Below, in pieces: positions 1-64,000 of a stretch of DNA of 64,000 nucleotides. How positions within the stretch are numbered: position 1 is the stretch's first letter; the number at the start of each line of letters is the position of its first letter. The stretch spans positions 62,001-126,000 of IMG/VR virus record IMGVR_UViG_3300031951_000001, one strand, 5' to 3'. Both the position numbers and the translations under genes were made by a program. The notes beneath the pieces were generated by a model, which saw only the letters and a program-made list of their open reading frames with translations, ran no database searches and had not been told where the DNA came from.

Positions 1-103
1 TGGAGAATATTTCTTATCTTTAATAAAACCAACCGAATGGAAACAAGAATTCATTGGTGAGTTTGAACTTGATTCAGATAATAAATGGAAAAAAATATAA
101 ATT

Positions 104-289
104 ATGGAAAATCTATTATTAAAATCAGAACCAGTGGACGCACCTTCTTTTACATTTAGTCTAGAAGAAAAGACAATCATTGTTATTGACTCAAAAGGAT
201 TTAGTTATAAAGGAGAGTTAATTGAAGATGCCGGAGAAGTGTATAATTTATTTAAAAGTTTTTTGGAACAATCATTAAATAACTACTAA
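104..289 (+). CDS. hypothetical protein
   Basis: 61-aa ORF in a tightly packed + strand run; no motif recognised. Confidence 0.55.
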   Translation: MENLLLKSEPVDAPSFTFSLEEKTIIVIDSKGFSYKGELIEDAGEVYNLFKSFLEQSLNNY

Positions 290-300
290 AAATAAAACCA

Positions 301-528
301 ATGGCACGCTATAGAGTATTAGAAATCACAGATAAGTTAATTTATAACGGAAGACCATATTGGGTTATTGAAAAAAAAATACTAGGTCTATGGTGGACTC
401 AGTATTTTGAAGAACATTCAGAGTGGGGAGCAACCTATTATGAAAAAGATAAGGCGATGACCTGGTATGAATATCACTGCGATAATGACTCAAGAATAAA
501 AACCAAAGTAATTGCTCAAAACAAATGA
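301..528 (+). CDS. hypothetical protein
   Basis: 75-aa ORF with A-rich upstream region; ATGA overlap with next gene. Confidence 0.6.
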   Translation: MARYRVLEITDKLIYNGRPYWVIEKKILGLWWTQYFEEHSEWGATYYEKDKAMTWYEYHCDNDSRIKTKVIAQNK

Positions 529-857
529 TGGAAGACCTCAAACATAGATGGGAACAAATTGACGAGGACGATTATGTTGCCAAATATCGTGATATGATGC
601 TCCGAGTTGAAAAGATGGAGGAGCAACAATGGTGGTGGGCGGTTTATAGAGGAAAAGAAGAACTATGTCCCGAGAAACCATTTGCGAGAAAGAAAGATTA
701 TGCGATGAAGATGGCAGAGGAATGTGCCGAGGAAAACATTGAACCATATGTTTCAGATGATTTTCAGATTGGACCGGATGGTGCGTTTGAATATACTGAC
801 GATGAAATATCAGAGTGGGACGGAACATTAATGGACGGACTTGAAGAAGAGGAATAA
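525..857 (+). CDS. hypothetical protein with acidic C-terminus
   Basis: 110-aa ORF coupled to the upstream gene. Confidence 0.6.
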   Translation: MMEDLKHRWEQIDEDDYVAKYRDMMLRVEKMEEQQWWWAVYRGKEELCPEKPFARKKDYAMKMAEECAEENIEPYVSDDFQIGPDGAFEYTDDEISEWDGTLMDGLEEEE

Positions 858-1998
858 GAATATTATTTGGTTAATAATTCTCACATTAAGTGGATTGGTG
901 TCGCTCGCCCAATGTCCTAACGCAAATTTTGAATTTGGTACCTTTACTAACTGGACTGGTAAGAGAGGAACTTGTTGTCCGATTAATCTACCATTTGTAG
1001 GTATATTGGCAGGTAGACAAACAATTGTAAGTGCCGGACTTGACCCCCATTCTTGTGGGGGACTAAACAGAGTATATCAAGGTAATTTTTCGGCAAGATT
1101 GGGTAATGACCAAAACAATTCAAGAGCCGAAGGGTTGTATTATACATTTACCGTAAGCCCCGCAACAACGTTAGTTCAGTATGCTTATGCTGTTGTTTTA
1201 CAAGACCCTGGACATAATGACGGAGCTCAACCAAGATTCCAATCAAGGGTTAGATTATCTAATGGTAGTATTATACCTTGCACAGAATATGTTGTAACTG
1301 CGGGACCTAACCTTCCTGGTTATAATTATTGTATGGAAAATGATATTTTTGGAAATCCAGTACAGGTTGCTTATAGTGATTGGAGGGTTATTTCAATTGA
1401 TTTATCTTCTTATGTTGGACAAAGTGTTACACTTGAATTTGAGACAGGTGATTGTGATTTAGGTGCTCACTATGGTTACGCATATATTGACGCAATATCT
1501 TGTGGACCAATTGAGACAGAAATTTATTATTGTCAAGCAAGTGACTCTATTTTGATTGAGGGACCTGAAGGTTTTGCAACATATGAGTGGGTTGAAACTG
1601 GTGACACAACAAGGGTTATAACAATTCCCCCATTAGTTTATGATACGTTAAATTTAAATGTTACAACTGTTACTGGATGTGAATTAACTCTCCAAATTAT
1701 TTTGGACCCAATTCCACTTCTTGCAAATATTATTTGTGAGGATGTTTGTTTTCCTGATTCTAATAATTTTATTAATCTTACTCCTACCATAGAAGGATAT
1801 AATGTAAAATTTTTATGGGATTTTGACGACGGAAATATATCTGATGATATATCACCAACTCACCAGTACTTGTCACCAGGTGTTTATAATGTAACAATGA
1901 CCGCAAATGTATTAAATACAAACTGCACGGATATTGTAAATTGCGAGGTTGAGGTCTTCGATATTCCTGTAATTCCTGGAATTATTAGTCACGATTAG
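841..1998 (+). CDS. secreted Bacteroidota-type surface protein with C-terminal PKD domain
   Basis: Signal peptide ending SLA-Q; N-domain motifs SARLGN and YAVVLQDPGH; PKD motif FLWDFDDG..PTHQYLSPGVYNVTMT; ends IPVIPGIISHD. Confidence 0.75.
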   Translation: MKKRNKNIIWLIILTLSGLVSLAQCPNANFEFGTFTNWTGKRGTCCPINLPFVGILAGRQTIVSAGLDPHSCGGLNRVYQGNFSARLGNDQNNSRAEGLYYTFTVSPATTLVQYAYAVVLQDPGHNDGAQPRFQSRVRLSNGSIIPCTEYVVTAGPNLPGYNYCMENDIFGNPVQVAYSDWRVISIDLSSYVGQSVTLEFETGDCDLGAHYGYAYIDAISCGPIETEIYYCQASDSILIEGPEGFATYEWVETGDTTRVITIPPLVYDTLNLNVTTVTGCELTLQIILDPIPLLANIICEDVCFPDSNNFINLTPTIEGYNVKFLWDFDDGNISDDISPTHQYLSPGVYNVTMTANVLNTNCTDIVNCEVEVFDIPVIPGIISHD

Positions 1999-2046
1999 TC
2001 TTTTTCAAGATATTTATAGTAGAATAAACTCTAACTATTCTTTACT

Positions 2047-2604
2047 ATGAAAAAACTTATTCTATTTTTTTTGGTTCTACTTCCAGTAACATTACTGGCT
2101 CAATTTACAACTATTAATCCTGATACGGTTTGTATTAACTCTCCGTTTGCAACTTATCAGGTTCCAAATACTCCAAACTATACTTACAATTGGACTGTTT
2201 CAGCACCTGGTGTTTTAACTGCAGGTCAAGGAACAAACGAGATTACCGTTGATTGGTCGGCAGCACCTGCTGGCGGTCCTATAGTAGATGCGATTAGTGT
2301 TTATGCAACAACGCCGGCAGGTTGTGACGGACCTCCGATTACAATGAATGTTTTTATTTTGGAAATATTACCAATTGTTCTACCACTTGATTTTTGTGAA
2401 GGTGACCCTTGTGAAGATTTGGTGGCAACACCAGCTGGTGGAGTATTCACAGGACCAAATATTGTTAACGGTCAGTATTGTCCGCAAACTGCGGGAACTG
2501 AAACGGTGACTTACACCATAACTGAGGCGGGATGCACATTTACTGCGACAGCTGATATGACCGTCTATCCAATTCCTGTCTTGGACAACATTTCTCATGA
2601 CTAA
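2047..2604 (+). CDS. secreted Ig/PKD-like repeat protein
   Basis: Signal peptide ending LLA-Q; YNWTV..GQGTNEITVDW; ATPAGGVFTGP; ends IPVLDNISHD. Confidence 0.7.
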   Translation: MKKLILFFLVLLPVTLLAQFTTINPDTVCINSPFATYQVPNTPNYTYNWTVSAPGVLTAGQGTNEITVDWSAAPAGGPIVDAISVYATTPAGCDGPPITMNVFILEILPIVLPLDFCEGDPCEDLVATPAGGVFTGPNIVNGQYCPQTAGTETVTYTITEAGCTFTATADMTVYPIPVLDNISHD

Positions 2605-2606
2605 TA

Positions 2607-3179
2607 ATGAAACAAATAAAAACACTTTTGTTGTTTTTGTTGGTCATGATTGTTTCAGGACAAGACCAAAAGATAGACATATGCGAAGACGAATCTAAAA
2701 CAGAATATACGTATTCGATAGAGTCTAATACACCAAATACAACATTTTATTGGTACGTAGATGGTATCTATCATTTTGGACAAACCCTGACCGTCAATTG
2801 GGAAACTTATTCTCCTGGAGTCCATACAATTAAAGTTTATGGAAAAAGTGATGGATGTAGGTCAAACCCGATGGAGTTTAAAGTTTTCATTGGGGAATGT
2901 TCTTCAATCTATATTCCAAATGCTTTTACTCCAAACGATGATGGGTTTAACGATACTTGGTTTCCCCAAGGAACAGGATGGGAAAGTATAGAAGTATTAG
3001 TATTTGACAGATGGGGGGTACTTGTATTTAAGTCAGTTGACCCAAAAGGACAATGGATTGGTAACTTTAGAGGTGGAGAATATTACGTTCAAAATGATGT
3101 CTACGAATATAAGGTTACTTGGAAGGGTATTGACCGAGAACCTGAAATAATTTTTGGTCATGTTACAGTTGTTAGGTAA
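2607..3179 (+). CDS. secreted protein with gliding-motility-associated (T9SS type B) C-terminal domain
   Basis: Signal peptide; IYIPNAFTPNDDGFND..VFDRWG..W.G..VY.Y..GHVTVVR signature. Confidence 0.85.
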   Translation: MKQIKTLLLFLLVMIVSGQDQKIDICEDESKTEYTYSIESNTPNTTFYWYVDGIYHFGQTLTVNWETYSPGVHTIKVYGKSDGCRSNPMEFKVFIGECSSIYIPNAFTPNDDGFNDTWFPQGTGWESIEVLVFDRWGVLVFKSVDPKGQWIGNFRGGEYYVQNDVYEYKVTWKGIDREPEIIFGHVTVVR

Positions 3180-3234
3180 AAACATTTGATTTTTCATATT
3201 TGATTTAGTATGTTTATGTCAAATTAATAATTAT

Positions 3235-3468
3235 ATGTCATTACAGAAACTAGTATTTAACACAACAGACAAAACCGCTCGAGTTTTTTCAGCATCAATT
3301 CCGGATGAAGTAGTATTTCATTACGAAAACATATCAACCGTAAAACCTTTGGACGGTTACTATGAAATAATGCAGAGAGTTGATAGCTCAACCGCACCAT
3401 CAGGGTATTCAGCAATTCCCGTATTACGAGTACCGATTGTTAATACAAACATGGTTATTGAGAAATGA
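3235..3468 (+). CDS. hypothetical protein
   Basis: 77-aa ORF coupled to the next gene. Confidence 0.6.
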   Translation: MSLQKLVFNTTDKTARVFSASIPDEVVFHYENISTVKPLDGYYEIMQRVDSSTAPSGYSAIPVLRVPIVNTNMVIEK

Positions 3469-3986
3469 AATATAAAATCATTGTGAGTGGACGTGGCGCA
3501 GAATGCTACGTCCATTCTATTGACGAAAATCAAAAGTCGAAATTGTTTGAGTGTGATGTCGAGAATGACAATTGCGAACACGAAGAAATTATTGAAATAT
3601 TAAATAAAAATGATATCTTCGAAACCGATAATATCTATCTCGGTCCTTACAATGACCCCGAAAATTTTATAATCGAAGTATTCAACGAAAATGAGGTTAA
3701 AGTATGGTCATCAGAAAATGACCATGAATTCAAAGAAGACGAGTACGAGTTTATAATCGGAAAAGAAAATTACCTTATTGTAGAAGATTACACAAAAGGA
3801 CAATTCTTCAATTATGAGATTGAACTTGATGAAGAATTCGATTCTGATAAATTAAAGCCGGTAATTACTGAAGTTATCGATGGGATTGAAATAATCACCA
3901 AAATTAGATATGGTGAAATTGATTTGGAAGTATTTAAAGAATATGGTGATTACTGGAGTAAAGGTATCACATATTATTTATCATGA
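3465..3986 (+). CDS. hypothetical acidic protein
   Basis: 173-aa ORF. Confidence 0.65.
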   Translation: MKYKIIVSGRGAECYVHSIDENQKSKLFECDVENDNCEHEEIIEILNKNDIFETDNIYLGPYNDPENFIIEVFNENEVKVWSSENDHEFKEDEYEFIIGKENYLIVEDYTKGQFFNYEIELDEEFDSDKLKPVITEVIDGIEIITKIRYGEIDLEVFKEYGDYWSKGITYYLS

Positions 3987-4049
3987 GAAAAATACCATTC
4001 TATTTTTATCACATAACAAATATTATTTTAACTAAAATATTTAATATTT

Positions 4050-4868
4050 TTACGCGACGTTAATCTCAAAGTTATCAACTTTGGCAACCGCGTTAGCTCT
4101 ATGTGAGCTAGTACCTCCTCCCGCATTTATATCGGCAAAATATTCCGCAGCCTCTTTTTTGTCTGTAAAGTTTGGGAAAGTTGATGCGGATTTACCTTTA
4201 GTAAAAAATGCGATTGCGATTTTTGCTGCGATTTCAGGGTCATTAACTAAATCTGGATTTTTAACTAACTCATCACCCATACCAATCATTCTACTATATT
4301 TTTCATAATTTTTAATACCGGTTAGTTGGTTGAACCCTCTACCTCTATACGTGAAACCATCGTCTCCACCTTGATTACCAACTGTTTTAGCGTAAACTAC
4401 ATTGAAAAATTTTCTCATATCACTTTTTAATGCGTTTAATTCACTATCACTATATCCGGCCACTCTTTTACCGAATATTTTTCTAATTCTACTATTGGCC
4501 GTGGTTGCGTATGAAACCTCACTTTTAGGTTTGAAATTACATTCCTTATTAATAACTGATAAAATACCTACTTGAGTATAGGGGTTTGTTATACCCGCCT
4601 CATTCATTTTATCTATTAAAAAATTTATATTTTTTTGTTGTTCAGAATCAAAATTACCAACAATTTTCACATCACCGTTTACAGGTGAACTTTTAGTGGT
4701 GCCTGTTTCCGATGGTTTTTCTTCTGATGAGCTTGGGGTTTTGGAGGGTTTCTCAAACATTTTCTTTATTGATAAAGCAAGTGCCTTTTCAATAAAAGAT
4801 TGCTCATTTATATTGTGTAGTTTTTTTATATGACTTTTTTCTTCTTCGGTAATTAATAATTTTCTCAT
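4050..4868 (-). CDS. glycoside hydrolase family 19 (chitinase/lysozyme-like) lytic enzyme
   Basis: DGFTYRGRGFNQLTGIKNY and NPDLV..P..AA motifs; N-terminal leader MRKLLITEEEKSHIKKLH. Confidence 0.8.
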   Translation of the reverse strand: MRKLLITEEEKSHIKKLHNINEQSFIEKALALSIKKMFEKPSKTPSSSEEKPSETGTTKSSPVNGDVKIVGNFDSEQQKNINFLIDKMNEAGITNPYTQVGILSVINKECNFKPKSEVSYATTANSRIRKIFGKRVAGYSDSELNALKSDMRKFFNVVYAKTVGNQGGDDGFTYRGRGFNQLTGIKNYEKYSRMIGMGDELVKNPDLVNDPEIAAKIAIAFFTKGKSASTFPNFTDKKEAAEYFADINAGGGTSSHRANAVAKVDNFEINVA

Positions 4869-4914
4869 TACAACCTTTTTATTATAAATATATTTATAGT
4901 GATAAAGTGATACA

Positions 4915-5304
4915 ATGAAAGTTACGGTAGTGCATCAGGATAAAGACAGAGCCTCAAGAAATAAAGAGGTGTGCGATAGATTTATAAAGTTTTTATTTTC
5001 ACAATATCCTCTAAAACATGACTTAAAGATATTTTTCCTTAAAAATCGTATAGGTGAAATGAGTACCGGCTCCAGAAGTGAAAATCACGTTATTAAAGTT
5101 CTGACCAAAAATAGAATCAATAGAGATATTCTTCGCACATTGGCACACGAGTGGGTACATGAATATCAGATGGATATTATGAAAAGGGAAAGAGGTCAAG
5201 ATATTGGTGGTAAGAATGAAAATGAAGCTAACGCTCTATCCGGCTCATTAATAAAAAAGTTCGAGAAAAAATTCCCGAACTTTGAAGATACGATGTATGA
5301 ATAG
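4915..5304 (+). CDS. HExxH zincin-like metalloprotein
   Basis: LRTLAHEWVHEYQ..ENEANA. Confidence 0.65.
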   Translation: MKVTVVHQDKDRASRNKEVCDRFIKFLFSQYPLKHDLKIFFLKNRIGEMSTGSRSENHVIKVLTKNRINRDILRTLAHEWVHEYQMDIMKRERGQDIGGKNENEANALSGSLIKKFEKKFPNFEDTMYE

Positions 5305-5308
5305 AATG

Positions 5309-5734
5309 TTAGTCGATACTAACAACTTCTAAATCAAAAATCAATTTTTTACCCGCCAAAGGATGATTAGCATCAATTTTAACGGTAGATTCATTAATTT
5401 CAACAATACGAACATTAATTGGTCCATTTGGACCCATTCCCTGCAGCATATCACCAACTGAAACATTTTCCGGAACCTGCTCTTTTGCAATTTCACTAAC
5501 CAACATTTCGTTTACATCACCATAAGCATCCTCACAAGGAATTTCAATGGTTCTTTTTTCGCCAATTGTCATACCAATCAAACCGCTTTCAAAACCTTTG
5601 ATTAGTTGTCCTTGACCTAATTTAGCTTTCAATGGCTCACGACCTTCAGTAAGTGAAGTATCGAAAACTGAACCATCTTCCAATCGACCGGTGTAGTTAA
5701 CCGATACTGAATCTGAATCTTGTATTGTTTTCAT
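5309..5734 (-). CDS. FKBP-type peptidyl-prolyl isomerase (SlyD/FkpB-like, no His-rich tail)
   Basis: VNYTGRLEDGSVFDTS, GQLIKGFE, DANHPLAGKKLIFDLEV. Confidence 0.92.
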   Translation of the reverse strand: MKTIQDSDSVSVNYTGRLEDGSVFDTSLTEGREPLKAKLGQGQLIKGFESGLIGMTIGEKRTIEIPCEDAYGDVNEMLVSEIAKEQVPENVSVGDMLQGMGPNGPINVRIVEINESTVKIDANHPLAGKKLIFDLEVVSID

Positions 5735-5891
5735 ATTGTATTTTTTTAAATAATAAGGTATTTTTTATATTAAACAAACTTTTTATTTGAAATTTTTTAA
5801 TAAAAAAAACTTGTGTGATGACTAAATCGTAGTATATTTGTAAAAATAACATATTTATAATATATAATAATTTTCTAATTCATTTGGGGGA

Positions 5892-6071
5892 ATGACAAGC
5901 GAAAAAATAATGGAAGAAATGTTTCATATTGCCTACAGACACGGTCTTATGAACGAATTACATGAAAGAGCAGGACAAATTCAAAAAGAATATAGTGCTC
6001 CTATTACAACCGCAGTACCACTTGCTTTTCAAGCTATGAGAAAAGAGGGGTTACTTCAGGATGAAGAGTAA
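5892..6071 (+). CDS. small hypothetical protein (59 aa, not in ORF track)
   Basis: MTSEKIMEEMFHIAYRHG..LLQDEE translated by hand; TATATTTG and TATTTAT motifs upstream. Confidence 0.5.
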   Translation: MTSEKIMEEMFHIAYRHGLMNELHERAGQIQKEYSAPITTAVPLAFQAMRKEGLLQDEE

Positions 6072-6346
6072 TTTTCGAGTAAATCATAGGATGATTGAAT
6101 AATCAGTCGTTCTCCGTCAAATCCGGTGTATTTCCAGCATTCTTCAATGACATAATCTAATGAAGTAATTTGAGATTCCTCAAATAATTTAATGTCTGAT
6201 AGATACAACTTACAATCAACCATATAAGATTTTTTGGTTGTACAGTATTTTACGGATAAGACATCAACAATACTGTCTTTACCAAACAATAGCTCAATAT
6301 CTTTGTAGTAAAGATAGTTTAAAAGTATAATGAGGCACCCTTTCAT
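6056..6346 (-). CDS. hypothetical protein
   Basis: 96-aa ORF. Confidence 0.55.
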   Translation of the reverse strand: MKGCLIILLNYLYYKDIELLFGKDSIVDVLSVKYCTTKKSYMVDCKLYLSDIKLFEESQITSLDYVIEECWKYTGFDGERLIIQSSYDLLENYSSS

Positions 6347-6395
6347 CTTTTTTTATAATTATAATAGTAAATAAACCTAACTTAAACAAAAAATA

Positions 6396-6638
6396 ATGAT
6401 AGAATCCACTATTACTCTATTAAAAAAACTTGACAAACGTAAAAAAATTGAAAAAGACTTCGAATGGGTGGTAAAAATCGTGTCATCTAGTGAAAATTTT
6501 AACCATATTGTGATTAGTAATAGGCTTTTTGAGGCTTTTACTCACAAATGGAGAAATCATATGACTGAAAACCAATTAAAGGAGTATAGTTTTACATTTG
6601 AACAAGAAAAAATGATAACAATAGGACATTTTTTGTAG
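6396..6638 (+). CDS. hypothetical protein
   Basis: 80-aa ORF with A-rich upstream region. Confidence 0.55.
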   Translation: MIESTITLLKKLDKRKKIEKDFEWVVKIVSSSENFNHIVISNRLFEAFTHKWRNHMTENQLKEYSFTFEQEKMITIGHFL

Positions 6639-6697
6639 AAAAAGTTGATTTTTAAGTGTTTTAGGACTATTTTTCTCAAAATTACAATATTTATCAA

Positions 6698-6765
6698 AAC
6701 TATCACTCTCATCAGAGAGCCTATATATAGAAAAAGGGACTTAATTTTTGTTAAGTCCCTTTTTT
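6698..6765 (+). ncRNA. candidate small RNA
   Basis: TATTTAT at 6688-6694, hairpin CTCTC-ATCA-GAGAG, then terminator GGGACTTAA/TTAAGTCCC plus T-run; no ATG in between. Confidence 0.35.
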
Positions 6766-6794
6766 CATTAAAAAACTTGCCTTATCTTTGTAAC

Positions 6795-7034
6795 ATGAAA
6801 GCAAAACTAACATTTGATTTAGATGACATCGATGATAAGATGGCTCACGAGCGTTGTGTTAAGTCAACCGACATGGCATTAGTTCTTTGGGAGATTATGA
6901 CCAATTCATACCGTGGTTTAACCAACGGATATGACGAAGATGACTCATATCACAAAGGAGTTGATGCGGTTTATGAAAAACTTCGTGAATTGATGGAAGA
7001 ACATGACATAAATCCACATAATTTAATACGATGA
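6795..7034 (+). CDS. hypothetical protein
   Basis: Start reassigned to the ATG 4 nt after TATCTTTG; begins MKAKLTFDL. Confidence 0.65.
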   Translation: MKAKLTFDLDDIDDKMAHERCVKSTDMALVLWEIMTNSYRGLTNGYDEDDSYHKGVDAVYEKLRELMEEHDINPHNLIR

Positions 7035-7079
7035 GAAAATTTTGGAATAAATTAGTTAAATTTTTTAAAACAGTATCAG

Positions 7080-7625
7080 ATGGTATCGATGAAACACAGT
7101 ATAAAAATGGTTGGGGAAAGCTTTAAAGACATAAAATACGCTGTTAAGCGATTTATTCGAAAAATTAAGAACGTTTTTCGATGGCTTCCCACAATTTGGA
7201 AGGATGAGGACTATGATAGTCACTTCATTAATGAAATATTAATCAAAAAACTCGAACATACCCGAGATTTCTTCTTGTCTGATAATACTCACATCCTTAA
7301 TGCTAAAGAGGTTGCTGCCGAAATTCAGGAGGCAATTGACCGTCTTCACATGACCCGTGATAGTTGGGAGTTTTATGAAGACCCGGCCATGGAGGAGATT
7401 CAGAAGAAGTGGGGGAAGAGTACATTCAATTGGATTCCGACAAATGATGGTACCGGCTCAATGTTTATGGAGATTGAACATGAGAATGTAAAAACTCCCG
7501 AGGATGAGGAACAATACTCAACCGAGTTTAGAGCCACAATGAAACAAGCTCGTAAGGATTATAGAAAAGATAAAAAAGAAGCGTATAAATTCATCGCGAA
7601 GAATATTGATAAATGGTGGGATTAA
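7080..7625 (+). CDS. hypothetical protein
   Basis: 181-aa ORF ending WWD; start uncertain. Confidence 0.65.
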   Translation: MVSMKHSIKMVGESFKDIKYAVKRFIRKIKNVFRWLPTIWKDEDYDSHFINEILIKKLEHTRDFFLSDNTHILNAKEVAAEIQEAIDRLHMTRDSWEFYEDPAMEEIQKKWGKSTFNWIPTNDGTGSMFMEIEHENVKTPEDEEQYSTEFRATMKQARKDYRKDKKEAYKFIAKNIDKWWD

Positions 7626-7636
7626 AAATTAATAAT

Positions 7637-8158
7637 ATGGAATGGTATATTGTAAGAGCACAAGCTAATCGGGAACGTAAAGTTTCAGAACGACTTCTTA
7701 AAGAAGGTGAAAAAGGGGAATTATCTGGAGTATTGGGTAGAGTTGTTGTACCGTTGGAGAAGGTATTTGCCACAAAAAACGGGAAAAAGACACAACGAGA
7801 AAAAGTATTGTTTCCTGGTTATGTATTTGTTGAGACCTCGGCAATTGGGGAACTCAAACAGGTTGTTAAAAAGATTGATGGAGCCACAGGACTATTGTCT
7901 GACAGAGCCGGTAACATCCAAGTTATTCCCGAAAATGAAGTTAGTCGTATGATTGGACTTCACGAAGAGAATAAGGCGAAAGAATTCACCGATATTTTCA
8001 GTATTGGTGATGAAGTTACGGTCGCTGAAGGCCCATTCGCATCATTCAAGGGGAATATTGAACATATTGACAAAGAAAGAGGTAAAATTAAGGTAAATGT
8101 CCTTATTTTTGGTAGACCAACATCAGTTGAACTCGAAGACACACAAATAAGAAAATGA
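7637..8158 (+). CDS. nusG: transcription termination/antitermination factor NusG
   Basis: WYIVRAQANRERKV, FPGYVFVE, KOW motif GDEVTVAEGPFASFKG, IFGRPTSVEL. Confidence 0.93.
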   Translation: MEWYIVRAQANRERKVSERLLKEGEKGELSGVLGRVVVPLEKVFATKNGKKTQREKVLFPGYVFVETSAIGELKQVVKKIDGATGLLSDRAGNIQVIPENEVSRMIGLHEENKAKEFTDIFSIGDEVTVAEGPFASFKGNIEHIDKERGKIKVNVLIFGRPTSVELEDTQIRK

Positions 8159-8841
8159 AGATAACATTCATCAGCGATACTCACAATAAGCACAAACAAA
8201 TACAGGATTTACCTGGCGGTGACTTGCTTATTCACGCTGGTGATATATCAAGTATGGGTCACAAACACGAGATTCAACAATTCTGTAAGTGGTTTGATGG
8301 CTTGACTAATTATTCTGCGGTTGTCTTCATTGCCGGTAATCACGACTTTGGATTTGAGAAACGACCCGAAGAAACTATGGAAATTGTTAATTCATACAAG
8401 TGGATTACATACCTTCAAGACAATCATTTGTCCTTTGGTCCTGATATGGAAACCCTTGTTAAAATTTATGGTAGTCCATGGCAACCTGAGTTTCATAATT
8501 GGGCGTTTAATTTACCAAAGAATGGATGGGAACTTGAGCAGAAGTGGAACGACATTCCTGAGGATACGGACATCTTGATTACTCACGGACCTGCGTTTGG
8601 TATCTTGGATACTGTGGTGGGTCAGTATGATAATCTTGGTTGTGAATTACTAACCAAGCGGATTAAGAAAATTAAACCCAAAATTCATGTCTGCGGACAT
8701 ATACACTCAGGGTATGGTTATGTTTTTGACGGAGATACTCACTTCATAAATGCATCAGTGCTGGATGAACAGTATCAATACACCCAAAAACCTCTAACAG
8801 TAGAGTGGGACCCTGTAACGAATAACTTGGAGTTTATTTAA
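8155..8841 (+). CDS. calcineurin-like metallophosphoesterase
   Basis: SDTH, HAGD, AGNHD, THGP and CGHIH motifs. Confidence 0.9.
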   Translation: MKITFISDTHNKHKQIQDLPGGDLLIHAGDISSMGHKHEIQQFCKWFDGLTNYSAVVFIAGNHDFGFEKRPEETMEIVNSYKWITYLQDNHLSFGPDMETLVKIYGSPWQPEFHNWAFNLPKNGWELEQKWNDIPEDTDILITHGPAFGILDTVVGQYDNLGCELLTKRIKKIKPKIHVCGHIHSGYGYVFDGDTHFINASVLDEQYQYTQKPLTVEWDPVTNNLEFI

Positions 8842-8845
8842 TTTG

Positions 8846-8872
8846 AAACCCCTCAGAAATGAGGGGTTTTTT
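8846..8872 (+). terminator. intrinsic terminator
   Basis: CCCCTCA-GAAA-TGAGGGG followed by T6. Confidence 0.85.
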
Positions 8873-8935
8873 ATTGTCGGTTAATTATAGTAAATCAAAA
8901 AATTTTATAAAGAGTATAATGATATTTATCAATAT

Positions 8936-10528
8936 ATGGATAAAAAAATAAAAATTTTAATTTTATCGTCATTGGTCATAATGTCGGTATTTTTCATGGT
9001 TAAAACTGCGGTTTTAATCGAAATTATATCTAGCTCAAAATTAACAAGAGGAACGGAATATGTTTGTTTTTTATTTTTTATTCCTGTTTTTTACAATTTA
9101 ATTAGACACTACATTAAAACTAATAGGTTATATAATCAGTTTAAAGAATTTGAAAATTTTGTTGATACCTCAGTACTGGTTAGTAAGGCTGATAAGAATG
9201 GTAAGATAACATATGTTAACCAAAAATTCAGTGAAGTGTCAGGGTGGAGTTTAGAAGACGCCGCAGGTAAAGACCACCGAATAGTTAACTCAGGATTTCA
9301 TCCCAAAGAAATGTGGGAGGAAATGTATAAAACAACAATCAAAGATAAAAAAATATGGAATGCTGTCGTAACTAACAAAGCAAAGGATGGTCATCTATAT
9401 TGGGTTGATTCATATATTAAAGCCGAATTTGAAGAAAATGGAGACCTAAAAGGTTTTATGTCAATAAGATATGATGTTTCAGAAGTTAAGAAAAAAGAAC
9501 TTGAGATTAGAAACAGAATGAATGCCATCAATCAATCTAATGCGGTTATTGAGTTTGATTTGAGTGGTAATATAATGTATGCCAATAAAAATTTCTGTGA
9601 TACTATGGGATATACTATGGAAGAAATTGTGGGAAAACATCATAGTATATTTTTAAATGAGGAGTATTCAAAGTCACAGGAGTATAAAGAATTTTGGGAT
9701 ACTTTAAGAAGTGGTGATTTCATATCTGCTCAATTTATGAGAATTAAAAAGAATGGTGATGAAATTTGGTTACAAGCCACATATAACCCAATCTTTGATA
9801 ATGATGGTAAAGTTATTCGAATTATGAAAATTGCGATTGATATTACTGACAAAGTTTTACAATCCCAAGAGATAGAAAAAAAGAATACTTATTTGGAACA
9901 TGCCGCAAAAATATTGAGACACGACATGCACTCGGGTATTAACACTTACATGCCGAGGGGGTTAAGTTCTTTGGAGAGAAGATTAAAAACTGAAGACATT
10001 GAGAATTTAAAAATTGAAGCTCCGATTAAAATGATTAAGGAGGGATTAAGACACTCACAAAAAGTATATAAGGGTGTTTATGAATTTACCAATTTGGTTA
10101 AAAAGGATGTTGTGTTAAATAAAGCTGAATGTAATTTAAGAGACATATTAAATGATTATCTATCATCAACCGCATATCATAGTCAGGTTATTATTGAAGA
10201 ATTACCAACCATAGAAGTTAATGAAGCATTATTCTGTACTGCGGTAGATAACTTAATTAGGAATGGATTGAAGTACAATGATTCTGAATCAAAATTTGTA
10301 AAAATATACATGGAAGGTGATGAGTTAATGGTTCAGGACAATGGACGAGGTATAACTCAAGAAGATTTCGACCACTTATCAAAACCATACACAAGAAAAG
10401 AAGGACAAAAAGAGTCAGGAACTGGACTCGGATTAAACATATGTGTGGCGATATTACAAGAACACAAGTTTTTGGTAAGATGCGAGAAAAATGAGATAGG
10501 AACTAAACTGAAAATAAAAATAAAATAA
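8936..10528 (+). CDS. membrane-anchored PAS-PAS sensor histidine kinase
   Basis: Two N-terminal TM segments; two PAS/PAC domains; H-box LRHDMH, N-box NLIRNGLKY, G1 DNGRGI, G2 GTGLGL. Confidence 0.9.
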   Translation: MDKKIKILILSSLVIMSVFFMVKTAVLIEIISSSKLTRGTEYVCFLFFIPVFYNLIRHYIKTNRLYNQFKEFENFVDTSVLVSKADKNGKITYVNQKFSEVSGWSLEDAAGKDHRIVNSGFHPKEMWEEMYKTTIKDKKIWNAVVTNKAKDGHLYWVDSYIKAEFEENGDLKGFMSIRYDVSEVKKKELEIRNRMNAINQSNAVIEFDLSGNIMYANKNFCDTMGYTMEEIVGKHHSIFLNEEYSKSQEYKEFWDTLRSGDFISAQFMRIKKNGDEIWLQATYNPIFDNDGKVIRIMKIAIDITDKVLQSQEIEKKNTYLEHAAKILRHDMHSGINTYMPRGLSSLERRLKTEDIENLKIEAPIKMIKEGLRHSQKVYKGVYEFTNLVKKDVVLNKAECNLRDILNDYLSSTAYHSQVIIEELPTIEVNEALFCTAVDNLIRNGLKYNDSESKFVKIYMEGDELMVQDNGRGITQEDFDHLSKPYTRKEGQKESGTGLGLNICVAILQEHKFLVRCEKNEIGTKLKIKIK

Positions 10529-10536
10529 AAAAAACT

Positions 10537-10968
10537 ATGATTGATTCAATTTTACTGGTAGATGACGAGGATTTATTCCATTTAGTGTTTGAAGATAGTT
10601 GTTCACTTCTTGATATAACATTATCTTTAAAAAGTTTAAATAGTTCAGATGAGGCAGCCAAATTATTTGAGAAATGGCAATCAAACAGTGCCGACAAACC
10701 TGAATGTGTGTTTGTTGATTTGAATATCATTGGGTCTTCCTTTGATGGTATTGAACTTATTAGAAAGATTAACTTTGAATACGGAAATAATGTTGTGATT
10801 GGAATCATTTCATCATCAAACGAACCTGAAGAACAGGCAAAGGCAATTCAATCTGGTGCTCAATTTTGGATTATAAAATCAGACGAGATTGAACCACGAT
10901 TAGAGGAGTTTAAGAAGGATTACGAAGGATATAAAAATAGAACAGCCCCATTTAAGATTTACAAATGA
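10537..10968 (+). CDS. single-domain response regulator (receiver)
   Basis: ILLVDDED, phosphoacceptor VFVDLN, ISSS, WIIKS. Confidence 0.88.
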   Translation: MIDSILLVDDEDLFHLVFEDSCSLLDITLSLKSLNSSDEAAKLFEKWQSNSADKPECVFVDLNIIGSSFDGIELIRKINFEYGNNVVIGIISSSNEPEEQAKAIQSGAQFWIIKSDEIEPRLEEFKKDYEGYKNRTAPFKIYK

Positions 10969-11648
10969 TAAAATTTACCCCTGAAATAAAAAAAGAATTA
11001 ATTACCTTATCTGAAACAAAAAATTTATTTTTGGAAGGAAACATTGTTAAGGTAATTGATTCTGATGGGGATGATAATTTTAAAGAATACCTTAAAAAGT
11101 GTGGGGAAAGGGATACCGCAAATCGTAAGAAAAGGCTCGATATTACCAAACAAATTCAGACACAAAACAAAGAGCTATCTGACTTAAATGACGAGAATCA
11201 AAAAATATTAGAGGAGTTACAGTCAACCCTAAAAGAAGTTGAGGACTCCAAGATGACATTTGAGGTTCAAAACAGAGAATTAAACGAGTGGAAAGCCGAT
11301 AATATAAGATTAACCGAAGAACTAACAGTTGAGATGGTTAAATCCGAACAGGCGAGAGTGGATGCCGAAAAGGCAAAACAGAATGCTGAAAATGACTTGG
11401 ATGTACTTCAAAAGAAAACTCAATTTGAGTTAATCAATACAATTGTTAGAGTGGCATTATTTGTAATAATCGGTGTTGGTATTACTACCACGGCATTATA
11501 TACTGTTGCGTTATTTACAAACCAAGACACCCAAATAATAGGTTCAACTTGGAGTAATATGTTTGGTATCTTACTTACTAATGCGTTTAGTATAGTCGGA
11601 ACAATAATGGGTGTTAAATACGCATCAGAAAAACCAAAGAAGAATTAG
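10965..11648 (+). CDS. coiled-coil protein with two C-terminal TM helices
   Basis: Long heptad region then two hydrophobic segments; ATGA overlap with the receiver gene. Confidence 0.75.
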   Translation: MIKFTPEIKKELITLSETKNLFLEGNIVKVIDSDGDDNFKEYLKKCGERDTANRKKRLDITKQIQTQNKELSDLNDENQKILEELQSTLKEVEDSKMTFEVQNRELNEWKADNIRLTEELTVEMVKSEQARVDAEKAKQNAENDLDVLQKKTQFELINTIVRVALFVIIGVGITTTALYTVALFTNQDTQIIGSTWSNMFGILLTNAFSIVGTIMGVKYASEKPKKN

Positions 11649-11995
11649 TCATTAGTCATATAATCTTGGAAAATTCTTTTCTCAACAAGATTACCTTCCA
11701 TATCATACATCCACCCTTCGTATTTTCTTCCCTTAACATATTTGACTTGTGATATTTTGATACCGAATGGTGAATATGTAACCCATATTCCATCTTTTCT
11801 ACCCTCATCATAATGACCCACAGAAAATATACTACCATTATCGTAATATGCGGTCCACTCACCGGTTTTTAGATTATTTGATAGATGACCTTTCTGTTCG
11901 ATTTGACCCTTCTCATTTCTAAATAAAACTTCTTCTACTTGTGAATAACCTACAACCTGTAGGAACATAAACACCAAAAAAACAATCTGTCTCAT
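11645..11995 (-). CDS. secreted MORN-variant repeat (YwqK-like) protein
   Basis: Signal peptide; GEWTAYYDNG and GRKDGIWVTY repeats. Confidence 0.7.
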   Translation of the reverse strand: MRQIVFLVFMFLQVVGYSQVEEVLFRNEKGQIEQKGHLSNNLKTGEWTAYYDNGSIFSVGHYDEGRKDGIWVTYSPFGIKISQVKYVKGRKYEGWMYDMEGNLVEKRIFQDYMTND

Positions 11996-12086
11996 AATAT
12001 TAAGGATATATTATAAATAGATTAAGGAAATGTTAAGTAATATTAACAATTTTGACTATCGAAAAATTTAACATACATATTAGTGT

Positions 12087-12326
12087 ATGAAAACAATTCT
12101 TATATCAGTATTTTTTAGAATCATTTTTTTAGATTCACAAACGGACGAAACTTTGACAGGTGTTAAAGTTGAAACTAATCAGGGTGTATATTTTTCTAAT
12201 TTGGATGGTGAAGTTTTTATACCAACAGAGGAAGAAGTTCTATCTGTAAGTTATGTTTCTTACGAAACAAAAAATGGTGTCACCCTTTCGAATGACACCA
12301 TTATGTCTTTGAGTCAAATTCAGTAA
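12087..12326 (+). CDS. small carboxypeptidase-regulatory-like domain protein
   Basis: DSQTDETLTGVKV..SNLDG..VSYVSYE pattern. Confidence 0.55.
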   Translation: MKTILISVFFRIIFLDSQTDETLTGVKVETNQGVYFSNLDGEVFIPTEEEVLSVSYVSYETKNGVTLSNDTIMSLSQIQ

Positions 12327-12329
12327 TTT

Positions 12330-12497
12330 TTACTTTTTGAAAGAATTTTTATACTCCTCGGTACCAAATTTTTTCCATTCCCAATTCCCGTAAAAGTCGG
12401 GATTTTCAACTGAACATTCACCTGAAGATTTGTATTCGGATAAGAACTTATCCGACATTTCTTTGGTGTATCTATTTTTGACCTCAAAATTTTTCAT
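12330..12497 (-). CDS. small hypothetical protein (55 aa, not in ORF track)
   Basis: MKNFEVKNRY..FYGNWEWKKFG; abuts the stop of the upstream gene. Confidence 0.5.
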   Translation of the reverse strand: MKNFEVKNRYTKEMSDKFLSEYKSSGECSVENPDFYGNWEWKKFGTEEYKNSFKK

Positions 12498-13355
12498 TCA
12501 AAACTTATTTACATCACCGTAATTCATGTGTAATTCATCGTGTTCGGCTTTCATCATTTCGTAAGCTCGAGCCATTCGAGTCATTCCGATACCGCCACCA
12601 AATCTTTTGAAGAATTTGTGAGACAAGAATTCTTCCAATTCCTTCTCAACCCTTTCTTTACCAAACAATTCAAACAATTTGGCCGAATAACCACCATTTT
12701 CAATAGTATAGAACATTTCTCTCATTTCATCAACATCACAACTTCTTTCGGCCGAACCAATTGTTTCTTGACCATAAAGAATAACATCCACTTTGTTGAA
12801 TTTATCTCCCTCACCCGACTTCATATTCCAGAATGGGTTTGTTCTAACGGGGAAATTCTGTAATGACACTACACTACCTTTTTCATTCCACATTCTTGTT
12901 TCGTGCTCGTTCTCCAAAATCGGTACACCACCATATTCTTCACAAACATCGTCATAATTCACTTCAACAGGTGAATCAAAACCTAAAAACGCAAGTAATT
13001 CAGATTCTAATTTAAGTAATTCCTTCATACCACCCTTTGACTCGAACTCAAACATTGGGAAGATTAATTCGTGACGACCTGGGATTGGGTCTTTTTCTTG
13101 TCTGTACGATGTTGAGATACAGAACACACCTGGCCATTCAGGATTTTGTAACAATTCATACTCTAACCACATTTGACCTGTTTGTGGTAATGGCCAAATT
13201 TGACCTTGGTACTCAAACGTTGTGATTGAGTGTGGATTCTCACATGCTGCGAGAATTGATAATCTTGATTGGGTCGGAACCTCAAGAAAACCTTTGTTTA
13301 GAAAAAAGGTCCTCATCTTTTGGACCAACTCGTGATAAACTTTTGTGTTTTTCAT
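12498..13355 (-). CDS. stand-alone class IIb aaRS-like catalytic domain (AsnRS paralog; possible asparagine synthetase)
   Basis: Motif 1 FFLNKGFLEVPT, LPQTGQ, motif 2 SYRQE..GRH..FPMFEFE, ETIGSAER, motif 3 GGGIGMTR; no anticodon-binding OB domain. Confidence 0.8.
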   Translation of the reverse strand: MKNTKVYHELVQKMRTFFLNKGFLEVPTQSRLSILAACENPHSITTFEYQGQIWPLPQTGQMWLEYELLQNPEWPGVFCISTSYRQEKDPIPGRHELIFPMFEFESKGGMKELLKLESELLAFLGFDSPVEVNYDDVCEEYGGVPILENEHETRMWNEKGSVVSLQNFPVRTNPFWNMKSGEGDKFNKVDVILYGQETIGSAERSCDVDEMREMFYTIENGGYSAKLFELFGKERVEKELEEFLSHKFFKRFGGGIGMTRMARAYEMMKAEHDELHMNYGDVNKF

Positions 13356-13368
13356 ATTACTTTAGGGT

Positions 13369-13393
13369 AAAAAAAAACCTCCCGAAGGAGGTT
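13369..13393 (-). terminator. leader (attenuator) terminator 13 nt upstream of the AsnRS-like start codon
   Basis: Minus strand AACCTCC-TTCG-GGAGGTT followed by T7; no long upstream minus-strand gene to terminate. Confidence 0.75.
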
Positions 13394-13397
13394 ACGT

Positions 13398-13427
13398 TTA
13401 TTTATTATTTATTAAATTCTTGTTCAT
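13398..13427 (-). CDS. putative Asn-rich leader peptide MNKNLINNK
   Basis: ATG AAC AAG AAT TTA ATA AAT AAT AAA TAA; starts 6 nt after a TATTTAT motif and ends 4 nt before the terminator stem. Confidence 0.5.
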   Translation of the reverse strand: MNKNLINNK

Positions 13428-13499
13428 TTTGAAATAAATACGAGATAAAGTTGAAAAAATAAAGTAATCACTTAAAATTTTTTTTGAGTATTTATTAGT

Positions 13500-14540
13500 A
13501 TGAGAGTTAGATTATCGGAAGAACAATTAAAAAAGTTGATAAAAGAGGATTTGGGAGTGTCCAGAGCGGCATTAGCATATACCAATTTAATCTATTCTAA
13601 ATTAGAATCTGAAGTAAAAGAATTTTTAGACACAAAAAAAAGTGGCAAATACAAATTTACGATTTCAGTAGATGAAATGTCATATATCTATCAATCTAGT
13701 ATGGATGACTTTATCGAATTACCTATTGAACAGATTGAAATTACTCTAACTTTTGTGAGCTCTCCCAGAAAAAAAGCCAATGTTCCATTCACAACTGGTG
13801 GAGCGGCCCAATCAATACAAAAAGAATATCTAAAAGGGTCTTATTTAAAAGAACCATCATTTGAATTACCAAAATATATTTTAGAGGAAGTTGACCAAAC
13901 TATTGTTGCCAGAATGGACCTGTCTGTAGAAATAAGAAGTTCTTATGATGACAGTATGAGTGAATCGGTATTATTTGATTTTAGAGATACGATTACACAT
14001 GAATGTAACCACTTGTATGAATTCTACAAAAGAGCTGAAAGGGGTGCTAAACAGATGAATGTAACTTTAAGTTGGGCTGGTAACAAAAATGTTAATGTAA
14101 AAAGGGAAATTTTCAGTGTTTGGCAAAATTTTATGGATTATGTATATAATTCAGAACCGTATGAGGTTAATGCCAAAGTACAAGAAGCATTTAGTTTGAG
14201 GTCTAGAATGCCTTTTGAAGAATTCAAAAATACAAAGTATTGGAGAGGGGCTAATAACCTAAAGAATTTCAATTCAGATGTGTTTATTGAAACATTATTA
14301 TCTAAAATAGGTGAATTATCACCAGGTAAAGAAGTCAGTATTTTCAATAATCTATATAAGTGGTTTTTAACTGATTACTACAAATGGATGAAACTTCACA
14401 ATGAAAAACCAGCAAGATTCATCGATAACTCAAAAAATTTGGTAGATTTGATTAGTAAATTCCAACCAAGAATCAATAAAGCGGGTGAAACCTTATTAAA
14501 AAAATATATGAGGTTGTATGCTTTAGAACCGGAAATCTAA
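13500..14540 (+). CDS. HExxH zincin-like protein with N-terminal LSEEQL leader
   Basis: THECNHLYE..YEVNA; begins MRVRLSEEQLKKLIKE. Confidence 0.65.
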   Translation: MRVRLSEEQLKKLIKEDLGVSRAALAYTNLIYSKLESEVKEFLDTKKSGKYKFTISVDEMSYIYQSSMDDFIELPIEQIEITLTFVSSPRKKANVPFTTGGAAQSIQKEYLKGSYLKEPSFELPKYILEEVDQTIVARMDLSVEIRSSYDDSMSESVLFDFRDTITHECNHLYEFYKRAERGAKQMNVTLSWAGNKNVNVKREIFSVWQNFMDYVYNSEPYEVNAKVQEAFSLRSRMPFEEFKNTKYWRGANNLKNFNSDVFIETLLSKIGELSPGKEVSIFNNLYKWFLTDYYKWMKLHNEKPARFIDNSKNLVDLISKFQPRINKAGETLLKKYMRLYALEPEI

Positions 14541-14541
14541 T

Positions 14542-14584
14542 TGTCAGATATCCTGACATTTTGTCATACTTTTATTTTTGGCAC
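14542..14584 (+). promoter_or_regulatory. candidate operator upstream of dnaK
   Basis: Overlapping inverted repeats TGTCAG-N5-CTGACA and TGACA-TTT-TGTCA, then TGGCAC. Confidence 0.35.
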
Positions 14585-14657
14585 ATTATTTAATATTTTG
14601 TTGTCGGACTTGATTCCATAAAATAAACAACATATATTTCTTAAAAATAAAAGTTAT

Positions 14658-16523
14658 ATGGGTAAAATTATAGGTATTGATTTAGGAACAACAAATTCGT
14701 GTGTTGCCGTTATGGAAAGCGGCGAACCTGTTGTGATTACAAACAGTGAAGGAAAAAGAACCACCCCTTCAATTGTAGGTTTTGCGAATGGTGGTGAGAG
14801 AAAGATTGGTGACCCGGCTAAACGTCAATCAGTTACTAATCCTGACAAAACAGTTTATTCTATCAAACGTTTCATGGGAGGCAGTTTTGATGAGAGTAAA
14901 AAAGAAATTAAACGAGTACCTTACAAGGTAGTTAAAGGTGACGGTAATACTCCTCGTGTCCAAATTGAAGACAGGAAGTATTCACCACAAGAAATCTCGG
15001 CAATGGTTCTCCAAAAGATGAAACAAACTGCTGAAGATTATTTGGGCGAAACTGTAACAGAGGCGGTTATCACGGTACCGGCGTATTTCAACGACGCTCA
15101 ACGTCAGGCGACTAAAGAAGCTGGTGAAATCGCGGGTCTTACCGTTAGACGTATAATTAACGAACCAACTGCGGCGGCACTTGCTTACGGTCTTGACAAA
15201 CAAGGTAAAGACATGAAAGTTGTGGTGTTCGACTGTGGTGGTGGTACTCACGACGTATCAGTCCTTGAATTGGGTGATGGTGTATTTGAAGTATTGGCAA
15301 CTGATGGTGACACTCACCTCGGTGGTGATGACTTCGATAACGTAATCATTGACTGGCTCGTTAAAGAATTCCAAGATGAAAACGGACTTGATTTGACCAA
15401 AGACCCAATGGCACTTCAACGTCTCCGTGAAGGAGCTGAAAAGGCAAAAATTGAGTTGTCAACTTCACCATCAACAGAAATCAACCTACCTTACATTATG
15501 CCGGTAGATGGTGTTCCAAAACACCTTGTTCGCACAATGACAAAGGCAAAGTTTGAGCAACTTGTTGACAGTTTGGTACAACGTACAATCGCACCGTGTA
15601 AGTCAGCTCTCAAAAATGCCGGTTTGAAACCTGCGGACATTGATGAAATTATCTTGGTTGGAGGCTCAACTCGTATTCCGGCAATCCAAGAAGCGGTTAA
15701 AAAATTCTTCGGTAAAGAACCATCAAAAGGAGTTAATCCTGACGAAGTTGTGGCACTCGGTGCAGCAATTCAGGGAGGTGTACTCGCAGGGGATGTTAAA
15801 GATGTATTGTTACTTGATGTGACTCCACTATCACTTGGTATTGAAACTCAAGGTGGTGTATTCACAAAACTCATCGAGGCAAACACAACAATCCCAACTA
15901 AAAAGTCCCAAGTGTTCTCAACGGCGGTTGATAATCAACCATCAGTAGAGATTCACGTTCTACAAGGGGAGAGAGCAATGGCTCAAGACAACCGAACAAT
16001 TGGTCGTTTCATTTTGGACGGACTACCACCAGCAATGAGAGGTGTTCCACAAGTTGAAGTTACTTTTGACATCGATGCCAACGGTATTATCAATGTATCG
16101 GCGATGGATAAGGCAACCAACAAACAACAATCAATCCGTATTGAATCATCGTCAGGTCTTTCAAAAGAAGAAATCGAAAAGATGAAACAAGATGCGGAAA
16201 TGAACGCAGAGGCGGACAAAAAATCACGAGAAGATGCCGACGCTATTAACCAAGCGGATTCTTTGGTATTCCAATCCGAAAAAACCATGAAAGATTTGGA
16301 GGAGAAGATGACCGAAGAACAAAAAACCCAACTTGCTGAAGCAATATCAGAATTGAAGACATCAATCGCTGAAAAGGATATTGAAAAGGTAAGAAACGGT
16401 ACTGGTAAATTGGCGTTGGTCGCTCAAACGATTACTCAAGGAATTTATAGTCAAGGAGACGAAGGTCAAGTTAGCGACCCTGAAGTTTCAGACGTAGATT
16501 TTGAAGAAGTAAAACCAAGTTAA
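14658..16523 (+). CDS. dnaK: molecular chaperone DnaK (Hsp70)
   Basis: [50 protein letters not shown]. Confidence 0.98.
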
Positions 16524-16533
16524 AAAAAAAGAC

Positions 16534-16560
16534 AAAAATCCCACTTCGGTGGGATTTTTT
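16534..16560 (+). terminator. intrinsic terminator after dnaK
   Basis: ATCCCAC-TTCG-GTGGGAT followed by T-run. Confidence 0.85.
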
Positions 16561-16575
16561 GTTTATATTTGTCAA

Positions 16576-16755
16576 ATGTATTCATTTATAATCTTGTGTT
16601 TGATAAACACTTTTAGCCGTAGATTTTCCGATTATCATATACGTGATGAGAATTGGGTGTCTATAAAAGTGGAAGTTATAAAATTAATTAATGCTTTTTT
16701 TTGGAGCATTCCCATAGTTTTAATAATTTTGTTCATAATAAATCTTTTAACATAA
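16576..16755 (+). CDS. small membrane protein
   Basis: ATG 4 nt after TATATTTG; hydrophobic C-terminus. Confidence 0.45.
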   Translation: MYSFIILCLINTFSRRFSDYHIRDENWVSIKVEVIKLINAFFWSIPIVLIILFIINLLT

Positions 16756-16895
16756 TGAGTAAATTTGTAAGAAAATACGAAGACGAGGACACAATCTCAA
16801 TTTGGACTTATGATTTGGATAAGTTTAAAAATGGACCAGTTTCAGTTGAAACTATTGACAAGAAACCTGAACCCGTTAAGAAAAAAAGAAAATAA
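16755..16895 (+). CDS. small hypothetical protein
   Basis: MSKFVRKYEDED..KKKRK; TAATG coupling to upstream ORF. Confidence 0.5.
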   Translation: MSKFVRKYEDEDTISIWTYDLDKFKNGPVSVETIDKKPEPVKKKRK

Positions 16896-16924
16896 AAAAC
16901 CCCCTAAAAAGGGGGTTAATTTTA

Positions 16925-17197
16925 TTATGATTCTTCTTCGTCTTTTTTCTTATGTTTTCTTGCAGTGAATTTATCAATACTCGCAAGTCCAAGACATCCG
17001 AATGCTAATAACGCAACCGCATCAACCAAATATTCTGCCGGAGCCACATCAACAGTTGAAAAACTGTTGTGATACATGGTTAAACAAAGGGCCACGGAGC
17101 AACCCATACCAACAATTCTTTTTGATGATGGATTTCCCTTTTCATCATTAAAAATTCCTTTTAACCAGAATAATATTTCACCAATTAGTTTTTTCAT
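16925..17197 (-). CDS. holin-like two-TM membrane protein
   Basis: SSKR then two hydrophobic segments and a charged C-terminal tail. Confidence 0.5.
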   Translation of the reverse strand: MKKLIGEILFWLKGIFNDEKGNPSSKRIVGMGCSVALCLTMYHNSFSTVDVAPAEYLVDAVALLAFGCLGLASIDKFTARKHKKKDEEES

Positions 17198-17209
17198 TGT
17201 TTTGTTTTT

Positions 17210-17335
17210 TTATTTTCCTTGTCCTCTGTAAGATTTGGGTTTATTTTCTTTTGGTCCGTACTTTCTTTTCGCCTTCCCTTTTTTTCTAGTACCGAAAGTT
17301 TCTTTAGCACCAACTGCCGATGATGATTTTGCCAT
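17210..17335 (-). CDS. small basic protein ending YRGQGK (41 aa, not in ORF track)
   Basis: MAKSSSAVGAKETFGTRKKGKAKRKYGPKENKPKSYRGQGK; TATTTAT upstream. Confidence 0.65.
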   Translation of the reverse strand: MAKSSSAVGAKETFGTRKKGKAKRKYGPKENKPKSYRGQGK

Positions 17336-17384
17336 AATTTTTATTTTATTTTTGTTTTATTACTTATAAATATTTTCATAAAAC

Positions 17385-17459
17385 AAAAAAGGGGACAGTA
17401 GCGAACTTCCCCTTTTCCTGTTATGTAACATAACGGTCCTAAGACTCCTCTTACGAGGT
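17385..17459 (-). other. multi-hairpin intergenic element ending in a terminator
   Basis: CCTC-GTAA-GAGG, GTC-TTAG-GAC, GTTATG-TTA-CATAAC, GGGGA..TCCCC plus T6. Confidence 0.45.
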
Positions 17460-17981
17460 TTATTTTTCTTTAATTAAAGCTATACATCTTTTCAAATATT
17501 CTTTGGCTCTTGGTGATGGAGTGAACTCGTCATCTCTCGATTGTAATGCCAAAACTCTTTCAATGTCCTTTACAAGTTCGGTACCGTGCTCATTTTCTTT
17601 GTATAATTCTATGACTTTATCCATAGCTTTATTACATTCACCACTTGTTTCATCATAGTAGTTTTTGTTTCTAAATTTGTTAAGGTGATTCATCATTTCA
17701 TAAGATAAATGAGCTCCACCATCGGTAACGTCCTTAAATAATCTCAAATTATTAAGGATACCAATGGTATCAACCATAGAATTGACACCCATACCCCTTC
17801 TCATAACACCTGGAGTGTAATTAACGTAGTTATCGGCCTGACCGACAATCTCATCCAAAGGAATGGTGTTATTAGTTAAACACATTGGTTTGCGTTCTTT
17901 TTCTTTAATTTCAGTTTCTTCTAAAATTCTTTGACGTATTACTTTTCGTAGTTGAGCTTCGTCTATTTTAATTCTTTCCAT
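17460..17981 (-). CDS. hypothetical protein with IKIDEAQLRKVI leader
   Basis: Start reassigned to MERIKIDEAQLRKVIRQRILEE. Confidence 0.65.
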   Translation of the reverse strand: MERIKIDEAQLRKVIRQRILEETEIKEKERKPMCLTNNTIPLDEIVGQADNYVNYTPGVMRRGMGVNSMVDTIGILNNLRLFKDVTDGGAHLSYEMMNHLNKFRNKNYYDETSGECNKAMDKVIELYKENEHGTELVKDIERVLALQSRDDEFTPSPRAKEYLKRCIALIKEK

Positions 17982-18104
17982 TTTTGGGTTACTTTTCTTC
18001 CATAAATATATCGTAACTACCAATTTATTTCATTAACGACATATTTATCGATGTTAGACATGTTAATTGTCGAAACATAAAAAGTAAATGTCCTAACATG
18101 GAAG

Positions 18105-18323
18105 ATGGAGATAGTAAAAACAACTTGGAGAAAAATTTTCGTGGGGAATCTATCAGTCAAATTTCTAATGTTAGGGATGTTTTTCAACCCGTTTGGATTC
18201 GATATAATTCAGTACTACCTTTTATCTTTGACAGGAGATTTGTGGAAAGCAAATTTCGTTTTGTACTGTTTGTCGGTTTTGTCCTTTGGGTTTGCTTTTT
18301 TGTTTCGCAAATATTCTAAATAG
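18105..18323 (+). CDS. small membrane protein
   Basis: 72 aa, hydrophobic, FFNPFGFD. Confidence 0.55.
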   Translation: MEIVKTTWRKIFVGNLSVKFLMLGMFFNPFGFDIIQYYLLSLTGDLWKANFVLYCLSVLSFGFAFLFRKYSK

Positions 18324-18327
18324 AAAA

Positions 18328-18519
18328 TCAGTAATGTTGTATGATTTCTTGAACTGCTCTAGCGGTACCCCAAGAAAAAATTATATATAGTAATTTTCCG
18401 TATATTGGCCAAACGAGTGGATTAAACTCACTTGATAATAGAATTCCGATACAGTACCAAAATCCAAAACCAAATAAGAAGGATACTGATACCTGTGTTA
18501 TAAATTTAAGTAATTTCAT
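18328..18519 (-). CDS. small membrane protein
   Basis: Two hydrophobic segments; TATATTTG upstream on the minus strand. Confidence 0.55.
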   Translation of the reverse strand: MKLLKFITQVSVSFLFGFGFWYCIGILLSSEFNPLVWPIYGKLLYIIFSWGTARAVQEIIQHY

Positions 18520-18571
18520 TTTTTTAGGTTTATATACAAATATAAGGGTATTTATTAATAAAGTTAATATT

Positions 18572-19006
18572 ATGTCTAAAATTGTAAGATTGACAGAATC
18601 TGATTTAAAAAGAATTATCGAAATGGTCTCTTTGGAGATGAAAAAAAACTTAACTGAATCTGTTGAGTCAAAATCAAGAATTATCTATGAAGATGCATAT
18701 GGTAGCGTTGAGGAAACTGATTTTGTGGTCAGTGATTTATTAAGTGAAGCTGAATATAAAGGTAGAAAAGTACAACTTGGTAAAATCATGCAGGGTGACG
18801 TAAAGAAATTCAAAGTTTATGTTAAAAACGATAAAGGTAATGTGGTTAAAGTTAATTTTGGATTTGGGGGCTCGTCGGCCAAAGGTAAAAGAATGGTAAT
18901 TAAAAAAAATAATCCGGCAAGACGTAAATCATTCAGAGCAAGACACAACTGTGACAATCCTGGACCAAGATGGAAGGCCAGATATTGGGCGTGTCGTACT
19001 TGGTAA
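18572..19006 (+). CDS. basic phage protein with RLTESDL leader
   Basis: KKFKVYVK..KVNFG..RRKSFRARHNC..ARYWAC..W; begins MSKIVRLTESDLKRII. Confidence 0.7.
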   Translation: MSKIVRLTESDLKRIIEMVSLEMKKNLTESVESKSRIIYEDAYGSVEETDFVVSDLLSEAEYKGRKVQLGKIMQGDVKKFKVYVKNDKGNVVKVNFGFGGSSAKGKRMVIKKNNPARRKSFRARHNCDNPGPRWKARYWACRTW

Positions 19007-20014
19007 TTACTTATCGTATCTTTTACGGGCGTTTTCTGTTATGAACACAAAATCAGAATATTTGAATGACTCAAGATTTTTTGAATTGGTATAAGACATT
19101 GCCGACCTCAAATAATCCTTAAAGTTTTCAGTCCAACCCGTTAATGAGTATTCGACTTTATTCATCCGATGGACACCCTCGGATGTTTTAATTTTACCTC
19201 GACCCCATTTTTTCTGAACCTCCTTTGTACTCATACCTCTAAACTTTTTGTAGAAATACTTTCTCATAAATGGATATTTTTCCCAAATTTTAGTAGCCCG
19301 TTCTTTGGATAATTTAAACTTACCAAACAACAGAGTATCTGAACATGATTCCAAAGTTTTATTCAACATACCTCCTAACATCACATAGTCGGCACCTAAA
19401 GCAAGGGCTTTAATAATGTCATCATAATTTTTAAAACCACCATCGGCAACAATTTTAGAGTTATAACCCCACTGTTTTTTAATTTCAAAACATTCCTTAA
19501 TCAAAGACGCCATGGGATAATGGACACCAGTATTTGCCGATGTTAAACAACCACTACCACCACCGATACCAACACGAATATATTTTACACCAATCTCGGC
19601 AAATTTTTCATACGTCTTTGGGTTGGCAATATTACCAATCATCAGTTCTCCATATGGGTATTGTTCCATAAATCTTTTGGATAGATTATATAGTTTTTCC
19701 ATATGACCGTTGGCAATATCAACCAGTATTTTTGGTAGTACCGAACACTTGGTATTTACCAATTTCTCAAATTCATCTAATGATATAGATTTGAAACCTG
19801 TATAAGTCGGCTCCATTCCCCTTGGGTAACATAGAACCATGTTTTCTTGCCAAAAATCGATAGAACTTGTGTAATCAATAACAGTATCCATTGGTGACAC
19901 CATAAGGGGTAAATGTTTAGAATCTGTCAAAATATCAATCTCACTACGAGACGAAATTGATGAGATGGTTTCAGGAACCAATGTGATATCTTTGAAATCG
20001 AACTTTTTATCCAT
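19007..20014 (-). CDS. GMP reductase / IMP dehydrogenase family protein
   Basis: SPMDTV, DIANGH, RVGIGGGSGCLT, ADGG, VMLGGML, FRGMS, SAMSY. Confidence 0.88.
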   Translation of the reverse strand: MDKKFDFKDITLVPETISSISSRSEIDILTDSKHLPLMVSPMDTVIDYTSSIDFWQENMVLCYPRGMEPTYTGFKSISLDEFEKLVNTKCSVLPKILVDIANGHMEKLYNLSKRFMEQYPYGELMIGNIANPKTYEKFAEIGVKYIRVGIGGGSGCLTSANTGVHYPMASLIKECFEIKKQWGYNSKIVADGGFKNYDDIIKALALGADYVMLGGMLNKTLESCSDTLLFGKFKLSKERATKIWEKYPFMRKYFYKKFRGMSTKEVQKKWGRGKIKTSEGVHRMNKVEYSLTGWTENFKDYLRSAMSYTNSKNLESFKYSDFVFITENARKRYDK

Positions 20015-20077
20015 ATTATTTGTTTAACACTAAAATATAAGTGAAAAATTATTATTGGTCAAAGAGTATTTATTGAT

Positions 20078-21058
20078 ATGTTAAGTGAAAAATCGATAGA
20101 TAGGATTAATGATATACTAAAGGACCAAACATTCAACTACACTGGAGAAATATTGAGCACTATTGATTGTGATATTGATTTCAAAATTGAGTTGTTAGGG
20201 TATCGAAATATGATAAGAGTGGGTACGGAATACCCATATATGAGAGTCAAAATTATTTTTACAAAGTTTAATGATGATGTTAGTAAATTGATTTTCAGAA
20301 GATTGGAGGAAGTTGGCCCTAATCATAAATTTAATTTTATGAAAACTGCGTTATCCATGAAGTATGGATTAGAAAATTACTTATCTTCGGTGCTACAATT
20401 CTTCGACCCCGAAAATAATCAAAATGTGGTTATAGATGATGTTGAAATACGAGACAAGTTTGAAAGTGACGAACCAATACTAGAACAAAGAATGAGCAGA
20501 CAAGCAACCAGACAAGTAGTACGAGACATTGTAAATGCTTTAAAATTAGGTAAATCAGGTGAATTTTATTTACCTGAAGATGAATCTGGTTTGTATATTT
20601 TTTCTAAATACCCTATTGGATTTACAGTTGAGTTATCATTGAAAAGAACAAAAAAAGTTGATGGTTTTAAAATCAATGCGAATTATGTTCCTGATGAGGA
20701 TGTGATTGAAATAGTCATTATGTTTAATCCTGCCAATTTGTCTAAAAATCTATATGATATCATTGGAGAACTTAATGAAATTATTGCTCACGAATTAGAA
20801 CATGGGGTGCAAACTTACAAAGGTGAATTTGACGGTCACGATGAGGACGATGTTGAAAATTCATTGGAGTATTATACCCAATCTCACGAAATTCCGGCTC
20901 AAGTGAAAGGTTTTAGAAGATTATCAAGTTTGAGAAAACAACCATTTGAACAAATTGTTAGAAATTGGTTTGATACTCACGGAGATATTCACAATTTAAG
21001 TGATGATGAAAAAGAACAAGTAATTGACCAAATTATGGATTATAATAAAACGATTTAA
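20078..21058 (+). CDS. two-domain protein with C-terminal HExxH zincin-like domain
   Basis: IAHELEHGVQ..YYTQSHEIPA; internal ILE|Q junction. Confidence 0.65.
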   Translation: MLSEKSIDRINDILKDQTFNYTGEILSTIDCDIDFKIELLGYRNMIRVGTEYPYMRVKIIFTKFNDDVSKLIFRRLEEVGPNHKFNFMKTALSMKYGLENYLSSVLQFFDPENNQNVVIDDVEIRDKFESDEPILEQRMSRQATRQVVRDIVNALKLGKSGEFYLPEDESGLYIFSKYPIGFTVELSLKRTKKVDGFKINANYVPDEDVIEIVIMFNPANLSKNLYDIIGELNEIIAHELEHGVQTYKGEFDGHDEDDVENSLEYYTQSHEIPAQVKGFRRLSSLRKQPFEQIVRNWFDTHGDIHNLSDDEKEQVIDQIMDYNKTI

Positions 21059-21687
21059 TTACCTCTGAATCGATTTACCATTTTTTTGACAAGTTTGACG
21101 ATACCAATAGAAGATACGGTCAATAATCCAAAGGATGAAATTCTCAAAGCCAACTGTTTTAAATCGGCTTCATCCAATTGACCCGTTTGAGCAATACCGA
21201 TTAGTTTTTCAACCAAAGGAATGATGAATGTGTAGGTCATCATATTAGTTACTTTATGAAATGTCAAATTTAAACTTTCAATAAAAGTTAAAAAACTATC
21301 CTTTAATTCTTTTGCCTTTGTAAAAACCTCCTTAAAATATTCGGATAACCCCTTCTCTTTAATTTTTTCAAGAATTGAGGAAATCATTTTTTTATTGTCC
21401 AAATAAAATGTTGAAATGATTCCAATTAATATTGAAGTTATTTGAGCCGAATTTAATTCAGGAAATTTTCCCTCGATAAAATCTGTCAGAGGACCAACAA
21501 AACCACCAATACTAGCTCCCCAAGTCATCATAAACTGAAGATTAAGTCCCATCTGTTCTTTTGATTCCTTTAGAATTTCAGAGGCCATTTGGTAATTTTT
21601 TTTAATGGTTTCAGCAAAATCATCAGATAAAGATTCTGTAATTAGAACTTTTCTCTGATGTTCTGTTATTAATACTGACATTTTCAT
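21055..21687 (-). CDS. hypothetical protein with VLITEHQ leader
   Basis: MKMSVLITEHQRKVLITES; hydrophobic segments. Confidence 0.65.
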   Translation of the reverse strand: MKMSVLITEHQRKVLITESLSDDFAETIKKNYQMASEILKESKEQMGLNLQFMMTWGASIGGFVGPLTDFIEGKFPELNSAQITSILIGIISTFYLDNKKMISSILEKIKEKGLSEYFKEVFTKAKELKDSFLTFIESLNLTFHKVTNMMTYTFIIPLVEKLIGIAQTGQLDEADLKQLALRISSFGLLTVSSIGIVKLVKKMVNRFRGN

Positions 21688-21732
21688 ATACTAATAAATA
21701 CTTCGAATATATTTATTGGTATAATTTTATAG

Positions 21733-22308
21733 ATGTTAAATCCTGAACTAAAAAAAGGCGATACAGTAATTTGTTACCACATGGAAGACGAGTGGAACAG
21801 TGTGCCACCAGGTACCAAGGGTACCGTAACTGGTAAAAGTAGTTTATTTGGTGATATTCAATATTCAGTAAATTGGGAAAACGGCTCAACATTGGCGTTG
21901 ATTTCATCTTGTGACGCTTGGAAACTAGATAAAGAAAGGGTCGACGAACAAGACGGGTCAAATGAAGTTTTCATGAGAAACATTGACGTATTCAGTTACT
22001 TTAAAATGAAATTTTTCAAAAACTACTTACTTAAATTGAGAGAATGTAGTGCTGTTAATATGTTTCAAGCGGCTCCATTTTTATATATGGGAAAAGATAG
22101 GATGGAATTAGAATTTAGATACCACAGAACGGATAATGAAATTTGTGATGAGGTTTTGGATATGGCTAACATAGCTCAAGCCGAAATGATTTCTGGTGTC
22201 ATCAGATATTTGGAAGATAACGGTAAAGAAGTCGAATTAAGCTCAATTAATCGTTTTATACCTAGATTTGCGACTAAAGTACTTGAGAATTACATGCATT
22301 TAGTCTAG
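21733..22308 (+). CDS. DUF4314-like N-terminal domain protein
   Basis: GDTV..MED..VPPGTKGTV..VNWENGSTLAL. Confidence 0.55.
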   Translation: MLNPELKKGDTVICYHMEDEWNSVPPGTKGTVTGKSSLFGDIQYSVNWENGSTLALISSCDAWKLDKERVDEQDGSNEVFMRNIDVFSYFKMKFFKNYLLKLRECSAVNMFQAAPFLYMGKDRMELEFRYHRTDNEICDEVLDMANIAQAEMISGVIRYLEDNGKEVELSSINRFIPRFATKVLENYMHLV

Positions 22309-22587
22309 ATTAAAGACCCATTCACCATTTACAGGAACCGGAGTAATCTCAATATCTAAAAAAACAGGATTTAAGTCGGACGCGTATAACCCAAGAATAT
22401 TATAATCATAGAATTCTTGTGCTTCACTCTCGGTCATACCATCTCTAACCATCAAAATGTTTATAATTTTGGTTTTAGAGTATAATATTTTTCTACCTGT
22501 GAAATCTTCCACAATTCCGATGATTGCGTTATCTAAACCTGTTAGTAAAACCGCATCTTCGGCGTATTCATGAATATCTATCGTCAT
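22300..22587 (-). CDS. phage hypothetical protein
   Basis: GLDNAIIG..EAQEFYDYNILG..PVF; coupled to rmlC. Confidence 0.65.
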   Translation of the reverse strand: MTIDIHEYAEDAVLLTGLDNAIIGIVEDFTGRKILYSKTKIINILMVRDGMTESEAQEFYDYNILGLYASDLNPVFLDIEITPVPVNGEWVFNLD

Positions 22588-23081
22588 TTTTGTATGTATT
22601 CGTTAAATTCTATAGCAACATTATCTTTATCACTTATTACAAGTTGGTTATTACCCAAGTGAGATTCAACAACCGACTTAACTTCAGGAACACTCATCCA
22701 ATGAACCGAAACTTCGTGTTCTTTTGAATAAATCTCATCCACAAAATAACTTACAATTGTACCCGACTCTAAAGTTAAAAACCCGTGAGCATAATTCTTG
22801 GGGACATAAAGACCTTCACCTTCCTTCAACTCATAAACTTCAACCTCACCTATATTATCACCTGTTAAACATACAATAACATCGATGATTCTACCTTTGA
22901 TTACTGTGATGTATTTTGATTGTCTCCTTGGACCGACTTGGAAATGGAGACCTCTCCATGTATATGGGTTGTCGTTAATGCTTAAATTACTTTGCACCCA
23001 ATTATCTTCTAATTTAATTGGTACGAACGACCCTCTGTTATCTTTGTAAACTGGTTGAGTAAATTTTTTCGGAGTTTTCAT
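22584..23081 (-). CDS. rmlC: dTDP-4-dehydrorhamnose 3,5-epimerase
   Basis: DNRGSF, WVQSNLS, RGLHFQ, LYVPKNYAHGFLTL. Confidence 0.88.
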   Translation of the reverse strand: MKTPKKFTQPVYKDNRGSFVPIKLEDNWVQSNLSINDNPYTWRGLHFQVGPRRQSKYITVIKGRIIDVIVCLTGDNIGEVEVYELKEGEGLYVPKNYAHGFLTLESGTIVSYFVDEIYSKEHEVSVHWMSVPEVKSVVESHLGNNQLVISDKDNVAIEFNEYIQK

Positions 23082-23140
23082 GACAGAAATATAAAAAACA
23101 ATTTAACATCAATCAATATATTTATTATAAAAACAAAACT

Positions 23141-23740
23141 ATGAATTCATATTTTTTCAAGATGACCCAAGCAGAAAAGAATAATATTCTTGACCAACAT
23201 AAAACAGTATATGATGGATACGCCACCCAATACGGCCAAAATAACCAACAACCATTATATGTACAAGATTTGGCTAACGACAAAGGTGGTATAACTGTGA
23301 ATAATAGAGGTGATGTTAAATCATACACAAATATGAATATCAATGAGATGTATTATAGTGTAGATGCCGAAACCGCTCCAGAAGTGTCTTTTGATTTTGG
23401 TGGTCCTGATAGCATGGCCGTTAATATGGAAGAACATGAAGATATGATTGGTGATGGACCAACAGATATGGACCACGGGACATTTGAAGATGATGAAACA
23501 GAAATGTTGGTAGGCCCTGAAGGTGAAATGGAAATATTTGTTGATGATGACGATGAGGATATGGATACAATGAGAGGTCGTTTCTTTGATGACGAGGATA
23601 TGGAATCAGAATGGGATGAGCCAAAATTTGACAAGATTGATTTGTCAAAATCAGATGATATTGACATGGACCAATTGGAACCACTTGAAGAACAAGTTAA
23701 TAAAACATTGGACATGTTTAAAAGAATAATTGGCAGATAA
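23141..23740 (+). CDS. acidic hypothetical protein (possibly head-associated)
   Basis: Very D/E/M-rich; ends LEEQVNKTLDMFKRII; TATTTAT upstream. Confidence 0.65.
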   Translation: MNSYFFKMTQAEKNNILDQHKTVYDGYATQYGQNNQQPLYVQDLANDKGGITVNNRGDVKSYTNMNINEMYYSVDAETAPEVSFDFGGPDSMAVNMEEHEDMIGDGPTDMDHGTFEDDETEMLVGPEGEMEIFVDDDDEDMDTMRGRFFDDEDMESEWDEPKFDKIDLSKSDDIDMDQLEPLEEQVNKTLDMFKRIIGR

Positions 23741-23780
23741 TCTGTATTTTAATTTTTTTTTTAATATTTGTTAAGAAAAG

Positions 23781-24122
23781 ATGGATATTATGGAAATCAA
23801 AGAATTAGTTTCATATAGTGTGAACGAAACGACTCAAACTTTGGATGTTACATTCAGATTAATTGAGGATAGCGATGATGAAATCAGAACAGACCAAATT
23901 GGTTTAGATGAAATAAAGAAATTTGGTTATTCTTTTTTAGATAACGATTCAATTAAATTCAGCGACTTATTTGAGGAAGATGAAGAATATGCCGACTTCG
24001 ATGATTTCGATGACGAAGATGAATATCTTGAAGAATCAATCGACGAAGGAGAAGTGGTTTCTTTTTTGACTGAATATTATTTAGTTAATTCAAGAAATTT
24101 ACCAAACGCAGAATTGTTTTAA
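23781..24122 (+). CDS. acidic hypothetical protein
   Basis: 113-aa ORF. Confidence 0.6.
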   Translation: MDIMEIKELVSYSVNETTQTLDVTFRLIEDSDDEIRTDQIGLDEIKKFGYSFLDNDSIKFSDLFEEDEEYADFDDFDDEDEYLEESIDEGEVVSFLTEYYLVNSRNLPNAELF

Positions 24123-24625
24123 GGACCAATTCTTGTCATCTGTAAGGTTATCGATTTTTGGGATAATTCCGTTTCATCATAATACCATTGACCTGTTGTT
24201 CTCAAGGTCAAGCTTTCAAGACCATCGTCTATAATTTTGAATAAAACTCTACGACCTGGTATATTAAATTCAACATAACCAGGGTCATGTATGGACCAAG
24301 ACGGAATCAAATCGTAGAAATATTTTTCAGACCATTCATACTCACCCCATGGAGTGGGAGTAGGACTAAAACAAACGGCACTATAGTCAAAGTGCCAACG
24401 AGAAGAACCGACTTCAATAAAATCGGTAGGGAAATCAGACAACGTATCAGAGTATATATCACCTGGTAAATAGATACTATCGTTAGGTGACCCAAAACTT
24501 TCATTATTCAAAACCGTAATTTTATCAATAACATACTCACCTGATAGAGTTGGAGTGGTTTGTTCTGCGTATCTATAACAAGAAGTTAGACATACGACAA
24601 AAAATAAAATCAGTGTGTTCTTCAT
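24119..24625 (-). CDS. lipoprotein
   Basis: Lipobox CLTS-C; ATG 6 nt after TATATTTG. Confidence 0.65.
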   Translation of the reverse strand: MKNTLILFFVVCLTSCYRYAEQTTPTLSGEYVIDKITVLNNESFGSPNDSIYLPGDIYSDTLSDFPTDFIEVGSSRWHFDYSAVCFSPTPTPWGEYEWSEKYFYDLIPSWSIHDPGYVEFNIPGRRVLFKIIDDGLESLTLRTTGQWYYDETELSQKSITLQMTRIGP

Positions 24626-24674
24626 AATGGGCAAATATAAATTAAATTTTCTATACTACAAAATATTTATCATT

Positions 24675-24935
24675 ATGTCAATGAATATTGATGATTTAAT
24701 TTTAGTATTTAATAAGTACAGTACTGACACCTCAAAAGAAGAATTTGGGGAACAAGACGCGGCGCCGGCAAGTAGTGGTGGGGCATCATCCGGAGGTGGA
24801 GCTAAACCCGTATACCCCACGGTAACAAAGTGGGAATCAGGTGTTGCCAGAACGGGTCCGGCTAATCAAATAGGTCTTACCAAATGGTCCGAAATCGTCA
24901 AAATAAATAGAGGTAAAGCAAACACTTTATTATAG
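24675..24935 (+). CDS. hypothetical protein
   Basis: ATG 4 nt after TATTTAT; KWESGVARTGPANQI. Confidence 0.6.
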   Translation: MSMNIDDLILVFNKYSTDTSKEEFGEQDAAPASSGGASSGGGAKPVYPTVTKWESGVARTGPANQIGLTKWSEIVKINRGKANTLL

Positions 24936-24966
24936 AAAGATATATTTATTAAAAAACCATTTTAAA

Positions 24967-25875
24967 ATGAACAAAAGACAAATTGCTGAGGAAGAGTTAA
25001 AAAGAGCTCTACTCATGATGAAATACGATAGTCGTAAGACTTTAACTGAAAATATTAACAGTAATCAATTAATTACCGAAATAATTCCTGCCGCCTTTCT
25101 TACGATACCTTGGCTTACCACGTATGGGATTGCCGCGGCTAGCTCAATAGGTGCTTGGATTTACAACACTTCTGGTGGAGGAGATGCTTTTGCAAAAACT
25201 CAAGCGTTTTTTCAAGGATGTAATTCAAATACTAAAAATTTAAAACCCACTTTGGGTAAAAGTGAGCACAGGGCCGCCGCAGATAAAATATATAATGCAA
25301 TTGAGGGGGTGGGAACAACACTTAACGATATAAAATCGGCCTTTTCTGAAATGACAACCGTAGCTGACATTTGTGCTATGTACCAGTACTATAATAATAC
25401 CTATGGTGATTTATATGATGATTTGGATAGTGATATTGATGGGGAAGATTTTAGAAAGTATGTTTGGTCGGCAATAGCCCCGCAAGTTGCTGATGCGGAA
25501 GAAGAATTAAACAAAGTCCAAGCAAATCCTGAAACGACTGATGGTAAAAAAACCGAAGATGGTAAAAAAACCGAAGATGGTAAAAAAACCGTATATACTG
25601 GAGGTTCATATAAAGCATGTACTGGTACATACACTCAAGGATGTAAATCAGAAGCAATTAAAAAAGTTCAGGGTTGTTTAGGTTTAGTTGCCGACGGTAA
25701 ATTTGGACCTAAAACTCAAAAAGCTCTCACCGCTAAAGGTTTTACCGGTGGATTTACAGATGCTGATGTTGATAAGATTTGTAAAGTACAAGCGTCTCCA
25801 GAACCTAAAAAAGACGCAATTGATATGTCGGTTGACACAGGACGTGATGTTGCCGATAATAATATAGCACCTTAA
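24967..25875 (+). CDS. protein with C-terminal peptidoglycan-binding domain
   Basis: IKKVQGCLGLVADGKFGPKTQKAL; N-terminal EEELKRALLMMKYD..LTE. Confidence 0.7.
   Translation: MNKRQIAEEELKRALLMMKYDSRKTLTENINSNQLITEIIPAAFLTIPWLTTYGIAAASSIGAWIYNTSGGGDAFAKTQAFFQGCNSNTKNLKPTLGKSEHRAAADKIYNAIEGVGTTLNDIKSAFSEMTTVADICAMYQYYNNTYGDLYDDLDSDIDGEDFRKYVWSAIAPQVADAEEELNKVQANPETTDGKKTEDGKKTEDGKKTVYTGGSYKACTGTYTQGCKSEAIKKVQGCLGLVADGKFGPKTQKALTAKGFTGGFTDADVDKICKVQASPEPKKDAIDMSVDTGRDVADNNIAP
25540..25591 (+). repeat. 18-bp in-frame tandem repeat, about 3 copies (DGKKTE)
   Basis: GATGGTAAAAAAACCGAA repeated. Confidence 0.9.
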
Positions 25876-25887
25876 AATCAAAAAAAA

Positions 25888-27678
25888 ATGAAAAAAAATA
25901 TTAAAGAACAAGCGGCAGGGGCGGCCCAAACGCAATCAGATGAGGGATTTTTGAAAAATTCGTTGAATGCTTGCTTCAAAATTGACCCTAATACTAATAT
26001 TTCAGGAAAATACGGATGGTTCAAATTAGATACTGACCATACCCAACCTGTAAAATTGAAAGATGGTAGATTCGCAATCAAAGGATTTAAAATAAAATTT
26101 ACTAAAACTGAGGGGGTAAATGAAAACATTTATTTTTTAGCTGACAAAACAGTAGTTAACGCAACAACAGGAAACAAGAAACTTTGGGATTGTACAGAAA
26201 TCGCTCAAACCGCCGGTGTGGCTCAAGACACTACAAATTTAACTCCGGACCAAGGCATTAAGCTTAAGGTCATCCAGTCAAAAGATAAAGGTATAACTAC
26301 CACAAAACCTGAAGATATGACAGGTTGGAAATCGGATACTACATCAATCCCTGGTGTTACTCTTTACAAGCAAACCGCTCTTACAAACATGAGGCCAGAC
26401 CAAATTACAAAGCTAGATGAAGTATTGACTGAGAAGGGATATACTAGAGAAGCCCCGGCTTATGGAACACCTGACTATGAGTATGCGAAAAGCAACCCTA
26501 AGACTTTAGCTGATGTGCTTACCCAATATGATATTACTGAAATAGGTATTACTGATTTAACTACAAGAATATATAGATTAAATGTGACTGATTTGGGGCC
26601 TAAGAAGAAAGAAGATGTAAAAAAAGAGATTAAATCATACAAAAATGCTCCAAGATATACCGCATTAGAATGTAAGACAAATATTGAAAACCTTTATTAT
26701 AATTCACCATCGGCAACAAAAAAACCAAGAAAATTCACACCACTCACTGACGAATATGCTATTGAGGAGGCAAAAAATATCGTAATGGCCTGTATAGCTC
26801 AACAAGGTATTGATGGATTTACTGTTGCAAGAGGTTACGACGCAGGAGTATTTGGGGTAAGCACCGATGACCAAGTTAGACAATTAACTAGAGATAAAGG
26901 AATGTATGGTATAAAATCTATGTACGACAGTTGGAGAACATCCCAAAGAACTGCAAGTAATGAAGGAATTGAAAAAGAATTAAAAAATATTATACGTGAA
27001 AATCTAATCTCAATCCAACAAAACAAGAAAAAAGTTTTAACTGAAGAAAGTAAAATCGTTAAAAATAGATTTAAAATTATTGGTGAAGGTAGAACAATTA
27101 AAGGTAAAAAAGATAGAATTAAGTTAAGTGATGAATTAATCAATGAAATGGTCTACCTTAGTTCTCAAGGTTTTGACAAACAAGTAATTAACGAAGGGTT
27201 TTGGGAAGTTCTTTCTGGATTATTTCCAAAAGGAATAGATTCAATATTTGACACATTCAAGGAAAGAGGAATTGCTTGGTTATTAGAAAAAGTAGGATTA
27301 AATCCTGATAGCTGGTTAGGTAGCGTTTTAGTTACAGGACTAGGCGATGTTGATATCATGGATATACCAAAATTATTTAGTGATTGTAATTTTGCAACTA
27401 AAGTGATTTCAAAGGCAATGGCTGAAGGCACGGTTAGACAATTACAACAAAAATATGCTAGTGATAGCCCACTTGCGGATATATTAAGAAATACCGTAGT
27501 TGAGGTGTTAAGTGATACTGAATTAGGTCAAAAGATTGAATCGGCATTGGGTTCAGTGATATGTCCTTTAATTAGTTCAATATCGGGTAAAATGAAAGAT
27601 GCCGCTGCTAGCATTACGGATAATGCGGTAGGGGCTAAAGAAGATTCAGGTATTTTATCAAAAATTGGATTAAGTTAA
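25888..27678 (+). CDS. large hypothetical protein (possibly virion-associated)
   Basis: 596 aa; internal ELKNIIRE, VLTEE and VINE motifs. Confidence 0.7.
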   Translation: MKKNIKEQAAGAAQTQSDEGFLKNSLNACFKIDPNTNISGKYGWFKLDTDHTQPVKLKDGRFAIKGFKIKFTKTEGVNENIYFLADKTVVNATTGNKKLWDCTEIAQTAGVAQDTTNLTPDQGIKLKVIQSKDKGITTTKPEDMTGWKSDTTSIPGVTLYKQTALTNMRPDQITKLDEVLTEKGYTREAPAYGTPDYEYAKSNPKTLADVLTQYDITEIGITDLTTRIYRLNVTDLGPKKKEDVKKEIKSYKNAPRYTALECKTNIENLYYNSPSATKKPRKFTPLTDEYAIEEAKNIVMACIAQQGIDGFTVARGYDAGVFGVSTDDQVRQLTRDKGMYGIKSMYDSWRTSQRTASNEGIEKELKNIIRENLISIQQNKKKVLTEESKIVKNRFKIIGEGRTIKGKKDRIKLSDELINEMVYLSSQGFDKQVINEGFWEVLSGLFPKGIDSIFDTFKERGIAWLLEKVGLNPDSWLGSVLVTGLGDVDIMDIPKLFSDCNFATKVISKAMAEGTVRQLQQKYASDSPLADILRNTVVEVLSDTELGQKIESALGSVICPLISSISGKMKDAAASITDNAVGAKEDSGILSKIGLS

Positions 27679-27748
27679 GAAACCTCTCGGAGTAGACTCC
27701 GAATGGGATAAACCAATTAAAGAAAGGGGGTATTCCAAATCTAACAGA

Positions 27749-27778
27749 AAGATGTCGAGAGACATCTTTTTGTTTTTT
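27749..27778 (+). terminator. intrinsic terminator between convergent genes
   Basis: AGATGTC-GAGA-GACATCT followed by T-run. Confidence 0.75.
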
Positions 27779-28268
27779 ATATGAAACTCTTTCTGAACTC
27801 TTCCCAAATGAACTCAACCTGAGGATTTACAACATCTGAAAATATTGTGGGTTCATACGGTTTTTTTAACAGTTTCATGCCGGCTTCATCAGGAGTTCGA
27901 TTGTCTTTAAATCTATTACAACTTGAACAACACGTTACCAAATTGGTCCAACCATTTCCACCACCTCTAGATTTGGGGACAACATGGTCCACGGTTAAAT
28001 TCCTTTTACTTCCACAATAAACACATTGGTAATCATCTCGTCTGAAAAGCCGGTGACGATTAATTTTTAATTTGTGGTATCTGAATTTTACGTAATTGAA
28101 TAAGCGTATTATGAGAGGTCTAACAAATGTTTGTAAACCAGCAAGTATTGGCTTTTCGTGAGATTTTAATATCTCCGCCTTACCTTTATTAACCAAATTG
28201 AACCCCTTATAAACGGATGTCACATTAATGGGGGTAAAATCTGAGTTTAAAACTAAAACTTTCTCCAT
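27777..28268 (-). CDS. HNH endonuclease
   Basis: RDDYQCVYCG..LTVDHVVPKSRGG..NLVTCCSSCNRFK. Confidence 0.9.
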   Translation of the reverse strand: MEKVLVLNSDFTPINVTSVYKGFNLVNKGKAEILKSHEKPILAGLQTFVRPLIIRLFNYVKFRYHKLKINRHRLFRRDDYQCVYCGSKRNLTVDHVVPKSRGGGNGWTNLVTCCSSCNRFKDNRTPDEAGMKLLKKPYEPTIFSDVVNPQVEFIWEEFRKSFI

Positions 28269-28378
28269 CTATCCAAATATACAAAATTTATGTCGGATAA
28301 AAAATAACTTGTAAAAAAATAATTTATTTGGTTATTTGAAATATGTTCGTATATTTGTACTCAGGAACAACAACATTT

Positions 28379-28450
28379 GCCCCTGTAAGTAAAGGGATAT
28401 ACTATTTCACTTCTAATGAAATTTTTCTGGTTCGAATCCAGACGGGGGTA
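28379..28450 (+). tRNA. tRNA-Arg(TCT)
   Basis: Acceptor GCCCCTG/CGGGGGT; anticodon arm TTTCA-CTTCTAA-TGAAA; T-arm TCTGG-TTCGAAT-CCAGA. Confidence 0.85.
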
Positions 28451-28495
28451 CTAATTTTTTTTGACTATTGGTTCGAGTTGTGATATTTATTAAAT

Positions 28496-29098
28496 ATGGA
28501 AACCGAACAAAAATTTAAAAAAGAAGATTTATATAAATTAATCTTCGAAGAAAAAAAATCCTACAGAGAAATTGGTAGGATGTACAATGTAAGTGATACT
28601 TACATAAAAAAAATATCTAAAAAAATGGGATTAACTTTAGAAAAAAGAAAGGTTTTCCCTGAAGATTTTGTCCCCCATAATAAAGGGATAAATGAACAAA
28701 AAAATTGTAAGTATTGTAGTAATAATATATCTGAAAATGCCCCTAAAGAGCAGAAATATTGTTCTTTTGAATGTTCGGTAAAAGACAGAACAAAGTTTAA
28801 TTACGAAAACTATTTAAATAATCAAAAAGATTATTGTTATGATAGGAATATTAGTTATTTAAAACCATATTTTCTCGAAGACCAAAACCACAAATGTGCG
28901 ATTTGTGATTTGGAGGATAAATGGAATGAAAAGAAGTTAGTTTTTGTTTTAGACCACATTGATGGAAATGCGTCGAACAATATGAGAGATAATTTAAGAT
29001 TGGTTTGCCCCAACTGTGATTCACAGCTCGATACATTTAAGAGAAAAAACAAAAACTCGGCAAGAAAAGAAAGATATTTGAAAAATTATAAAAATTAA
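28496..29098 (+). CDS. HNH homing-endonuclease-like protein with N-terminal HTH and Cys motifs
   Basis: SYREIGR HTH; CKYC..YCSFEC; CAIC..LDHIDGNASNN..NLRLVCPNC. Confidence 0.85.
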   Translation: METEQKFKKEDLYKLIFEEKKSYREIGRMYNVSDTYIKKISKKMGLTLEKRKVFPEDFVPHNKGINEQKNCKYCSNNISENAPKEQKYCSFECSVKDRTKFNYENYLNNQKDYCYDRNISYLKPYFLEDQNHKCAICDLEDKWNEKKLVFVLDHIDGNASNNMRDNLRLVCPNCDSQLDTFKRKNKNSARKERYLKNYKN

Positions 29099-29099
29099 A

Positions 29100-29480
29100 A
29101 TGAAAAAAACACTAATTACGTTAGTTTTATGTTTACTCACATCACTAACATTTGCCCAAACATGGGCCGCCGCGGTTAATCTTACAATTGGTATTAGAGA
29201 CAACGAGTATTCTAAATTTGCTTGGGGTGAAACAAAACCGGTATCTGACAAACTTCTAATTAAGTTAGAAGGTAGTGATGTTATAGTATATACTGAAGAA
29301 ATTCAGTTCTATCAAACCTTGAATCCCGAATATAAAACTGATGACGGTAATGGTTCATATTGGTATGCGGTTGATGAGGAAATGAAGAGATGTAAAGTTT
29401 ATTTATATTATAGGAATGGTAATGTTCTAATGATTGAATATGATGATGTTTGTATTATTTACGGTATAATTTATAGATGA
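29100..29480 (+). CDS. secreted hypothetical protein
   Basis: Signal peptide ending TFA-Q. Confidence 0.65.
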   Translation: MKKTLITLVLCLLTSLTFAQTWAAAVNLTIGIRDNEYSKFAWGETKPVSDKLLIKLEGSDVIVYTEEIQFYQTLNPEYKTDDGNGSYWYAVDEEMKRCKVYLYYRNGNVLMIEYDDVCIIYGIIYR

Positions 29481-29481
29481 T

Positions 29482-30423
29482 ATGAGAGTAATTGTAACAG
29501 GTGGTGCCGGTTTTATTGGGTCGAGTTTTATTAACTACTTACTTGACCACTACGAATTGGATGTTGTTTGTGTTGATAAAATGACATATTGTGCAAATAA
29601 AGATAACATAAAACATAAAGTCGAGTTTATTGAGAAAGATATCTGCGATATAACTGCCGATGACCTGGGAAGTTATGATTATCTTGTGAATTTTGCGGCG
29701 GAGAGTCACGTAGATAACTCTATATCTAACGGAATGCCCTTTATTAAATCAAACATAGAGGGAACATTTAATCTTTTGGAGGTTGCAAGGAAAAATCCTA
29801 ACCTCATTAAGTTCATTCAAATTTCGACGGACGAAGTTTATGGTGATATGTTTGACTATGGTGTAGGAGTAGAAGCCGATGAGACTTTCCCATTAAAGGC
29901 GAGTTCATATTATTCGGCATCAAAAGCGGCAGCCGACCTTTTAGTCCAAGCTTGCCATAGAACATTCGGACTCCCATATCTTATCACAAGAACTTGTAAT
30001 AATTTCGGAGAACACCAGTATCCTGAGAAGTTCCTACCTAAAATATATCAGTCAATTAAAGAAGGAAAAGAAATTCCACTCTATGGTGATGGGAGTCACG
30101 TAAGAGAATGGATACACTCTGAAGATAACGCAAGATATATCGCTCTTTTAATGTTTTCTGATATTAAAAACGAAGTGGTTAATATTGGTTCGGGGATAAA
30201 ATACTCAAACAATAGAATTATCAATATTATCTATGAAAAAACTGGCGGAAAAGGGGTTAAAATTAAATCGGTCCCCGATAGATTAGGTCATGATAAAAAA
30301 TATTCATTAAACTCTGATAAATTAAAGGATATTTTAGTTAAAATTGGTCAAGTGACTTATACATTACATATTTTAGAATATTTTGATAAATTATATGGAA
30401 GACCCGATAAAATACAAAATTAA
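29482..30423 (+). CDS. rmlB: dTDP-glucose 4,6-dehydratase
   Basis: TGGAGFIG, FAAESHVDNSI, ISTDEVYG, YSASKAA, DRLGHD. Confidence 0.92.
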   Translation: MRVIVTGGAGFIGSSFINYLLDHYELDVVCVDKMTYCANKDNIKHKVEFIEKDICDITADDLGSYDYLVNFAAESHVDNSISNGMPFIKSNIEGTFNLLEVARKNPNLIKFIQISTDEVYGDMFDYGVGVEADETFPLKASSYYSASKAAADLLVQACHRTFGLPYLITRTCNNFGEHQYPEKFLPKIYQSIKEGKEIPLYGDGSHVREWIHSEDNARYIALLMFSDIKNEVVNIGSGIKYSNNRIINIIYEKTGGKGVKIKSVPDRLGHDKKYSLNSDKLKDILVKIGQVTYTLHILEYFDKLYGRPDKIQN

Positions 30424-30586
30424 AAATTCTCATTATTATAAATTTGAGGGTATTGCCCCCGATGGATTTAAGTTAATACCTAATAAAACATTTGAAAGAT
30501 TGTTAGATTTTGACAACTGGAAAGAGTGGAAAACCAACCCCGAAATTTTAGAAAAGTGGATGATTGAGGATACTACAGATAAATAA
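30395..30586 (+). CDS. hypothetical protein
   Basis: 63-aa ORF overlapping the end of rmlB. Confidence 0.5.
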   Translation: MEDPIKYKIKNSHYYKFEGIAPDGFKLIPNKTFERLLDFDNWKEWKTNPEILEKWMIEDTTDK

Positions 30587-30623
30587 ATTTGTGTAATTCA
30601 AATTACTACCGTATATTTGTCAA

Positions 30624-31247
30624 ATGAAAACAATAACAATAACATTATTTATTACAATTTTACTTTCATCTTGTCAATCAAAAGGTGACCACACTTTCCC
30701 ACTTTTAGATAATGAAGAACGCGATAAAATTTATACTAGTGTATCAGAGATACCTGTCACCAAACCTAAATCTTTAAAACCAAGACCTAAGCGAGTTATA
30801 ATTCGGGGGCTCGGTGACTTCAATCAATCAGTATTGGAGCAGGTTGAATCAAATATCGAAGAGTTTTATGGATACGACTGTATTATTGAATCTCCCGTAC
30901 AAACCAATCCCGAGATGTACAGTTCGAATGGAAATAGTTTGGAAATTACAAACTGTATTCCCCAACTCAGACGTGATGGAGTAAAAATGATTTACATCAC
31001 CAATGAAAACTTAGTCGCGGGTGATATGGAATTACGTGGAGGTACTACTTACCGAAGTAATACAGTTATTTTGGAGTCTGGTAGATATAATAAAAAGACA
31101 ATTCTCCATGAGATTGGGCATACTTTAGGACTTGAGCACTGTAATAATATGAATTGTCTTATGGCAATTTATAATGATGACTACGATGTTAATGATTTTT
31201 GTGAAAATTGTAAAAAATTAATTAAAACCGATGAAGAACTTTATTGA
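30624..31247 (+). CDS. archaemetzincin-like zinc metalloprotease lipoprotein
   Basis: Lipobox LLSS-C; HEIGHTLGLEHC..CLM..FCENC. Confidence 0.8.
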   Translation: MKTITITLFITILLSSCQSKGDHTFPLLDNEERDKIYTSVSEIPVTKPKSLKPRPKRVIIRGLGDFNQSVLEQVESNIEEFYGYDCIIESPVQTNPEMYSSNGNSLEITNCIPQLRRDGVKMIYITNENLVAGDMELRGGTTYRSNTVILESGRYNKKTILHEIGHTLGLEHCNNMNCLMAIYNDDYDVNDFCENCKKLIKTDEELY

Positions 31248-31515
31248 TTTAGAATTCAAACCACACCCAAATGGAATGGGTGGTAAATTAGCCCAAATGG
31301 AATTGGGTAATGGATACAAAATATCAGTTGTTGGTGGTGGAAAAGGTTTATACGGGGATGGTGAAAAAACATTCGAAGTTGCTGTGTTTGATAGAGTGGG
31401 AGATATGATTAAACTTGGAGAAAACGACCAAGTTTTGGGATGGCAAACAATTAATGAGGTTAATGAAATTATTGAAAAATTTGATAGTCAACCAATATTA
31501 AAGGTAAAAATATGA
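31231..31515 (+). CDS. phage hypothetical protein
   Basis: NGYKISVV..LYG..FEVAV..VLGW. Confidence 0.65.
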   Translation: MKNFIDLEFKPHPNGMGGKLAQMELGNGYKISVVGGGKGLYGDGEKTFEVAVFDRVGDMIKLGENDQVLGWQTINEVNEIIEKFDSQPILKVKI

Positions 31516-31676
31516 GTAAAGAAGCTAAAGATTTCGCATTTTGGATTCCAACGGTGTATGAACCTTGTGGGCAGCATGATTGGAAATATAGGTACCCAAA
31601 AACATCAGAAGAGATGACAATGTGTTTTACGGTTGAGGAGGTATATAATCATTATACACAAAAAAAGGGGAGTTAA
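31512..31676 (+). CDS. small hypothetical protein (54 aa)
   Basis: ATGA-coupled ORF MSKEAKDFAFW.. Confidence 0.45.
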   Translation: MSKEAKDFAFWIPTVYEPCGQHDWKYRYPKTSEEMTMCFTVEEVYNHYTQKKGS

Positions 31677-31705
31677 AACTCCCCTTAATACTCAAAAATG
31701 AGGTA

Positions 31706-31870
31706 TTATTTATTGGATAATACAGACCAAACAGCACCTACAAAGGTTACAGCCATACCAACAATATCCATGATTTGACCTTCAGATGCTAAACCTTTAG
31801 CGACCAAAATACCACCGATAAAAGTTAGACCGTGTCTAATTAAACCCAAAATTTGTTCTTTTTGTACCAT
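31706..31870 (-). CDS. small holin-like two-TM protein (54 aa, not in ORF track)
   Basis: MVQKEQILGLIRHGLTFIGGILVAKG..VGAVWSVLSNK; TATTTAT upstream. Confidence 0.6.
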   Translation of the reverse strand: MVQKEQILGLIRHGLTFIGGILVAKGLASEGQIMDIVGMAVTFVGAVWSVLSNK

Positions 31871-31949
31871 TATTTTTTGATTAAAGTTTATTTACTATAA
31901 ATATTCGGTTGATTGAGTAAAATTAGTTAGTATATTTGTAACTCAATAT

Positions 31950-32084
31950 AGTCAAGTGGCGGAAATGAAAGAGTACTCTTCAGGCAGACGCGACGCATGG
32001 TTATAGCAGCGTGGGTTAAAAAGCATCGTTTCGATGTGGTTACTATAATGACACCCCGTGAAGGTTCGAACCCTTCCTTGACTA
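31950..32084 (+). ncRNA. expanded tRNA-like RNA (135 nt)
   Basis: Acceptor AGTCAAG/CTTGACT, T-arm GAAGG-TTCGAAC-CCTTC, Leu-type D-arm with insertion, non-canonical centre; own TATATTTG promoter at 31931. Confidence 0.7.
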
Positions 32085-32100
32085 CTAATTTTTTAATAAA

Positions 32101-32217
32101 ATGAAATACAATAACAATACACCTTTCGAAGAATTTATGTATCGTTTTGCGGTGGCTTTCGGAGTAACCGTGGTAGTTTTAAACTTAATTATTTTGGTTT
32201 TTAAGTTGATTGGTTAA
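32101..32217 (+). CDS. small single-TM protein (38 aa)
   Basis: MKYNNNTPFEEFMYRFAVAFGVTVVVLNLIILVFKLIG. Confidence 0.4.
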   Translation: MKYNNNTPFEEFMYRFAVAFGVTVVVLNLIILVFKLIG

Positions 32218-32253
32218 GGTTTTCGCCTTACATTTGCATAAGTTATTTGAAAT

Positions 32254-32337
32254 GCTGGGATGGTGTAACGGTAGCCACGAGGGACTTAAAATCCCTTGGA
32301 CATTGTGTCTGTGCGGGTTCGAGTCCCGCTCCCAGTA
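32254..32337 (+). tRNA. tRNA-Leu(TAA)
   Basis: Anticodon arm AGGGA-CTTAAAA-TCCCT; long variable arm; T-arm GCGGG-TTCGAGT-CCCGC. Confidence 0.92.
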
Positions 32338-32343
32338 CTTTTA

Positions 32344-32417
32344 GTGCCTTTAGCTCAATCGGTTAGAGCAACTGACTCATAATCAGTAGGTCGTAGGTTC
32401 GATTCCTACAAGGCGCA
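32344..32417 (+). tRNA. tRNA(CAT), probably Ile2 (lysidine type) rather than Met
   Basis: ACTGA-CTCATAA-TCAGT; acceptor GTGCCTT/AAGGCGC with C4-G69 and C5-G68. Confidence 0.85.
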
Positions 32418-32448
32418 CGATATTTATATAAACTAAAAACTAAATTTG

Positions 32449-33480
32449 ATGAAAAACGTAACTCTAACTTTAATTGCTTTTTTATTCTCGATAGTTTCGT
32501 TCTCACAATGTGAGAATGATTCGATTAACCCTTATTTTGTTAATTTTGAACCTGAAATCAGCATATCTTGTGATGTTGATTTGAGTGTTATCTTTCCTGT
32601 TGCGTTAGATGAATGTGATGACAGTGTAGAGATTGCATGGTATCAGGAAGTTTCTACTGGTATATGTGAAAACAATTATGATATTTTTAGAGTATACAGA
32701 GCCTTCGATAACTTTGGAAATCAGTCAGTGGAGAGTCAAATGATTCACGTTGTTGACGAGACATCACCACTTTTTATCCCATTTGAAGCTCGTACTGTAG
32801 ATTGTAGTGATTCGATAGTATTCGACGACCCCCAAGTTACAGATAACTGTAGTGATTTTGCTTTAACAAGTTATGACATTATATCTCAAATAGATAGTTG
32901 TACGACTAACTATATTAGAGTTTGGCAAGCAATTGATTTTTGTGGTAATACTTCAATTTCATCACAAACAATTACTTCACAAGATTTAACTCCACCTGTT
33001 ATAACTGGTCAAATTTACCTTGAATTTTCGGACAGTGTAAATATAGATTCTATTTTTATTACAGTAACTGATAATTGTGTCATTCCGGTCATTACTTATT
33101 CAGATGTTGAAACATCAGGAAACAACATTATTAGAACTTACACCGCTACTGACTATTGTGGAAATACATCAACTTTTGAGCAAATTATCCATATTGATGT
33201 TGTTATCCCGCCTGGCGATGATGACGATGATGACGATGATGATGGTAATAATGGTGGCGGAAATTTAGTTGCTATCTGTCATGCTGAAGGTAATGGTAGT
33301 TATCATACTATTTACGTGGCACCACAGGCGGTACCGGCTCACCTTGCTCACGGTGACTATCTCGGTCCTTGTACGGAAATAATTATTGATTGGCAGTCAA
33401 TACTACCTAATAGTGATTTACAAATGAGAGTTATCAAAGGAAAAGACAATAAGTATAAAAAGTTTGTCAAAGTACAATAA
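32449..33480 (+). CDS. secreted HYR-like repeat protein
   Basis: Signal peptide; repeated D.C..R...A.D.CGN.S...Q.I; poly-Asp linker; ICH..AHLAHGDYLGPC. Confidence 0.7.
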   Translation: MKNVTLTLIAFLFSIVSFSQCENDSINPYFVNFEPEISISCDVDLSVIFPVALDECDDSVEIAWYQEVSTGICENNYDIFRVYRAFDNFGNQSVESQMIHVVDETSPLFIPFEARTVDCSDSIVFDDPQVTDNCSDFALTSYDIISQIDSCTTNYIRVWQAIDFCGNTSISSQTITSQDLTPPVITGQIYLEFSDSVNIDSIFITVTDNCVIPVITYSDVETSGNNIIRTYTATDYCGNTSTFEQIIHIDVVIPPGDDDDDDDDDGNNGGGNLVAICHAEGNGSYHTIYVAPQAVPAHLAHGDYLGPCTEIIIDWQSILPNSDLQMRVIKGKDNKYKKFVKVQ

Positions 33481-33498
33481 AGTAACTATATTTGTCTG

Positions 33499-33969
33499 AT
33501 GAAACACAAAATATATCTCGATGACGTAAGAACACCAATCAACCCTGATTGGGTTGTGGTTCGTTCTTATGATGAATTTGTTGAAAAAGTAAGGGAACTT
33601 GGATTTGAGAGCATCGAAGTAATTTCTTTGGACCACGATTTGGGTGATACCGCAATGAATGAATACTTCAATAATGTTAGTCCTAACTATACTTTGGATT
33701 ATACTCATATAACCGAAAAGACAGGTATGGATTGTGCCAAATGGCTTGTTGATTATTACTATGATAATTATAATTTCGCGGAGGACATAATTTCAAGGAA
33801 GAGTAAAAAAATTAATGGAATTACTTTTCCAAAAGTTTATACTCACTCGGCAAATCCTATCGGTTCGGCAAATATTATGGGGTATATTAATAACTTTTTA
33901 ATGAACGAAGCTCAACCACAAGATTGTGTTAGAGTACAAATAGAACACAATGTTGAACACTTTAATTAA
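33499..33969 (+). CDS. cyclic-phosphate-processing receiver-like domain protein
   Basis: YLDDVRTP, VRSYDEF, ISLDHDLG, TGMDCAKWL, HSANPIG. Confidence 0.75.
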   Translation: MKHKIYLDDVRTPINPDWVVVRSYDEFVEKVRELGFESIEVISLDHDLGDTAMNEYFNNVSPNYTLDYTHITEKTGMDCAKWLVDYYYDNYNFAEDIISRKSKKINGITFPKVYTHSANPIGSANIMGYINNFLMNEAQPQDCVRVQIEHNVEHFN

Positions 33970-34105
33970 ACTGTATGTGGTTTTCTGTTTAAGCTTTTAT
34001 GGTTTCATTATAATATCTGAAATCATAAGTAGAAAACTACCTAACACAGGTTATAGTAAATGGTGGAGAAAGTATTTTATGGATGAGTGTGAGAAGTGTG
34101 ACTAA
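33950..34105 (+). CDS. small membrane protein (51 aa)
   Basis: MLNTLIKLYVVFCLSFYGFIII..KWWRKYF; followed by a terminator hairpin. Confidence 0.45.
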   Translation: MLNTLIKLYVVFCLSFYGFIIISEIISRKLPNTGYSKWWRKYFMDECEKCD

Positions 34106-34157
34106 ATGTCACACTTTTTTTTTATTTCATAATATTTATAGATATATTTTTTGCTTA

Positions 34158-34493
34158 ATGGAACAACAAATTTATACTGTGGTAATCACATTGTTAACTG
34201 TTTTAACTTCTACCGCTGCGTGGAGGTATTATGAAAAAAGGATGGTGTTAAAGGCTAAACAAGAACAGGATGTACATAAAGATAGCGAAATGTATCGAGA
34301 TGACCTGAGAGAAAGAGTTGTTAAGTTGGAGACATTGTTAAATGAGTCGGCTAAAGAAAAAGATAAAATGAGAGAAAACATTGTATTATTGACTGCTCAA
34401 GTATCCAAATTAGAAGTGGAAGTTGAATTTTTAAGAAGGGATAACGAAAATCTTCGAGCCGAAAATCATTCATTAAGACAAAGATTGGTATAA
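34158..34493 (+). CDS. N-terminal TM plus coiled-coil protein (possibly lysis-related)
   Basis: Start reassigned to MEQQIYTVVITLLTVL; coiled coil; directly precedes the M23 gene. Confidence 0.65.
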   Translation: MEQQIYTVVITLLTVLTSTAAWRYYEKRMVLKAKQEQDVHKDSEMYRDDLRERVVKLETLLNESAKEKDKMRENIVLLTAQVSKLEVEVEFLRRDNENLRAENHSLRQRLV

Positions 34494-35215
34494 TGACAAA
34501 TTTTTCTTACATAACAAATACCTCTAAAGGTAGAATAACATCCCCTTTCGGTAATAGGGTACATCCTACATTAGGTAAGGTTAAAAAACATTCTGGATTA
34601 GATATTGCTCATCCAACAGGAACTGAAGTACTAGCAATGACCGATGGTGTTGTTATTCAAAGTGAAATGGCGAATAATGCTTGTGGTGGCACAATTGCTA
34701 TAGACCACGGAATGGTTGATGGAAAAAAACTTAAAACCAGATTTTGTCATAATAGTAAATTACTTAAAAAAGTAGGAGATAATGTTAAAAAGGGTGAGGT
34801 AATTGCAATTTCTGGAGGGGGTAAAAGTGATGTTGGTAGAGGTCGCTCAACAGGACCTCATATCCATTTTGAAGTGTATGAAAACGGTCAAACTGTAAAT
34901 CCAAAACCGTATTATGAGGGTTCATCAGTGGGATTAAAATCTGATAGTGAAACTACAACCGATTCAGATACCACAACTGAACCAACCAAACCAATTACCT
35001 CACAATCGAGTGATGAAGATATTGAAAATTTTATAAAATATTTGATTGGTGGTAAGGACATGACAATCGCTCAAAAAAACAAAGCTTTGATGCCACTTGT
35101 TAAACAATTATCACCAGGATTGGCGGATATTTTAAGTTCAGCAATACAAAATGAATCAACGGAATATGTTACAAAATTGACCGAAGATATAAAAAGAATA
35201 AAAAATTTACTTTAA
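34493..35215 (+). CDS. M23 family peptidase
   Basis: ITSPFG.R.HP, HSGLD, STGPHIHFEV, VNP; ends LTEDIKRIKNLL. Confidence 0.9.
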   Translation: MTNFSYITNTSKGRITSPFGNRVHPTLGKVKKHSGLDIAHPTGTEVLAMTDGVVIQSEMANNACGGTIAIDHGMVDGKKLKTRFCHNSKLLKKVGDNVKKGEVIAISGGGKSDVGRGRSTGPHIHFEVYENGQTVNPKPYYEGSSVGLKSDSETTTDSDTTTEPTKPITSQSSDEDIENFIKYLIGGKDMTIAQKNKALMPLVKQLSPGLADILSSAIQNESTEYVTKLTEDIKRIKNLL

Positions 35216-35216
35216 T

Positions 35217-35786
35217 ATGGACTATTTTTCACCAGTAAACGGAGTAGAAGCCGAAGAAAAAACGTTTTCAAAAACAGTAGAATTTAATCCAAGGTCCGAA
35301 AGTACTATACTATCTCCTGTAGACGGAACAGTAATAGACAAAAGAGGTGAAAGTATTAAAATAGAAGGTGATGATGGACATATACTAACTTTTGATAAAG
35401 TTGGTAGAGCGTCGGTCACAAATGGAAGCAGAGTTTTTAAAAAAAGAACTGTAGTAGGATATACCAAATCAGACGATGCTCTTGAGCTTACAATTTTTAA
35501 TGACAAAAATTCTAAAGTGGATGTAAAAAAATATCTAAAAGGTGAAATCGCACCAATTACTACAGGAAATGATAAGACAGGTTCATCGACTGGTAGTAAA
35601 TTATATAAAAGTACAAATGTTACTGATGGTAAAAAAATAAGTGACTACGCTTTAGTACGAGGAGTTGTAAAAGACGTGGCACTGGCCCCATTTACCGCAT
35701 TCCAAGCTCTAACAAAAGAAAGTGTTGAGGAGTCGGAAAAAATCTTAAAGGAACAAGTCGAGAGAATCAAACAATTGATGAAATAA
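35217..35786 (+). CDS. degenerate M23-like protein
   Basis: ILSPVDGTV scaffold without zinc His ligands; ends LKEQVERIKQLMK. Confidence 0.55.
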   Translation: MDYFSPVNGVEAEEKTFSKTVEFNPRSESTILSPVDGTVIDKRGESIKIEGDDGHILTFDKVGRASVTNGSRVFKKRTVVGYTKSDDALELTIFNDKNSKVDVKKYLKGEIAPITTGNDKTGSSTGSKLYKSTNVTDGKKISDYALVRGVVKDVALAPFTAFQALTKESVEESEKILKEQVERIKQLMK

Positions 35787-35800
35787 AAAAAATTTCAGAT

Positions 35801-36074
35801 TTTGCTTGTTCCAGCAATATTTATTCTTACATTTGTAGAGGATTTGACACCTACAGGTGATGAAAGATACTCGGAAGTTAAATCTAAAAAAACTTACAAA
35901 TAAATTTGGTAGAATGAAAAAGTCACCATATATTTGTAAAAGATTTGAGACGGACAACGATTAAGATACAAGTCTCGAATCTTTAAAAAAAAGTTTAAGA
36001 AAAATTTGACAGAACGAAAAATTTGACTTAAATTTGTAAAACAATTCGGAAATGACCGAAGAAGTTCTTTGAAA
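35801..36074 (+). promoter_or_regulatory. three tandem Bacteroidota-type promoters plus boxB/boxA-like site
   Basis: TAnnTTTG at 35828, 35929 and 36029, the last two with TTTG 20 nt upstream; hairpin TTCGG-AAATGA-CCGAA then AGTTCTTTGAAA. Confidence 0.7.
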
Positions 36075-36079
36075 ATTAG

Positions 36080-36925
36080 ATTATCCATCAGGATGTTGAT
36101 GATGAGACCTTAGGGTTGATTCTGAGACAACTGTAAAAGATAATGGGCCGTGTATGGTCCTTAAATAAACTACGAAAGTAGGATAAAGTGACCTCCCCCG
36201 TGTTGAGGAGGTTGCGGTTTCGAAAGGAACTCGAGTACACAAGTGGGATATCACAAGACCTTTAGTACCGAGGGTAACACTGTAGGGAAAGTGGTCAGGT
36301 GACTTGGCAAAGTGGATTGTCAAGTTGAGGTGGGAACACCAACAAGAATAACCCATAGGAATCAAGTAAGAAATGTGGCTTCCAACTACAATATTGCGGA
36401 TTCCAATACAGAAGGGTACTTAAAACCGAAAGGTAAGGTAGAGAACGAGTGGTGTCGCTACTACCCCTAAGGAAGACCTACCAAGGTCTCTTTATGAAGT
36501 AATCTGAAAGTATGGAGATAGGGATATCTCACGGAGTAGTTTAGTATTCTGTCGCTCAAAAGGAGACGGAACTTACGGTGGACCACTACTCTGACACATC
36601 CACGACACAATCTTAAATTATTAAAAAATAATTAAAGGAAAAGTGTCCATCAGGTTTAAGTGAAAGGTCACTACCTAATCACTGGCTGTCAGTGGTACAG
36701 AAAGACCCCAAGTCCGACTGTAGTTTTACGAAAAACCTTTAATCCCGCAAGGATGAACTGGGGTGGCAACCTCGGAAAGAGTTAAGTAATAAGAGAGTAA
36801 CTTAAACCTCAAGGAGTGGTAAACCTAAAAGACCGTGACTGAGAAATACTTCTCAAAAGGAAGTGGATACGAAGGGAAACAATAATCCTTCAAAAGGTTC
36901 TCACAGAAAGCTGTAATCTCAGGCT
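36080..36925 (+). ncRNA. giant structured RNA, probably GOLLD
   Basis: About 845 nt, GC-richer than its flanks, many GNRA-capped hairpins, no credible ORF, directly upstream of a tRNA in a phage; family call from size and context only. Confidence 0.65.
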
Positions 36926-36941
36926 TCGTTTAATCTTACAT

Positions 36942-37014
36942 CGCAACTTAGAGCAGAGGCCAGCTCGTCAGGCTCATAACCTGAAGGTCGGAGGTTCGAA
37001 TCCTTCAGTTGCAA
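36942..37014 (+). tRNA. initiator-type tRNA-fMet(CAT)
   Basis: C1-A72 mismatch; anticodon arm TCAGG-CTCATAA-CCTGA; T-arm GGAGG-TTCGAAT-CCTTC. Confidence 0.85.
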
Positions 37015-37099
37015 CAAATTTACAGGTGAGCTTGTCTCACCTTTTTTTATTCTTATATTTCTTATACCATTCAGGTATAAACAATAATTCTTTTATTTT

Positions 37100-37399
37100 A
37101 TGGAAATGTTTTATTTCACTTTAGGTGTTCTTACGGTTATTGCTCTGACATTAGTTGGGGTGGTAGTTTTGGGAATGGGTAGAGTTCAAAAGCTCCAAAG
37201 AGAAATGCAGAGTTACAGAGAACAGTACAGATGGGATTTTGAAAATAACCATCGTCGTTTTGATGAACAACAGAGAATAACTCAAGAAAGATTCTCGGAT
37301 TTCTACAGAGATTTTGAAAAACTTCACCAAGAATGTACAAGTTACACGGACAAAAGAATTGATAAATTTATTTATCAATACAAAGAGAAAGAAAGTTAA
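37100..37399 (+). CDS. N-terminal TM plus coiled-coil protein
   Basis: 99 aa; hydrophobic residues 4-26. Confidence 0.65.
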   Translation: MEMFYFTLGVLTVIALTLVGVVVLGMGRVQKLQREMQSYREQYRWDFENNHRRFDEQQRITQERFSDFYRDFEKLHQECTSYTDKRIDKFIYQYKEKES

Positions 37400-37430
37400 A
37401 AAGAAAACCCCTCCGAGTGAGGGGTTTTTT
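37397..37430 (+). repeat. 34-bp direct repeat, copy 1 (stop codon plus bidirectional terminator)
   Basis: TAAAAAGAAAACCCCTCCGAGTGAGGGGTTTTTT, identical to 38517-38550. Confidence 0.9.
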
Positions 37431-37505
37431 ATTATTAAAATATTACAAAAAAGTAATACACATTTGAGGTTTTCACCTTATTTATAGATATAATCCCACC
37501 CAATT

Positions 37506-38519
37506 ATGAAAAAAGAAAAAAAAGTCCTTTTTATATTGAAAAAAAGGCAATCGTCCCACCCAAATTATAGTTCAGTATCGTCTGGATTGTTAAACTCCGC
37601 TAAATTCGTATCAGATATGTTAAACAAAAATGGTATCGAATCGAATTTAGTCGAAGTAAATGATAACAACTGTATTGACAGAGAGGTTACCAAATATAAA
37701 CCAACTCATGTAATTATTGAGGCTCTTTGGGTTGTCCCATCAAAGTTTGAAGTTTTAACAAAACTACATCCTAATGTAAAGTGGATTATAAGATTACATA
37801 GTGATATATCATTTTTGGCAAATGAAGGGATTGCAATTGACTGGATATATCAATACACAAAATATCCGAATGTCATTATATCAGCAAATGATTATGATAC
37901 TAATGAAAATTTTTCAGACCTGACAAATAGAGCTTTTTTATATCTACCAAATTATTACCCTGTAGGATTTTTTAACAAAAATAAACCAAAACCATTCTTC
38001 AAAAAAGAATTAAATATTGGTTGTTTTGGTGCTGTAAGACCACTTAAAAATCAGTTGATACAAGCGGTTGCAGCTATTGATTATGCTGACACCTATGGTA
38101 AAAAATTAAAATTTCACATCAATGTTAAAAGAATTGAAGGAAAGGGTGAGCCGGTATTAAAGAATATTCGAGAACTCTTTAAGAACAACCCAAGACACGA
38201 ATTAATTGAATATAGCTGGTTAACTCACGATGAATTTATTGATGTTGTACAATCTATGGACTTGGGGATGCAGGTTTCATTCACGGAGACTTTTAACATT
38301 GTAACCGCTGATTTTGTAAATAACAATATACCTGTTGTTGTGTCAAAAGAGATACCATGGGTTAGTCGATTGTTCCATGCCAACCCATCAAAGGTTGATA
38401 GTATTGTTAGAAGAATGAGGTTAGCGTTGTTATATCCACACACAAGAGTGTTCAATAAGTTAGGATTGTGGTGGTATTCACTGAAATCAGAAAGAATTTG
38501 GACAAAATACTTTTCATAA
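37506..38519 (+). CDS. GT-B fold glycosyltransferase (GT4-like)
   Basis: IRLHS, FGAVRPLKNQ, SFTETFNIV..D..IPVV. Confidence 0.75.
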   Translation: MKKEKKVLFILKKRQSSHPNYSSVSSGLLNSAKFVSDMLNKNGIESNLVEVNDNNCIDREVTKYKPTHVIIEALWVVPSKFEVLTKLHPNVKWIIRLHSDISFLANEGIAIDWIYQYTKYPNVIISANDYDTNENFSDLTNRAFLYLPNYYPVGFFNKNKPKPFFKKELNIGCFGAVRPLKNQLIQAVAAIDYADTYGKKLKFHINVKRIEGKGEPVLKNIRELFKNNPRHELIEYSWLTHDEFIDVVQSMDLGMQVSFTETFNIVTADFVNNNIPVVVSKEIPWVSRLFHANPSKVDSIVRRMRLALLYPHTRVFNKLGLWWYSLKSERIWTKYFS

Positions 38520-38550
38520 AAAGAAAACCCCTCCGAGTGAGGGGTTTTTT
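38517..38550 (+). repeat. 34-bp direct repeat, copy 2 (terminator between the GT and tmRNA)
   Basis: Identical to 37397-37430. Confidence 0.9.
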
Positions 38551-38557
38551 CTTACGG

Positions 38558-38932
38558 TGGAGGTACGGGGAGTCGAACCCCTTCCTACTCATCTTAACTA
38601 CTAAGCCCTACATGTTTAGGTCAACATCGCTTCTCAATGTTCCGAAATATTGGTTTTTGAGCTCTCAAAACCACAAACGAGTTGTGTTTCTTTTCGGGTA
38701 GAAACCACACCACAGTACGAGCTTCTGTTCCAAGGTTGTATGCTTACCGACCCGTTTTGTATCCCAATCCTAGATTAGGCTACTGAAATGTTCTCTTCAG
38801 TACGGATAAGACCAACTGCAGAGAGTTTGTTGATAACGTTGCCGTTTATCGTGTGAACCAGTTTTACAAGGTTAGTTCAGCCTCGACATGCTCCGAGTAA
38901 TTAACTATGCTAGTCAATTCCAAGTTACCCCC
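38558..38932 (-). ncRNA. ssrA: tmRNA
   Basis: 5' GGGGGTAACTTGGAATTGAC; 3' GGTTCGACTCCCCGTACCTCCA with G3-U70; tag frame 38843-38775 after ATAAAC. Confidence 0.93.
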
Positions 38933-39005
38933 ATATTTCAAATAACGTTCTACAAATATATACATAGTTTATTGGTAATCCAAGTATTTATATAAAAAGT
39001 TTTTA

Positions 39006-40067
39006 ATGGAATTATATCAGGCACTTGTACAATTTCGTGATTCGGATATTGACCCTATGTTTGTTAGGGAGGCGGATGATGACAATGTTGTTAAAATAAT
39101 CAAAGTTGCTAAAAATAGAGGTAAATCTTTGGTTGAGCTACGTTTTACCGAAGAGGAGTTTATGAAAATTTTTATTGACGATAAAAATGAATACGGTAAT
39201 AATAGTGCGGTAATTGCCGCTTGTGAAAATAAATATTCAAGTAATTTATTTGTCGACTCATATTGGGGTAGGGACGAAATGAAAGGAGGTTATCCATTTC
39301 ATTATTTTAATGAAGAAAATATGCAGTTATTAAGAAATATTTTAAAATTAGTTAATCCATCACTCGCTAATTTTAACCTTGGTAATACAGAAGACGCTGG
39401 TGCTTTTTTTTCTAGAGTTTTTGAAAGGGAATCTGATGATATTGCGGATTACTATGCGGATTATTATGATGAGGCGCTTAAGGCCGGGTGTTTGGATTAT
39501 GTGAATCGAAAATTATGTGGAAAGTTTGACAATTATGGTATTATGGAAAAAAGTTGTCGAGAACATTATGTAACAACAGTAGATTTTTTAATTGATTTTT
39601 GGGACTCTACAGGAACACCACATGATGAAAGTATTATAGAAATGTTTAAAAATTTTGTATCTAAAAATAATTTGGAGTTTGATGAAGATTTATGGGAGGA
39701 CTATTGGGATTATTGGAGCAGTAATAATTGGGATGGAGATTCATTTAATAAAGAGGTTGATAGAATTTTGGTTAGATTATATGATAGATTAACCGAAGAC
39801 ATGGAACCCGAAGAATTGGAAAACATGAAAAAGGTCTATGTTATGTTGGATAAATTAAATGTTCAAATTGGAAATTGGAGTACATTCCCAAAACAAAAAA
39901 CATTTGGTAAAACGGACCCAAACAAGATTTTTCAAGTTTCTGATTTTGAAGATGGTAAAATAAAAGTTCTTTATAAAAAAGATAAAGGTAACTTTTACGG
40001 TGTGGAAAAAATGTTAATTCCTATAGAAGATTTTGCCAATTTCTTATATCACCCAGAATTATTCTAA
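39006..40067 (+). CDS. hypothetical protein
   Basis: 353 aa, rich in acidic and aromatic residues; TATTTAT upstream. Confidence 0.7.
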   Translation: MELYQALVQFRDSDIDPMFVREADDDNVVKIIKVAKNRGKSLVELRFTEEEFMKIFIDDKNEYGNNSAVIAACENKYSSNLFVDSYWGRDEMKGGYPFHYFNEENMQLLRNILKLVNPSLANFNLGNTEDAGAFFSRVFERESDDIADYYADYYDEALKAGCLDYVNRKLCGKFDNYGIMEKSCREHYVTTVDFLIDFWDSTGTPHDESIIEMFKNFVSKNNLEFDEDLWEDYWDYWSSNNWDGDSFNKEVDRILVRLYDRLTEDMEPEELENMKKVYVMLDKLNVQIGNWSTFPKQKTFGKTDPNKIFQVSDFEDGKIKVLYKKDKGNFYGVEKMLIPIEDFANFLYHPELF

Positions 40068-40109
40068 ATAAATTTTATTTATAAACAATCTTGACCTATC
40101 TTTGTCATT

Positions 40110-40934
40110 ATGACAAGAGACCTAAATTTACTTAAATCAGTTTTATCTGTGCCAACCAAAACTTATCAAGAGGAATTGATGATTGAGTTTTTGATTGATT
40201 GGTTAGAACGAAACAACATTGAATATTCGGTAGACGAACATTGGAATGTTTATGCGACCAAAGGTGAAGTTGATGAGCATTCTTACTATCCTTGCGTTGT
40301 TGCTCACACAGATACCGTACATAACATTGATGTAATCAATATACGTGAGGAGGAATTAAAGAACGCACAAGGTCAGATTCGACCATCTTTGAAGGCGTAT
40401 AATGACTTTGGAAAACCAACTGGTATTGGTGGTGATAATAAGTGTGGAGTTTTTGCTTGTTTGGAATTGTTAAAAGAACTTCCCGTATTAAAGGCGGCAT
40501 TTTTTGTATCAGAAGAAACAGGTTGTCACGGCTCAAGAAAGGCGGACCCAAATTTCTTTGAAAACGTAGGATACGCAATTCAATTCGATGCTCCATTCAA
40601 TTGGATGGTCACTGAATACAGCATGGGAGTTAAATTGTTTGATAAGTCAGACGATTTCTTCAAGAAATGTGATGAAGTCCTGAATGAATCATTTGAAGGA
40701 CGACAAAAATATGGGTCACACCCATACACCGATGTATATGCCTTGAGAAGCAAGTTTGATTTTTCTTGTATCAATATCTCAATCGGATATTATGATTATC
40801 ACACACCTGAAGAATATGTTGTAATCGAAGATGTATTCAGTGGAATTGATGCTGGTAAAAAAATGATTGAAAAATTGGGTAACAAAAAACACAAGGCCTC
40901 AATTGTAAAAGAAAAACAATTTTTGCTTTTTTAG
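40110..40934 (+). CDS. M20/M28-clan zinc peptidase-like protein
   Basis: VAHTDTVH, GGDNKCG, SEETGC, QFD, GYYDYHT.EE. Confidence 0.8.
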   Translation: MTRDLNLLKSVLSVPTKTYQEELMIEFLIDWLERNNIEYSVDEHWNVYATKGEVDEHSYYPCVVAHTDTVHNIDVINIREEELKNAQGQIRPSLKAYNDFGKPTGIGGDNKCGVFACLELLKELPVLKAAFFVSEETGCHGSRKADPNFFENVGYAIQFDAPFNWMVTEYSMGVKLFDKSDDFFKKCDEVLNESFEGRQKYGSHPYTDVYALRSKFDFSCINISIGYYDYHTPEEYVVIEDVFSGIDAGKKMIEKLGNKKHKASIVKEKQFLLF

Positions 40935-40957
40935 GATATTTATTAAAAAAAAATATC

Positions 40958-41347
40958 ATGGCAAAAGTTATTAAACTCACAGAAGCGGATTTAGAAAATA
41001 TTGTAAGAAAAGTAATAGAGGAACAAGAAACCCAAGAAGGTGTTTTTGACCCTTTGGTTAATGCGGCTCAAGGTCTAAAAGGCGTTTGGAGAGGAGAAGG
41101 ATATGACTACTTCAAATATTTGAGCTCATTGAGAGGTTTAACTCGTAAGTTAAAAAAACTTGATGCTCCGAATGTTAAAATAATGACTCAATTAACCGAT
41201 TTGAAAAATAAGGTTACCGTTTCAAAAATGCCAACCGATAAAAAACAAAATCTTATAAATACAATAGATAAAGCGATAGCTCATTTTAACGCCTATTCCG
41301 GATTGATTAATACAATAGAACAGTTAGCATCACAAAAATTAGCATAA
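40958..41347 (+). CDS. hypothetical protein with IKLTEADL leader
   Basis: MAKVIKLTEADLENIVRKVIEEQ. Confidence 0.7.
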   Translation: MAKVIKLTEADLENIVRKVIEEQETQEGVFDPLVNAAQGLKGVWRGEGYDYFKYLSSLRGLTRKLKKLDAPNVKIMTQLTDLKNKVTVSKMPTDKKQNLINTIDKAIAHFNAYSGLINTIEQLASQKLA

Positions 41348-41358
41348 AAAAAGGGGTC

Positions 41359-43389
41359 TTATGACCCCTTCTTCTTTCTTACCTTTTTAGTCTCGATAAT
41401 TTTGACATTACCTTCTTCCGCGACTAACTCATATTCCTTTTCTTCGGATATGTTTCCTTTTAATACTTCTTCAGAAATATAATCTTCTATTTTATCTTGG
41501 ATTGCCCTTTTAAGTGGACGAGCTCCATATGTTTCATCAAAACCAACTTCAGATATTAAATCGATAATTGAATCCGTGAAATTAATTTGATATTTCAAAC
41601 CACTTAATCTTTTAGATAATTTATTCAATTCAATTTTAACAATCTCGGCAATTTGTTCTTTCTTGAGATTATTGAAGACAATTATTTCATCGATTCGGTT
41701 AAGGAATTCAGGTGCGAAGAATTTCTTCAATTCTTTTTTCAATATATCCCTTTTGTATTCTTCTTCAATGTACGTATTTGTTCCAGATTTAAATCCAATC
41801 CCCGTACCAAAATCTTGTAACATTTTAGCCCCAATGTTTGAGGTCATAATAATGACACAATTCTTGAAGTTGATTTTTCTACCCAAACCATCGGTGATAT
41901 GACCATCATCCAATACTTGTAACAGTGCTGAAAAAATATCTTTGTTTGCCTTTTCAATTTCGTCAAACAATACCACAGAATAAGGTTTGTTTTTCACTTG
42001 TTCTGTAAGTTGTCCTCCTTCATCATAACCAACATATCCGGGAGGAGCTCCAATCAAACGAGAGATTGTATGTTTTTCTTGGAATTCAGACATATCAACT
42101 CTGATAAGGCTGTCCTCACTACCAAATATTTCTTTGGCAAGTTGTTTTGCGAGTAATGTTTTACCAACACCAGTAGAGCCCAAGAATATAAATGACCCAA
42201 TTGGTTTGTTAGGGTCCTTGATACCCAAACGATTTCTTCTGATTGATTTTGAAATTTTGATTACCGCTTCTTCTTGACCAATAACTTTTCCTGAAAGATT
42301 TTTCTCTAATTCTGTCAGTAATTTTGTTTCATCGGAGTTTAGTTTTGAGATTGGAATTTTGGTCATATTTGATACAACCTCATATACCAATTCTTCGGTC
42401 ACATCTCGTTTTGATAACAACAAATCACTCTCAAATTTCTTTTTCTCATCTTCAAGTTTTGATAGGATTTTCTTTTCCTTATCTCTCAAATTTGCGGCTT
42501 CCTCATAGTTTTGTTTTTTAACAACATCTAACTTTTGTTGTTTAATATCTTGAGCCTGCTTCTTCAAATCATCAATAATCTCCGGCATCTTAATCTCAAC
42601 TTGACTACGAGCACCAACTTCATCAATGATGTCAAAGGCTTTATCAGGAAACTCACGGTCTGTAATATATCGTTCGGCCAAATCAACGCACAAACTTAAA
42701 ATTGGGTCTGAATATGATACTTTGTGATATGTTTCATATTTGTCCTTTGTATTTTTTAGAATTTGAAGTGTTTCGGCCTTTGTTGCGGCATCCACGACAA
42801 CCTTTTGGAAACGACGCTCAAGGGCCCCATCCTTTTCAAAGTTTTTACGATATTCATCATTGGTTGTTGCCCCAACACATTGAATTTCTCCACGAGCAAG
42901 TGCCGGTTTGAAGATATTGGAAGCATCTAATGACCCCGACGAGTTACCGGCTCCTACAATAGTGTGAATTTCGTCAATGAAGACAATAATATTTGGATTA
43001 CTTTGTAACTCCTCAATAATCACCTTCATACGTTCTTCAAACTGACCACGATACTTTGTACCGGCAACAATTGAAGTCATATCTAAAGATACAATTCTTT
43101 TGTCCTGTAGATTTCTTGGGCAATCTCCTTCAAAGATTTTAATTGCTAATCCTTCGACAATTGCGGTTTTACCACAACCTGGCTCACCAATGATAATTGG
43201 ATTGTTCTTTTTTCTTCTTGAAAGAATTTGAGCTATCCTTGTTATTTCTCGTTCTCTACCGACCACAGGGTCAATTTTACCTTGTTCTGCAAGTTTAATT
43301 AAATCCCTACTAAAATTATCTAGTACAGGGGTACCACTATCACTAGTTTGTTTTGATTTTTTTCCATCATTATCCGCAGATTCTATCAT
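41359..43389 (-). CDS. ClpC/ClpB-family AAA+ ATPase lacking the Clp N-domain
   Basis: Walker A GEPGCGKT and GSTGVGKT; FIDEIH; UVR-like YEEAANLRD; GAPPGYVGY; GARPL. Confidence 0.93.
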   Translation of the reverse strand: MIESADNDGKKSKQTSDSGTPVLDNFSRDLIKLAEQGKIDPVVGREREITRIAQILSRRKKNNPIIIGEPGCGKTAIVEGLAIKIFEGDCPRNLQDKRIVSLDMTSIVAGTKYRGQFEERMKVIIEELQSNPNIIVFIDEIHTIVGAGNSSGSLDASNIFKPALARGEIQCVGATTNDEYRKNFEKDGALERRFQKVVVDAATKAETLQILKNTKDKYETYHKVSYSDPILSLCVDLAERYITDREFPDKAFDIIDEVGARSQVEIKMPEIIDDLKKQAQDIKQQKLDVVKKQNYEEAANLRDKEKKILSKLEDEKKKFESDLLLSKRDVTEELVYEVVSNMTKIPISKLNSDETKLLTELEKNLSGKVIGQEEAVIKISKSIRRNRLGIKDPNKPIGSFIFLGSTGVGKTLLAKQLAKEIFGSEDSLIRVDMSEFQEKHTISRLIGAPPGYVGYDEGGQLTEQVKNKPYSVVLFDEIEKANKDIFSALLQVLDDGHITDGLGRKINFKNCVIIMTSNIGAKMLQDFGTGIGFKSGTNTYIEEEYKRDILKKELKKFFAPEFLNRIDEIIVFNNLKKEQIAEIVKIELNKLSKRLSGLKYQINFTDSIIDLISEVGFDETYGARPLKRAIQDKIEDYISEEVLKGNISEEKEYELVAEEGNVKIIETKKVRKKKGS

Positions 43390-43436
43390 AACTGTTTTTT
43401 TTCTAATAATAACCATTATTTTTTAAAAAAAAAGTT

Positions 43437-43679
43437 ATGGCAATACTCAAAGAAGAAATTATTGGTACAAAGATTATCAACGAGATTCAGTCAAGTAATA
43501 TTAAGAAGACCGAATATGATACTGAAACTAAAAATTTATTGGTGACATTCAATAATGGAGCAATATACGAATATCAGGAAGTACCTCACCAACTTTATAC
43601 TCAATTTAGGATGAGCGAGTCACAAGGTAAGTTTTTTAGTGGAAAAATTGCAAAGGCGTTTAAATACAAAAAATTCTAA
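43437..43679 (+). CDS. KTSC domain protein
   Basis: SSNI..YD..L.VTFNNGAIYEYQEVP..SQGKFF. Confidence 0.85.
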   Translation: MAILKEEIIGTKIINEIQSSNIKKTEYDTETKNLLVTFNNGAIYEYQEVPHQLYTQFRMSESQGKFFSGKIAKAFKYKKF

Positions 43680-43709
43680 CAATTAACTCAACTCAAATAT
43701 TTATGAGTG

Positions 43710-45923
43710 ATGAGTAATTTAAAAAAGATTTTATCAAGTTTTAAGGTTAGAGAATCTTTAAATCCTAAAATTTGGAAAAAAATTGATGGTACGGTTAAAA
43801 TGAATCCAGAAGTTAGGGCAGCCCTTTTGGATATTGCTAATGATTTTATAGAGTACCTTAAAGTTGAAATTGTGGTTACGGATGTAATCATGACGGGGTC
43901 TTTGGCTAATTTTAATTGGTCAAGTTTCTCTGATATTGATTTACACATAGTTGCTGATTTCAGTCAATTTCCTGAAGAACAATTGGACCTTTACAAAGAA
44001 CTTTTTAATCTAAAAAAAACTTTATACAACGACAAACATGATATAACTATTTTTGGTTATGACGTTGAGTTATATGTTCAGAACGAAACCGAATCTCACT
44101 TTAGTAGTGGAGTTTATTCCGTTTTATTTGATGAGTGGTCAAACAAACCAAAAAAAGAAAATGTAAAAATTGATACATCATTGATTAAAACAAAAACAAA
44201 TCAATGGATGGATATTATCGATGGAGTTATTGAGAATGTATCTGACGAACCGATTGATAAGGCAAAACAAATCATCAAAAAATATAAAGACAAACTTAAA
44301 AAATATAGAACTTGCGGTCTTGAAAAACAGGGTGAATATTCTGATGAAAATCTAGTCTTTAAGGCTTTAAGAAGAAATGGGTATATTGAAAAATTACACA
44401 GTTTTGAAGACAAACTTATCGACAAAACTTACACTCTAAAAGAGGCTTCCACATCGATTGGAGGACCATTCAAAACAGATATTGAGAATGGTCCATCAAA
44501 TCACTCCAAAAGAGCATTTGGTAATTGGCAGTCAGATAACGCTTGGGACATATTTGCCCCTCCTGGTAGTGTGGTAAATTCTTACACTGAAGGTAAAGTG
44601 ACTAAAATAAGAAATACTAATAAAAGGTCAGGAAAAGTTTTCGGAACCCAAGTTAGTATTAAAGGCACTGGAGAATATCCTGATATATTTTACACTCACT
44701 TAAAGAATGTAAAACTTAAACCTGGTGATACAGTAAGATTAGGTGATTATATTGGTGAAGTCACAGAATGGTGTAAGGACGAATCATGTAAGGAAATGCA
44801 TGGAGGAACTCACGTACATTTAGGACTTCCAAAAGGAAGACATTTAAGAGAGTTACTTACTAATTCTGATAAAATATTTACGGGAAGCGAGTCTTCATCA
44901 CCATCGAAGGAAGATTCCACCGGACTAGAAATAACACCATCAAAAGAATTATCTGGAACTGAGGAAGTAAATTTTGAAAATTTTGTAGATAAGTTATCTC
45001 AACTGAAAAATTTAATCAAACCTCTAAAAAACCTAAAATCTGAGGGGTCATCGATACCATTTGATTCAAACGTTGAAACATTACAAACCGCTTTACAAAT
45101 TTTAGGTTTTTCACTGCCAAAATGGGGTGTGGATGGTAAGTTTGGTAATGAAACAGAAGCGGCTGTTAAAAAATATCAACAGTCCATTGGGTTAGAAGAA
45201 ACAGGAATAATATCACCATATGATATTGAAAAATTGGTTTCTTTGGTATCGACTACAATAGAAAAGAATCCAGATGCGGTTGGTGATGTACAAAAAACTA
45301 AGGTGGAAACTATGCCTGATGGGCCAAAACCGAATGAAATGTCACCTTCTGAAGTATCATCTACTTCAGATAATGAGTATGCGATAATTAGACCTAATGG
45401 ATACAAAGGAAATAGAGTTCACGTATTATTTGGAGGTGCTCACACTTCAGGTTATTCCCCAAATAGTGCTAAACCACAAAATATTAGAAAATATATTGGT
45501 GTAATGACACCTTATGCAAATAATATTATTATTGTTGTAACTCATCACCAAAACACTTTGGCAAATGTTAGACAATATGTTAAAGAAAAATTTGGTGGAA
45601 TTGTTACGTCTATCGCCGGATTTTCACAAGGAGGCAAGGAAGCTTGGGAACATGCTGACGACAGTACTTTGAGTTTGGTTGGTTTGATTGACCCATCAAC
45701 TTATGAGACAGGTTTAACTTTTGGTTCAAATACTATTCTTTATTGTGACCCTAAAAATTGGGGAACTTCAGGTTTTTATGGTCAAACTAGAAAAAGACTT
45801 GAATGGTATTGTGCGAACAAAAATCAATATGCTGGGCGAGTAGTATGCTTCAATAAAGGAGGTACTCACATGAATTTCGAGATATTAAAATCTTTTTACA
45901 GTCAATACGGAGGTAAGATGTAA
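43710..45923 (+). CDS. multidomain fusion: nucleotidyltransferase + M23-like + PG-binding + alpha/beta hydrolase
   Basis: GSLANFNWSSFSDIDLH; FYTHL..THVHLG; LQTALQILG..VDGKFGNETEAAVKKYQ; AGFSQGG. Confidence 0.75.
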   Translation: MSNLKKILSSFKVRESLNPKIWKKIDGTVKMNPEVRAALLDIANDFIEYLKVEIVVTDVIMTGSLANFNWSSFSDIDLHIVADFSQFPEEQLDLYKELFNLKKTLYNDKHDITIFGYDVELYVQNETESHFSSGVYSVLFDEWSNKPKKENVKIDTSLIKTKTNQWMDIIDGVIENVSDEPIDKAKQIIKKYKDKLKKYRTCGLEKQGEYSDENLVFKALRRNGYIEKLHSFEDKLIDKTYTLKEASTSIGGPFKTDIENGPSNHSKRAFGNWQSDNAWDIFAPPGSVVNSYTEGKVTKIRNTNKRSGKVFGTQVSIKGTGEYPDIFYTHLKNVKLKPGDTVRLGDYIGEVTEWCKDESCKEMHGGTHVHLGLPKGRHLRELLTNSDKIFTGSESSSPSKEDSTGLEITPSKELSGTEEVNFENFVDKLSQLKNLIKPLKNLKSEGSSIPFDSNVETLQTALQILGFSLPKWGVDGKFGNETEAAVKKYQQSIGLEETGIISPYDIEKLVSLVSTTIEKNPDAVGDVQKTKVETMPDGPKPNEMSPSEVSSTSDNEYAIIRPNGYKGNRVHVLFGGAHTSGYSPNSAKPQNIRKYIGVMTPYANNIIIVVTHHQNTLANVRQYVKEKFGGIVTSIAGFSQGGKEAWEHADDSTLSLVGLIDPSTYETGLTFGSNTILYCDPKNWGTSGFYGQTRKRLEWYCANKNQYAGRVVCFNKGGTHMNFEILKSFYSQYGGKM

Positions 45924-45980
45924 AAAAATTTTCATAAAACTGATATATTTATATAAAAATAATTTACACAAAAAAATAAC

Positions 45981-47222
45981 ATGGGAAAATTAAAGCCTAT
46001 TGGAAGTGAAAAACTTCAGGGTATGGACAAAATCAATCGTATGATTGAGATTGCTAGATACAAAGAAAACATACCAAATCCAATCAATGAAGATGCTTCT
46101 GTTGAGTACAAAAAAGTTTTACCTGACGGACATACTTACCGAATTGATAAGGAGAAGAATGGTTATGTAATCGTTAAAGGACTTAATGAGTCTGAAATGG
46201 ATTATATTGAACCAATGAAAAATAGAAAATATTATTCTTCATACTCGCAAGCATTCAAGAGATTGAACTTAATCACCAAAGAAGTTAATAGTTTGGTGGG
46301 TAACGAAAAAAATGTTTCATTGTTCAATGAAGGTGATGAGAAGAAGGATAAAACAAAATATTTCCTGAAAATGGAACAAGCTCCTCCCACCGCGGCTCCC
46401 GCACCGGCACCTGCTCCGGCACCTGCTCCGGCGCCTGCGGAAGTACCGGCTGAAGAACCAGCTCCTGAAATGCCAGAGGAACCAATGGAACCTGAAATGG
46501 ATGCGGAGACTGAAATGGGTGATGAACAAGATGAAGAGATTGTAACTTTCAAAACCATTCAGAAATTAACAGGTAAGTTGGCTCAAAAAATTAGAACACT
46601 TGCGGCTGACGAGGAAAACCCAATGTCATCAAAAGACATTAAGTATGTAATTAATTCTGTTTTATCAGCATTTGATTTGAATTTATTGGATGAAGAAGAC
46701 AGAGATGAAATCATGGGTAAATTCGAAGGTGAAGAAATGGCAGGTGATGAGATGGGAATGGAAGATATGGGTGATATGGGTGATGAAGAAATGCCTGCGG
46801 ATGAAATGGGGGCTGAAGAAATACCTGCGGAAATGATGGAGATGTTTGATGAATATGAATCAGAAGCTCCTGAAGAACCAAGAATGGCTAAAATCAAAGG
46901 TCTTGATGACAAACATTCGTTTGGGGTTGAGGACATGATTGAAGGTTTGTTTAGTGAGTCGAAAGTTGACCAAATCCTGAAAAAATATTTCAATGTAAGT
47001 GAAACTGAAAAAGTAATCACTGAACAAAAGAAAGATAGAAAAAAAGAAATGATTTGGAAAATTAATCAGTTGAGTGAAAATGTGGAACAAGAAGTTATCT
47101 CACGTAAATTGATTAACAAATTTTCTGACGCTAAATTACTTGGCAGAACAAAGAAAAAAGATTTAGTTTTTGAAATAAATGAATCAAAAGTTAGAGTAAC
47201 CCCAAAAGGTGAAATTCTATGA
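45981..47222 (+). CDS. acidic hypothetical protein with Pro-Ala linker
   Basis: 413 aa; (PA)n and E/M/D-rich tracts; several INE/LNE/ITE/LSE motifs. Confidence 0.7.
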   Translation: MGKLKPIGSEKLQGMDKINRMIEIARYKENIPNPINEDASVEYKKVLPDGHTYRIDKEKNGYVIVKGLNESEMDYIEPMKNRKYYSSYSQAFKRLNLITKEVNSLVGNEKNVSLFNEGDEKKDKTKYFLKMEQAPPTAAPAPAPAPAPAPAPAEVPAEEPAPEMPEEPMEPEMDAETEMGDEQDEEIVTFKTIQKLTGKLAQKIRTLAADEENPMSSKDIKYVINSVLSAFDLNLLDEEDRDEIMGKFEGEEMAGDEMGMEDMGDMGDEEMPADEMGAEEIPAEMMEMFDEYESEAPEEPRMAKIKGLDDKHSFGVEDMIEGLFSESKVDQILKKYFNVSETEKVITEQKKDRKKEMIWKINQLSENVEQEVISRKLINKFSDAKLLGRTKKKDLVFEINESKVRVTPKGEIL

Positions 47223-47629
47223 GTTATTTGATTTATGTAAATGAGTTAGGTCCAAACTATAAGGGAGACAACATTTATGAGTTTATTTTCTCGGATAGTT
47301 TAGACGGAGTTTGGGGTGACTCTTGGGAATCAAAACCGTCAAACGGTTACCCATCACCACCGGACTTGGAATTTATAAAAAAGGTAGGAGTTCTAAAAAA
47401 CGATACAATTAGTATGTCAGTTATTCAGAACTCCGATTTTTTTTCTATGATAGACGCAATTGACGGAGTTATTGCCCTATCTTGGGAGAACGATAGTGAA
47501 GAAGTTAATTTCGATACGAAAAAAAGATTAGTTTTTCGTTTCGGAGAAAAAGAAGAAACGGTTAAAAATAAACTTTACGAACGAGATTTAGTATTAGAGT
47601 TCGAAAAAAAAGTGGTTTATGAACATTGA
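47219..47629 (+). CDS. hypothetical protein
   Basis: 136 aa, coupled to its neighbours. Confidence 0.7.
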   Translation: MSYLIYVNELGPNYKGDNIYEFIFSDSLDGVWGDSWESKPSNGYPSPPDLEFIKKVGVLKNDTISMSVIQNSDFFSMIDAIDGVIALSWENDSEEVNFDTKKRLVFRFGEKEETVKNKLYERDLVLEFEKKVVYEH

Positions 47630-48578
47630 AAAAAAGATATTAAGATTATTGGAACATGGGTTCAATACATCTACATTAGCAGACCTGAAACCAAAGCAGA
47701 TTGAAGCGTTATACAATAGATTGGTTGAGGCTAAAGAAGAAAATAAAGAACAGTCAACACCCCAAAATACAACCGCAACAAGTAAAACAATCACATCATA
47801 TGAAGTTAAACCAAATAGTAAAACTATGGTTAATGGACTTGAGGTTGATACTACGGGAGGTAAAACCAGAATAACTCCATTAAAAGAAATAGATGACACT
47901 GAAACCGAGGATATTGCTTTAGCGGTAAGTGAGAAAGACCCTGATTTAGGTTTAGCGATGAGTGAAGACTTAAAAGAAAAATTTGAATCCAAGAAACAAC
48001 AGAAATATTTTTTTGCTAAATGTGGTGATGGTAAAACTAAAGAACAAAAAAAATGGTGTAAAATGGCAAAAGAATTCGCCGATTCTACCAAAAACTTTAG
48101 TAAATTACCTGAAAAAAAAGATGAAACAAATGAAGATTTTTCCTTCAAAAATTATTTAGAAAAGGTTGGAAGTACTATAGCGGGAAATATTGCTAAAGAG
48201 GTTCCAAACTCATTAAGACCAACATTCGAAGGTAAATTGGAAGAAAGTATTATGAACATGGTAAACAAACACATAACACCAAAAATGACCAAAAAAGATT
48301 TTATAAAAACAATCACTGAAGCGGAAAGGGAAGTTGAGACACCTGTTAAACCAGATGTTAAACCTGAAAGACCAAGACCACAAACTCCGTATCAACCGAA
48401 GCATAAACCAGCCCCAAAGGCGGGTGAGAAAGAAGTAGAAACCCCTGTCAAACCTGACGTTAAACCTGAAAGACCAAGACCGGCAACTCCATATCAACCA
48501 AAACATAAACCAGCCCCAAAAGCGGAGGATATCCCACAGTGGATAACATTTGACGCTATTGGTATTAATTTGAAGTAA
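47619..48578 (+). CDS. hypothetical protein with duplicated Pro/Lys-rich tail
   Basis: FESKKQQKYFFAKC; 34-aa tandem repeat. Confidence 0.7.
   Translation: MNIEKKILRLLEHGFNTSTLADLKPKQIEALYNRLVEAKEENKEQSTPQNTTATSKTITSYEVKPNSKTMVNGLEVDTTGGKTRITPLKEIDDTETEDIALAVSEKDPDLGLAMSEDLKEKFESKKQQKYFFAKCGDGKTKEQKKWCKMAKEFADSTKNFSKLPEKKDETNEDFSFKNYLEKVGSTIAGNIAKEVPNSLRPTFEGKLEESIMNMVNKHITPKMTKKDFIKTITEAEREVETPVKPDVKPERPRPQTPYQPKHKPAPKAGEKEVETPVKPDVKPERPRPATPYQPKHKPAPKAEDIPQWITFDAIGINLK
48324..48527 (+). repeat. 102-bp in-frame tandem duplication
   Basis: E(R/K)EVETPVKPDVKPERPRP(Q/A)TPYQPKHKPAPKA twice, with synonymous divergence. Confidence 0.85.
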
Positions 48579-48579
48579 A

Positions 48580-49905
48580 ATGAGCTTTAATCCTAATATG
48601 AAAAAAACTTTAGAGACAAAAACTAAATTGGAAAAAAAATTAGTTACTGAAGGTCTAACAAAAAAAGAAAAAGATACTTTGAAAAAGTTGAAAACAAAAA
48701 TTAATGAAGCTCCAATCGATTATGAAGGTCCTGAAAGAATGGACCCCAATATCGAGAGAAAAATTACAAGTAGAGAAACTCCATTTTCATCTAGTCCGGC
48801 AATGCCAACAGGTGACCGTGATTTCGTTGAATTGGTTTCATCTCAAAGATTTAAAAACTCTGTAGAGAATGTTGGTCGTTATTTAGGAACTACCGCACCT
48901 TTACAAGGTCGTAATCCTTTGATGCAACTTATGGGAATGGCGATGCAATCGCTACAACAAGTTATGAGAATTGAATTCCAGAACAGGGAATATCTCGAAA
49001 GACTGGCAGTTGATTTGGTTAAAAAAGAAATGGGAATTCCTGAAGGAGCAATGCAGTTTGATGCGAAGTTAGTTTCAGGTCCAATGTCTTCGGCTGAAGG
49101 AATGAGAGCCGAACCTCAAACACCAAGTAAGGAAGATGTAAAACAGGCTTTCAAACACCAAGAAGAACTTGAGGATTTTGCCGATGAGTTTGAAAAATTT
49201 AATTTGGAGAAGTCAAAAAGAAGATTTATTAATTCATTGATACAAGGTGCGTCTAAAAAAGGACACTATATGTTTGAGTTGGTTAGAGATGAACTAAATC
49301 GTCTTGACCCGAATTTGGTTAATTTATATGGTGTTAATCAATCGCTTATGGACCATTTATATTGGGTAATGCCTGATATGGAAAGTATGGCTGCTAGCGG
49401 TGGAGGTCAAATGGGGCAAACTAGTGTTGACCCTGAAACAGACCCCCCAACAGTTAAAGCAAGAGCCGCAACTTTTCCACTCCTTATTCACGAATTGATT
49501 AAGGGTGTTTATGAAATATTTGGTACTCACGGATTACCTGATGACCCACGTCAAGCCGAAATGGTTATGGGGTCTGAAGATACATTACCTGCGGAAATAT
49601 GGGATATGAGATTAGGTCCGATATTTTGGGAAAAATTCACCGCGGCATATCCAATTGAATTATTTGATGATGATAAGAAACATATCCAACATTACTTGTT
49701 CATGAGATTTTCTAAATTACCGGCTGAGGACTTTTTCAAATTTGCCAAAGCGGTATTAAACGGAGACCCGGCAGGAACAAAAGCGATACAAAGAATGGTT
49801 GATGAGATTGTTTCTGATTTGAAGAAACAAGAATATGAACAAGAAGCTTCCAAATGGGAAGACGATGATATCGATGACGTAGATTTAAGTAGTTTAGGTC
49901 TTTAA
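48580..49905 (+). CDS. phage protein upstream of terminase
   Basis: 441 aa; KRRFINSLIQG and HELIKG motifs. Confidence 0.7.
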   Translation: MSFNPNMKKTLETKTKLEKKLVTEGLTKKEKDTLKKLKTKINEAPIDYEGPERMDPNIERKITSRETPFSSSPAMPTGDRDFVELVSSQRFKNSVENVGRYLGTTAPLQGRNPLMQLMGMAMQSLQQVMRIEFQNREYLERLAVDLVKKEMGIPEGAMQFDAKLVSGPMSSAEGMRAEPQTPSKEDVKQAFKHQEELEDFADEFEKFNLEKSKRRFINSLIQGASKKGHYMFELVRDELNRLDPNLVNLYGVNQSLMDHLYWVMPDMESMAASGGGQMGQTSVDPETDPPTVKARAATFPLLIHELIKGVYEIFGTHGLPDDPRQAEMVMGSEDTLPAEIWDMRLGPIFWEKFTAAYPIELFDDDKKHIQHYLFMRFSKLPAEDFFKFAKAVLNGDPAGTKAIQRMVDEIVSDLKKQEYEQEASKWEDDDIDDVDLSSLGL

Positions 49906-49958
49906 TTAAAAACCCCCACATTGTTGGGGGTTTAATATTTATATACAAATACAATCTT

Positions 49959-51719
49959 ATGACAAAAGAACAAGTGATGATTGAATACGTTAGGTGTATG
50001 AAGGATACTTCATATGCCCTTCGTACATATCTACAAACCTATGACAATACAGTTTCAAAATACGTTCCTTTGGAATTATTCCCTGACCAGATATCCTTAC
50101 TTGAGGATTATGAGAACTTTAATGAAAACATTGCGTTAAAATATAGACAGGCGGGGGTATCTACGGTGACCGCCGCTTGGATATCAAAAAAACTGGCGTT
50201 CGCTAAAAAAATTAAGCCTGAAAAAATTCTTATAATCGCCAACAAACTTGATACATCTCAAGAAATGGCAAATAAAATTAGGGCATTTATGACACAATGG
50301 CCGTCTTGGGTTGGGATTGATTTTTCAACAGAAAAAGACTCACAGAAACATTATAAATTAAATAATGGTTGTGAGGTTAAAGCCGTGGCAACATCTAAAG
50401 ACGCATTACGTGGATTTACCCCAACGATATTAATATTTGACGAGGCGGCATTTATAGACGCTGACAGTGATTTTTGGGCGGCTTGTATGGCGTCGTTGTC
50501 TACGGGTGGTAAAGTAATAGTTGTATCAACTCCTAACGGATATGACCCAATCTATTATGAAATCTACGACCAAGCATTAAGGAATATGAACGATTTCAAA
50601 ATTTCTGAAATGTATTGGTTTAGAGACCCAAGATATACAAAAGATTTATATCTTGTTAAGACAAAAGACATTATTCATTATCTATTAAATAAAGAAGAAT
50701 ATAATCCTGATGATATTATAAGTTGGGAAAATATACCATTTGAAAAACGAGATTACGTTGAGTTAAAATCAATTATGGACACAGGTTATAAGCCATGTTC
50801 TGCTTGGTTTGAGGGGATGGTTAAGAAACTTAAGTACGACAAACGTAAGGTTTCACAGGAATTGGAATGTAACTTTTTGGGGTCAGGTGATAACGTATTT
50901 GACTCAAATTTGTTACAAAAAGTTAGGGAAAATTATATACGAGAACCACAAAATAAAATGATGGGTAACGCCCTTTGGATTTGGAAAGAACCTGTTATTG
51001 GTCATAAGTATGTGATGGGTGTCGATGTTAGTAGGGGTGATAGTGAAGATTTTAGTTCGTTTCAAATAATTGATTTTGATACTAGAGAACAAGTTGCGGA
51101 GTTTGTTGGAAAACTTCCTCCTGACACCATGGCCGATGTTTGTTACAAATGGGCAAATATGTATTCTTGTTTTGTTGTGATTGATATCACTGGTGGAATG
51201 GGCGTTTCTACCGCAAGAAAAATGCAAGAAATAGGATATAAGGACTTATATGTTGATGGTGTTGATACCGCGAACAAATGGAAGTGGGACCCAAAGGCTG
51301 CTGAAAAAATACCGGGAATAAATTTTAACAATAAACGAGTACAGATTATTGCGGCTTTTGAGGAAGCAATGAGACACGAATTTAAGATTTACAGTAATCG
51401 TTTGTTTAACGAGATGAATACGTTTGTTTATATAAACGGACGACCTGACCACCAAAAAGGTCACCACGATGACTTAATCATGTCAATCGCTATGGCTTGT
51501 TATGTTGCGGAATCTTCATTCTCACAATTAACAAAAGTTACAGAACAGACAAAAGCGATGTTAGAATCTTGGTCTGTCAGTAATAACGATAATGTAAGTG
51601 CTCAAATCGCATTTAATCCGGTAATACCAAATTATACAGATAGAACCAATCAATTTAACGGTAATAATATAACCAAAGATGATTATATGAAATACGGTTG
51701 GTTATTTGGAGGTAGATAA
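49959..51719 (+). CDS. terminase large subunit
   Basis: KYRQAGVST (Walker A-like), LIFDEAAF, STPNG, QELEC, GVDVSRG..DFS, HDDLIMS. Confidence 0.92.
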   Translation: MTKEQVMIEYVRCMKDTSYALRTYLQTYDNTVSKYVPLELFPDQISLLEDYENFNENIALKYRQAGVSTVTAAWISKKLAFAKKIKPEKILIIANKLDTSQEMANKIRAFMTQWPSWVGIDFSTEKDSQKHYKLNNGCEVKAVATSKDALRGFTPTILIFDEAAFIDADSDFWAACMASLSTGGKVIVVSTPNGYDPIYYEIYDQALRNMNDFKISEMYWFRDPRYTKDLYLVKTKDIIHYLLNKEEYNPDDIISWENIPFEKRDYVELKSIMDTGYKPCSAWFEGMVKKLKYDKRKVSQELECNFLGSGDNVFDSNLLQKVRENYIREPQNKMMGNALWIWKEPVIGHKYVMGVDVSRGDSEDFSSFQIIDFDTREQVAEFVGKLPPDTMADVCYKWANMYSCFVVIDITGGMGVSTARKMQEIGYKDLYVDGVDTANKWKWDPKAAEKIPGINFNNKRVQIIAAFEEAMRHEFKIYSNRLFNEMNTFVYINGRPDHQKGHHDDLIMSIAMACYVAESSFSQLTKVTEQTKAMLESWSVSNNDNVSAQIAFNPVIPNYTDRTNQFNGNNITKDDYMKYGWLFGGR

Positions 51720-51784
51720 TATTTATATAAAACCAACAAAATAATATCTATTTAGTTATTATTTGTGGTGATTAAAATTACCCT

Positions 51785-53584
51785 ATGGAGAATAACAATA
51801 ATCAAATTACGGTTTGGCAAAGGTTAACGAGAGCATTTGGTCCAAATGCGTTACTCAACCAGGATTATCCAACCTACAAATTCGATAAGAAGGAGTTACT
51901 TCGCACAACTTCAAAACAAGAATACGATAAAGAGCTGTTACAAGCTCAACAAACTTTTTATTTAGCAAATCAATGGACTAAAATAGAAAGTAATCTTTAT
52001 ACCCAAGCGGTTTATTACGAACCAACAAGATTGGCTTCGTTTTATGATTATGAATCTATGGAATATACTCCCGAGATTTCAGCGGCTTTGGATATCTACG
52101 GTGAAGAGTCAACAACCGTTGACCAGAATGGTTATATGCTTCAGATTTATTCTGAATCAAAAAGAATTAAGGGTATTCTAACCGATTTATTTAACAATGT
52201 TTTAGATATTAACACCAACTTACCTATGTGGACTAGAAACACTTGTAAGTATGGTGATAACTTTGTGTATTTGAAATTAGACCCTGAAAAGGGTGTTGTT
52301 GGGTGTATGCAGTTACCGAACATTGAGATTGAGCGTTTGGAACGTGGTATGCCGGCAAAATCACAGAATGTAGAAGAACCAAAAGAAAATAGAGGGTTAA
52401 GATTTAAGTGGAAAGCAAAGGACATGGAATTTAATTCATGGGAAATTGCTCACTTTAGATTGATGGGTGATGACAGAAAGCTGCCATACGGTACATCTAT
52501 GTTGGAAAAGGCTCGTCGTATTTGGAAACAATTATTGTTATCTGAAGATGCTATGTTGATTTATAGAACATCGAGAGCACCTGAAAGAAGGGTATTCAAA
52601 GTGTTTGTTGGTAATATGGACGATAAAGATGTGGAGGCGTATGTACAACGTGTCGCCAACAAATTCAAACGTGACCAAGTTGTTGACAATAAAACAGGTA
52701 ATGTTGATATGAGATTTAATCAAATGGCCGTTGACCAAGATTACTTTATCCCTGTTAGAGACGCGGCAGCTCCAAACCCAATTGATACATTACCTGGTGC
52801 TCAAAACCTGTCAGAAATTGCGGATATTGAATATATCCAAAAGAAACTTTTGACCGCACTTCGCGTACCAAAAGCATTTTTAGGGTTTGAAGAAGTTGTT
52901 GGTGAAGGTAAAAATTTATCATTACAGGATATTCGTTTTGCTCGCACAATCAATAGAATTCAAAAATGTATGATTGCCGAATTAAATAAAATCGCAATCA
53001 TTCACTTGTTCTTGATGGGATTTGAAGATGAGTTATCAAACTTTACATTAGGGTTAACCAATCCGTCAACCCAAGCAGATTTACTTAAAATTGACGTTTG
53101 GAAAGAAAAAGTTTTATTATATAAAGACGCGGTTACCGCCATCGAAGGTATTGCACCTGTGTCAGTTTCTTGGGCTAAAAAACACGTACTTGGTTTTTCT
53201 GATGAAGAAATTAAACTTGATTTACAACAACAAAGAATTGAAAAGGCAGTTGGTGCAGAATTGACTAACACCGCAACAATCATTACACATACAGGTATAT
53301 TTGATAATATCGATAAATTATATGGTTCTATCACTGGAGGTACTGCGGCTGGAGGAGCACCACCTCCACCACCAGGAGGTGAAGAAATGGGAGGAGCTCC
53401 CCCACCATCTCCACCGGCAGGAGGTGAAGAACCGCCAATTCCCGAGTCGTTTAAGAGGGATAATTTGAAAATTTTACTAGAGAATGATAGTCTAACTGAA
53501 TCAGATAGTTTTATCGATTTATCAAGAGCTAAAAATTCTTTGGGGGAAATTGAGTCTGAATTGTCAAAACTCTTGAGGGATTGA
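51785..53584 (+). CDS. portal protein (T4 gp20-like)
   Basis: EDAMLIYRTSRAPERRVF, DYFIPVR, IDTLPGAQNL, ALRVPK. Confidence 0.93.
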   Translation: MENNNNQITVWQRLTRAFGPNALLNQDYPTYKFDKKELLRTTSKQEYDKELLQAQQTFYLANQWTKIESNLYTQAVYYEPTRLASFYDYESMEYTPEISAALDIYGEESTTVDQNGYMLQIYSESKRIKGILTDLFNNVLDINTNLPMWTRNTCKYGDNFVYLKLDPEKGVVGCMQLPNIEIERLERGMPAKSQNVEEPKENRGLRFKWKAKDMEFNSWEIAHFRLMGDDRKLPYGTSMLEKARRIWKQLLLSEDAMLIYRTSRAPERRVFKVFVGNMDDKDVEAYVQRVANKFKRDQVVDNKTGNVDMRFNQMAVDQDYFIPVRDAAAPNPIDTLPGAQNLSEIADIEYIQKKLLTALRVPKAFLGFEEVVGEGKNLSLQDIRFARTINRIQKCMIAELNKIAIIHLFLMGFEDELSNFTLGLTNPSTQADLLKIDVWKEKVLLYKDAVTAIEGIAPVSVSWAKKHVLGFSDEEIKLDLQQQRIEKAVGAELTNTATIITHTGIFDNIDKLYGSITGGTAAGGAPPPPPGGEEMGGAPPPSPPAGGEEPPIPESFKRDNLKILLENDSLTESDSFIDLSRAKNSLGEIESELSKLLRD

Positions 53585-53603
53585 TATTTATAAATAAAAA
53601 GAC

Positions 53604-54320
53604 ATGGTAAAGTTCGGTTTATTAAAATCAAAGATAGAAAAATTGATGTTAGAATCTTATTCTAACGGAACATTCAAGACTGAAATGAAAAATTTCAAAA
53701 AGAATGTATTGGAAAATAAAAACATTTCAAAACTTTTTTATCTATATGATGAATTGAATTCTAATAAAGGTTTGAATGAATCTATTGTGGATGATTATAT
53801 CTACGAATGTATAACGATATATGAAAATACAATCAATAAGATTAAAAATTCAACCCTTGTTGATTTATCTAATTGGGTGGTTAATGTAAAGTCAGATAAC
53901 AATTACTCTACTATCGACAATCTATTCTCTAATGATGTTCTCACAATTGAATCTAGATTATCTAGCAAAAAATTGATTAAAGAGTCGTTAAAGAAAAAAC
54001 CTGCAGATAAAAAAGAAGTTGTTAATTTACCATTAAGTACTATGGTAAATGTTGCTAATAAAACAATTTCTAATTTTATTGAAAGTTTGAATGAGTCTGA
54101 AAAGAAAGAATTAGTTGATTTTCTTAAGACTGACGATAAAGAATTAGAGGGTAATTTTGAGCAACTAAAAGAAAGTGTCACCAAAAAATTGGAGACAATT
54201 AAAGAGAATGCTGACACAGAAACTAAAAGTAGGATTAATGAAACTTTGGAAAAGGTGGTTTCAGAAAAATACGACAAATTTACTTATTTCAAATTAAAGA
54301 ATCTTAACGAGAATCTTTAA
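53604..54320 (+). CDS. head-module hypothetical protein
   Basis: 238 aa directly after the portal; LNES motifs. Confidence 0.7.
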   Translation: MVKFGLLKSKIEKLMLESYSNGTFKTEMKNFKKNVLENKNISKLFYLYDELNSNKGLNESIVDDYIYECITIYENTINKIKNSTLVDLSNWVVNVKSDNNYSTIDNLFSNDVLTIESRLSSKKLIKESLKKKPADKKEVVNLPLSTMVNVANKTISNFIESLNESEKKELVDFLKTDDKELEGNFEQLKESVTKKLETIKENADTETKSRINETLEKVVSEKYDKFTYFKLKNLNENL

Positions 54321-54505
54321 AAGTCTTTGTTTTTCATTTTCTGAACATACTTGGCCTTTTTCAACATTTTTCTTTTTCTAACCGACTTCTTTTCATACTC
54401 CTTTCTTTCGACGAGTTGACTTGACTGTCGGGTCTTAATCACTTTACTTTTGAGTAACTTTAATGCTCTCTCAATACCGTTTTTATCTACTTTGACAATT
54501 AACAT
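54317..54505 (-). CDS. rpsU: phage-encoded ribosomal protein bS21
   Basis: IERALKLLKSKV..RKEYEKKSVRKR pattern; 62 aa, basic. Confidence 0.85.
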   Translation of the reverse strand: MLIVKVDKNGIERALKLLKSKVIKTRQSSQLVERKEYEKKSVRKRKMLKKAKYVQKMKNKDF

Positions 54506-54599
54506 ATATAATAAATAACGCTTAAATTGAATTTTTTTTGACTACCGATACAAATATACTTATTTTTTTAAAAATAAACATCGGTAAAATGAAAAGTTG

Positions 54600-55061
54600 A
54601 TGAAAAAAGGGAAAACTTCACCAATCGCAGGATTTAAAAATGCGAAGGTGATTTATGGCACGGTAGATTCAGTTGAATTTAAGTCTTTATATTTAAACAT
54701 ACAAACTTGGGTAGAACCAATTGTTGATTCTGATAACTGGCAAAGGGTTGTATTAAATCTAACAAGGTCGATTAAACATACGGTACATGAAATATTAGAT
54801 AGATTAGTCTTTGAGGAAAACTTTATTGTGGATTTAGATTTAAGGTCAAGTGGATTATCTCTAAAGAAAAAATCGTTTTTAAATCTAGAGATAAATTTTT
54901 ATATTAAAAAGAAAGATTTAGATTTTAAATCAAAAAAATTAAAGGATATATTGAAAAAAGTAACCAAGGAAATAATATCAATACACTTCACAAAAAACGA
55001 ATACTTCAAATTTTATTTACGTAAAACCGTCAAACCAAAGGAAACTATACTACAAAGTTGA
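54600..55061 (+). CDS. hypothetical protein
   Basis: YGTVD..SLYLNIQTW..IVDLDLRSSG. Confidence 0.7.
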   Translation: MKKGKTSPIAGFKNAKVIYGTVDSVEFKSLYLNIQTWVEPIVDSDNWQRVVLNLTRSIKHTVHEILDRLVFEENFIVDLDLRSSGLSLKKKSFLNLEINFYIKKKDLDFKSKKLKDILKKVTKEIISIHFTKNEYFKFYLRKTVKPKETILQS

Positions 55062-55085
55062 AAAACAAAGTATTTATTATAAAAA

Positions 55086-55811
55086 ATGAATATGGAAGTT
55101 TTGAAACCCGGACAATCAGGCAAAGGCATTCTAATCGAATACGATGCTGGATACTTATCACCAACTGAAAAACGTAATGTTGATTTGATACATGAGTCCA
55201 AAGGAATGTTGGACCATTCAAAACCATTTGAATTCTACGCAGTACTTCAGAAATTTAACACCCCAAACAGAAACGGAAGAATATATCCTGAAAAAGTATT
55301 AAAGAGAGAAGCCGACAATTATAAGAAAATGATTAACAAGGGTATTGCTTTATCCGAACTTAATCACCCTGAGTCATCACTTGTTGACTTGGACAGAGTT
55401 TCTCATTCAATTAGTGATATATGGTGGGAAGGTCCTGTTCTTATGGGTAAATTAAAATTATTAACTTCACCAGGTTTTCATGAGAGAGGTATTGTATCAA
55501 CCAAAGGAGACCAAGCGGCAAATCTTTTAAGACAAGGTGTTACACTTGGTATATCATCTCGTGGTGTAGGGTCGCTTAAAAAAATTGGGGAACAAAACGA
55601 AGTACAGGATGACTTTGAGTTGATTTGTTTTGACCTTGTATGGTCTCCATCCACTCCTGGTGCTTATCTTTTCACTGAACCTGATGACAGATTTAAGTTT
55701 GAAGAAAACTTGGATGAGGAGAAAAAAATGAAAGCTGAAAGAGAATTTGGTGGCCCAACCGACAAATCGCTTGACTTAATGAAGAAATTGAACGATTATT
55801 TGGGTTACTAA
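55086..55811 (+). CDS. prohead core protease (T4 gp21-like)
   Basis: NRNGRIYP, ELNHP, VSH, GISSRGVGS, FDLV..PSTPGA. Confidence 0.92.
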   Translation: MNMEVLKPGQSGKGILIEYDAGYLSPTEKRNVDLIHESKGMLDHSKPFEFYAVLQKFNTPNRNGRIYPEKVLKREADNYKKMINKGIALSELNHPESSLVDLDRVSHSISDIWWEGPVLMGKLKLLTSPGFHERGIVSTKGDQAANLLRQGVTLGISSRGVGSLKKIGEQNEVQDDFELICFDLVWSPSTPGAYLFTEPDDRFKFEENLDEEKKMKAEREFGGPTDKSLDLMKKLNDYLGY

Positions 55812-55822
55812 AACTCAATAAA

Positions 55823-56032
55823 ATGGACGAAAAATATTTTGTAGCAAAAATTACAACAGACATGCCTGACTCCGAAACAGGTAAAATTAAAAAATTAAGA
55901 CAGGAAAAATTAGTTAAAGGTTATTCACCGACTGATGTTGAAGCAAAAGTGACAAAGGTTTTTGAGAACTATTCGGAAGACTGGAGAATAACAGCTATTG
56001 TAGAAAGTAAAATTGATGAAGTGATAGGATAA
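55823..56032 (+). CDS. small hypothetical protein
   Basis: 69 aa followed by a terminator at about 56055-56082. Confidence 0.7.
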   Translation: MDEKYFVAKITTDMPDSETGKIKKLRQEKLVKGYSPTDVEAKVTKVFENYSEDWRITAIVESKIDEVIG

Positions 56033-56103
56033 TCAAAAAATTATCAATAGTTGTAAAAGGAGGGGAAACCCTCCTTTTTTTTATTCTGATATATTTATCA
56101 GAT

Positions 56104-57060
56104 ATGAAAATTACAATTTCAGAGGGTCAGTATAAGATACTATCAGAATATTTCAAAAGACCAACAGACCCTATTGCCGCTCATATTAGGAAAACATTGA
56201 AAGATGTTTATTCCCCATCTAATTGGGGTAAAATTGAAAACCCTGATGAGGGTTGTGCCACCGATTTTGGGGTCATTGGGGTTTATCAGCATATACCTGG
56301 TAAAGATGAATGGTCGATACTTAACAGATTTGACACCAATACCAAAGTAAGACGAAAAATGGAGTCCTTGTTTCATGAGGATGAACCTGATACTGAATTA
56401 ACTCCTAAAAAATTCATGGAGTGGATTACTCTGAACGCAGAAAGATTATTTAAGGGTCCAATCACTGATGAATTAGTAGAATTGAATAAAACCACAATTG
56501 AGAGGGGAAATCAAAATGAAGATTATGCAATTCAAATATTACAAGAATTTTTCGGTGAGAACGCCAAAATTGTAAGATTTTGTTCTGGTGATATTAGAGA
56601 CACTAGAAAGGGAATGGATATTGCGGTAACTGCGGGTGGTAAAACATTTCACGTACAAGTAAAACCATTTACCTACATAAGAAGTTTGGTTGATAAAGAT
56701 GGTGATACTTTTTTTGAAGTAACATCAAGGGGTTTTGACTCTACAAAATATTCTGAATCAAATGTACAAGTATTTTTATTCGTTGATTTAGATAGAAAAA
56801 GATATGTTGCATTCGCTAATAAGAAAAATAAAATTAGAAAAGTAACAACTGAAATAACAAGGTATGACGAACCGTATCTGTTAAGCAATATAAATTTTGA
56901 AGGTCAAACAAAAGTTAAGTCATATAGAAACACTCCTGTCGAAGACGATATATTCAAAGTCGGAGAAAGAAGATTACAAAATCTAGAATTTAGAAAAGCG
57001 GAAATCGAAAAAATGATTGAGCTTGAAAAACAAAAGTTAGGAAAATCAGGAGAAAAATAA
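56104..57060 (+). CDS. PD-(D/E)xK-like nuclease with ITISEGQY leader
   Basis: GNQNE..D..KGMDIAV..HVQVKP. Confidence 0.55.
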   Translation: MKITISEGQYKILSEYFKRPTDPIAAHIRKTLKDVYSPSNWGKIENPDEGCATDFGVIGVYQHIPGKDEWSILNRFDTNTKVRRKMESLFHEDEPDTELTPKKFMEWITLNAERLFKGPITDELVELNKTTIERGNQNEDYAIQILQEFFGENAKIVRFCSGDIRDTRKGMDIAVTAGGKTFHVQVKPFTYIRSLVDKDGDTFFEVTSRGFDSTKYSESNVQVFLFVDLDRKRYVAFANKKNKIRKVTTEITRYDEPYLLSNINFEGQTKVKSYRNTPVEDDIFKVGERRLQNLEFRKAEIEKMIELEKQKLGKSGEK

Positions 57061-57142
57061 TAAAAAATATTTAGTATCAAAACGAATAATAAAAAATTTT
57101 TATGATTTGATACATATTTATATAGAAAAATAAAAACAAAGA

Positions 57143-58663
57143 ATGGCAAAAGAAAAATCTATTGTTGAAGAAGCAATCCTCCAAATGAAAAATTTGGAAG
57201 AAGCGGTTGCGGAAAATGCAAAAGGAATACTTGCTTCGACTATGAAGGAAGAAATCAAAGAATTAGTAAAAGAATCTCTTAACGAACAAGGCGAAGAAGA
57301 GGTTGACATGGAAGTGGACATGGAAGAACCCGAAATGGAAGATGAGGACGAAATGGACTCAGACGAAATGGATATGGGTATGGAAATGGACACTGATAAC
57401 ATCGAAGATGACGAACCTATCGACTTAACTGACAAATCAGATGAGGAGGTTTTACGTGTTTTCCAATTAATGGGTCCTGATGACCATATCGTTGTTACTA
57501 AAGATGACAGCGGTAACATTAGTGTGAAAGATACTGAAACTGACAAAGAATACATGATTGTTGGTGAAGGAGAAGAATCTGATTACACATCTATGGAAAA
57601 AGACATGTATGACATGGCGGACGACTCAGAAATGGGTGATGCTATGATGGATGACACAATGATGGATGACACAATGATGGAAGATGACGACGTTATTCCT
57701 ATGGAAGAAGAAGAATATCTATCTGAAAAAAGTGTTGAAGACATCGTTAATGACATATTCGATGAAGGTAATGAAGAACAAGAAGAAGGTTACGTCTATG
57801 AAATCGACATGAATGAAGAATCTGACGATGATGAGGATGATACTGATGAGGAATCTGAAGGTATTGTCTATGAAATCGAAATGGATGAAGAAATCGAAGA
57901 GGACATGGATGAATCATATGACCAAGAAAATGAAGGTTACTTGGAAGAAGGTAAAAAATCCACCAGGGCTAAAGGCATGGGCATGGGTAAGGCTTCAAAA
58001 TTCAAGTATCGTAAAAATCCGAATCAAGGCGAAGGGTTTAAAGTTGTTAAGAAAACCGCCAACAAAACTATGGGAACAGGAAGTGCTAAAAAAGGCTTCT
58101 CCTATGACAAGAATGGTGAAAATCTTGACGGCGAATTTAAAATTAAACCAAAAGGCGTTAAGAAGGCGGAAACAAAAGAAGCTGCACGTACATACGGAAA
58201 TGGTTCTAAAGAAGGACGTGGTTTAAGAAAAGGAATCACACCTAACAGAAACTTGAAGTTTGAAAGTGTGGATAGCAGTGAGTTACAACTTCTTCGTGAA
58301 AAGAATGAAGAATACAGAAAAGCGTTGAACGTATTCAGAAACAAATTAAATGAAGTTGCCGTGTTTAATTCAAATTTGGCATACGCAACTCGTTTATTTA
58401 CTGAACACTCAACATCTAAACAAGAGAAAATTAACATCTTGAGAAGATTTGATTCTGTTGAAACATTGAAAGAATCGAAGAATTTGTACAAATCAATCAA
58501 AGATGAGTTGTCAGGAAGTTCTGCTCAACCAATGAATGAGTCAATCGGTCAAGTAATCGAAAAGGCACCATCAACAGGTTCAGCAATCAACTTAATTGAG
58601 TCAAAAACATATGAAAACCCTCAATTCCTGAGAATGAAAGATTTGATGAATAAATTAAAATAA
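57143..58663 (+). CDS. prohead scaffold/core protein
   Basis: Highly acidic centre, C-terminal coiled coil (LNEVAVFNSNLAY), immediately upstream of the capsid gene. Confidence 0.8.
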   Translation: MAKEKSIVEEAILQMKNLEEAVAENAKGILASTMKEEIKELVKESLNEQGEEEVDMEVDMEEPEMEDEDEMDSDEMDMGMEMDTDNIEDDEPIDLTDKSDEEVLRVFQLMGPDDHIVVTKDDSGNISVKDTETDKEYMIVGEGEESDYTSMEKDMYDMADDSEMGDAMMDDTMMDDTMMEDDDVIPMEEEEYLSEKSVEDIVNDIFDEGNEEQEEGYVYEIDMNEESDDDEDDTDEESEGIVYEIEMDEEIEEDMDESYDQENEGYLEEGKKSTRAKGMGMGKASKFKYRKNPNQGEGFKVVKKTANKTMGTGSAKKGFSYDKNGENLDGEFKIKPKGVKKAETKEAARTYGNGSKEGRGLRKGITPNRNLKFESVDSSELQLLREKNEEYRKALNVFRNKLNEVAVFNSNLAYATRLFTEHSTSKQEKINILRRFDSVETLKESKNLYKSIKDELSGSSAQPMNESIGQVIEKAPSTGSAINLIESKTYENPQFLRMKDLMNKLK

Positions 58664-58691
58664 ACTTTAAATTAATAAAAAACCAAACAAA

Positions 58692-60545
58692 ATGGGAGCA
58701 TTATTAGAATCAGGTCTTGTTGGTAACATCGGTCTTAAGCACCTTAAAGTTATCAAAGAAGATACTATCAACAAATGGGACAAATTAGGGTTCCTCGAAG
58801 GTCTTAAGGGCCACCTAAAAGAAAATGTTGCGCAGTTATATGAAAACCAAGCGTCACATTTGATTAACGAAGCAACTTCTGACGGTTCTTCAGGTTCATT
58901 TGAAACTGTTGTATTCCCAATCGTTAGACGTGTATTCTCTAAGTTACTTGCTAACGACATTGTATCTGTACAAGCTATGAACTTACCAATTGGTAAATTG
59001 TTCTACTTCGTACCGAAGATTCAAGGTTATAACAATGGTGTTGGTGGTTCCTCAACCGGACCATTTGACTCAAGTTCAGGTCAGCACTACGCACCTGTAG
59101 GTTCACCTGGTAATTACCCTGGTGACCCAAATTCTGGTTACACTTTGTCAAATGGTTCATACAACGGTACTTATGCTAAAAACCTTTATGATTTATTCTA
59201 TGAAGGCACTGAACCTGGATTGAACCCAGCAGGTCTTTTTGACTATTCAAAAGGTCGTTGGTCGGCAGTAACCACATCAGCTACAGTTGTTGCTTGGTCT
59301 AATGGTACACTAGAACCCGCTCAGTCAGTTTACATCGGTAACAACATAAGAAAAGTTATTATCAGAGTTGGTGGTTTCACTAACACTGGTGTAGGTAAAT
59401 TAATAGCACCTGATGGTAATGAGATTGATACTGAAACTTTCTTGGCTAGTTTGATTGTTTATACTGGTACAGGTATTAGCGCGTCAACAACACCATGTGC
59501 GATTTCTACAGGACCACTTTTGTATAGAGTTGTAACTCAACAGTATGGTAAGGGTATTGTTAGTCCTACCTACACTCCAACAACAACTACTTGGCCTACC
59601 GATGGTGGTGGTGGTACTTATGATAAAGTTTGTGACCAGACAGGTTATATCTATTTAGAAGTTGATTTGTCATGTCCTACATGTCCAACATGTGGTAGTG
59701 ACACTATCGATGGTTACACAGGTGCAACTATCACTAACATTTTCTCAGGTTCAGCATTTAACGTAGCTTGGAGACGTTATGAAGAACTCGAATTCGAAGA
59801 TAAAATCGGTGAAGTTTCTTTCGACCTTGAGTCAGTAACAGTTTCTGTGACTGAAAGAAAGTTGAGAGCTCAGTGGTCACCAGAACTTGCTCAAGACGTT
59901 GCGGCATTCCACAACATCGACGCTGAAGCCGAATTGACAGCTTTATTGTCAGAACAAGTTGCGGCTGAAATTGACCGTGAAATTCTTCGTGACCTTCGTA
60001 AAGGAGCGGCTTGGAATTTACGTTGGGATTACAACGGATGGAGAAGAGTTGCTAATACAACTTCTTACACTCAAAAAGACTGGAACCAAACTTTGATTAC
60101 AGCAATCAACCAATTATCTGCTCAAATTCACAAGTCAACACTTCGTGGTGGAGCAAACTGGATTGTTGTTTCTTCCGAAGTTTCAGCTATCTTTGATGAC
60201 TTGGAATATTTCCACGTTTCAAATGCGTCACCTGAACAAGACCAATACAACATGGGTATTGAGAGAGTGGGTACACTTGCTGGTCGTTACCAAGTATATC
60301 GTGACCCATACTTCCCATCAAACCAAGTATTGATTGGTCATAAAGGTACATCGTTACTTGATACTGGTTACATTTACGCACCGTATGTACCACTTCAATT
60401 AACTCCAACTATGTACAACCCATTCAACTTTACACCTATCAAGGGTATCATGACACGTTACGCGAAGAAAATGGTTAATAACCGTTTCTACGGACGTATC
60501 ACAGTTGATGGTGTACGTACATTTGACTTACAAGAACTTAGATAA
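58692..60545 (+). CDS. major capsid protein (T4 gp23-like)
   Basis: FPIVRRVF, VSVQAMNLPIG.LFY, RKLRAQWSPELAQD, EIDREI, YAPYVPL, GIMTRYA; probable cleavage LINE|A. Confidence 0.96.
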   Translation: MGALLESGLVGNIGLKHLKVIKEDTINKWDKLGFLEGLKGHLKENVAQLYENQASHLINEATSDGSSGSFETVVFPIVRRVFSKLLANDIVSVQAMNLPIGKLFYFVPKIQGYNNGVGGSSTGPFDSSSGQHYAPVGSPGNYPGDPNSGYTLSNGSYNGTYAKNLYDLFYEGTEPGLNPAGLFDYSKGRWSAVTTSATVVAWSNGTLEPAQSVYIGNNIRKVIIRVGGFTNTGVGKLIAPDGNEIDTETFLASLIVYTGTGISASTTPCAISTGPLLYRVVTQQYGKGIVSPTYTPTTTTWPTDGGGGTYDKVCDQTGYIYLEVDLSCPTCPTCGSDTIDGYTGATITNIFSGSAFNVAWRRYEELEFEDKIGEVSFDLESVTVSVTERKLRAQWSPELAQDVAAFHNIDAEAELTALLSEQVAAEIDREILRDLRKGAAWNLRWDYNGWRRVANTTSYTQKDWNQTLITAINQLSAQIHKSTLRGGANWIVVSSEVSAIFDDLEYFHVSNASPEQDQYNMGIERVGTLAGRYQVYRDPYFPSNQVLIGHKGTSLLDTGYIYAPYVPLQLTPTMYNPFNFTPIKGIMTRYAKKMVNNRFYGRITVDGVRTFDLQELR

Positions 60546-60564
60546 TCTTATCTATAGTATAATT

Positions 60565-60593
60565 AAAAAGGGACGAGAAATCGTCCCTTTTTT
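60565..60593 (+). terminator. intrinsic terminator after the capsid gene
   Basis: GGGACGA-GAAA-TCGTCCC followed by T6. Confidence 0.88.
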
Positions 60594-60698
60594 ATTTATA
60601 AATATATTGTAAAAAACATCACATAATAAGTTTATTTTACAAATTGCGTGAATTAGACTATATTTATCATTATTATAATAAATTTTAAAAAACAAATA

Positions 60699-61493
60699 AT
60701 GAAAAAACAAATCTTATTTTTAACCTTAATGATTATGTCGTTATTTACAATGGCCCAAACTTCAGTTCCTGTAGATACGACAAAAACCGGTGGTCTATTC
60801 TACAAACCGGCTAAAAAACAAAGTCCGTTCACAAGTGAATTTGGTATTGCCACATCTAATCTTTGGAGAGGTGTTGATGTAGGTAAGCAACCCGTAATAA
60901 AAATGATTGCGGATTATCAACCAGTAGATTGGTTTACACTAACTTCAGAGGCGAATGTGGTGTATAATCAATTTAAAGATGGTTATGGAAACACAGTGAA
61001 GAATCAAGCAATGTTCAATATCTATAACACTTCTTTAGGCGTTCAGGACATTTACTTTACTCAAAACACTTTTTTACAGAGTGATACAAATTATTTCCAT
61101 TATAATAAAAAAACAACTTCCCACTTTTTAGAAGCGGCTATTAGATATAAGGGTGATGCTAAAAGTAGAATTGACTTTTTAGCAACTTATGTGTTCTACC
61201 AAAACGAAGCTTACAAAAAAGGAGCGGCATATTTTGAAGCAACCTACCACTTGGATTATAACGCGGACCTATTCGTAGGATACGTGACAGGAGAATCCCA
61301 AGTTAATTTCCAACAAAAGGCGGGTTTCACTAATGTCGGTGTTGTTGTTAAAAGAACATTACAATTCTCTAAAACAACTGACGCAAATACAAGACTTACA
61401 ATTATGGTAAATCCTATGTATAAAACGGCAATTGTACCAAACTCAACGGTTGCTAATAGACCTATTACGGCCAATCTACAGATATTATTTTAA
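60699..61493 (+). CDS. putative outer-membrane beta-barrel (TorF-like)
   Basis: Signal peptide; SNLWRG; alternating hydrophobic strands; C-terminal Phe. Confidence 0.65.
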   Translation: MKKQILFLTLMIMSLFTMAQTSVPVDTTKTGGLFYKPAKKQSPFTSEFGIATSNLWRGVDVGKQPVIKMIADYQPVDWFTLTSEANVVYNQFKDGYGNTVKNQAMFNIYNTSLGVQDIYFTQNTFLQSDTNYFHYNKKTTSHFLEAAIRYKGDAKSRIDFLATYVFYQNEAYKKGAAYFEATYHLDYNADLFVGYVTGESQVNFQQKAGFTNVGVVVKRTLQFSKTTDANTRLTIMVNPMYKTAIVPNSTVANRPITANLQILF

Positions 61494-61633
61494 TCTGATA
61501 TAAGATTTTTGATTAAAGGAGGGTATAACCCTCCTTTTTTTTTAGACAAAAATATTTAATCCTTCGACATAAAATCTTATAGAAACAGAATATGAATATT
61601 TATTAAGATATTTATATATGAATTGTTTTTTAT

Positions 61634-62215
61634 ATGAGGTTTATTTTATTCTCGATTTTATTATTTTTACAAATTAGTGTTTTTTCACAGTTAAGAGATT
61701 CGGTCTATGTTAAGACTGAAATTTTTAATATTGTCTATTCTGAAAAATTACAACAACCTAAGTGGGTTGAATATAACGTGATATGTCACGATGGTAAAAT
61801 ATCTAGAAAAGGGTTAGATTTTTATCCTATAAAGGGAATAGTTACTTCTACAAATGAAGATTATGAAAATAATATTTATGATAAGGGCCATCTAGCACCC
61901 GCAGCGGACTTCAATTGTAATCAAGACTATCTAAAACAAACATTTTCTTACTTGAATTGTGTTCTACAACACGAAAGATTAAATAGAGGGGTTTGGAGAT
62001 TACTAGAATCTCGTGAGAGAGAACTCTCAAAACAATATAAGGTATCTGTTGAAATAAGAATTAATTACAGTAAAAATTCAAAAGTCCTGTCAACAGGGGC
62101 CACAGTTCCCGATTCTTTTACTAAGACAATTATGTATAATAATAAAAAAGAAAAATATTTCTTCAAAAATGAAGAACCGAAATCATCTGACCCTAATTTA
62201 TATAGGGTTAATTGA
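61634..62215 (+). CDS. secreted DNA/RNA non-specific endonuclease
   Basis: Signal peptide; YDKGHLAPAADF, TFSYLN..LNRG.W..LE. Confidence 0.9.
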   Translation: MRFILFSILLFLQISVFSQLRDSVYVKTEIFNIVYSEKLQQPKWVEYNVICHDGKISRKGLDFYPIKGIVTSTNEDYENNIYDKGHLAPAADFNCNQDYLKQTFSYLNCVLQHERLNRGVWRLLESRERELSKQYKVSVEIRINYSKNSKVLSTGATVPDSFTKTIMYNNKKEKYFFKNEEPKSSDPNLYRVN

Positions 62216-62248
62216 TGTTTAATAAACAAATAAAATAAAATTAAAAAA

Positions 62249-64000
62249 ATGAAAAAAGTAATCTTATCATTACTGTTTGTTTTCTCATTTATTTTCGGGT
62301 ATAGTCAATACGACTTATCTAAAAATATTGACAGACAAATTATTGTGGTTCCGAAAAAAGGAATGGAACCACAAGCAAAGAATCACTTTAATCAAGGTGA
62401 TACAAAAGTTGTAGTCGAATTTGACCAACTTGGATGGTATGTTGTCCTGATTCCGAATGGTGTAAACCAAGATGAATTTATTAATCAAAACAAAAGTTTA
62501 AGTTTCGTTCAAAATCTTTACAAAGACGAGGCAAGACAGATGCAATTGGATTATATTCCAAACGACGCCGAGTTCACATCTTGTTGGCATCTTAAACAAT
62601 CTACCGATAAGGATATTGATGCGGACGAAGCTTGGGATTTAGTTCCGACCGACAATCCATTTGTTAGTGTTGCAATGTTTGACGGGGGATTGGATTTAAC
62701 TATTCCTGACCTAGTTGGTAATACTAACAGCCCATTTAACGCAGTTAATAGTACAACGTCAATCCCCTATGTGAATTCTTTTGATAAACACGGAACAGCT
62801 TGTTCAGGAACAATTGCCGCAGTAACAAATAATAGTATTGGTGTTAGTAGTGTTGGTAACAACAAAGTAAAAGTAATGCCAGTTAATATTATGTCACAAG
62901 TTTATGATGGAGGTAGTTTTGCTACTTCAGACGTTATTCAAATTAATGGAGTAAATGCTGCAATGGCAAACCCAACTTGTGTTGCAATTGCGATGTCCTA
63001 TGGTGGTTCATCATACTCGGCGTCTCTTGAAGCGGCTTTTAACGCTGCAAGAACAACTGCAAGAGGTGGTAAAGGTATGGTGGTTATGGCATCATCAGGT
63101 AATCAATACTCAGGAACCGCGGCTCAGTATCCCGCAAATTACAATAATGTTTGGGGAATTGGAGCAACTTCTTCAACAGATGTAAGAGCTTCTTTCTCAA
63201 ACTACGGACAAATTTGTGACATTTCAGCACCTGGTGTAAGTATTAGAACTACAGATAGATTGGGAGCTGCAGGTTACGACCCTGGTGATTATCGTAGTAT
63301 TAGTGGAACATCATTTTCGTGCCCGATAACAGCCGCCGCAGCGGCATTTATATTCTATAAAAATTGGGAACTTACTGACGACCAAGTATTACAGATACTT
63401 GCTCAAACATGCGAGAAAGTAGGAGGATATACTTACTCCAACAATCCTACGTGGCCACTCTCAACAAGAAGTAACGAACTTGGATATGGTAGAATTAACT
63501 TGAAGGACGCTATTAATGCCACACCAAACCCTGGTGGAGTAATTCCACCTCCTCCACCACCTCCTACACAAATTCATAATTTTGTTATTAACACTTTAAC
63601 TGTTAATCCAACATCAGTTATCGCTGGTAACAATATTACTATAACGGCGACGATTGCAACTCAAAACCCTACATATCCATCGGTTAATGTAATGACCCAA
63701 CATAGACTATCAACCAATACAACTTGGGGTGATGCTGATGACATTGTAATCGGAACAACTAGTGGTAATCTTGGTGGTGGAGTTGCAACTGATGTTGAAA
63801 CAATTATTTATACTGTTGGAAATATAACAGGGACAAGATATATTATTAGTAGAGTTAATTATATGGGGTCTATTTCAGAAACCGTATCTACAGATAATAC
63901 AAGACAGGCTAGTTTTATATCAAGTCAACCAGCAATTTCAGGAGCCGACTTATCTGCAACCCTTACTTCACCATCAACATCTAGTGTTACAATTTCACCA
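62249..64000 (+). CDS. secreted S8 (subtilisin-like) peptidase, runs off the window end (not in ORF track)
   Basis: Signal peptide; FDGG, HGTACSG, SSGN, SGTSFSCP catalytic motifs; Pro linker then Ig/CARDB-like region. Confidence 0.88.
   Translation, partial: MKKVILSLLFVFSFIFGYSQYDLSKNIDRQIIVVPKKGMEPQAKNHFNQGDTKVVVEFDQLGWYVVLIPNGVNQDEFINQNKSLSFVQNLYKDEARQMQLDYIPNDAEFTSCWHLKQSTDKDIDADEAWDLVPTDNPFVSVAMFDGGLDLTIPDLVGNTNSPFNAVNSTTSIPYVNSFDKHGTACSGTIAAVTNNSIGVSSVGNNKVKVMPVNIMSQVYDGGSFATSDVIQINGVNAAMANPTCVAIAMSYGGSSYSASLEAAFNAARTTARGGKGMVVMASSGNQYSGTAAQYPANYNNVWGIGATSSTDVRASFSNYGQICDISAPGVSIRTTDRLGAAGYDPGDYRSISGTSFSCPITAAAAAFIFYKNWELTDDQVLQILAQTCEKVGGYTYSNNPTWPLSTRSNELGYGRINLKDAINATPNPGGVIPPPPPPPTQIHNFVINTLTVNPTSVIAGNNITITATIATQNPTYPSVNVMTQHRLSTNTTWGDADDIVIGTTSGNLGGGVATDVETIIYTVGNITGTRYIISRVNYMGSISETVSTDNTRQASFISSQPAISGADLSATLTSPSTSSVTISP

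Follow-up and report, generated by a model that had tools for sequence, protein, structure and literature searches.

A predicted asparaginyl-tRNA synthetase-type catalytic core in a jumbo freshwater phage, preceded by an asparagine-rich leader ORF and a terminator

Why would a phage carry the catalytic core of a class IIb aminoacyl-tRNA synthetase that lacks an anticodon-binding domain, and why is its gene preceded by a short ORF rich in asparagine codons? The locus lies in a 64,000-nt window (positions 62,001 to 126,000 of IMG/VR record IMGVR_UViG_3300031951_000001; coordinates below are those of the window), which is part of a 322,372-bp T4-like jumbo phage record from lake metagenomes. An initial annotation had described the gene as an anticodon-less class IIb synthetase paralog with an Asn-rich leader, and had inferred that it is an Asp plus ammonia ligase supplying Asn for an AT-rich, Asn-rich proteome. 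The observation was confirmed. The interpretation was upheld only in part: asparagine is the theme, but an AsnA-like ligase is not supported, and the enzyme probably uses asparagine rather than making it.

An uninterrupted ORF was found at 12498..13355 on the minus strand (285 aa, ATG start, TGA stop; protein P0001). It matches Pfam PF00152 (class II D/K/N synthetase core) at 47.8 bits against a cut-off of 25, with residues 3–261 covering profile positions 21–288 of 308, which is the catalytic core only. No N-terminal OB-fold anticodon-binding domain is present, as the protein starts 2 residues before the core match and the AF2 model (pLDDT 96.2) is a single domain. Motif 2 reads SYR85QE..GRH..FE103FE105 and motif 3 reads FGGGIGMTR260. 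The best PDB matches of the model are AsnRS catalytic domains (2xgt, 2xti, 1x54, 8tc9), while archaeal AsnA structures (3rl6 and 3reu) gave a TM of about 0.70.

To place the protein among characterized families, it was scored against equivalog HMMs, and it fell below every cut-off by a wide margin: 21.3 and 23.5 bits for AsnRS (TIGR00457 and NF003037; cut-offs 342.6 and 414), 14.1 bits for archaeal AsnA (PRK06462 models; cut-off 322) and 19.4 bits for EpmA (TIGR00462; cut-off 286.9). Bacterial AsnA (TIGR00669) gave no hit in the NCBIfam scan. The best family member reached only E 1.5e-9 against archaeal AsnA. In a PDB profile search, the family profile hit AsnRS at 1e-15 and archaeal AsnA (3p8t) at 2e-7, and E. 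coli AsnA was not detected. Archaeal AsnA sequences were also sought in 151 genomes of one archaeal phylum and none was found, and one Enterobacter genome lacked AsnA, so E. coli K-12 asnA was used for alignment; relationships given here rest on profile and structure rankings rather than on a tree.

The substrate pocket was compared by alignment with real sequences, including AsnRS from three genomes, and not with a ligand-bound structure. QTGQMWL64E65 aligns with AsnRS VSGQLx(A/V)E, whereas AspRS (QSPQLFKQ) and E. coli AsnA (HSLAKWKR) keep the lysine that holds the distal carboxylate (AspRS Lys198, AsnA Lys77); the corresponding EpmA motif is TSPEYHMK, and the pocket is not Lys-type. C38-E39 aligns with DCEGAG, FE103FE105 with EPE, and ETIGSAER204 with GELVGGSQR. 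Q58, Q61, R85, E197 and R260 were also taken as key residues, and the residues that bind the alpha-amino group in synthetases are kept. The catalytic arginines and glutamates are conserved in most family members, although some have a degenerate motif 3. The signatures are thus those of AsnRS, which suggests that Asn is the ligand rather than the product. Differences from AsnRS are a changed motif-2 loop (xxPxxGRH against NSNTSRH), a new conserved helical segment before motif 3 (residues 208–245, with F215, G221, Y223, L227 and F231) and the absence of the C-terminal IPFPR strand.

The family is very abundant. More than 8000 close homologs were recovered, a number that reached the scoring cap, and there are 674 clusters at 50% identity. 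The family occurs in freshwater jumbo phages, marine cyanophages, huge phages and giant viruses, yet members are annotated only as "tRNA ligase" or "aspartyl/asparaginyl-tRNA synthetase". The protein matches PHROG 29758 at E 2.8e-94 (residues 4–265 on profile positions 7–265 of 267), and tblastn gave 50–52% identity to P-SSM2, P-SSM5 and P-SSM7, whose gene is the cyanophage T4-GC194 "tRNA ligase". Sullivan et al. 2010 (PMC3037559) list it only as a sporadic "host-like" gene, and a literature search found no paper on the function of the family. Cellular members are rare: a search with protein P0183 found nothing, a fumarase bait gave no clear taxon, and 5 genomes and 201 genomes of one order gave only one partial hit.

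The leader was examined next. The mini-ORF MNKNLINNK* (ATG AAC AAG AAT TTA ATA AAT AAT AAA TAA; 4 Asn in 9 codons) lies at 13427..13398 (−). It is followed by an intrinsic-terminator hairpin, AACCTCCTTCGGGAGGTT, at 13393..13376 (−), with arms AACCTCC and GGAGGTT and loop TTCG, then by a run of seven T at 13375..13369, and then by a 13-nt spacer, ACCCTAAAGTAAT, at 13356..13368 (−), immediately before the ATG of the gene. The spacer (10–47 nt and A-rich in relatives) is too short to hold a promoter, so the gene must be transcribed through the terminator. Upstream, at 13431..13441 (−), is a promoter-like box, GTATTTATTTC; relatives have TATATTTATT(T/A)C, often with TTGAC(T/A/C) about 17 nt upstream. 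The box is conserved at a fixed distance from the leader ATG in 43 related loci and ends 3–8 nt before it, so that the leader mRNA is probably leaderless or nearly so. Promoter function is inferred, and a simple sigma-70 scan of the window did not score the box.

On its own, a 9-codon ORF in AT-rich DNA could be chance, but comparison with relatives shows that it is not. Most close relatives have the promoter-like box, a short ORF, a covarying terminator hairpin with a T-run, and then the gene. Across 15 non-redundant leader ORFs of relatives, Asn codons make up 48/214 in frame (22.4%) against 14/199 (7.0%) and 7/199 (3.5%) out of frame (Fisher p 7e-10), and none of 2000 composition-preserving shuffles reached the observed count. 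Relatives carry about 24 different hairpin sequences with at least 10 different stem cores, all perfectly paired and followed by T6–T9, usually then GCCC. In this genome it is the only such leader. When the leader RNA was folded, the terminator hairpin was the only stable structure, the rest being A/U only, and no antiterminator was found. Of 66 Asn codons, 59 lie more than 12 nt upstream of the stem core, beyond the reach of the ribosome to the hairpin, whereas 16 of 19 stop codons lie within reach. A search of Rfam gave only sub-threshold noise, such as FopS (31.7 bits against 56) and Phe_leader (19.6 against 55).

Downstream, a 55-aa ORF at 12330..12497 (−) abuts the gene (TGAATG junction) and is probably co-transcribed. 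It was considered as a substrate or partner and rejected, as it has no Pfam, NCBIfam or PHROG match and tblastn found it only in the closest relative (locus L016) among 191 related loci. A strong intrinsic terminator with a 13-bp stem and a T-rich tail, at 12273..12302 (−), closes the transcription unit. Contigs from metatranscriptomes carry pieces of the ORF (12577–13202) with 0–3 differences per 150 nt, but not its flanks; as they cannot show transcript ends or strand, expression is only weakly suggested.

Two contexts emerged among relatives (loci are numbered L). An unusual long tRNA-Asn(GUU) lies directly downstream, 9–20 nt after the gene, in 71 of 72 cyanophage-like loci with room, and in five loci of another lineage (L212 and L214–L217); one example lies at L003:4796–4882. 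It is structured and covarying (19 of 25 pairs show compensatory changes), with G73, U1:A72 or A1:U72 and an invariant GUUU in the anticodon loop; it has U37 and sometimes C33, which is odd for a decoding tRNA. This phage has no tRNA-Asn: ARAGORN, Rfam tRNA and a covariance model built from 27 partner tRNAs found only tRNA-Leu and odd long tRNA-like elements, and 80 close relatives have none beside the gene. The second context is linkage or fusion with DHODH (PyrD) and UMP synthase (UMPS), in 7 of 8 viral PyrD clusters. A fusion of PyrD to the synthetase core (P0127) was seen on 7 contigs, next to a UMPS gene, and a fusion of the core to PyrF (P0151) lies next to PyrE and PyrD. Unfused clusters of PyrD, UMPS and the core occur in L205, L211, L329, L331 and L336, each in a different gene order; in L205 the cluster sits next to the RNR small subunit. 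The core is present in 5 of 6 viral UMPS loci that also have PyrD and in 0 of 11 that lack it. No ATCase or E. coli-type DHOase was found in 825 kb of these flanks searched with E. coli PyrB and PyrC, a search of limited sensitivity for other DHOase types. In this phage PyrD, PyrE and PyrF are absent, and in 18 other viral records carrying the core no PyrD match exceeded the cut-off, with one weak DHO_dh match (E 1e-4) in one record.

Taken together, what the comparison of sequences shows is a family of free-standing class IIb cores, essentially virus-borne, here preceded by an Asn-codon-rich leader ORF whose stop codon abuts an intrinsic terminator through which the gene must be transcribed. 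Translation of the leader, the binding of L-asparagine and ATP and the formation of asparaginyl-adenylate are inferred, the last two from alignment with AsnRS; having lost the anticodon-binding domain, the AsnRS motif-2 loop and the C-terminal strand, the enzyme would not select tRNA by its anticodon. Also inferred, from geometry, is that read-through requires a ribosome to get past the Asn codons and sit on the 5′ arm of the hairpin, so that the gene would be made when Asn-tRNA is plentiful and shut off when it is scarce, the logic expected for an enzyme that consumes asparagine. This assumes a ribosome reach of about 12 nt and transcription-translation coupling in a host that is not established. 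We consider an Asn-binding adenylating enzyme gated by an Asn leader likely. More tentatively, we infer from the fusions and clusters that the activated asparagine may be turned into dihydroorotate, the substrate of DHODH, giving a one-enzyme entry into pyrimidine synthesis that bypasses carbamoyl-phosphate synthetase, ATCase and dihydroorotase. In a chemically plausible route, the alpha-amine of Asn-AMP would capture CO2 to give the N-carboxyanhydride, and the side-chain amide N would then attack C2 to give L-dihydroorotate and AMP. In this phage the product would feed host enzymes to supply dTTP and UTP for an AT-rich 322-kb genome. The proposed chemistry has no known enzymatic precedent and no paper on it was found, the pyrimidine link rests on relatives 47–61% identical, and the strongest numerical signal in the family, the downstream tRNA-Asn, is explained only indirectly, as a buffer for the Asn drain or as a competing or alternative acceptor.

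Each rival accounts for part of this evidence. A minimal AsnRS that charges tRNA-Asn without reading the anticodon, either the phage-borne long tRNA or, in this phage, that of the host, is possible but less likely; it would keep up Asn-tRNA supply for an Asn-rich proteome or replace a host tRNA or synthetase targeted by defence. It fits the AsnRS-type active site, the closeness to AsnRS in sequence and fold and the adjacent tRNA, and leader-peptide attenuation of synthetase genes has a precedent in E. coli pheST. However, the anticodon is the main AsnRS identity element and no domain to bind it is present, the motif-2 loop and C-terminal strand differ, this phage has no tRNA-Asn, the partner tRNA seems odd for decoding, the PyrD and PyrF fusions are unexplained, and the leader geometry would give positive feedback. 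The AsnA-like synthetase of the initial annotation (Asp + NH3 + ATP gives Asn) appears unlikely. It shares its architecture and size with archaeal AsnA, a free-standing core of about 290 aa, its motif 3 (GGGIGMTR) resembles that of E. coli AsnA (GGGIGQSR), and both the Asn-rich leader and the tRNA-Asn of relatives are compatible with it; as the proteome is moderately Asn-rich (7.0% Asn, AAT:AAC 4401:1703), the demand argument is reasonable but not decisive. Against it stand the failed AsnA profiles, Leu64 in place of the lysine, a leader predicted to shut off under Asn starvation, the opposite of a biosynthetic attenuator, and the recurrent PyrD/UMPS linkage, which an Asn synthetase does not explain.

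Equally unlikely is an ATP-dependent dihydroorotase analogue, in which the beta-carboxylate of N-carbamoyl-L-aspartate would be adenylated and the ureido nitrogen would close the ring, making the dihydroorotase step irreversible. This is a direct, intramolecular analogue of AsnA chemistry and draws on the same fusions and clusters, but it gives no role to asparagine and leaves the leader, the tRNA-Asn and the pocket without the carboxylate-binding Lys unexplained; giant-virus hosts already have dihydroorotase inside CAD, so the gain would be small, and the viral clusters carry no ATCase to feed it. Least likely is a non-catalytic or signaling role, as a HisZ-like Asn/ATP-binding regulatory subunit of pyrimidine enzymes, a GluQRS-like enzyme that puts Asn on a nucleotide of the tRNA anticodon loop, or an Ap4A-type dinucleotide synthase. 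Synthetase paralogs without anticodon domains do have such roles (HisZ with a phosphoribosyltransferase, GluQRS on Q34 of tRNA-Asp), GUUU is invariant in the loop of the partner tRNA, and some members have a degenerate motif 3. But the catalytic residues are conserved in most members, no single one of these roles explains both the tRNA and the PyrD contexts, and hosts ranging from cyanobacteria to protists are hard to reconcile with a subunit that binds host enzymes.

Three independent lines point to asparagine: the AsnRS-type pocket, the Asn-codon leader and the tRNA-Asn next to homologs. Three independent comparative signals now make the function of the family directly testable. If asparagine is turned into dihydroorotate, this would be a new metabolic route and a new class of viral auxiliary metabolic gene linking amino-acid nitrogen to nucleotide supply. 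If the enzyme is a minimal AsnRS with its own tRNA, it would be a natural anticodon-independent orthogonal pair. In either case the Asn-codon leader with a bare terminator is, to our knowledge, an undescribed kind of attenuator, found in phages that may infect Bacteroidota-like hosts. In the broadest reading, which remains doubtful but is not excluded, viruses from cyanophages to giant viruses would carry a one-enzyme route from asparagine to the pyrimidine ring that escapes the feedback control of the bypassed enzymes; in its most radical form the long tRNA-Asn, unfit for decoding, would be a dedicated carrier, loaded with Asn by host enzymes and used by the viral enzyme as the activated substrate, a tRNA-dependent entry into nucleotide synthesis with expression gated by an Asn-sufficiency attenuator.

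Among known systems, the AsnRS catalytic domain is closest, sharing the class IIb fold with motifs 1–3, the DCEGAG-like Cys-Glu, the QxxQxx(hydrophobic)E signature, the E-x-E of motif 2 and the R of GGSQR, but differing in the domain, loop, helical segment and C terminus described above. Archaeal asparagine synthetase A (AS-AR; 3p8t, 3reu, 3rl6) and bacterial AsnA are also free-standing class II cores of about 290–330 aa that adenylate a carboxylate without tRNA, but are much more distant by profile, and AS-AR derives from AspRS (Blaise et al. 2011, reportedly), whereas this family derives from AsnRS. EpmA (PoxA/GenX), GluQRS and HisZ are likewise cores freed from anticodon reading and recruited to another acceptor or role; no EF-P link was seen, and these are precedents only, not relatives closer than AsnRS. 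As in the trp, his and pheST attenuators, a short ORF enriched in codons of one amino acid is followed by an intrinsic terminator upstream of the regulated gene, and as in the pyrBI leader of E. coli, a closely following ribosome would suppress termination. Here, however, no antiterminator or pause hairpin was found, the leader is probably leaderless mRNA, the regulatory codons are Asn, for which no attenuator is known to us, and the predicted sign is induction by plenty. The cyanophage T4-GC194 genes (P-SSM2 PSSM2_198, P-SSM7 PSSM7_129; PHROG 29758) belong to the same family, with 50–52% identity over 93% of the protein, but have no Asn leader and instead carry the long tRNA-Asn directly downstream.

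The coordinates 13355 to 12498 on the minus strand were found to hold an uninterrupted ORF of 285 aa. In a profile search it matched only the catalytic core of class II Asp/Lys/Asn synthetases, PF00152 at 47.8 bits against a cut-off of 25, with residues 3-261 covering profile positions 21-288 of 308, leaving no room for an OB-fold. The AF2 model, built on 56 diverse relatives, was a single confident domain (pLDDT 96.2). The window is not cellular: it corresponds to bases 62001-126000 of a 322,372-bp viral record that CheckV rates complete and that carries a T4-type terminase, portal and Gp23 capsid protein. The DNA recurs in lake and freshwater metagenomes. Contigs from metatranscriptomes carry parts of the ORF but prove nothing about transcript ends. 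No alternative genetic code was used. Bacteroidota-like features, such as the MORN_2 repeat, A-rich start regions and a TAnnTTT-like box, are only hints as to the host. GC content is 34%, and the predicted proteome is 7.0% Asn, with AAT far commoner than AAC.

At 14658-16523 (+) and 41362-43416 (-) the phage encodes a DnaK-type Hsp70, identified from its sequence, and a ClpB-like double AAA+ ATPase (AAA_2 at E 2.8e-68, ClpB_D2-small). A 738-aa protein at 43707-45920 (+) combines a nucleotidyltransferase domain, an M23 peptidase and a peptidoglycan-binding domain. At 8936-10968 (+), a PAS-domain sensor histidine kinase-like ORF (530 aa) is directly followed by a response-regulator-like ORF (143 aa), as read from the translations only. 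The tRNA genes of the phage (28379-28451, 32254-32418 and 36942-37015, +) are Arg(TCT), Leu(TAA) and two with CAT anticodons, plus Glu(TTC) elsewhere in the genome; these read A/T-ending codons and fit the AT-rich genome, and there is none for Asn. A set of long (87-135 nt) tRNA-like elements was also found, at 31950-32084 (+) and, outside the window, at 18921-19007, 19094-19188, 19311-19408 and 19485-19605 (-) of the phage genome (G000:C1). These elements share the acceptor AGTCA(A/G)G...C(C/T)TGACT-A, a Leu-like D arm and a normal T arm, but have large insertions where the anticodon and variable arms should be. One passed the Rfam tRNA cut-off (39.8 bits), while ARAGORN called them only with introns allowed or at lowered thresholds; they may be intron-bearing tRNAs, pseudogenes or something else.

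The protein failed every curated model it touched, scoring 23.5 bits against a cut-off of 414 for AsnRS, 21 against 353 for non-discriminating AspRS, 19.4 against 287 for EpmA and 14 against 322 for archaeal AsnA. It belongs instead to a very large family of its own: a word search returned at least 8000 scored homologs, the best 120 being 81-99% identical, an exhaustive search found 674 clusters at 50% identity, and PHROG 29758, annotated as unknown function, matched at E 2.8e-94. Named members are the "tRNA ligase" of Prochlorococcus phages P-SSM2, P-SSM5 and P-SSM7 (T4-GC194) and genes in the 735-kb and 484-kb huge phages. Many relatives lie in giant-virus MAGs and one lies in a podovirus-like Tara contig. 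One distant member (P0183, 38% identical; L105:8001-8849, where L numbers denote related loci) lies in a bacterial context between lpxB and the genes for ribosomal proteins L28 and L33, and only one partial hit was found among 201 genomes of one order sampled. In the family alignment, some members (P0134, P0137, P0198, P0252, P0166 and P0227) have lost the motif-3 arginine (for example RFSGSVNISALEHA) or the motif-2 arginine, and may be inactive paralogs. Sullivan et al. 2010 (PMC3037559) only list the gene, and a literature search found no functional study.

Upstream of the gene, on its own strand, lie a conserved box, GTATTTATTTC, the mini-ORF MNKNLINNK* at 13427-13398, the hairpin AACCTCC-TTCG-GGAGGTT at 13393-13376, and seven further T followed by 13 nt to the ATG. 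The spacer cannot hold a promoter, so the gene is transcribed through the terminator. Of 66 related loci with enough upstream sequence, 52 showed a terminator in the same place and 43 showed the box directly followed by an ATG-initiated short ORF. The hairpins differ in sequence (about 24 variants, at least 10 stem cores), but all pair perfectly and are followed by T6-T9. A minority of close relatives (L033, L037, L045, L054, L056 and L065), including 436-465-kb phage contigs, lack the Asn leader and terminator and instead have a GC-rich hairpin followed by A10 and TTTCT just before the ATG. The leader peptides are not conserved as sequences, but Asn is their commonest residue. In 15 non-redundant leaders, Asn codons made up 48 of 214 in frame against 14 of 199 and 7 of 199 in the other frames (Fisher p 7e-10), and none of 2000 composition-preserving shuffles reached 48 (shuffle mean 24.6, sd 4.5). 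The frame dependence argues that the ORF is translated. In the whole 322-kb genome, only five strong terminators sit within 60 nt upstream of an ORF, and only this one has such a leader. The observation of an Asn-rich leader in the initial annotation therefore holds, on evidence far stronger than the single sequence could provide.

The leader RNA has no second hairpin and is A/U only. In 19 leader types, 59 of 66 Asn codons lie more than 12 nt upstream of the first G/C of the 5′ arm (median -24), whereas 16 of 19 stop codons lie within 12 nt of it or inside the stem. A ribosome held at an Asn codon would therefore leave the terminator free, while a ribosome that reaches the stop codon would cover the 5′ arm. 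Without an antiterminator to invert the logic, read-through should need fast decoding of Asn codons, and the gene would be ON when Asn-tRNA is plentiful and OFF when it is scarce. This is a model-based inference, which assumes a ribosome reach of about 12 nt and coupling in an unidentified host. The predicted behavior is the opposite of what a gene that supplies Asn or Asn-tRNA would want, and suits a gene that spends Asn.

In P-SSM2, P-SSM5 and P-SSM7, the gene is followed within about 10 nt by an 87-88-nt tRNA-Asn(GTT). Among 80 cyanophage-like viral contigs, 71 of the 72 with room downstream have a tRNA there, and one further locus with less room also has one; across these 72 tRNAs, ARAGORN called 67 tRNA-Asn(GTT) of 83-94 nt. 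Five loci of another lineage, whose protein is about 59% identical to that of this phage, have it too (L212 and L214-L217). The tRNA is real, as 19 of 25 pairs show compensatory changes. As examined at L003:4796-4882, L005:3765-3852, L223-L302, L212 and L214-L217, it keeps Asn acceptor identity (U1:A72 or A1:U72, G73) and an invariant GUU, but also has a long variable arm, a Leu-like D arm, an invariant U at position 37 where tRNAs have a purine, and in some copies C33. This is unusual for a decoding tRNA, and the linked tRNA may be unrecognised in cyanophage annotations. No such tRNA was found anywhere in the genome of this phage, and 80 close relatives have none beside the gene.

The other recurrent context, like the tRNA, comes from relatives 47-61% identical and not from this phage. 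P0127 (661 aa, seen on 7 contigs) is a dihydroorotate dehydrogenase fused to this domain (hereafter X) and sits next to a PRTase-OMP-decarboxylase (UMPS) gene, and P0151 is X fused to OMP decarboxylase and sits next to PyrE and PyrD. Unfused clusters occur in L205/L320 (RNR small subunit, PyrD, UMPS, X), L211, L329, L331 and L336, each in a different order. Among 17 distinct viral UMPS loci, X lies within 10 kb in 5 of the 6 that also have PyrD and in none of the 11 that lack it (Fisher about 0.001). Counting the two fusion loci, 7 of 8 viral PyrD clusters carry X. No ATCase or E. coli-type dihydroorotase was found in 825 kb of these flanks, and searches of this phage found no PyrD, PyrE or PyrF.

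Any explanation has to cover an AsnRS-type pocket, the loss of all tRNA-selecting parts, an Asn leader that reads as "on when plentiful", tight linkage to DHODH and tight linkage to an odd tRNA-Asn. The domain architecture, the in-frame Asn enrichment, the covarying terminators and the two gene contexts were established by sequence comparison, whereas translation of the leader, its regulatory sense, asparagine as ligand and every catalytic activity considered here are inferred. An AsnA-like synthetase explains the loss of tRNA-selecting parts, and the leader and the tRNA linkage only loosely. The initial annotation was partly supported, in that the core lacks an OB-fold and asparagine is a shared theme, but its specific proposal of an Asp plus ammonia ligase supplying Asn for an AT-rich, Asn-rich proteome was not supported, as the pocket and the leader point away from a gene that supplies Asn. 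A minimal AsnRS explains the pocket and the tRNA, and a dihydroorotase analogue acting on carbamoyl-aspartate explains the loss of tRNA-selecting parts and the DHODH linkage. An enzyme that activates asparagine and converts it to dihydroorotate would explain the first four features, and the tRNA only indirectly.

Dihydroorotate is formally Asn + CO2 - H2O. Aminoacyl-adenylates react with CO2 to give N-carboxyanhydrides, and attack of the side-chain amide on C2 of that anhydride would give dihydroorotate and regenerate the free α-carboxylate. All AsnRS first-step residues could then be kept, as observed. This model is therefore ranked first, but only tentatively, and the chemistry is hypothetical and has no known enzymatic precedent. 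The tRNA might buffer the Asn drain, compete as an acceptor when uncharged, or serve as a non-decoding carrier of activated Asn, ideas that are speculation.

To compare the family with known enzymes, a profile of the family was searched against the PDB, which ranked AsnRS at 1e-15, archaeal-type AspRS at 1e-14, archaeal AsnA 3p8t at 2e-7, LysRS at 4e-5 and EpmA-like 3g1z at 9e-4, with E. coli AsnA not detected. Foldseek gave the same order, with AsnRS structures leading the list (ranks 1-9, TM 0.70-0.75), AspRS structures interleaved from rank 10, and archaeal AsnA first appearing at rank 37. The family was then aligned with sequences taken from genomes, comprising three AsnRS, an Enterobacter AspRS and EpmA, and E. 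coli K-12 AsnA. Where AspRS has QSPQLFKQ and AsnA has HSLAKWKR, both with the lysine that holds the distal carboxylate, the viral family has QTGQMWL64E65, which is the AsnRS pattern VSGQLx(A/V)E. C38-E39 align with the AsnRS DCEGAG, E103 and E105 align with the AsnRS E-P-E, R204 aligns with the Arg of GGSQR, and R85 and R260 are the motif-2 and motif-3 arginines. On this basis, by alignment only, the ligand is inferred to be asparagine bound as in AsnRS, and not aspartate bound as in AsnA. What differs from AsnRS is everything that touches tRNA or closes the site: there is no anticodon domain, the motif-2 loop is different, a new conserved helical segment precedes motif 3, motif 3 is an AsnA-like GGGIGxxR, and there is no C-terminal IPFPR.

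Follow-up and report, generated by a model that had tools for sequence, protein, structure and literature searches.

An asparagine-codon-rich leader and terminator precede an AsnRS-like gene in a jumbo phage and its relatives

We analyzed a 64,000-nucleotide stretch of DNA (here called the window; positions 62,001 to 126,000 of IMG/VR virus record IMGVR_UViG_3300031951_000001) from a jumbo phage of freshwater Bacteroidota. On the minus strand, a promoter-like box is followed by a nine-codon upstream open reading frame (uORF) containing four Asn codons, an intrinsic terminator, and a gene for a protein resembling asparaginyl-tRNA synthetase (AsnRS). The gene is followed by a small ORF that is probably cotranscribed and by a terminator at the end of the operon, and the upstream neighbor is divergent. 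The features of the locus are listed in the table.

Table. Positions of features at the leader and its surroundings (window coordinates).
Positions	Strand	Feature	Details
13500-14540	+	Divergent neighboring gene	346 aa
13487-13499	+	Divergent promoter box (AGTATTTA)	5 nt before the ATG of the 346-aa neighbor
13433-13440	-	Promoter -7 box-like element	Contains the TATTTA core; TATTTAT at 13440-13434, then 6 nt
13398-13427	-	uORF MNKNLINNK plus stop	ATG 13427-13425; Asn codons 13424-13422, 13418-13416, 13409-13407 and 13406-13404; TAA 13400-13398
13394-13397	-	Interval between uORF and hairpin	4 nt
13376-13393	-	Terminator hairpin	AACCUCC, UUCG loop, GGAGGUU; 7 bp
13365-13377	-	U9 tract followed by ACCC	U9 at 13377-13369, the first two pairing in the stem
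13356-13368	-	Interval between T run and main ATG	13 nt
13356-13364	-	Short A-rich spacer before the main AUG	No SD, no promoter box
12498-13355	-	AsnRS/AspRS-like gene	285 aa; ATG at 13355
12330-12497	-	ORF directly after the gene	55 aa; probably cotranscribed
12273-12302	-	Terminator at the end of the operon	

A first-pass annotation of the sequence had described this leader, and rereading the minus strand confirmed its observation to the base. The hairpin has a predicted stability of -10.5 kcal/mol (z = -2.9 against shuffled sequences). In order to test whether such a uORF could be expected by chance, we examined all 617 ATG ORFs of 6 to 15 codons on both strands of the window and found that only this one has at least 4 Asn codons or at least 40% Asn. 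The combination of box, uORF, terminator, and gene was found nowhere else in about 0.8 Mb of related phage DNA, and no similar uORF-terminator modules keyed to other amino acids were found before other genes. Complete genomes of these phages were not scanned for a tRNA-Asn, nor were host Bacteroidota scanned for Asn leaders before asnS, asnA, and asnB. The 55-aa ORF is conserved only in the closest relatives; elsewhere, the gene is followed directly by its own terminator.

The 285-aa product matches the Pfam family tRNA-synt_2 (PF00152; E = 1.4e-12) and corresponds to a class IIb aminoacyl-tRNA synthetase (aaRS) catalytic core without an anticodon-binding domain. It aligns from about residue 140 of AsnRS onward and scores 23.5 bits against the NCBIfam asnS model, well below the cutoff of 414. 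The residues of motif 2 (YRxE) and motif 3 (GxGxGxxR) are invariant in 24 homologues. In profile comparisons the best PDB matches are AsnRS (3e-10), and an AF2 model, built from an alignment without GenBank phage rows (pLDDT 82.6), gave AsnRS and AspRS cores as the top Foldseek hits. Asparagine synthetase A, including the archaeal AsnRS-like form (PDB 3P8T), and EpmA/PoxA are likewise class IIb cores without an anticodon-binding domain, but the phage protein is closer to true AsnRS/AspRS cores than to 3P8T (5e-3) or EpmA. It has no hit to the AsnA Pfam family; as enzymatic activity was not assayed, these matches leave undecided whether it could act as an asparagine synthetase. The protein belongs to PHROG 29758, of unknown function. 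In 39 of 42 marine cyanophage loci, the homologue is followed at once by an odd, long tRNA with the Asn anticodon (GTT).

Conservation of the uORF and terminator before homologous phage genes had been named beforehand as a test of the proposal that this leader is an attenuator. We compared 88 distinct homologous phage loci, and the leader passed. A terminator lies within 75 nt of the gene start in 74 of the 88. Alignment of the hairpins with MAFFT and RNAalifold gave no consensus because the stems do not align by sequence; however, stem-anchored pair counts showed 15 distinct, fully compensated stems, with several pair types at each position. The module stays with the gene whatever the upstream neighbor or its orientation. 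A few clades keep the terminator without a recognizable Asn uORF, and other phages carry the same gene behind quite different leaders (a hairpin plus A10, or a T4 late promoter). Cellular homologues (CPR, DPANN, Weeksellaceae, and Coxiellaceae) often have an upstream terminator, some with T7-8 followed by GCC, but have no consistent Asn uORF.

We next asked where transcription of the leader might begin; a start downstream of the hairpin had been named in advance as grounds for rejecting an attenuator. The TATTTA core is invariant in 42 of 42 aligned leaders, with a T-rich block 16 to 19 nt upstream, and resembles the Bacteroidetes TAnnTTTG -7 box, whose positions we took from PMC6847099 and PMC9723704. 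The exact 10-mer of the promoter region is not overrepresented in the window, but the shorter box core is the general gene-start signal: the same kind of box ends 4 to 7 nt before the ATG of 13 of 60 long ORFs, and 0 of 49 genes have an SD motif. The predicted transcription start thus lies upstream of the hairpin, about 3 nt before the uORF AUG, so the uORF would be leaderless or nearly so. This start is inferred, and flavobacteria rarely use leaderless mRNAs: the figure is 5.5% in F. psychrophilum, and 87% of F. johnsoniae transcripts have leaders longer than 10 nt (PMC6847099; PMC9723704). No -7 box lies between the terminator and the gene in the window or its relatives, from which we infer that the gene depends on read-through.

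In order to define the uORF blind to its end, we took only the first ATG after the -7 box. The ORF so defined stays open up to the terminator in 50 of 56 leaders, against 5 and 9 in the other two frames, and in these 50 the stop codon falls between -14 and +15 nt relative to the start of the stem. Its ATG sits behind the box at the same spacing as the ATGs of bona fide genes in this SD-less phage, and synonymous changes occur at Asn and Pro codons within a family. The sequence between box and terminator is otherwise hypervariable. One alternative is that the uORF encodes a functional micropeptide, for example a substrate or partner of the ligase-like enzyme, with the hairpin setting only the ratio of peptide to enzyme. 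The order of small ORF, leaky terminator, and enzyme gene resembles precursor-enzyme operons such as some RiPP operons, and aaRS-like ligases can acylate non-tRNA acceptors (PMC9437257). However, the peptides are 8 to 26 residues long, cannot be aligned between families, share only their Asn content, and contain no conserved recognition motif, and part of the C terminus is dictated by the stem sequence. We consider this alternative very unlikely.

Across 42 distinct uORFs, the peptides are 24% Asn, against 6 to 7% in real proteins of the same phages and 6.9% in the first 14 residues of 510 real ORFs, which face the same initiation constraints; the dipeptide NN occurs in 64% against 3.5%. Asn is clearly the most enriched residue against composition-preserving shuffles (z = 6.8; 0 of 2,000 shuffles reached the observed count), whereas Arg is weakly enriched (z = 2.5) and Lys is not (z = -1.7). 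Asn positions and tandem NN are conserved within families while neighboring residues vary. These data bear on the possibility that there is no amino acid sensing, the hairpin being a constitutive leaky terminator that sets a low, fixed enzyme level. The short ORF would then be a by-product of a promoter placed as for any leaderless gene, or would be kept translated only to modulate termination, and its Asn richness would reflect selection for A-rich, unstructured RNA free of stops and poly(A) runs. AAY is the obvious A-rich codon once AAA runs and stop codons are avoided, AAC/AAT usage equals that of ordinary genes (and so does not help with the direction of regulation), and the clades and phages noted above keep the terminator without an Asn uORF or carry the gene behind quite different leaders. 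However, Asn and not Lys is strongly enriched, and the enriched residue coincides with the cognate amino acid of the gene; we therefore regard this explanation as unlikely.

The terminators of these leaders are themselves unusual. They have T runs of 8 to 9 nt, with GCCC or ACCC after the run in 58% of cases (in most relatives the arrangement is U8 followed by GCCC), whereas among 387 other terminators of the same contigs none has GCC after the run and the T runs are shorter. The long U run and following G fit a prolonged polymerase pause at the decision point, given the G-10/Y-1/G+1 pause consensus, although this is an inference. A promoter followed closely by a strong terminator is also the layout of the lambda late operon (PR'-tR' with Q), so an antiterminator of phage or host loaded at the promoter might override the terminator; alternatively, the roughly 60-nt terminated transcript, with an A-rich 5' part, a hairpin, and a U tail, might be a functional small RNA in which the reading frame is incidental. 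Weak subthreshold Rfam hits are all to small RNAs of that shape. However, no Rfam family reaches its gathering score, the module is unique to this gene, and the hypervariability of the leader apart from frame, Asn codons, and stop position points to translation rather than a protein- or RNA-binding site, making these possibilities improbable.

The first-pass annotation had proposed that a ribosome stalled at Asn7-Asn8 covers the 5' arm of the hairpin, so that the enzyme is made only when Asn-tRNA is short, and that occlusion is direct because no antiterminator helix is evident. This interpretation is partly supported: the conserved Asn-rich leader holds, as does the absence of an antiterminator, but occlusion by that stalled ribosome is not supported. 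The leader up to the terminator loop folds at 0.0 kcal/mol in the window family, and the 5' arm has no alternative partner. A search for antiterminators elsewhere found only a weak pairing of the AUG region with the 5' arm in one family, with one compensatory change, too weak to build on; only some long leaders have extra hairpins, which do not overlap the terminator core. With Asn8 in the A site, the ribosome reaches only 13397-13394, ending 1 to 4 nt short of the first paired base at 13393, and Asn2 and Asn4 would stall it much earlier, about 30 nt upstream.

Across families, the last Asn codon lies anywhere from 0 to 31 nt before the stem. In about half of them, it lies within 13 nt of the extended stem, where a late stall could mask or destabilize the base of the terminator, and in families with NNP next to the stem a stalled ribosome would cover the whole 5' arm. 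In the other half it is 14 to 31 nt away, and uORFs that end inside the stem would give read-through under plenty, the opposite of what the starvation-induced model needs. A ribosome parked at the 5' end of read-through mRNA might instead protect it from 5'-end-dependent decay, as stalled ribosomes do for ermC mRNA, but this variant does not explain the specialized strong terminator. Induction at shortage of Asn-tRNA is favored by the match between the enriched residue, the enzyme family, and the tRNA-Asn linkage, and by the behavior of all known cognate-codon leaders (trp, his, leu, thr, pheA, and pheST), which induce at starvation. The response of read-through to Asn supply was not measured here; on geometry we consider the starvation-induced direction the less likely of the two, though possible.

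Because Asn codons are scattered from codon 2 to the stem, the only outcome common to all stalls is that the ribosome fails to reach the terminator, whereas the constrained feature is the stop codon, next to or inside the stem. Therefore, we hypothesize that the leader is a ribosome-mediated transcription attenuator keyed to Asn codons and built like a coupling attenuator. In this view, host-type RNA polymerase starts a few bases before the uORF AUG, at a Bacteroidetes-type -7 box, and a ribosome loads on the essentially leaderless uORF and follows the polymerase. If the ribosome keeps pace, it would lie over the 5' arm when the polymerase sits on the U tract, so that a ribosome finishing the uORF, rather than a stalled one, masks the terminator and the gene is transcribed; if it is delayed, the hairpin would form and transcription would stop. 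The two to seven Asn codons along the uORF would make that delay depend on the supply of Asn-tRNA(Asn), giving high read-through when Asn codons are decoded fast and low read-through when Asn-tRNA is scarce. The sequence comparison itself establishes conservation of the promoter box, of an open uORF reaching the terminator, of Asn enrichment, and of a covarying terminator, together with the exclusive link to this gene; in the absence of transcript or ribosome data, we infer the transcription start, translation of the uORF, ribosome-polymerase coupling, and the direction of the response. The shortest leaders are only 56 to 61 nt from AUG to release point, which leaves almost no time for a ribosome to load and catch up unless the polymerase pauses, and the proposed direction is antihomeostatic if the enzyme supplies Asn or Asn-tRNA, as its homology and tRNA-Asn linkage suggest. 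An Asn-decoding-sensitive, ribosome-mediated attenuator of either direction is well supported, with a probability of about 0.7; within that, we put about 0.6 on the direction proposed here, or about 0.42 for the full model.

The leader shares with the attenuators of amino acid operons and of pheST (trpL, hisL, leuL, thrL, pheL, and pheM) a short ORF enriched in codons of the amino acid related to the downstream gene, a peptide free to vary apart from those codons, and an intrinsic terminator with a long U run between ORF and gene, and pheST is the precedent for a synthetase gene. It differs from them in that there is no antiterminator or pause hairpin in the window and in most families, the regulatory codons are scattered rather than confined to one segment, the stop codon abuts the terminator itself, the uORF is predicted to be leaderless, the amino acid is Asn, and the setting is a phage. 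As in the pyrBI and pyrE (rph-pyrE) coupling attenuators of E. coli, the ORF ends just before, or runs through, a terminator with no alternative structure. In those systems a ribosome close behind the polymerase suppresses hairpin formation, and premature ribosome release or delay increases termination, as in the rph-1 effect on pyrE; this behavior has not been demonstrated here. In pyrBI/pyrE, however, the variable is polymerase speed, set by UTP at U-rich pause sites, and the targets are pyrimidine genes, whereas this leader is A-rich upstream of the hairpin with no U runs, its target is aaRS-like, and the variable would be ribosome speed at Asn codons; the resemblance is mechanistic only. 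The tnaC leader and other inducing leader peptides provide a precedent for switching a gene on when the amino acid is plentiful, but tnaC depends on a specific arrest peptide and on Rho, whereas here the peptides are hypervariable and the terminator is intrinsic. No cis-regulatory Rfam family matched the window at its gathering score, and in a permissive scan of 13250-13560 the best leader hit was Phe_leader (19.6 bits against 55), with no T-box hit. T-box, tRNA-mimicry autoregulation, and arrest-peptide models were rejected because the leader is too short, the loop sequences are not conserved and never look like an anticodon loop, and the peptides are hypervariable.

Ribosome-mediated attenuation is a textbook bacterial mechanism, but we found no description of it for asparagine or in a phage in Rfam 15 or in our literature searches, which also returned no prior description of this leader or of the enzyme's function. 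If the coupling model is correct, which we hold only tentatively, transcription of the phage gene would be licensed only while Asn codons are being decoded fast, an inverse, substrate-type logic implying that the enzyme consumes Asn, for example by charging a dedicated tRNA-like acceptor as in cyanophages, rather than supplying it. It would also be the first leader-peptide attenuator described in a phage and the first for asparagine. The leader is a widespread and very compact natural example, of about 60 nt, in abundant freshwater jumbo phages; it lacks the antiterminator thought to be essential and sits on a predicted leaderless uORF in a host phylum that does not use Shine-Dalgarno sequences, and so offers a minimal system for asking how a ribosome alone can decide termination. 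It would show that phages monitor the charging of a single tRNA species, and it gives a functional handle, asparagine, on a very large protein family of unknown function, PHROG 29758, with at least 8,000 close relatives and members also in CPR bacteria and DPANN archaea.

In order to test whether the first-pass annotation of a putative asparagine-sensing attenuator had described the leader correctly, we read the minus strand across the region, and every element it listed was found where it had been placed; the features are collected in the table below. The hairpin folds at -10.5 kcal/mol (z = -2.9 against shuffled sequences) and is listed as terminator-like by a consensus terminator scan, whereas the rest of the leader is predicted to be unstructured. 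The short ORF is already an outlier within the window: of 617 ATG ORFs of 6 to 15 codons on both strands, it is the only one with at least 4 Asn or at least 40% Asn.

Coordinates of the leader, its surroundings and other features mentioned in the text (window positions unless a locus handle is given; handles beginning with L denote fetched homologous loci)
Position	Strand	Feature
13440-13434	-	TATTTAT, followed by 6 nt
13427	-	ATG of the 9-codon uORF MNKNLINNK
13400-13398	-	Stop codon of the uORF, followed by 4 nt
13393-13376	-	Hairpin, 7 bp with a UUCG loop
13377-13369	-	Nine T, followed by 13 nt
13365-13377	-	U tract and the tetranucleotide after it (GCCC or ACCC in the leader terminators); equivalent position in L004-L164
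13355	-	ATG of the 285-aa AsnRS-like ORF
12330-12497	-	55-aa ORF starting at the stop of the AsnRS-like gene
13500-14540		Divergent upstream neighbour
11055-14855		Stretch identical to two IMG/VR contigs of 322 kb and 166 kb
36532-36925, with tRNA-Met at 36942-37015	+	Full-length GOLLD RNA (317 bits) immediately upstream of a tRNA-Met gene
38555-38932	-	tmRNA (94.6 bits, full model), not reported by ARAGORN
14658-16523, 41359-43416, 8936-10528		Full-length DnaK (992 bits to the equivalog), FtsH-like protease and PAS-domain histidine kinase
13487-13499, 20060-20077, 28478-28495, 56086-56103		Examples of the gene-start pattern (Bacteroidetes-type -7 box, no Shine-Dalgarno motif)
L081 3296-3382; L082 3304-3391; L246-L324 at about 2000-2095		tRNA with anticodon GTT after the AsnRS-like gene of marine cyanomyophages
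L018, L022, L030, L039, L041, L050 (about 2900-3000); L083 (about 2400-2455)		Second leader type before the same gene in other jumbo phages

The window is phage DNA, encoding a large terminase, a portal protein and a major head protein, together with DnaK, an FtsH-like protease, a PAS histidine kinase, a tmRNA, a GOLLD RNA and four tRNAs. In many relatives DnaK is the divergent neighbor of the AsnRS-like gene. None of 49 long ORFs has a Shine-Dalgarno motif, and in 13 of 60 long ORFs a box of the form TAHHTTT(G/A) or nnTATTTA ends 4 to 7 nt before the ATG. This resembles the Bacteroidetes sigma-A -7 element TAnnTTTG, which spans -12 to -5 (PMC6847099, PMC9723704). Therefore, those genes are predicted to be leaderless or nearly so, an unusually high share for a Bacteroidota system, although this frequency is predicted from spacing alone and leaderless mRNAs are a minority in the two flavobacteria studied (PMC6847099, PMC9723704). 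The closest hits of the gene in cellular bins are in Cytophagales and Flavobacteriales, from which we infer that a Bacteroidota host is likely.

The 285-aa protein is a class IIb aminoacyl-tRNA-synthetase catalytic core, matching Pfam tRNA-synt_2. Searching the PDB with a family profile gave AsnRS as the best hit (3e-10), followed by AspRS and LysRS, whereas the archaeal AsnRS-like asparagine synthetase 3P8T was hit only at 5e-3. An AlphaFold model (pLDDT 82.6) matches AsnRS and AspRS cores. The protein has no anticodon-binding domain, and it scores far below the curated asnS cut-off. Stand-alone AspRS/AsnRS-like cores work as asparagine synthetases (PMC9437257), but the activity of this protein is unknown, and PHROGs lists the family as of unknown function. 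The family is very large, with at least 8000 close relatives, and homologues at about 60% identity are scattered over CPR bacteria, DPANN archaea, Weeksellaceae, Chitinophagaceae, Coxiellaceae and Babeliales (cellular genome contigs L165-L244), several of which NCBI names "transposase." About 20 of these have an upstream hairpin followed by T7-8 and GCC/GCCC, like the phage leaders, but no Asn uORF. The 55-aa ORF that follows the gene in the window has no family match and is conserved only in the closest relatives.

A second, independent link to asparagine was found in marine phages. In cyanophages P-SSM7 and P-SSM2, and in 39 of 42 related marine contigs, the homologue is followed within 6 to 15 nt by an 83- to 92-nt tRNA with anticodon GTT. 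This tRNA has a long variable arm and U at position 37, which suggests a dedicated enzyme-tRNA pair in marine cyanomyophages. The freshwater homologues have no such tRNA nearby.

The first-pass annotation had named conservation of an Asn-rich uORF and terminator before homologous phage genes as a test of its proposal. We fetched 160 related viral loci, which gave 88 distinct upstream regions. Of the 88, 74 have a hairpin plus T-run within 75 nt of the gene start, with 15 distinct stems, all fully paired, and two to five pair types at each position. The upstream neighbor differs in identity and orientation between loci, so the module belongs to the AsnRS-like gene. Upstream lies a conserved box with a TATTTA core that is invariant in 42 of 42 leaders and a T-rich block 16 to 19 nt further up; an ATG usually follows 6 to 7 nt after the core, though the gap is about 17 to 19 nt in one clade. 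We defined the uORF only as the first ATG after the box, blind to where it ends. On that definition, its stop falls between -14 nt of the stem and the stem's end in 50 of 56 leaders, whereas the +1 and +2 frames do so in 5 and 9. Three clades keep the terminator without a recognizable Asn uORF, and other phages drive the same gene from different leaders. One of these, in other jumbo phages, has a GATATATAC-like box, a G+C-rich hairpin, exactly A10, then TTTCT and the ATG, with no uORF; another is a T4-type late promoter. The complete module is found only before this gene in about 0.8 Mb scanned, and no Rfam family matches. Factor-dependent antitermination, or a function of the transcript as a small RNA, was retained only as an unlikely alternative.

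The encoded peptides are 8 to 26 residues long and cannot be aligned between about 21 families (for example, MKNNKPNNK, MMNNNRNLNINYKKS, MKKLQNNGDNNPF and MDINLNNIYNF); we consider a functional micropeptide very improbable. They are 24% Asn, compared with 6.9% for the first 14 residues of 510 real ORFs from the same contigs and 6.1% for whole proteins, and NN occurs in 64% of the peptides against 3.5% of real N-termini. In composition-preserving shuffles, Asn is clearly the most enriched residue, with 71 observed against 34.7 ± 5.3 and 0 of 2000 shuffles reaching the observed count, whereas Arg is only weakly enriched (z = 2.5) and Lys is not enriched (z = -1.7). Within families the Asn positions are kept while neighbors change, and synonymous AAT/AAC and CCG/CCA changes occur. 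A constitutive leaky terminator without Asn sensing is a doubtful but not dismissed alternative. These data answer the caveat, raised at the outset, that AAT codons are common in AT-rich DNA, and the conservation test is passed.

We next asked what the geometry of the leader allows. As the first-pass annotation had remarked, no antiterminator exists in the window family, in which the leader up to the terminator loop folds at 0.0 kcal/mol. Some long leaders elsewhere have extra structure: those of loci L026 and L161 have strong internal hairpins (-12 kcal/mol); in family G the AUG region can pair with the terminator 5' arm and loop, with one compensatory change; and the family with TPNNY peptides has a small hairpin just upstream of the terminator whose loop changes from AAC to GAAA (the leaders concerned are L026 and L161; L043, L045 and L120; and the L017/L059 family). 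The annotation had further proposed that a ribosome stalled at Asn7-Asn8 covers the 5' arm and that the enzyme is made only when Asn-tRNA is short. Assuming that a ribosome covers about 9 to 12 nt beyond the first base of its A-site codon, a ribosome waiting at Asn8 (13406) reaches 13397-13394, short of the first paired base at 13393, whereas one with the stop codon in its A site reaches 13391-13388, inside the 5' arm. Asn2 and Asn4 would stall a starved ribosome about 30 nt upstream. Across families the Asn codon nearest the stem lies from 0 to 31 nt before it, with no preferred distance, and every family also has Asn codons too far upstream to mask the stem. The feature that is held constant is the position of the stop codon. 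The interpretation in the first-pass annotation is thus supported only in part.

The distance from the uORF AUG to the release point is 56 to 100 nt. Taking the allowed spacing as roughly 26 to 34 nt from P site to RNA 3' end, in the shortest leaders a ribosome as close to the polymerase as structures allow would be on the last sense codon just as the polymerase reaches the end of the U tract. The leader terminators are also special, in that their T-runs are 8 to 9 long and are followed by GCCC or ACCC in 58% of cases, whereas none of 387 other terminators in the same contigs has GCC there and their T-runs are mostly 5 to 7. The tetranucleotide GCCC or ACCC right after the U tract is specific to the leader terminators, and its role is unexplained. 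A G after the last U, with G about ten bases upstream, fits the consensus elemental pause, and we infer, as no more than a guess, that it prolongs the decision window. Together, this is the design of the pyrBI and pyrE attenuators, where a closely following ribosome prevents the hairpin and a lagging ribosome allows it; here, ribosome speed at Asn codons would be the variable. The parsimonious reading is that delay at any Asn codon increases termination, so that read-through is high when Asn-tRNA is plentiful. The terminator, box, open frame and Asn enrichment rest on direct sequence comparison, whereas the host, the leaderless starts, the pause and the regulatory response are inferred. Transcripts, translation and regulation were not measured, and ribosome-polymerase coupling in this host is unknown. 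We estimate a probability of about 0.7 for an Asn-decoding-sensitive, ribosome-mediated attenuator of either sign.

The element would work like a leader-peptide attenuator but lacks one defining feature of the trp/his class, the antiterminator, and it shares the defining geometry of the pyrBI/pyrE class but not its signal. No asparagine leader and no phage leader-peptide attenuator turned up in Rfam 15 or in searches of the literature. Ribosome-mediated attenuation itself is a textbook bacterial mechanism.

Both signs were kept under consideration. The classical sign, with induction at Asn-tRNA shortage, is the less likely of the two but could hold in two ways: late stalls could mask the stem, as about half the families have an Asn codon within 13 nt of it, or a ribosome parked at the 5' end could stabilize the mRNA. 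The coupling (inverse) sign, which we favor only tentatively, is anti-homeostatic if the enzyme supplies Asn or Asn-tRNA, and every known cognate-codon leader induces at starvation. It would make sense if the enzyme consumes Asn, for example, by loading a dedicated acceptor such as the cyanophage tRNA(GUU).

What the first reader, a model, noticed from the sequence alone, without database searches (positions are those of the whole stretch)
23141..58663. Second, C-terminal tag resembling the scaffold tail
Seen: LTEDIKRIKNLL (M23), LKEQVERIKQLMK (M23-like) and LEEQVNKTLDMFKRII (23141) resemble the scaffold end ENPQFLRMKDLMNKLK. Similar helices lie near the N-termini of 24967 (EEELKRALLMMKY) and 45981 (DKINRMIEIARY). 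Known: scaffold C-terminal helices often bind coat protein. Inference: cargo proteins mimic the scaffold's coat-binding helix, preceded by an LxE cut site.
Basis: inference. Interest (0 to 1): 0.6.

Follow-up and report, generated by a model that had tools for sequence, protein, structure and literature searches.

The report
Scaffold-end helix reused as head-targeting tag
In this uncultured 322-kb T4-like phage, the short conserved helix that ends the head scaffolding protein also ends (or begins) several unrelated proteins next to protease-type cut sites, so it is probably a removable address label for the phage head, although what it binds was not shown.

Summary
All six peptides exist where stated. 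The resemblance is real for a core group and weak for the rest.

**Core group.** The motif hydrophobic-x-R-[I/M]-[K/N]-x-[L/I]-hydrophobic occurs six times in the whole genome. Five occurrences are within 8 residues of a C-terminus and one is at an N-terminus. The C-terminal carriers are the scaffold, the M23 peptidase, its neighbour and two genes outside the window.

**Second group.** The prohead protease and ORF 23141 share a different tail, NK[ST]LD[LM][MF]K[KR]. It fits the same register, but its link to the scaffold tail is not statistically secured.

**Conservation.** Each tail is strongly conserved in dozens of metagenomic relatives, behind variable linkers, and is flanked by conserved L/I-x-E sites.

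**Outside evidence.**
- In Flavobacterium phage immuto, the scaffold's variant tail reappears at the N-terminus of two small proteins, followed by ITE-S.
- In a sample of 81 RM[QK]KLAGI sites from viral contigs, 68 end scaffold-position genes, 11–12 start other genes and 1 is internal.

**Reading.** This is most likely a removable prohead-targeting peptide, a C-terminal counterpart of the T4 capsid targeting sequence. Binding to the coat protein is inferred, not shown. It is a new variant of a known kind.

The parts
57143..58663 (+). Scaffolding-protein gene, the gp22 position (506 aa)
   Evidence: It lies between the gp21-like protease and the gp23-like MCP. An ortholog sits directly upstream of the MCP in about 79 related loci. 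It has the most Asp/Glu/Met-rich 50-aa window in the genome. It has no Pfam or PHROG match.
58481..58663 (+). Scaffold C-terminal module (last 60 aa): helix, variable linker, then helix-turn-helix
   Evidence: The module is homologous to the last 64 aa of the 470-aa protein at G000:306427-307839 (hhalign Prob 79.7%, E=1.5e-5, 52 columns). AlphaFold2 predicts helices at 2-10, 35-43 and 47-59 of the 60 aa. The 470-aa protein shows the same pattern.
58580..58660 (+). Scaffold tail (residues 480-506): the L-I-E site, then the terminal helix with the core F-x-R-M-K-D-L-M
   Evidence: T43 to K58 of the 60-aa alignment is invariant or nearly so in 46 relatives, whereas the whole scaffolds are only about 45-60% identical. 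The L-I-E site is kept in 58 of 58 orthologs.
55086..55811 (+). Prohead protease, gp21-like
   Evidence: Pfam Peptidase_S77 1.2e-24. PHROG 207, head maturation protease, 2.8e-43.
55758..55811 (+). Protease C-terminal tail (core K-S-L-D-L-M-K-K-L), outside the Pfam domain
   Evidence: The tail is conserved in 57 orthologous loci (48 distinct sequences) behind a variable linker. It is the best window for the scaffold-tail profile and for the 23141-tail profile. hhalign against 23141 gives P=0.0021. An N-L-[DE]-E site lies 13 residues upstream (55707-55721) and is kept in 45 of 49 orthologs.
35174..35215 (+). C-terminal tail of the M23 peptidase (gene 34493-35215): L-T-E, then I-K-R-I-K-N-L-L
   Evidence: Pfam M23 5.1e-25 on residues 32-137. 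The tail core V-x-R-I-K-N-L-M is kept in 72%-identical orthologs whose linker is otherwise different. It matches the regex at the extreme C-terminus. hhalign against the 470-aa protein's tail gives P=0.022.
35742..35786 (+). C-terminal tail of ORF 35217-35786: L-K-E, then V-E-R-I-K-Q-L-M-K
   Evidence: It matches the regex at the C-terminus. Its best terminal-segment partner in the genome is the tail of the 470-aa protein. The bodies of this ORF and the M23 gene are not detectably similar (BLASTP E=0.5). The M23 label for this ORF is below the Pfam threshold (17.6 against 28.7 bits).
23681..23740 (+). C-terminal tail of the acidic ORF 23141-23740 (core N-K-T-L-D-M-F-K-R)
   Evidence: The core [KE]-S-L-D-M-F-K-R-F is kept in orthologs down to 45% identity, and weakened (H-M-F-E-R-F) in the four most divergent loci. 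It pairs with the protease tail. This ORF has the third most Asp/Glu/Met-rich window in the genome.
24988..25053 (+). N-terminal helix of ORF 24967-25875, followed by T-L-T-E-N
   Evidence: The helix is conserved in most orthologs down to 26-30% identity. Three remote hits (L004, L019, L077) carry a different N-terminal motif. The L-x-E-N position is kept in 10 of 10 orthologs. It is the best window for the 470-aa protein's tail profile (z 4.8), but hhalign gives P=0.075. A hydrophobic stretch and a weak PG_binding_1 hit follow it.
46023..46094 (+). N-terminal helix of the acidic ORF 45981-47222, followed by I-N-E
   Evidence: The N-terminal 30 aa are nearly invariant in orthologs at 39-100% identity. 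It is the best window for the 470-aa protein's tail profile (z 3.8). The I/V-N-E site is kept in 15 of 18 orthologs. This ORF has the second most Asp/Glu/Met-rich window in the genome. The similarity to the tag is weak.
54282..54320 (+). Candidate member: C-terminal tail of ORF 53604-54320 (the gp67/68 position between portal and protease)
   Evidence: The tail [YF]-[FY]-K-L-K-x-L...[LI] is conserved in 44 loci. It is the best window for the scaffold-tail profile, at the last 12 residues (z 3.7). hhalign is not significant (P=0.29).
20093..20119 (+). Candidate member: N-terminal I-D-R-I-N-D-I-L of ORF 20078-21058
   Evidence: This is the only regex match that is not at a C-terminus, and it lies at residues 7-14. 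It was not followed up.
58692..60545 (+). Major capsid protein, gp23-like (617 aa): the proposed but untested receptor
   Evidence: Pfam Gp23 2e-73. Almost all of residues 1-61 are invariant in 46 relatives. The I-N-E/A site at residues 58-61 is kept in 73 of 73.

Best explanation
The last helix of the gp22-type scaffolding protein is a short basic amphipathic helix on a flexible linker. It acts as a portable address peptide for the prohead.

**Who carries it.** The same or a similar peptide is carried by:
- the prohead protease;
- extra acidic scaffold-like proteins (23141, 45981 and the 470-aa protein at G000:306427-307839);
- cell-wall enzymes (the M23 peptidase, its neighbour, and perhaps 24967).

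It sits at the C-terminus, or in some proteins at the N-terminus.

**How it would work.** During assembly the peptide docks these proteins in the growing prohead. The most likely docking site is the inner face of the gp23-like coat protein, where scaffold ends bind in phage 80alpha, P22 and herpesviruses. The gp21-like protease then cuts at the L/I-x-E site between the helix and the body of the protein. That frees the scaffold for removal and leaves the cargo loose inside the head.

**Shown:** the motif, its terminal position, its conservation, its sharing among non-homologous proteins, the flanking sites, and the presence of the protease.

**Inferred:** packaging into the head, cleavage at the sites, and the binding partner.
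For: 1. **Terminal position.** 6 of 6 regex matches in the genome are terminal, 5 of them C-terminal.
2. **Homologous end modules on otherwise unrelated proteins.** The scaffold and the 470-aa protein share the end module (E=1.5e-5) but not the rest (whole-protein BLASTP E=0.7). The protease and 23141 tails pair at P=0.0021.
3. **Purifying selection on tails behind variable linkers** in five or more families.
4. **The carriers form a coherent head set.**
   - The scaffold and the protease are certain prohead components.
   - The four most Asp/Glu/Met-rich proteins of the genome all carry the tag.
   - The others act on or bind peptidoglycan.
5. **Co-variation across lineages.**
   - In phage immuto the scaffold ends ...SEQVSRWQKLAGIIK. 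Two small proteins begin MKKQILSEQF[KR]RMQ[FK]LAGIITES. The better copy is the top proteome-wide hit of the scaffold tail, E=0.001.
   - Of 81 RM[QK]KLAGI sites sampled from viral contigs, 68 are at the extreme C-terminus. 61 of those are directly upstream of a gp23-like MCP gene. 11-12 sites are at the extreme N-terminus, most followed by I-x-E, and 1 is internal.
6. **Cut-site geometry.** Conserved L/I-x-E lies upstream of the C-terminal helices and downstream of the N-terminal ones. The protease is an S77 gp21 homolog, and T4 gp21 cuts after L/I-x-E (PMC9026906).
7. **Precedents.**
   - T4 gp21 and Alt lose C-terminal pieces, and the gp21 propeptides have been proposed to target it into the prohead.
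   - The 80alpha scaffold and SaPI1 CpmB share a C-terminal helix-and-hook that binds the coat N-arm (PMC5644958).
Against: - There are no virion or prohead proteomics for this phage or any relative, so neither packaging nor cleavage is demonstrated.
- Within this genome alone, cross-family similarity is not significant by single-family PSSM, leave-one-out HMM or BLAST.
- Joining the scaffold-type tail and the protease/23141-type tail into one class rests on a shared register and on best-window position, not on a significant score (P=0.2).
- A DnaB-like helicase also has RIKDLL near its end, so the short motif is not fully specific.
- In T4, internal proteins are said to be targeted to the scaffolding core rather than to the shell (PMC3012670). 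That favours a core receptor over a coat receptor.
- L/I-x-E is frequent in Glu/Leu-rich helices. Only its conservation gives it weight.
Confidence: 0.55

Rival explanations
1. The function is the same (a prohead address peptide removed by the protease), but the receptor is the scaffolding core itself, not the coat. The terminal helix is a scaffold self-association element, and tagged proteins co-polymerise with the scaffold by mimicking it.
For: [quoted passage not shown]
- How core proteins are localised remains unknown (PMC9958956).
- The carriers include several scaffold-like acidic proteins.
- The module shared by the scaffold and the 470-aa protein spans about 60 aa, including an upstream conserved helix, not just the last helix.
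Against: - In every system where a scaffold's C-terminal end has been resolved, it contacts the coat protein (80alpha; herpesviruses).
- The scaffold body is variable while its tail and the first 100 residues of the MCP are nearly invariant. A receptor in the scaffold body would be expected to be conserved as well.
Confidence: 0.25
2. The tails do different jobs that happen to need a basic amphipathic helix. In the M23 proteins and 24967 they would act on membranes or the outer membrane, as cationic C-terminal helices do in some endolysins. In the scaffold and the protease they would be assembly elements. The resemblance across groups would then be convergent helix chemistry, not a shared receptor.
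For: - The three cell-wall-related carriers have no signal peptide and could be lysis enzymes rather than virion proteins.
- Cross-group statistics are weak.
- The claim that cationic amphipathic C-terminal helices occur in endolysins of phages of Gram-negative hosts comes from my own knowledge and was not checked here.
Against: - This does not explain why specific residues (hydrophobic-x-R-I/M-K-x-L-hydrophobic) and the flanking L-x-E are kept in the same register in the M23 family, ORF 35217, the 156-aa family and the 470-aa family.
- It does not explain the exact N-terminal copies of the scaffold tail in immuto-type phages.
Confidence: 0.12
3. Chance or compositional resemblance among helical, Lys/Glu/Leu-rich termini of an AT-rich phage proteome, with no shared function.
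For: - Single-genome scans give cross-family scores inside the shuffled-proteome range.
- The helicase false positive.
Against: - Terminal position in 6 of 6 regex matches, against 0.46 matches expected in total.
- Profile-profile P values of 1e-3 to 1e-5 against 0.17-0.36 for controls.
- Strong conservation in dozens of orthologs.
- The independent replicate in other phage lineages.
Confidence: 0.05

Closest known systems
T4 capsid targeting sequence (CTS) of the internal proteins IPI-III (Mullaney and Black 1996, as cited in PMC9958956 and PMC9026906)
   Same: A short terminal peptide on otherwise unrelated proteins. It lies next to an L/I-x-E site cut by a gp21-type protease. It is proposed to load proteins into a T4-type prohead and then be removed.
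   Different: - The T4 CTS is N-terminal, about 10 residues long, and is not known to resemble the scaffold's own end.
- Here the tag is mostly C-terminal and is shared with the scaffold and, more loosely, the protease.
- In relatives it occurs at either terminus.
- Function is untested here.
Phage 80alpha scaffolding protein and SaPI1 CpmB: shared C-terminal helix-and-hook with the RIIK motif (PMC5644958)
   Same: A second, non-scaffold protein carries a copy of the scaffold's C-terminal amphipathic helix with conserved basic and hydrophobic residues, and so uses the scaffold's site.
   Different: - CpmB is a satellite's competitor that resizes the capsid. Here the copies are the phage's own proteins, and there are several of them.
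- The binding site on the coat N-arm is solved for 80alpha and unknown here.
- There is no sequence relationship.
Herpesvirus UL26/UL26.5 (protease-scaffold and scaffold sharing the C-terminal MCP-binding tail, released by M-site cleavage; PMC12474303). By my own knowledge, also lambda C/Nu3.
   Same: The protease and the scaffold both end in a tail that brings them into the procapsid, with a maturation cut just upstream of the tail.
   Different: - There the shared tail comes from nested, in-frame genes and is identical.
- Here the genes are separate, the protease and scaffold tails are only loosely alike, and further proteins carry it.
P22 scaffolding protein C-terminal helix-turn-helix coat-binding domain, and its engineered use to load cargo (PMC9962691)
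   Same: - A basic helix-turn-helix at the extreme C-terminus of a scaffold. AlphaFold2 predicts helix-turn-helix for the last 27 residues here.
- Fusing it to foreign proteins loads them into P22 shells. This phage would be doing the same thing naturally.
   Different: - The P22 scaffold is recycled and not cleaved.
- Natural cargo mimicry is not known for P22.
- There is no sequence relationship, and the fold here is only predicted at pLDDT about 70-77.
C-terminal propeptides of prohead proteases in T4 (gp21), phiKZ gp175 and SPN3US gp245, and of T4 Alt (PMC9026906, PMC10052503)
   Same: The protease here has a conserved C-terminal tail behind a variable linker and an L-x-E-type site. This fits a C-terminal propeptide.
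   Different: - In SPN3US all other known propeptides are N-terminal.
- No shared C-terminal motif has been described in those systems.

Membership tests
T4-type capsid targeting sequence (removable prohead-targeting propeptide) | A short peptide at a protein terminus, shared by non-homologous proteins | tested here: met
   Regex position statistics, profile comparisons, and no similarity between the protein bodies.
T4-type capsid targeting sequence (removable prohead-targeting propeptide) | Adjacent L/I-x-E site for a gp21-type protease, on the side facing the mature protein, with such a protease encoded | tested here: met
   The sites are present and conserved: 58/58 scaffold, 42/43 for the 470-aa family, 45/49 protease, 10/10 for 24967. 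The protease matches Pfam S77 at 1.2e-24. This is sequence evidence only; cleavage was not observed.
T4-type capsid targeting sequence (removable prohead-targeting propeptide) | N-terminal location, as in IPI-III | tested here: not met
   Six carriers in this genome have it at the C-terminus. N-terminal versions exist in 24967 and 45981 (weak) and in immuto-type phages.
T4-type capsid targeting sequence (removable prohead-targeting propeptide) | Necessary and sufficient for packaging into the head | not testable with these tools
   This needs reporter fusions or deletions and virion analysis.
Scaffold C-terminal coat-binding element (P22, 80alpha, herpesvirus type) | At the extreme C-terminus of the scaffolding protein, amphipathic with conserved basic residues, and the most conserved part of the scaffold | tested here: met
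   The gene lies in the gp22 position between protease and MCP.
Scaffold C-terminal coat-binding element (P22, 80alpha, herpesvirus type) | Binds the inner face or N-arm of the major capsid protein | not testable with these tools
   No usable result was obtained (see Tried and rejected). It needs prohead cryo-EM, peptide binding assays, or multi-subunit co-folding.
Shared protease/scaffold tail (herpesvirus UL26/UL26.5, lambda C/Nu3 type) | Protease and scaffold end in the same tail | tested here: inconclusive
   The register [RK]..D-L-M-x-K-L is shared, and each tail is the best window for the other's profile. hhalign gives P=0.2.
Shared protease/scaffold tail (herpesvirus UL26/UL26.5, lambda C/Nu3 type) | The tail is shared through nested, in-frame genes | tested here: not met
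   The protease (55086-55811) and the scaffold (57143-58663) are separate genes with another ORF between them.
Peptidase M23 (carrier proteins) | Pfam PF01551 above the gathering score | tested here: met
   ORF 34493-35215 scores 87.9 bits against a 28.7-bit cut-off. ORF 35217-35786 scores only 17.6 bits, so its 'M23-like' label is not met.
T4-like head module (context) | Portal gp20, protease gp21, scaffold position and MCP gp23, in that order | tested here: met
   Portal_T4 2.1e-77, S77 1.2e-24 and Gp23 2e-73. The order matches T4 genes 20-67-68-21-22-23.

The most novel reading that the evidence does not exclude
Across a large, mostly uncultured clade of T4-like phages (freshwater jumbo phages, Flavobacterium and Microcystis phages), the end of the scaffolding protein is a universal address code that can be placed at either terminus. 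Any protein that carries a copy, with an L/I-x-E site between the copy and its body, is loaded into the prohead and released inside by the protease. That would explain how T4-type cores recruit their contents. It would also allow internal or ejected head proteins, including cell-wall hydrolases, to be predicted from sequence alone in uncultured phages.
Probability: 0.4. Interest if true: 0.75.

Novelty: new variant of a known kind. Interest (0 to 1): 0.62.

Why it matters
- **An open question in T4 biology.** A 2023 review states that how proteins are localised to the scaffolding core 'remains mysterious' and that the core structure is unresolved (PMC9958956).
- **A concrete hypothesis.** Recruitment would work by mimicry of the scaffold's end, through a peptide shared by the scaffold, the protease and several unrelated proteins, usable at either terminus and flanked by protease sites.
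- **A cultured system exists to test it.** Flavobacterium phage immuto has two clear N-terminal copies of its scaffold tail.
- **Two uses if true.**
  - It gives a sequence-only way to list the head-internal proteins of uncultured jumbo phages.
  - It gives a natural tag for loading proteins into T4-type capsids.

Tried and rejected
1. **Co-folding.** The MCP (alignment A1) was co-folded with the last 60 aa of the scaffold (A2) using complex prediction. The result was no answer (ipSAE 0.00 in both runs, controls not run).
2. **Eight-seed HMM with leave-one-out.** Only the 470-aa protein and ORF 35217 ranked first. The scaffold ranked 7, 23141 ranked 4, the protease 17, 24967 ranked 20, M23 ranked 79 and 45981 was not found. 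HMMER is weak on 12-17-residue motifs.
3. **Genome-wide single-family PSSM scans.** Cross-family hits reach the top 4-13, but at 7-12 bits, which is inside the range of the top hits from shuffled proteomes.
4. **Unbiased all-against-all comparison of terminal 26-mers.** It is dominated by the N-terminal paralog-like families. The tag tails form a mutual top-5 cluster (scores 30-34) but do not stand out globally.
5. **Scanning every scaffold window against all protein termini.** Uninformative, because low-complexity acidic windows dominate.
6. **Is the abundant N-terminal LTESDL..IVKRVI.E family the same tag?** No. Its profile maps to the scaffold's N-terminal helix (33-48), not to the tail.
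7. **DnaB-like helicase.** It has RIKDLL 17 residues from its end and is treated as a chance hit.
8. **tblastn of the scaffold against isolate phage records.** No match.
9. **Literature search for the motif strings.** No paper found.
10. **T4 gp21 and gp22 ends.** They were read. Both are amphipathic, and gp21 ends ...EAMKKAL, like the protease here. No convincing shared motif is seen in T4 itself.
11. **First attempt at the all-against-all script.** It timed out.

Full report
**Context.** The window is bases 62001-126000 of a single 322,372-bp contig at 34% G+C. It is a jumbo phage with a T4-type head module. That module reads: terminase large subunit 49959-51719, portal 51785-53584 (Portal_T4 2.1e-77), two small ORFs (53604-54320 and 54597-55061), a gp21-like protease 55086-55811 (Peptidase_S77 1.2e-24), an extra ORF 56104-57060, a 506-aa acidic protein 57143-58663 in the gp22 scaffold position, and a gp23-like major capsid protein (MCP) 58692-60545 (Gp23 2e-73). 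The order matches T4 genes 20-67-68-21-22-23. The nearest isolate phages are distant, at about 40% MCP identity: Microcystis phage Mel-JY01 and Flavobacterium phage immuto. IMG/VR holds hundreds of close uncultured relatives: 593 confirmed MCP matches, the best 80 at 76-100% identity.

**The observation.** All six peptides are present at the stated ORF ends. I aligned them on the conserved Arg/Lys. This gives a common register: L-x-E-x-hydrophobic-x-[RK]-[MI/x]-[KL]-[DNQ]-[LM]-[MLF].

**Further members.** A genome-wide search found more, outside the window.
- A 470-aa protein at G000:306427-307839 ends ...LNEEFDRMKQLLGY...
- A 156-aa protein at G000:160617-161087 (minus strand) ends ...ITESLKRINELIKKII.

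**Is it more than chance?** The regex [FILVM].R[IM][KN].[LI][ILMF] matches six times in 366 ORFs (102,332 residues), against 0.46 expected from shuffling.
- Five matches are within 8 residues of a C-terminus: the scaffold, M23, ORF 35217, the 156-aa protein and the 470-aa protein.
- The sixth is at residues 7-14 of ORF 20078.
- Given that 3.3% of windows are C-terminal, the binomial P is 2e-7. The regex is post hoc, but position was not part of it.

Profile-profile comparison of full-length ortholog alignments puts the top local alignment at the termini:

| Pair | Regions aligned | P |
|---|---|---|
| Scaffold vs 470-aa protein | 446-503 vs 406-464 | 0.0011 |
| Protease vs 23141 | 206-238 vs 171-199 | 0.0021 |
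| 470-aa protein vs M23 | 451-463 vs 228-240 | 0.022 |
| 470-aa protein tail vs 24967 N-helix | 454-470 vs 9-25 | 0.075 |
| Controls with MCP, portal or protease | – | 0.17-0.36 |

(All.) On the last 60-64 residues alone, scaffold against the 470-aa protein gives Prob 79.7% and E=1.5e-5 over 52 columns. The whole proteins are not similar (BLASTP E=0.7). The bodies of M23 and ORF 35217 are not similar either (E=0.5), so those tails are not simply a recent tandem duplication.

AlphaFold2 gives the same layout for both end modules: a helix, a low-confidence linker, then a helix-turn-helix.

**Where support is weak.** Using only this genome's single sequences, cross-family hits do not exceed the null. 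The protease/23141 tail (NK[ST]LD[LM][MF]K[KR]) is clearly one pair. Its union with the scaffold-type tail rests on shared register and on each being the other's best-scoring window, not on a significant score.

**Conservation.**
- **Scaffold.** The tail N-L-I-E-S-K-T-Y-E-N-P-Q-F-[LM]-R-M-K-D-[LI]-M is almost invariant in about 78 orthologs, whereas the scaffolds are only 45-60% identical overall.
- **470-aa family.** [IL]-N-E-E-F-x-R-M-K-x-L-[IM]-G-Y..K-T-Q is kept down to 35% identity.
- **Protease.** N-K-S-L-D-L-M-K-[KR]-L is kept behind a variable linker in 57 loci.
- **23141 family.** [KE]-S-L-D-M-F-K-R-F is kept down to 45% identity, and weakened in the four most divergent loci.
- **156-aa family.** [IV]-T-E-[SN]-L-K-R-I-N-x-L-I-K-K-I-I is kept down to 34% identity.
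- **M23 orthologs.** V-x-R-I-K-N-L-M is kept although the preceding linker is rewritten.
- **N-terminal helices.** Those of 24967 and 45981 are also highly conserved.
- **L/I-x-E sites** lie between helix and protein body and are conserved: L-I-E 58/58 (scaffold), [LI]-N-E 42/43, N-L-[DE]-E 45/49 (protease), T-L-x-E-N 10/10 (24967), [IV]-N-E 15/18 (45981). The MCP's own I-N-E/A is kept in 73/73.

**An independent link.** Ranking all proteins by their richest Asp+Glu+Met 50-residue window puts the scaffold, 45981, 23141 and the 470-aa protein in places 1 to 4. Three carriers therefore look like additional scaffold or core proteins. The other carriers are related to peptidoglycan: M23 (5.1e-25), a sub-threshold M23-like ORF, and 24967 with a hydrophobic segment and a weak PG_binding_1 hit.

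**Replication in other lineages.** This is the strongest evidence.
- Distant gp22-position proteins end with a variant of the same tail. Immuto ends ...IISEVSEQVSRWQKLAGIIK. Mel-JY01 ends ...ILNESNNVVERMKKLAGIVK. An uncultured 484-kb phage ends ...ILNEDVEMKSRMQKLADIS.
- In the immuto genome, two small proteins (25470-25865 and 111631-112095) begin MKKQILSEQF[KR]RMQ[FK]LAGIITES. This is a near copy of that phage's own scaffold end, followed by I-T-E-S. The better copy is the top non-self hit of the scaffold tail in the immuto proteome (E=0.001).
  - 68 are 0-4 residues from a C-terminus. 61 of these are immediately followed by a gp23-like MCP gene, and 6 more run off a contig end.
  - 11-12 sites are at residues 7-16 of other ORFs, most of them followed by I-x-E.
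  - One is internal.
- The tag therefore co-varies with the scaffold's end between lineages and is used at either terminus.

**Mechanism.**
- **Established for T4.** gp21 cuts after L/I-x-E. The N-terminal CTS of the internal proteins loads them into the core and is then cut off. gp21 and Alt also lose C-terminal pieces, and the gp21 propeptides have been suggested to target it into the prohead (PMC9026906). How core proteins are localised is called mysterious (PMC9958956).
- **Established elsewhere.** The scaffold's C-terminal helix binds the coat N-arm in 80alpha and is mimicked by SaPI1 CpmB (PMC5644958). Herpesvirus scaffolds bind the MCP by C-termini that the protease removes (PMC12474303).
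- **Inferred here.** The shared helix docks its carrier in the assembling prohead, and the flanking L/I-x-E site lets the protease detach it.
- **The receptor.** I favour the coat protein. Scaffold ends bind coat wherever this has been resolved, and the tail and almost all of the MCP's first 100 residues are invariant while the scaffold body drifts. A receptor in the scaffold core is a serious rival. My one co-folding job returned no verdict and is not used as evidence.

**Comparison and novelty.** It works like a T4 CTS. It differs in three ways: it is mostly C-terminal, it is a copy of the scaffold's own end, and it is shared loosely with the protease. In SPN3US, every propeptide except the protease's own is N-terminal (PMC10052503). 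No paper in the library contains the motif strings. I rate it a new variant of a known kind.

**Limits.**
- Genes were called with a greedy longest-ORF rule, not a gene finder.
- There are no expression or proteomic data.
- Several statistics are post hoc.

Noticed in passing
G000 coordinates outside and inside the window; window 40958-41347 and 18572-19006 are members: A large family of ORFs begins MKK[IV]I[RK]LTE[SA][DE]L..IV[KR][KR].I.E, with at least 9 genes across the genome. Other N-terminal motif families also exist: MKYLITESKL..., L[IL][TS]EEE[KQ]..I..LH and MNLKE[ST]I[KR][KR]ILREE. All of them contain L/I-x-E. The LTESDL profile does not match the scaffold's C-tail. Its best scaffold window is the N-terminal helix 33-48, and the 470-aa protein has two such segments.
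   Followed up: partly
window 58412-58456 (scaffold residues 424-438) and 23162-23209 (ORF 23141 residues 8-23): The scaffold's internal segment ...SKQEKINILRRFD... resembles the N-terminus of 23141 (...TQAEKNNILDQHK...) and the EEEK..I..LH N-terminal family (hhalign P=0.04). Other parts of the scaffold may also be mimicked.
   Followed up: no
window 56104-57060: The 318-aa ORF between the protease and the scaffold is present in only 6 of about 80 related loci. It has only a weak PHROG hit. It is probably a mobile insertion in the head module.
   Followed up: partly
window 58692-58990 (MCP residues 1-100): Almost all of the MCP's first 100 residues are invariant in 46 relatives whose middle insertion varies freely. 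The MCP also has a variable insertion of about 260 residues with Cys-rich motifs that the Gp23 Pfam model does not cover.
   Followed up: partly
window 43707-45923: A 738-aa protein combines a nucleotidyltransferase-like N-terminus with M23 peptidase and PG_binding_1 domains. It is a third M23-type gene within 12 kb. No tag was seen at its ends.
   Followed up: no
window 14658-16523 and 41359-43416 (minus strand): The phage encodes a ClpB-like double-AAA+ protein (AAA_2 2.8e-68). It also has a 621-aa ORF that starts [14 protein letters not shown]..., which looks like Hsp70/DnaK by my own knowledge. That ORF was not scanned.
   Followed up: no
G000:C1:306427-307839 (locus L103): Besides the scaffold-type end module, the 470-aa protein has C-x-x-C pairs and a D-K-N-N-N-G-R-L-D-S-E-D stretch that looks like an EF-hand loop. 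It has no Pfam or PHROG match.
   Followed up: no
G000 window coordinates 116447, 117335 and 118199 (outside the window): Three neighbouring ORFs share Gly-rich C-termini ending ...GGKGG[DQ]G.VII.[CW][WF]. They are likely paralogous fibre or surface proteins.
   Followed up: no
L218 (T4, NC_000866) genes 21 and 22: T4 gp21 ends ...AYMALAEAMKKAL and gp22 ends ...DIVSVYAKVASRF. The gp21 end resembles the ...DLMKKL... tail of this phage's protease. The protease tail may therefore be ancient in the S77 family.
   Followed up: partly
G000 window coordinates 180583-181965 (locus L104): The DnaB-like replicative helicase (PHROG 19, 2e-64) carries RQRIKDLLEKRK 17 residues from its C-terminus. I took this as a chance match. 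Ortholog conservation was not checked.
   Followed up: no
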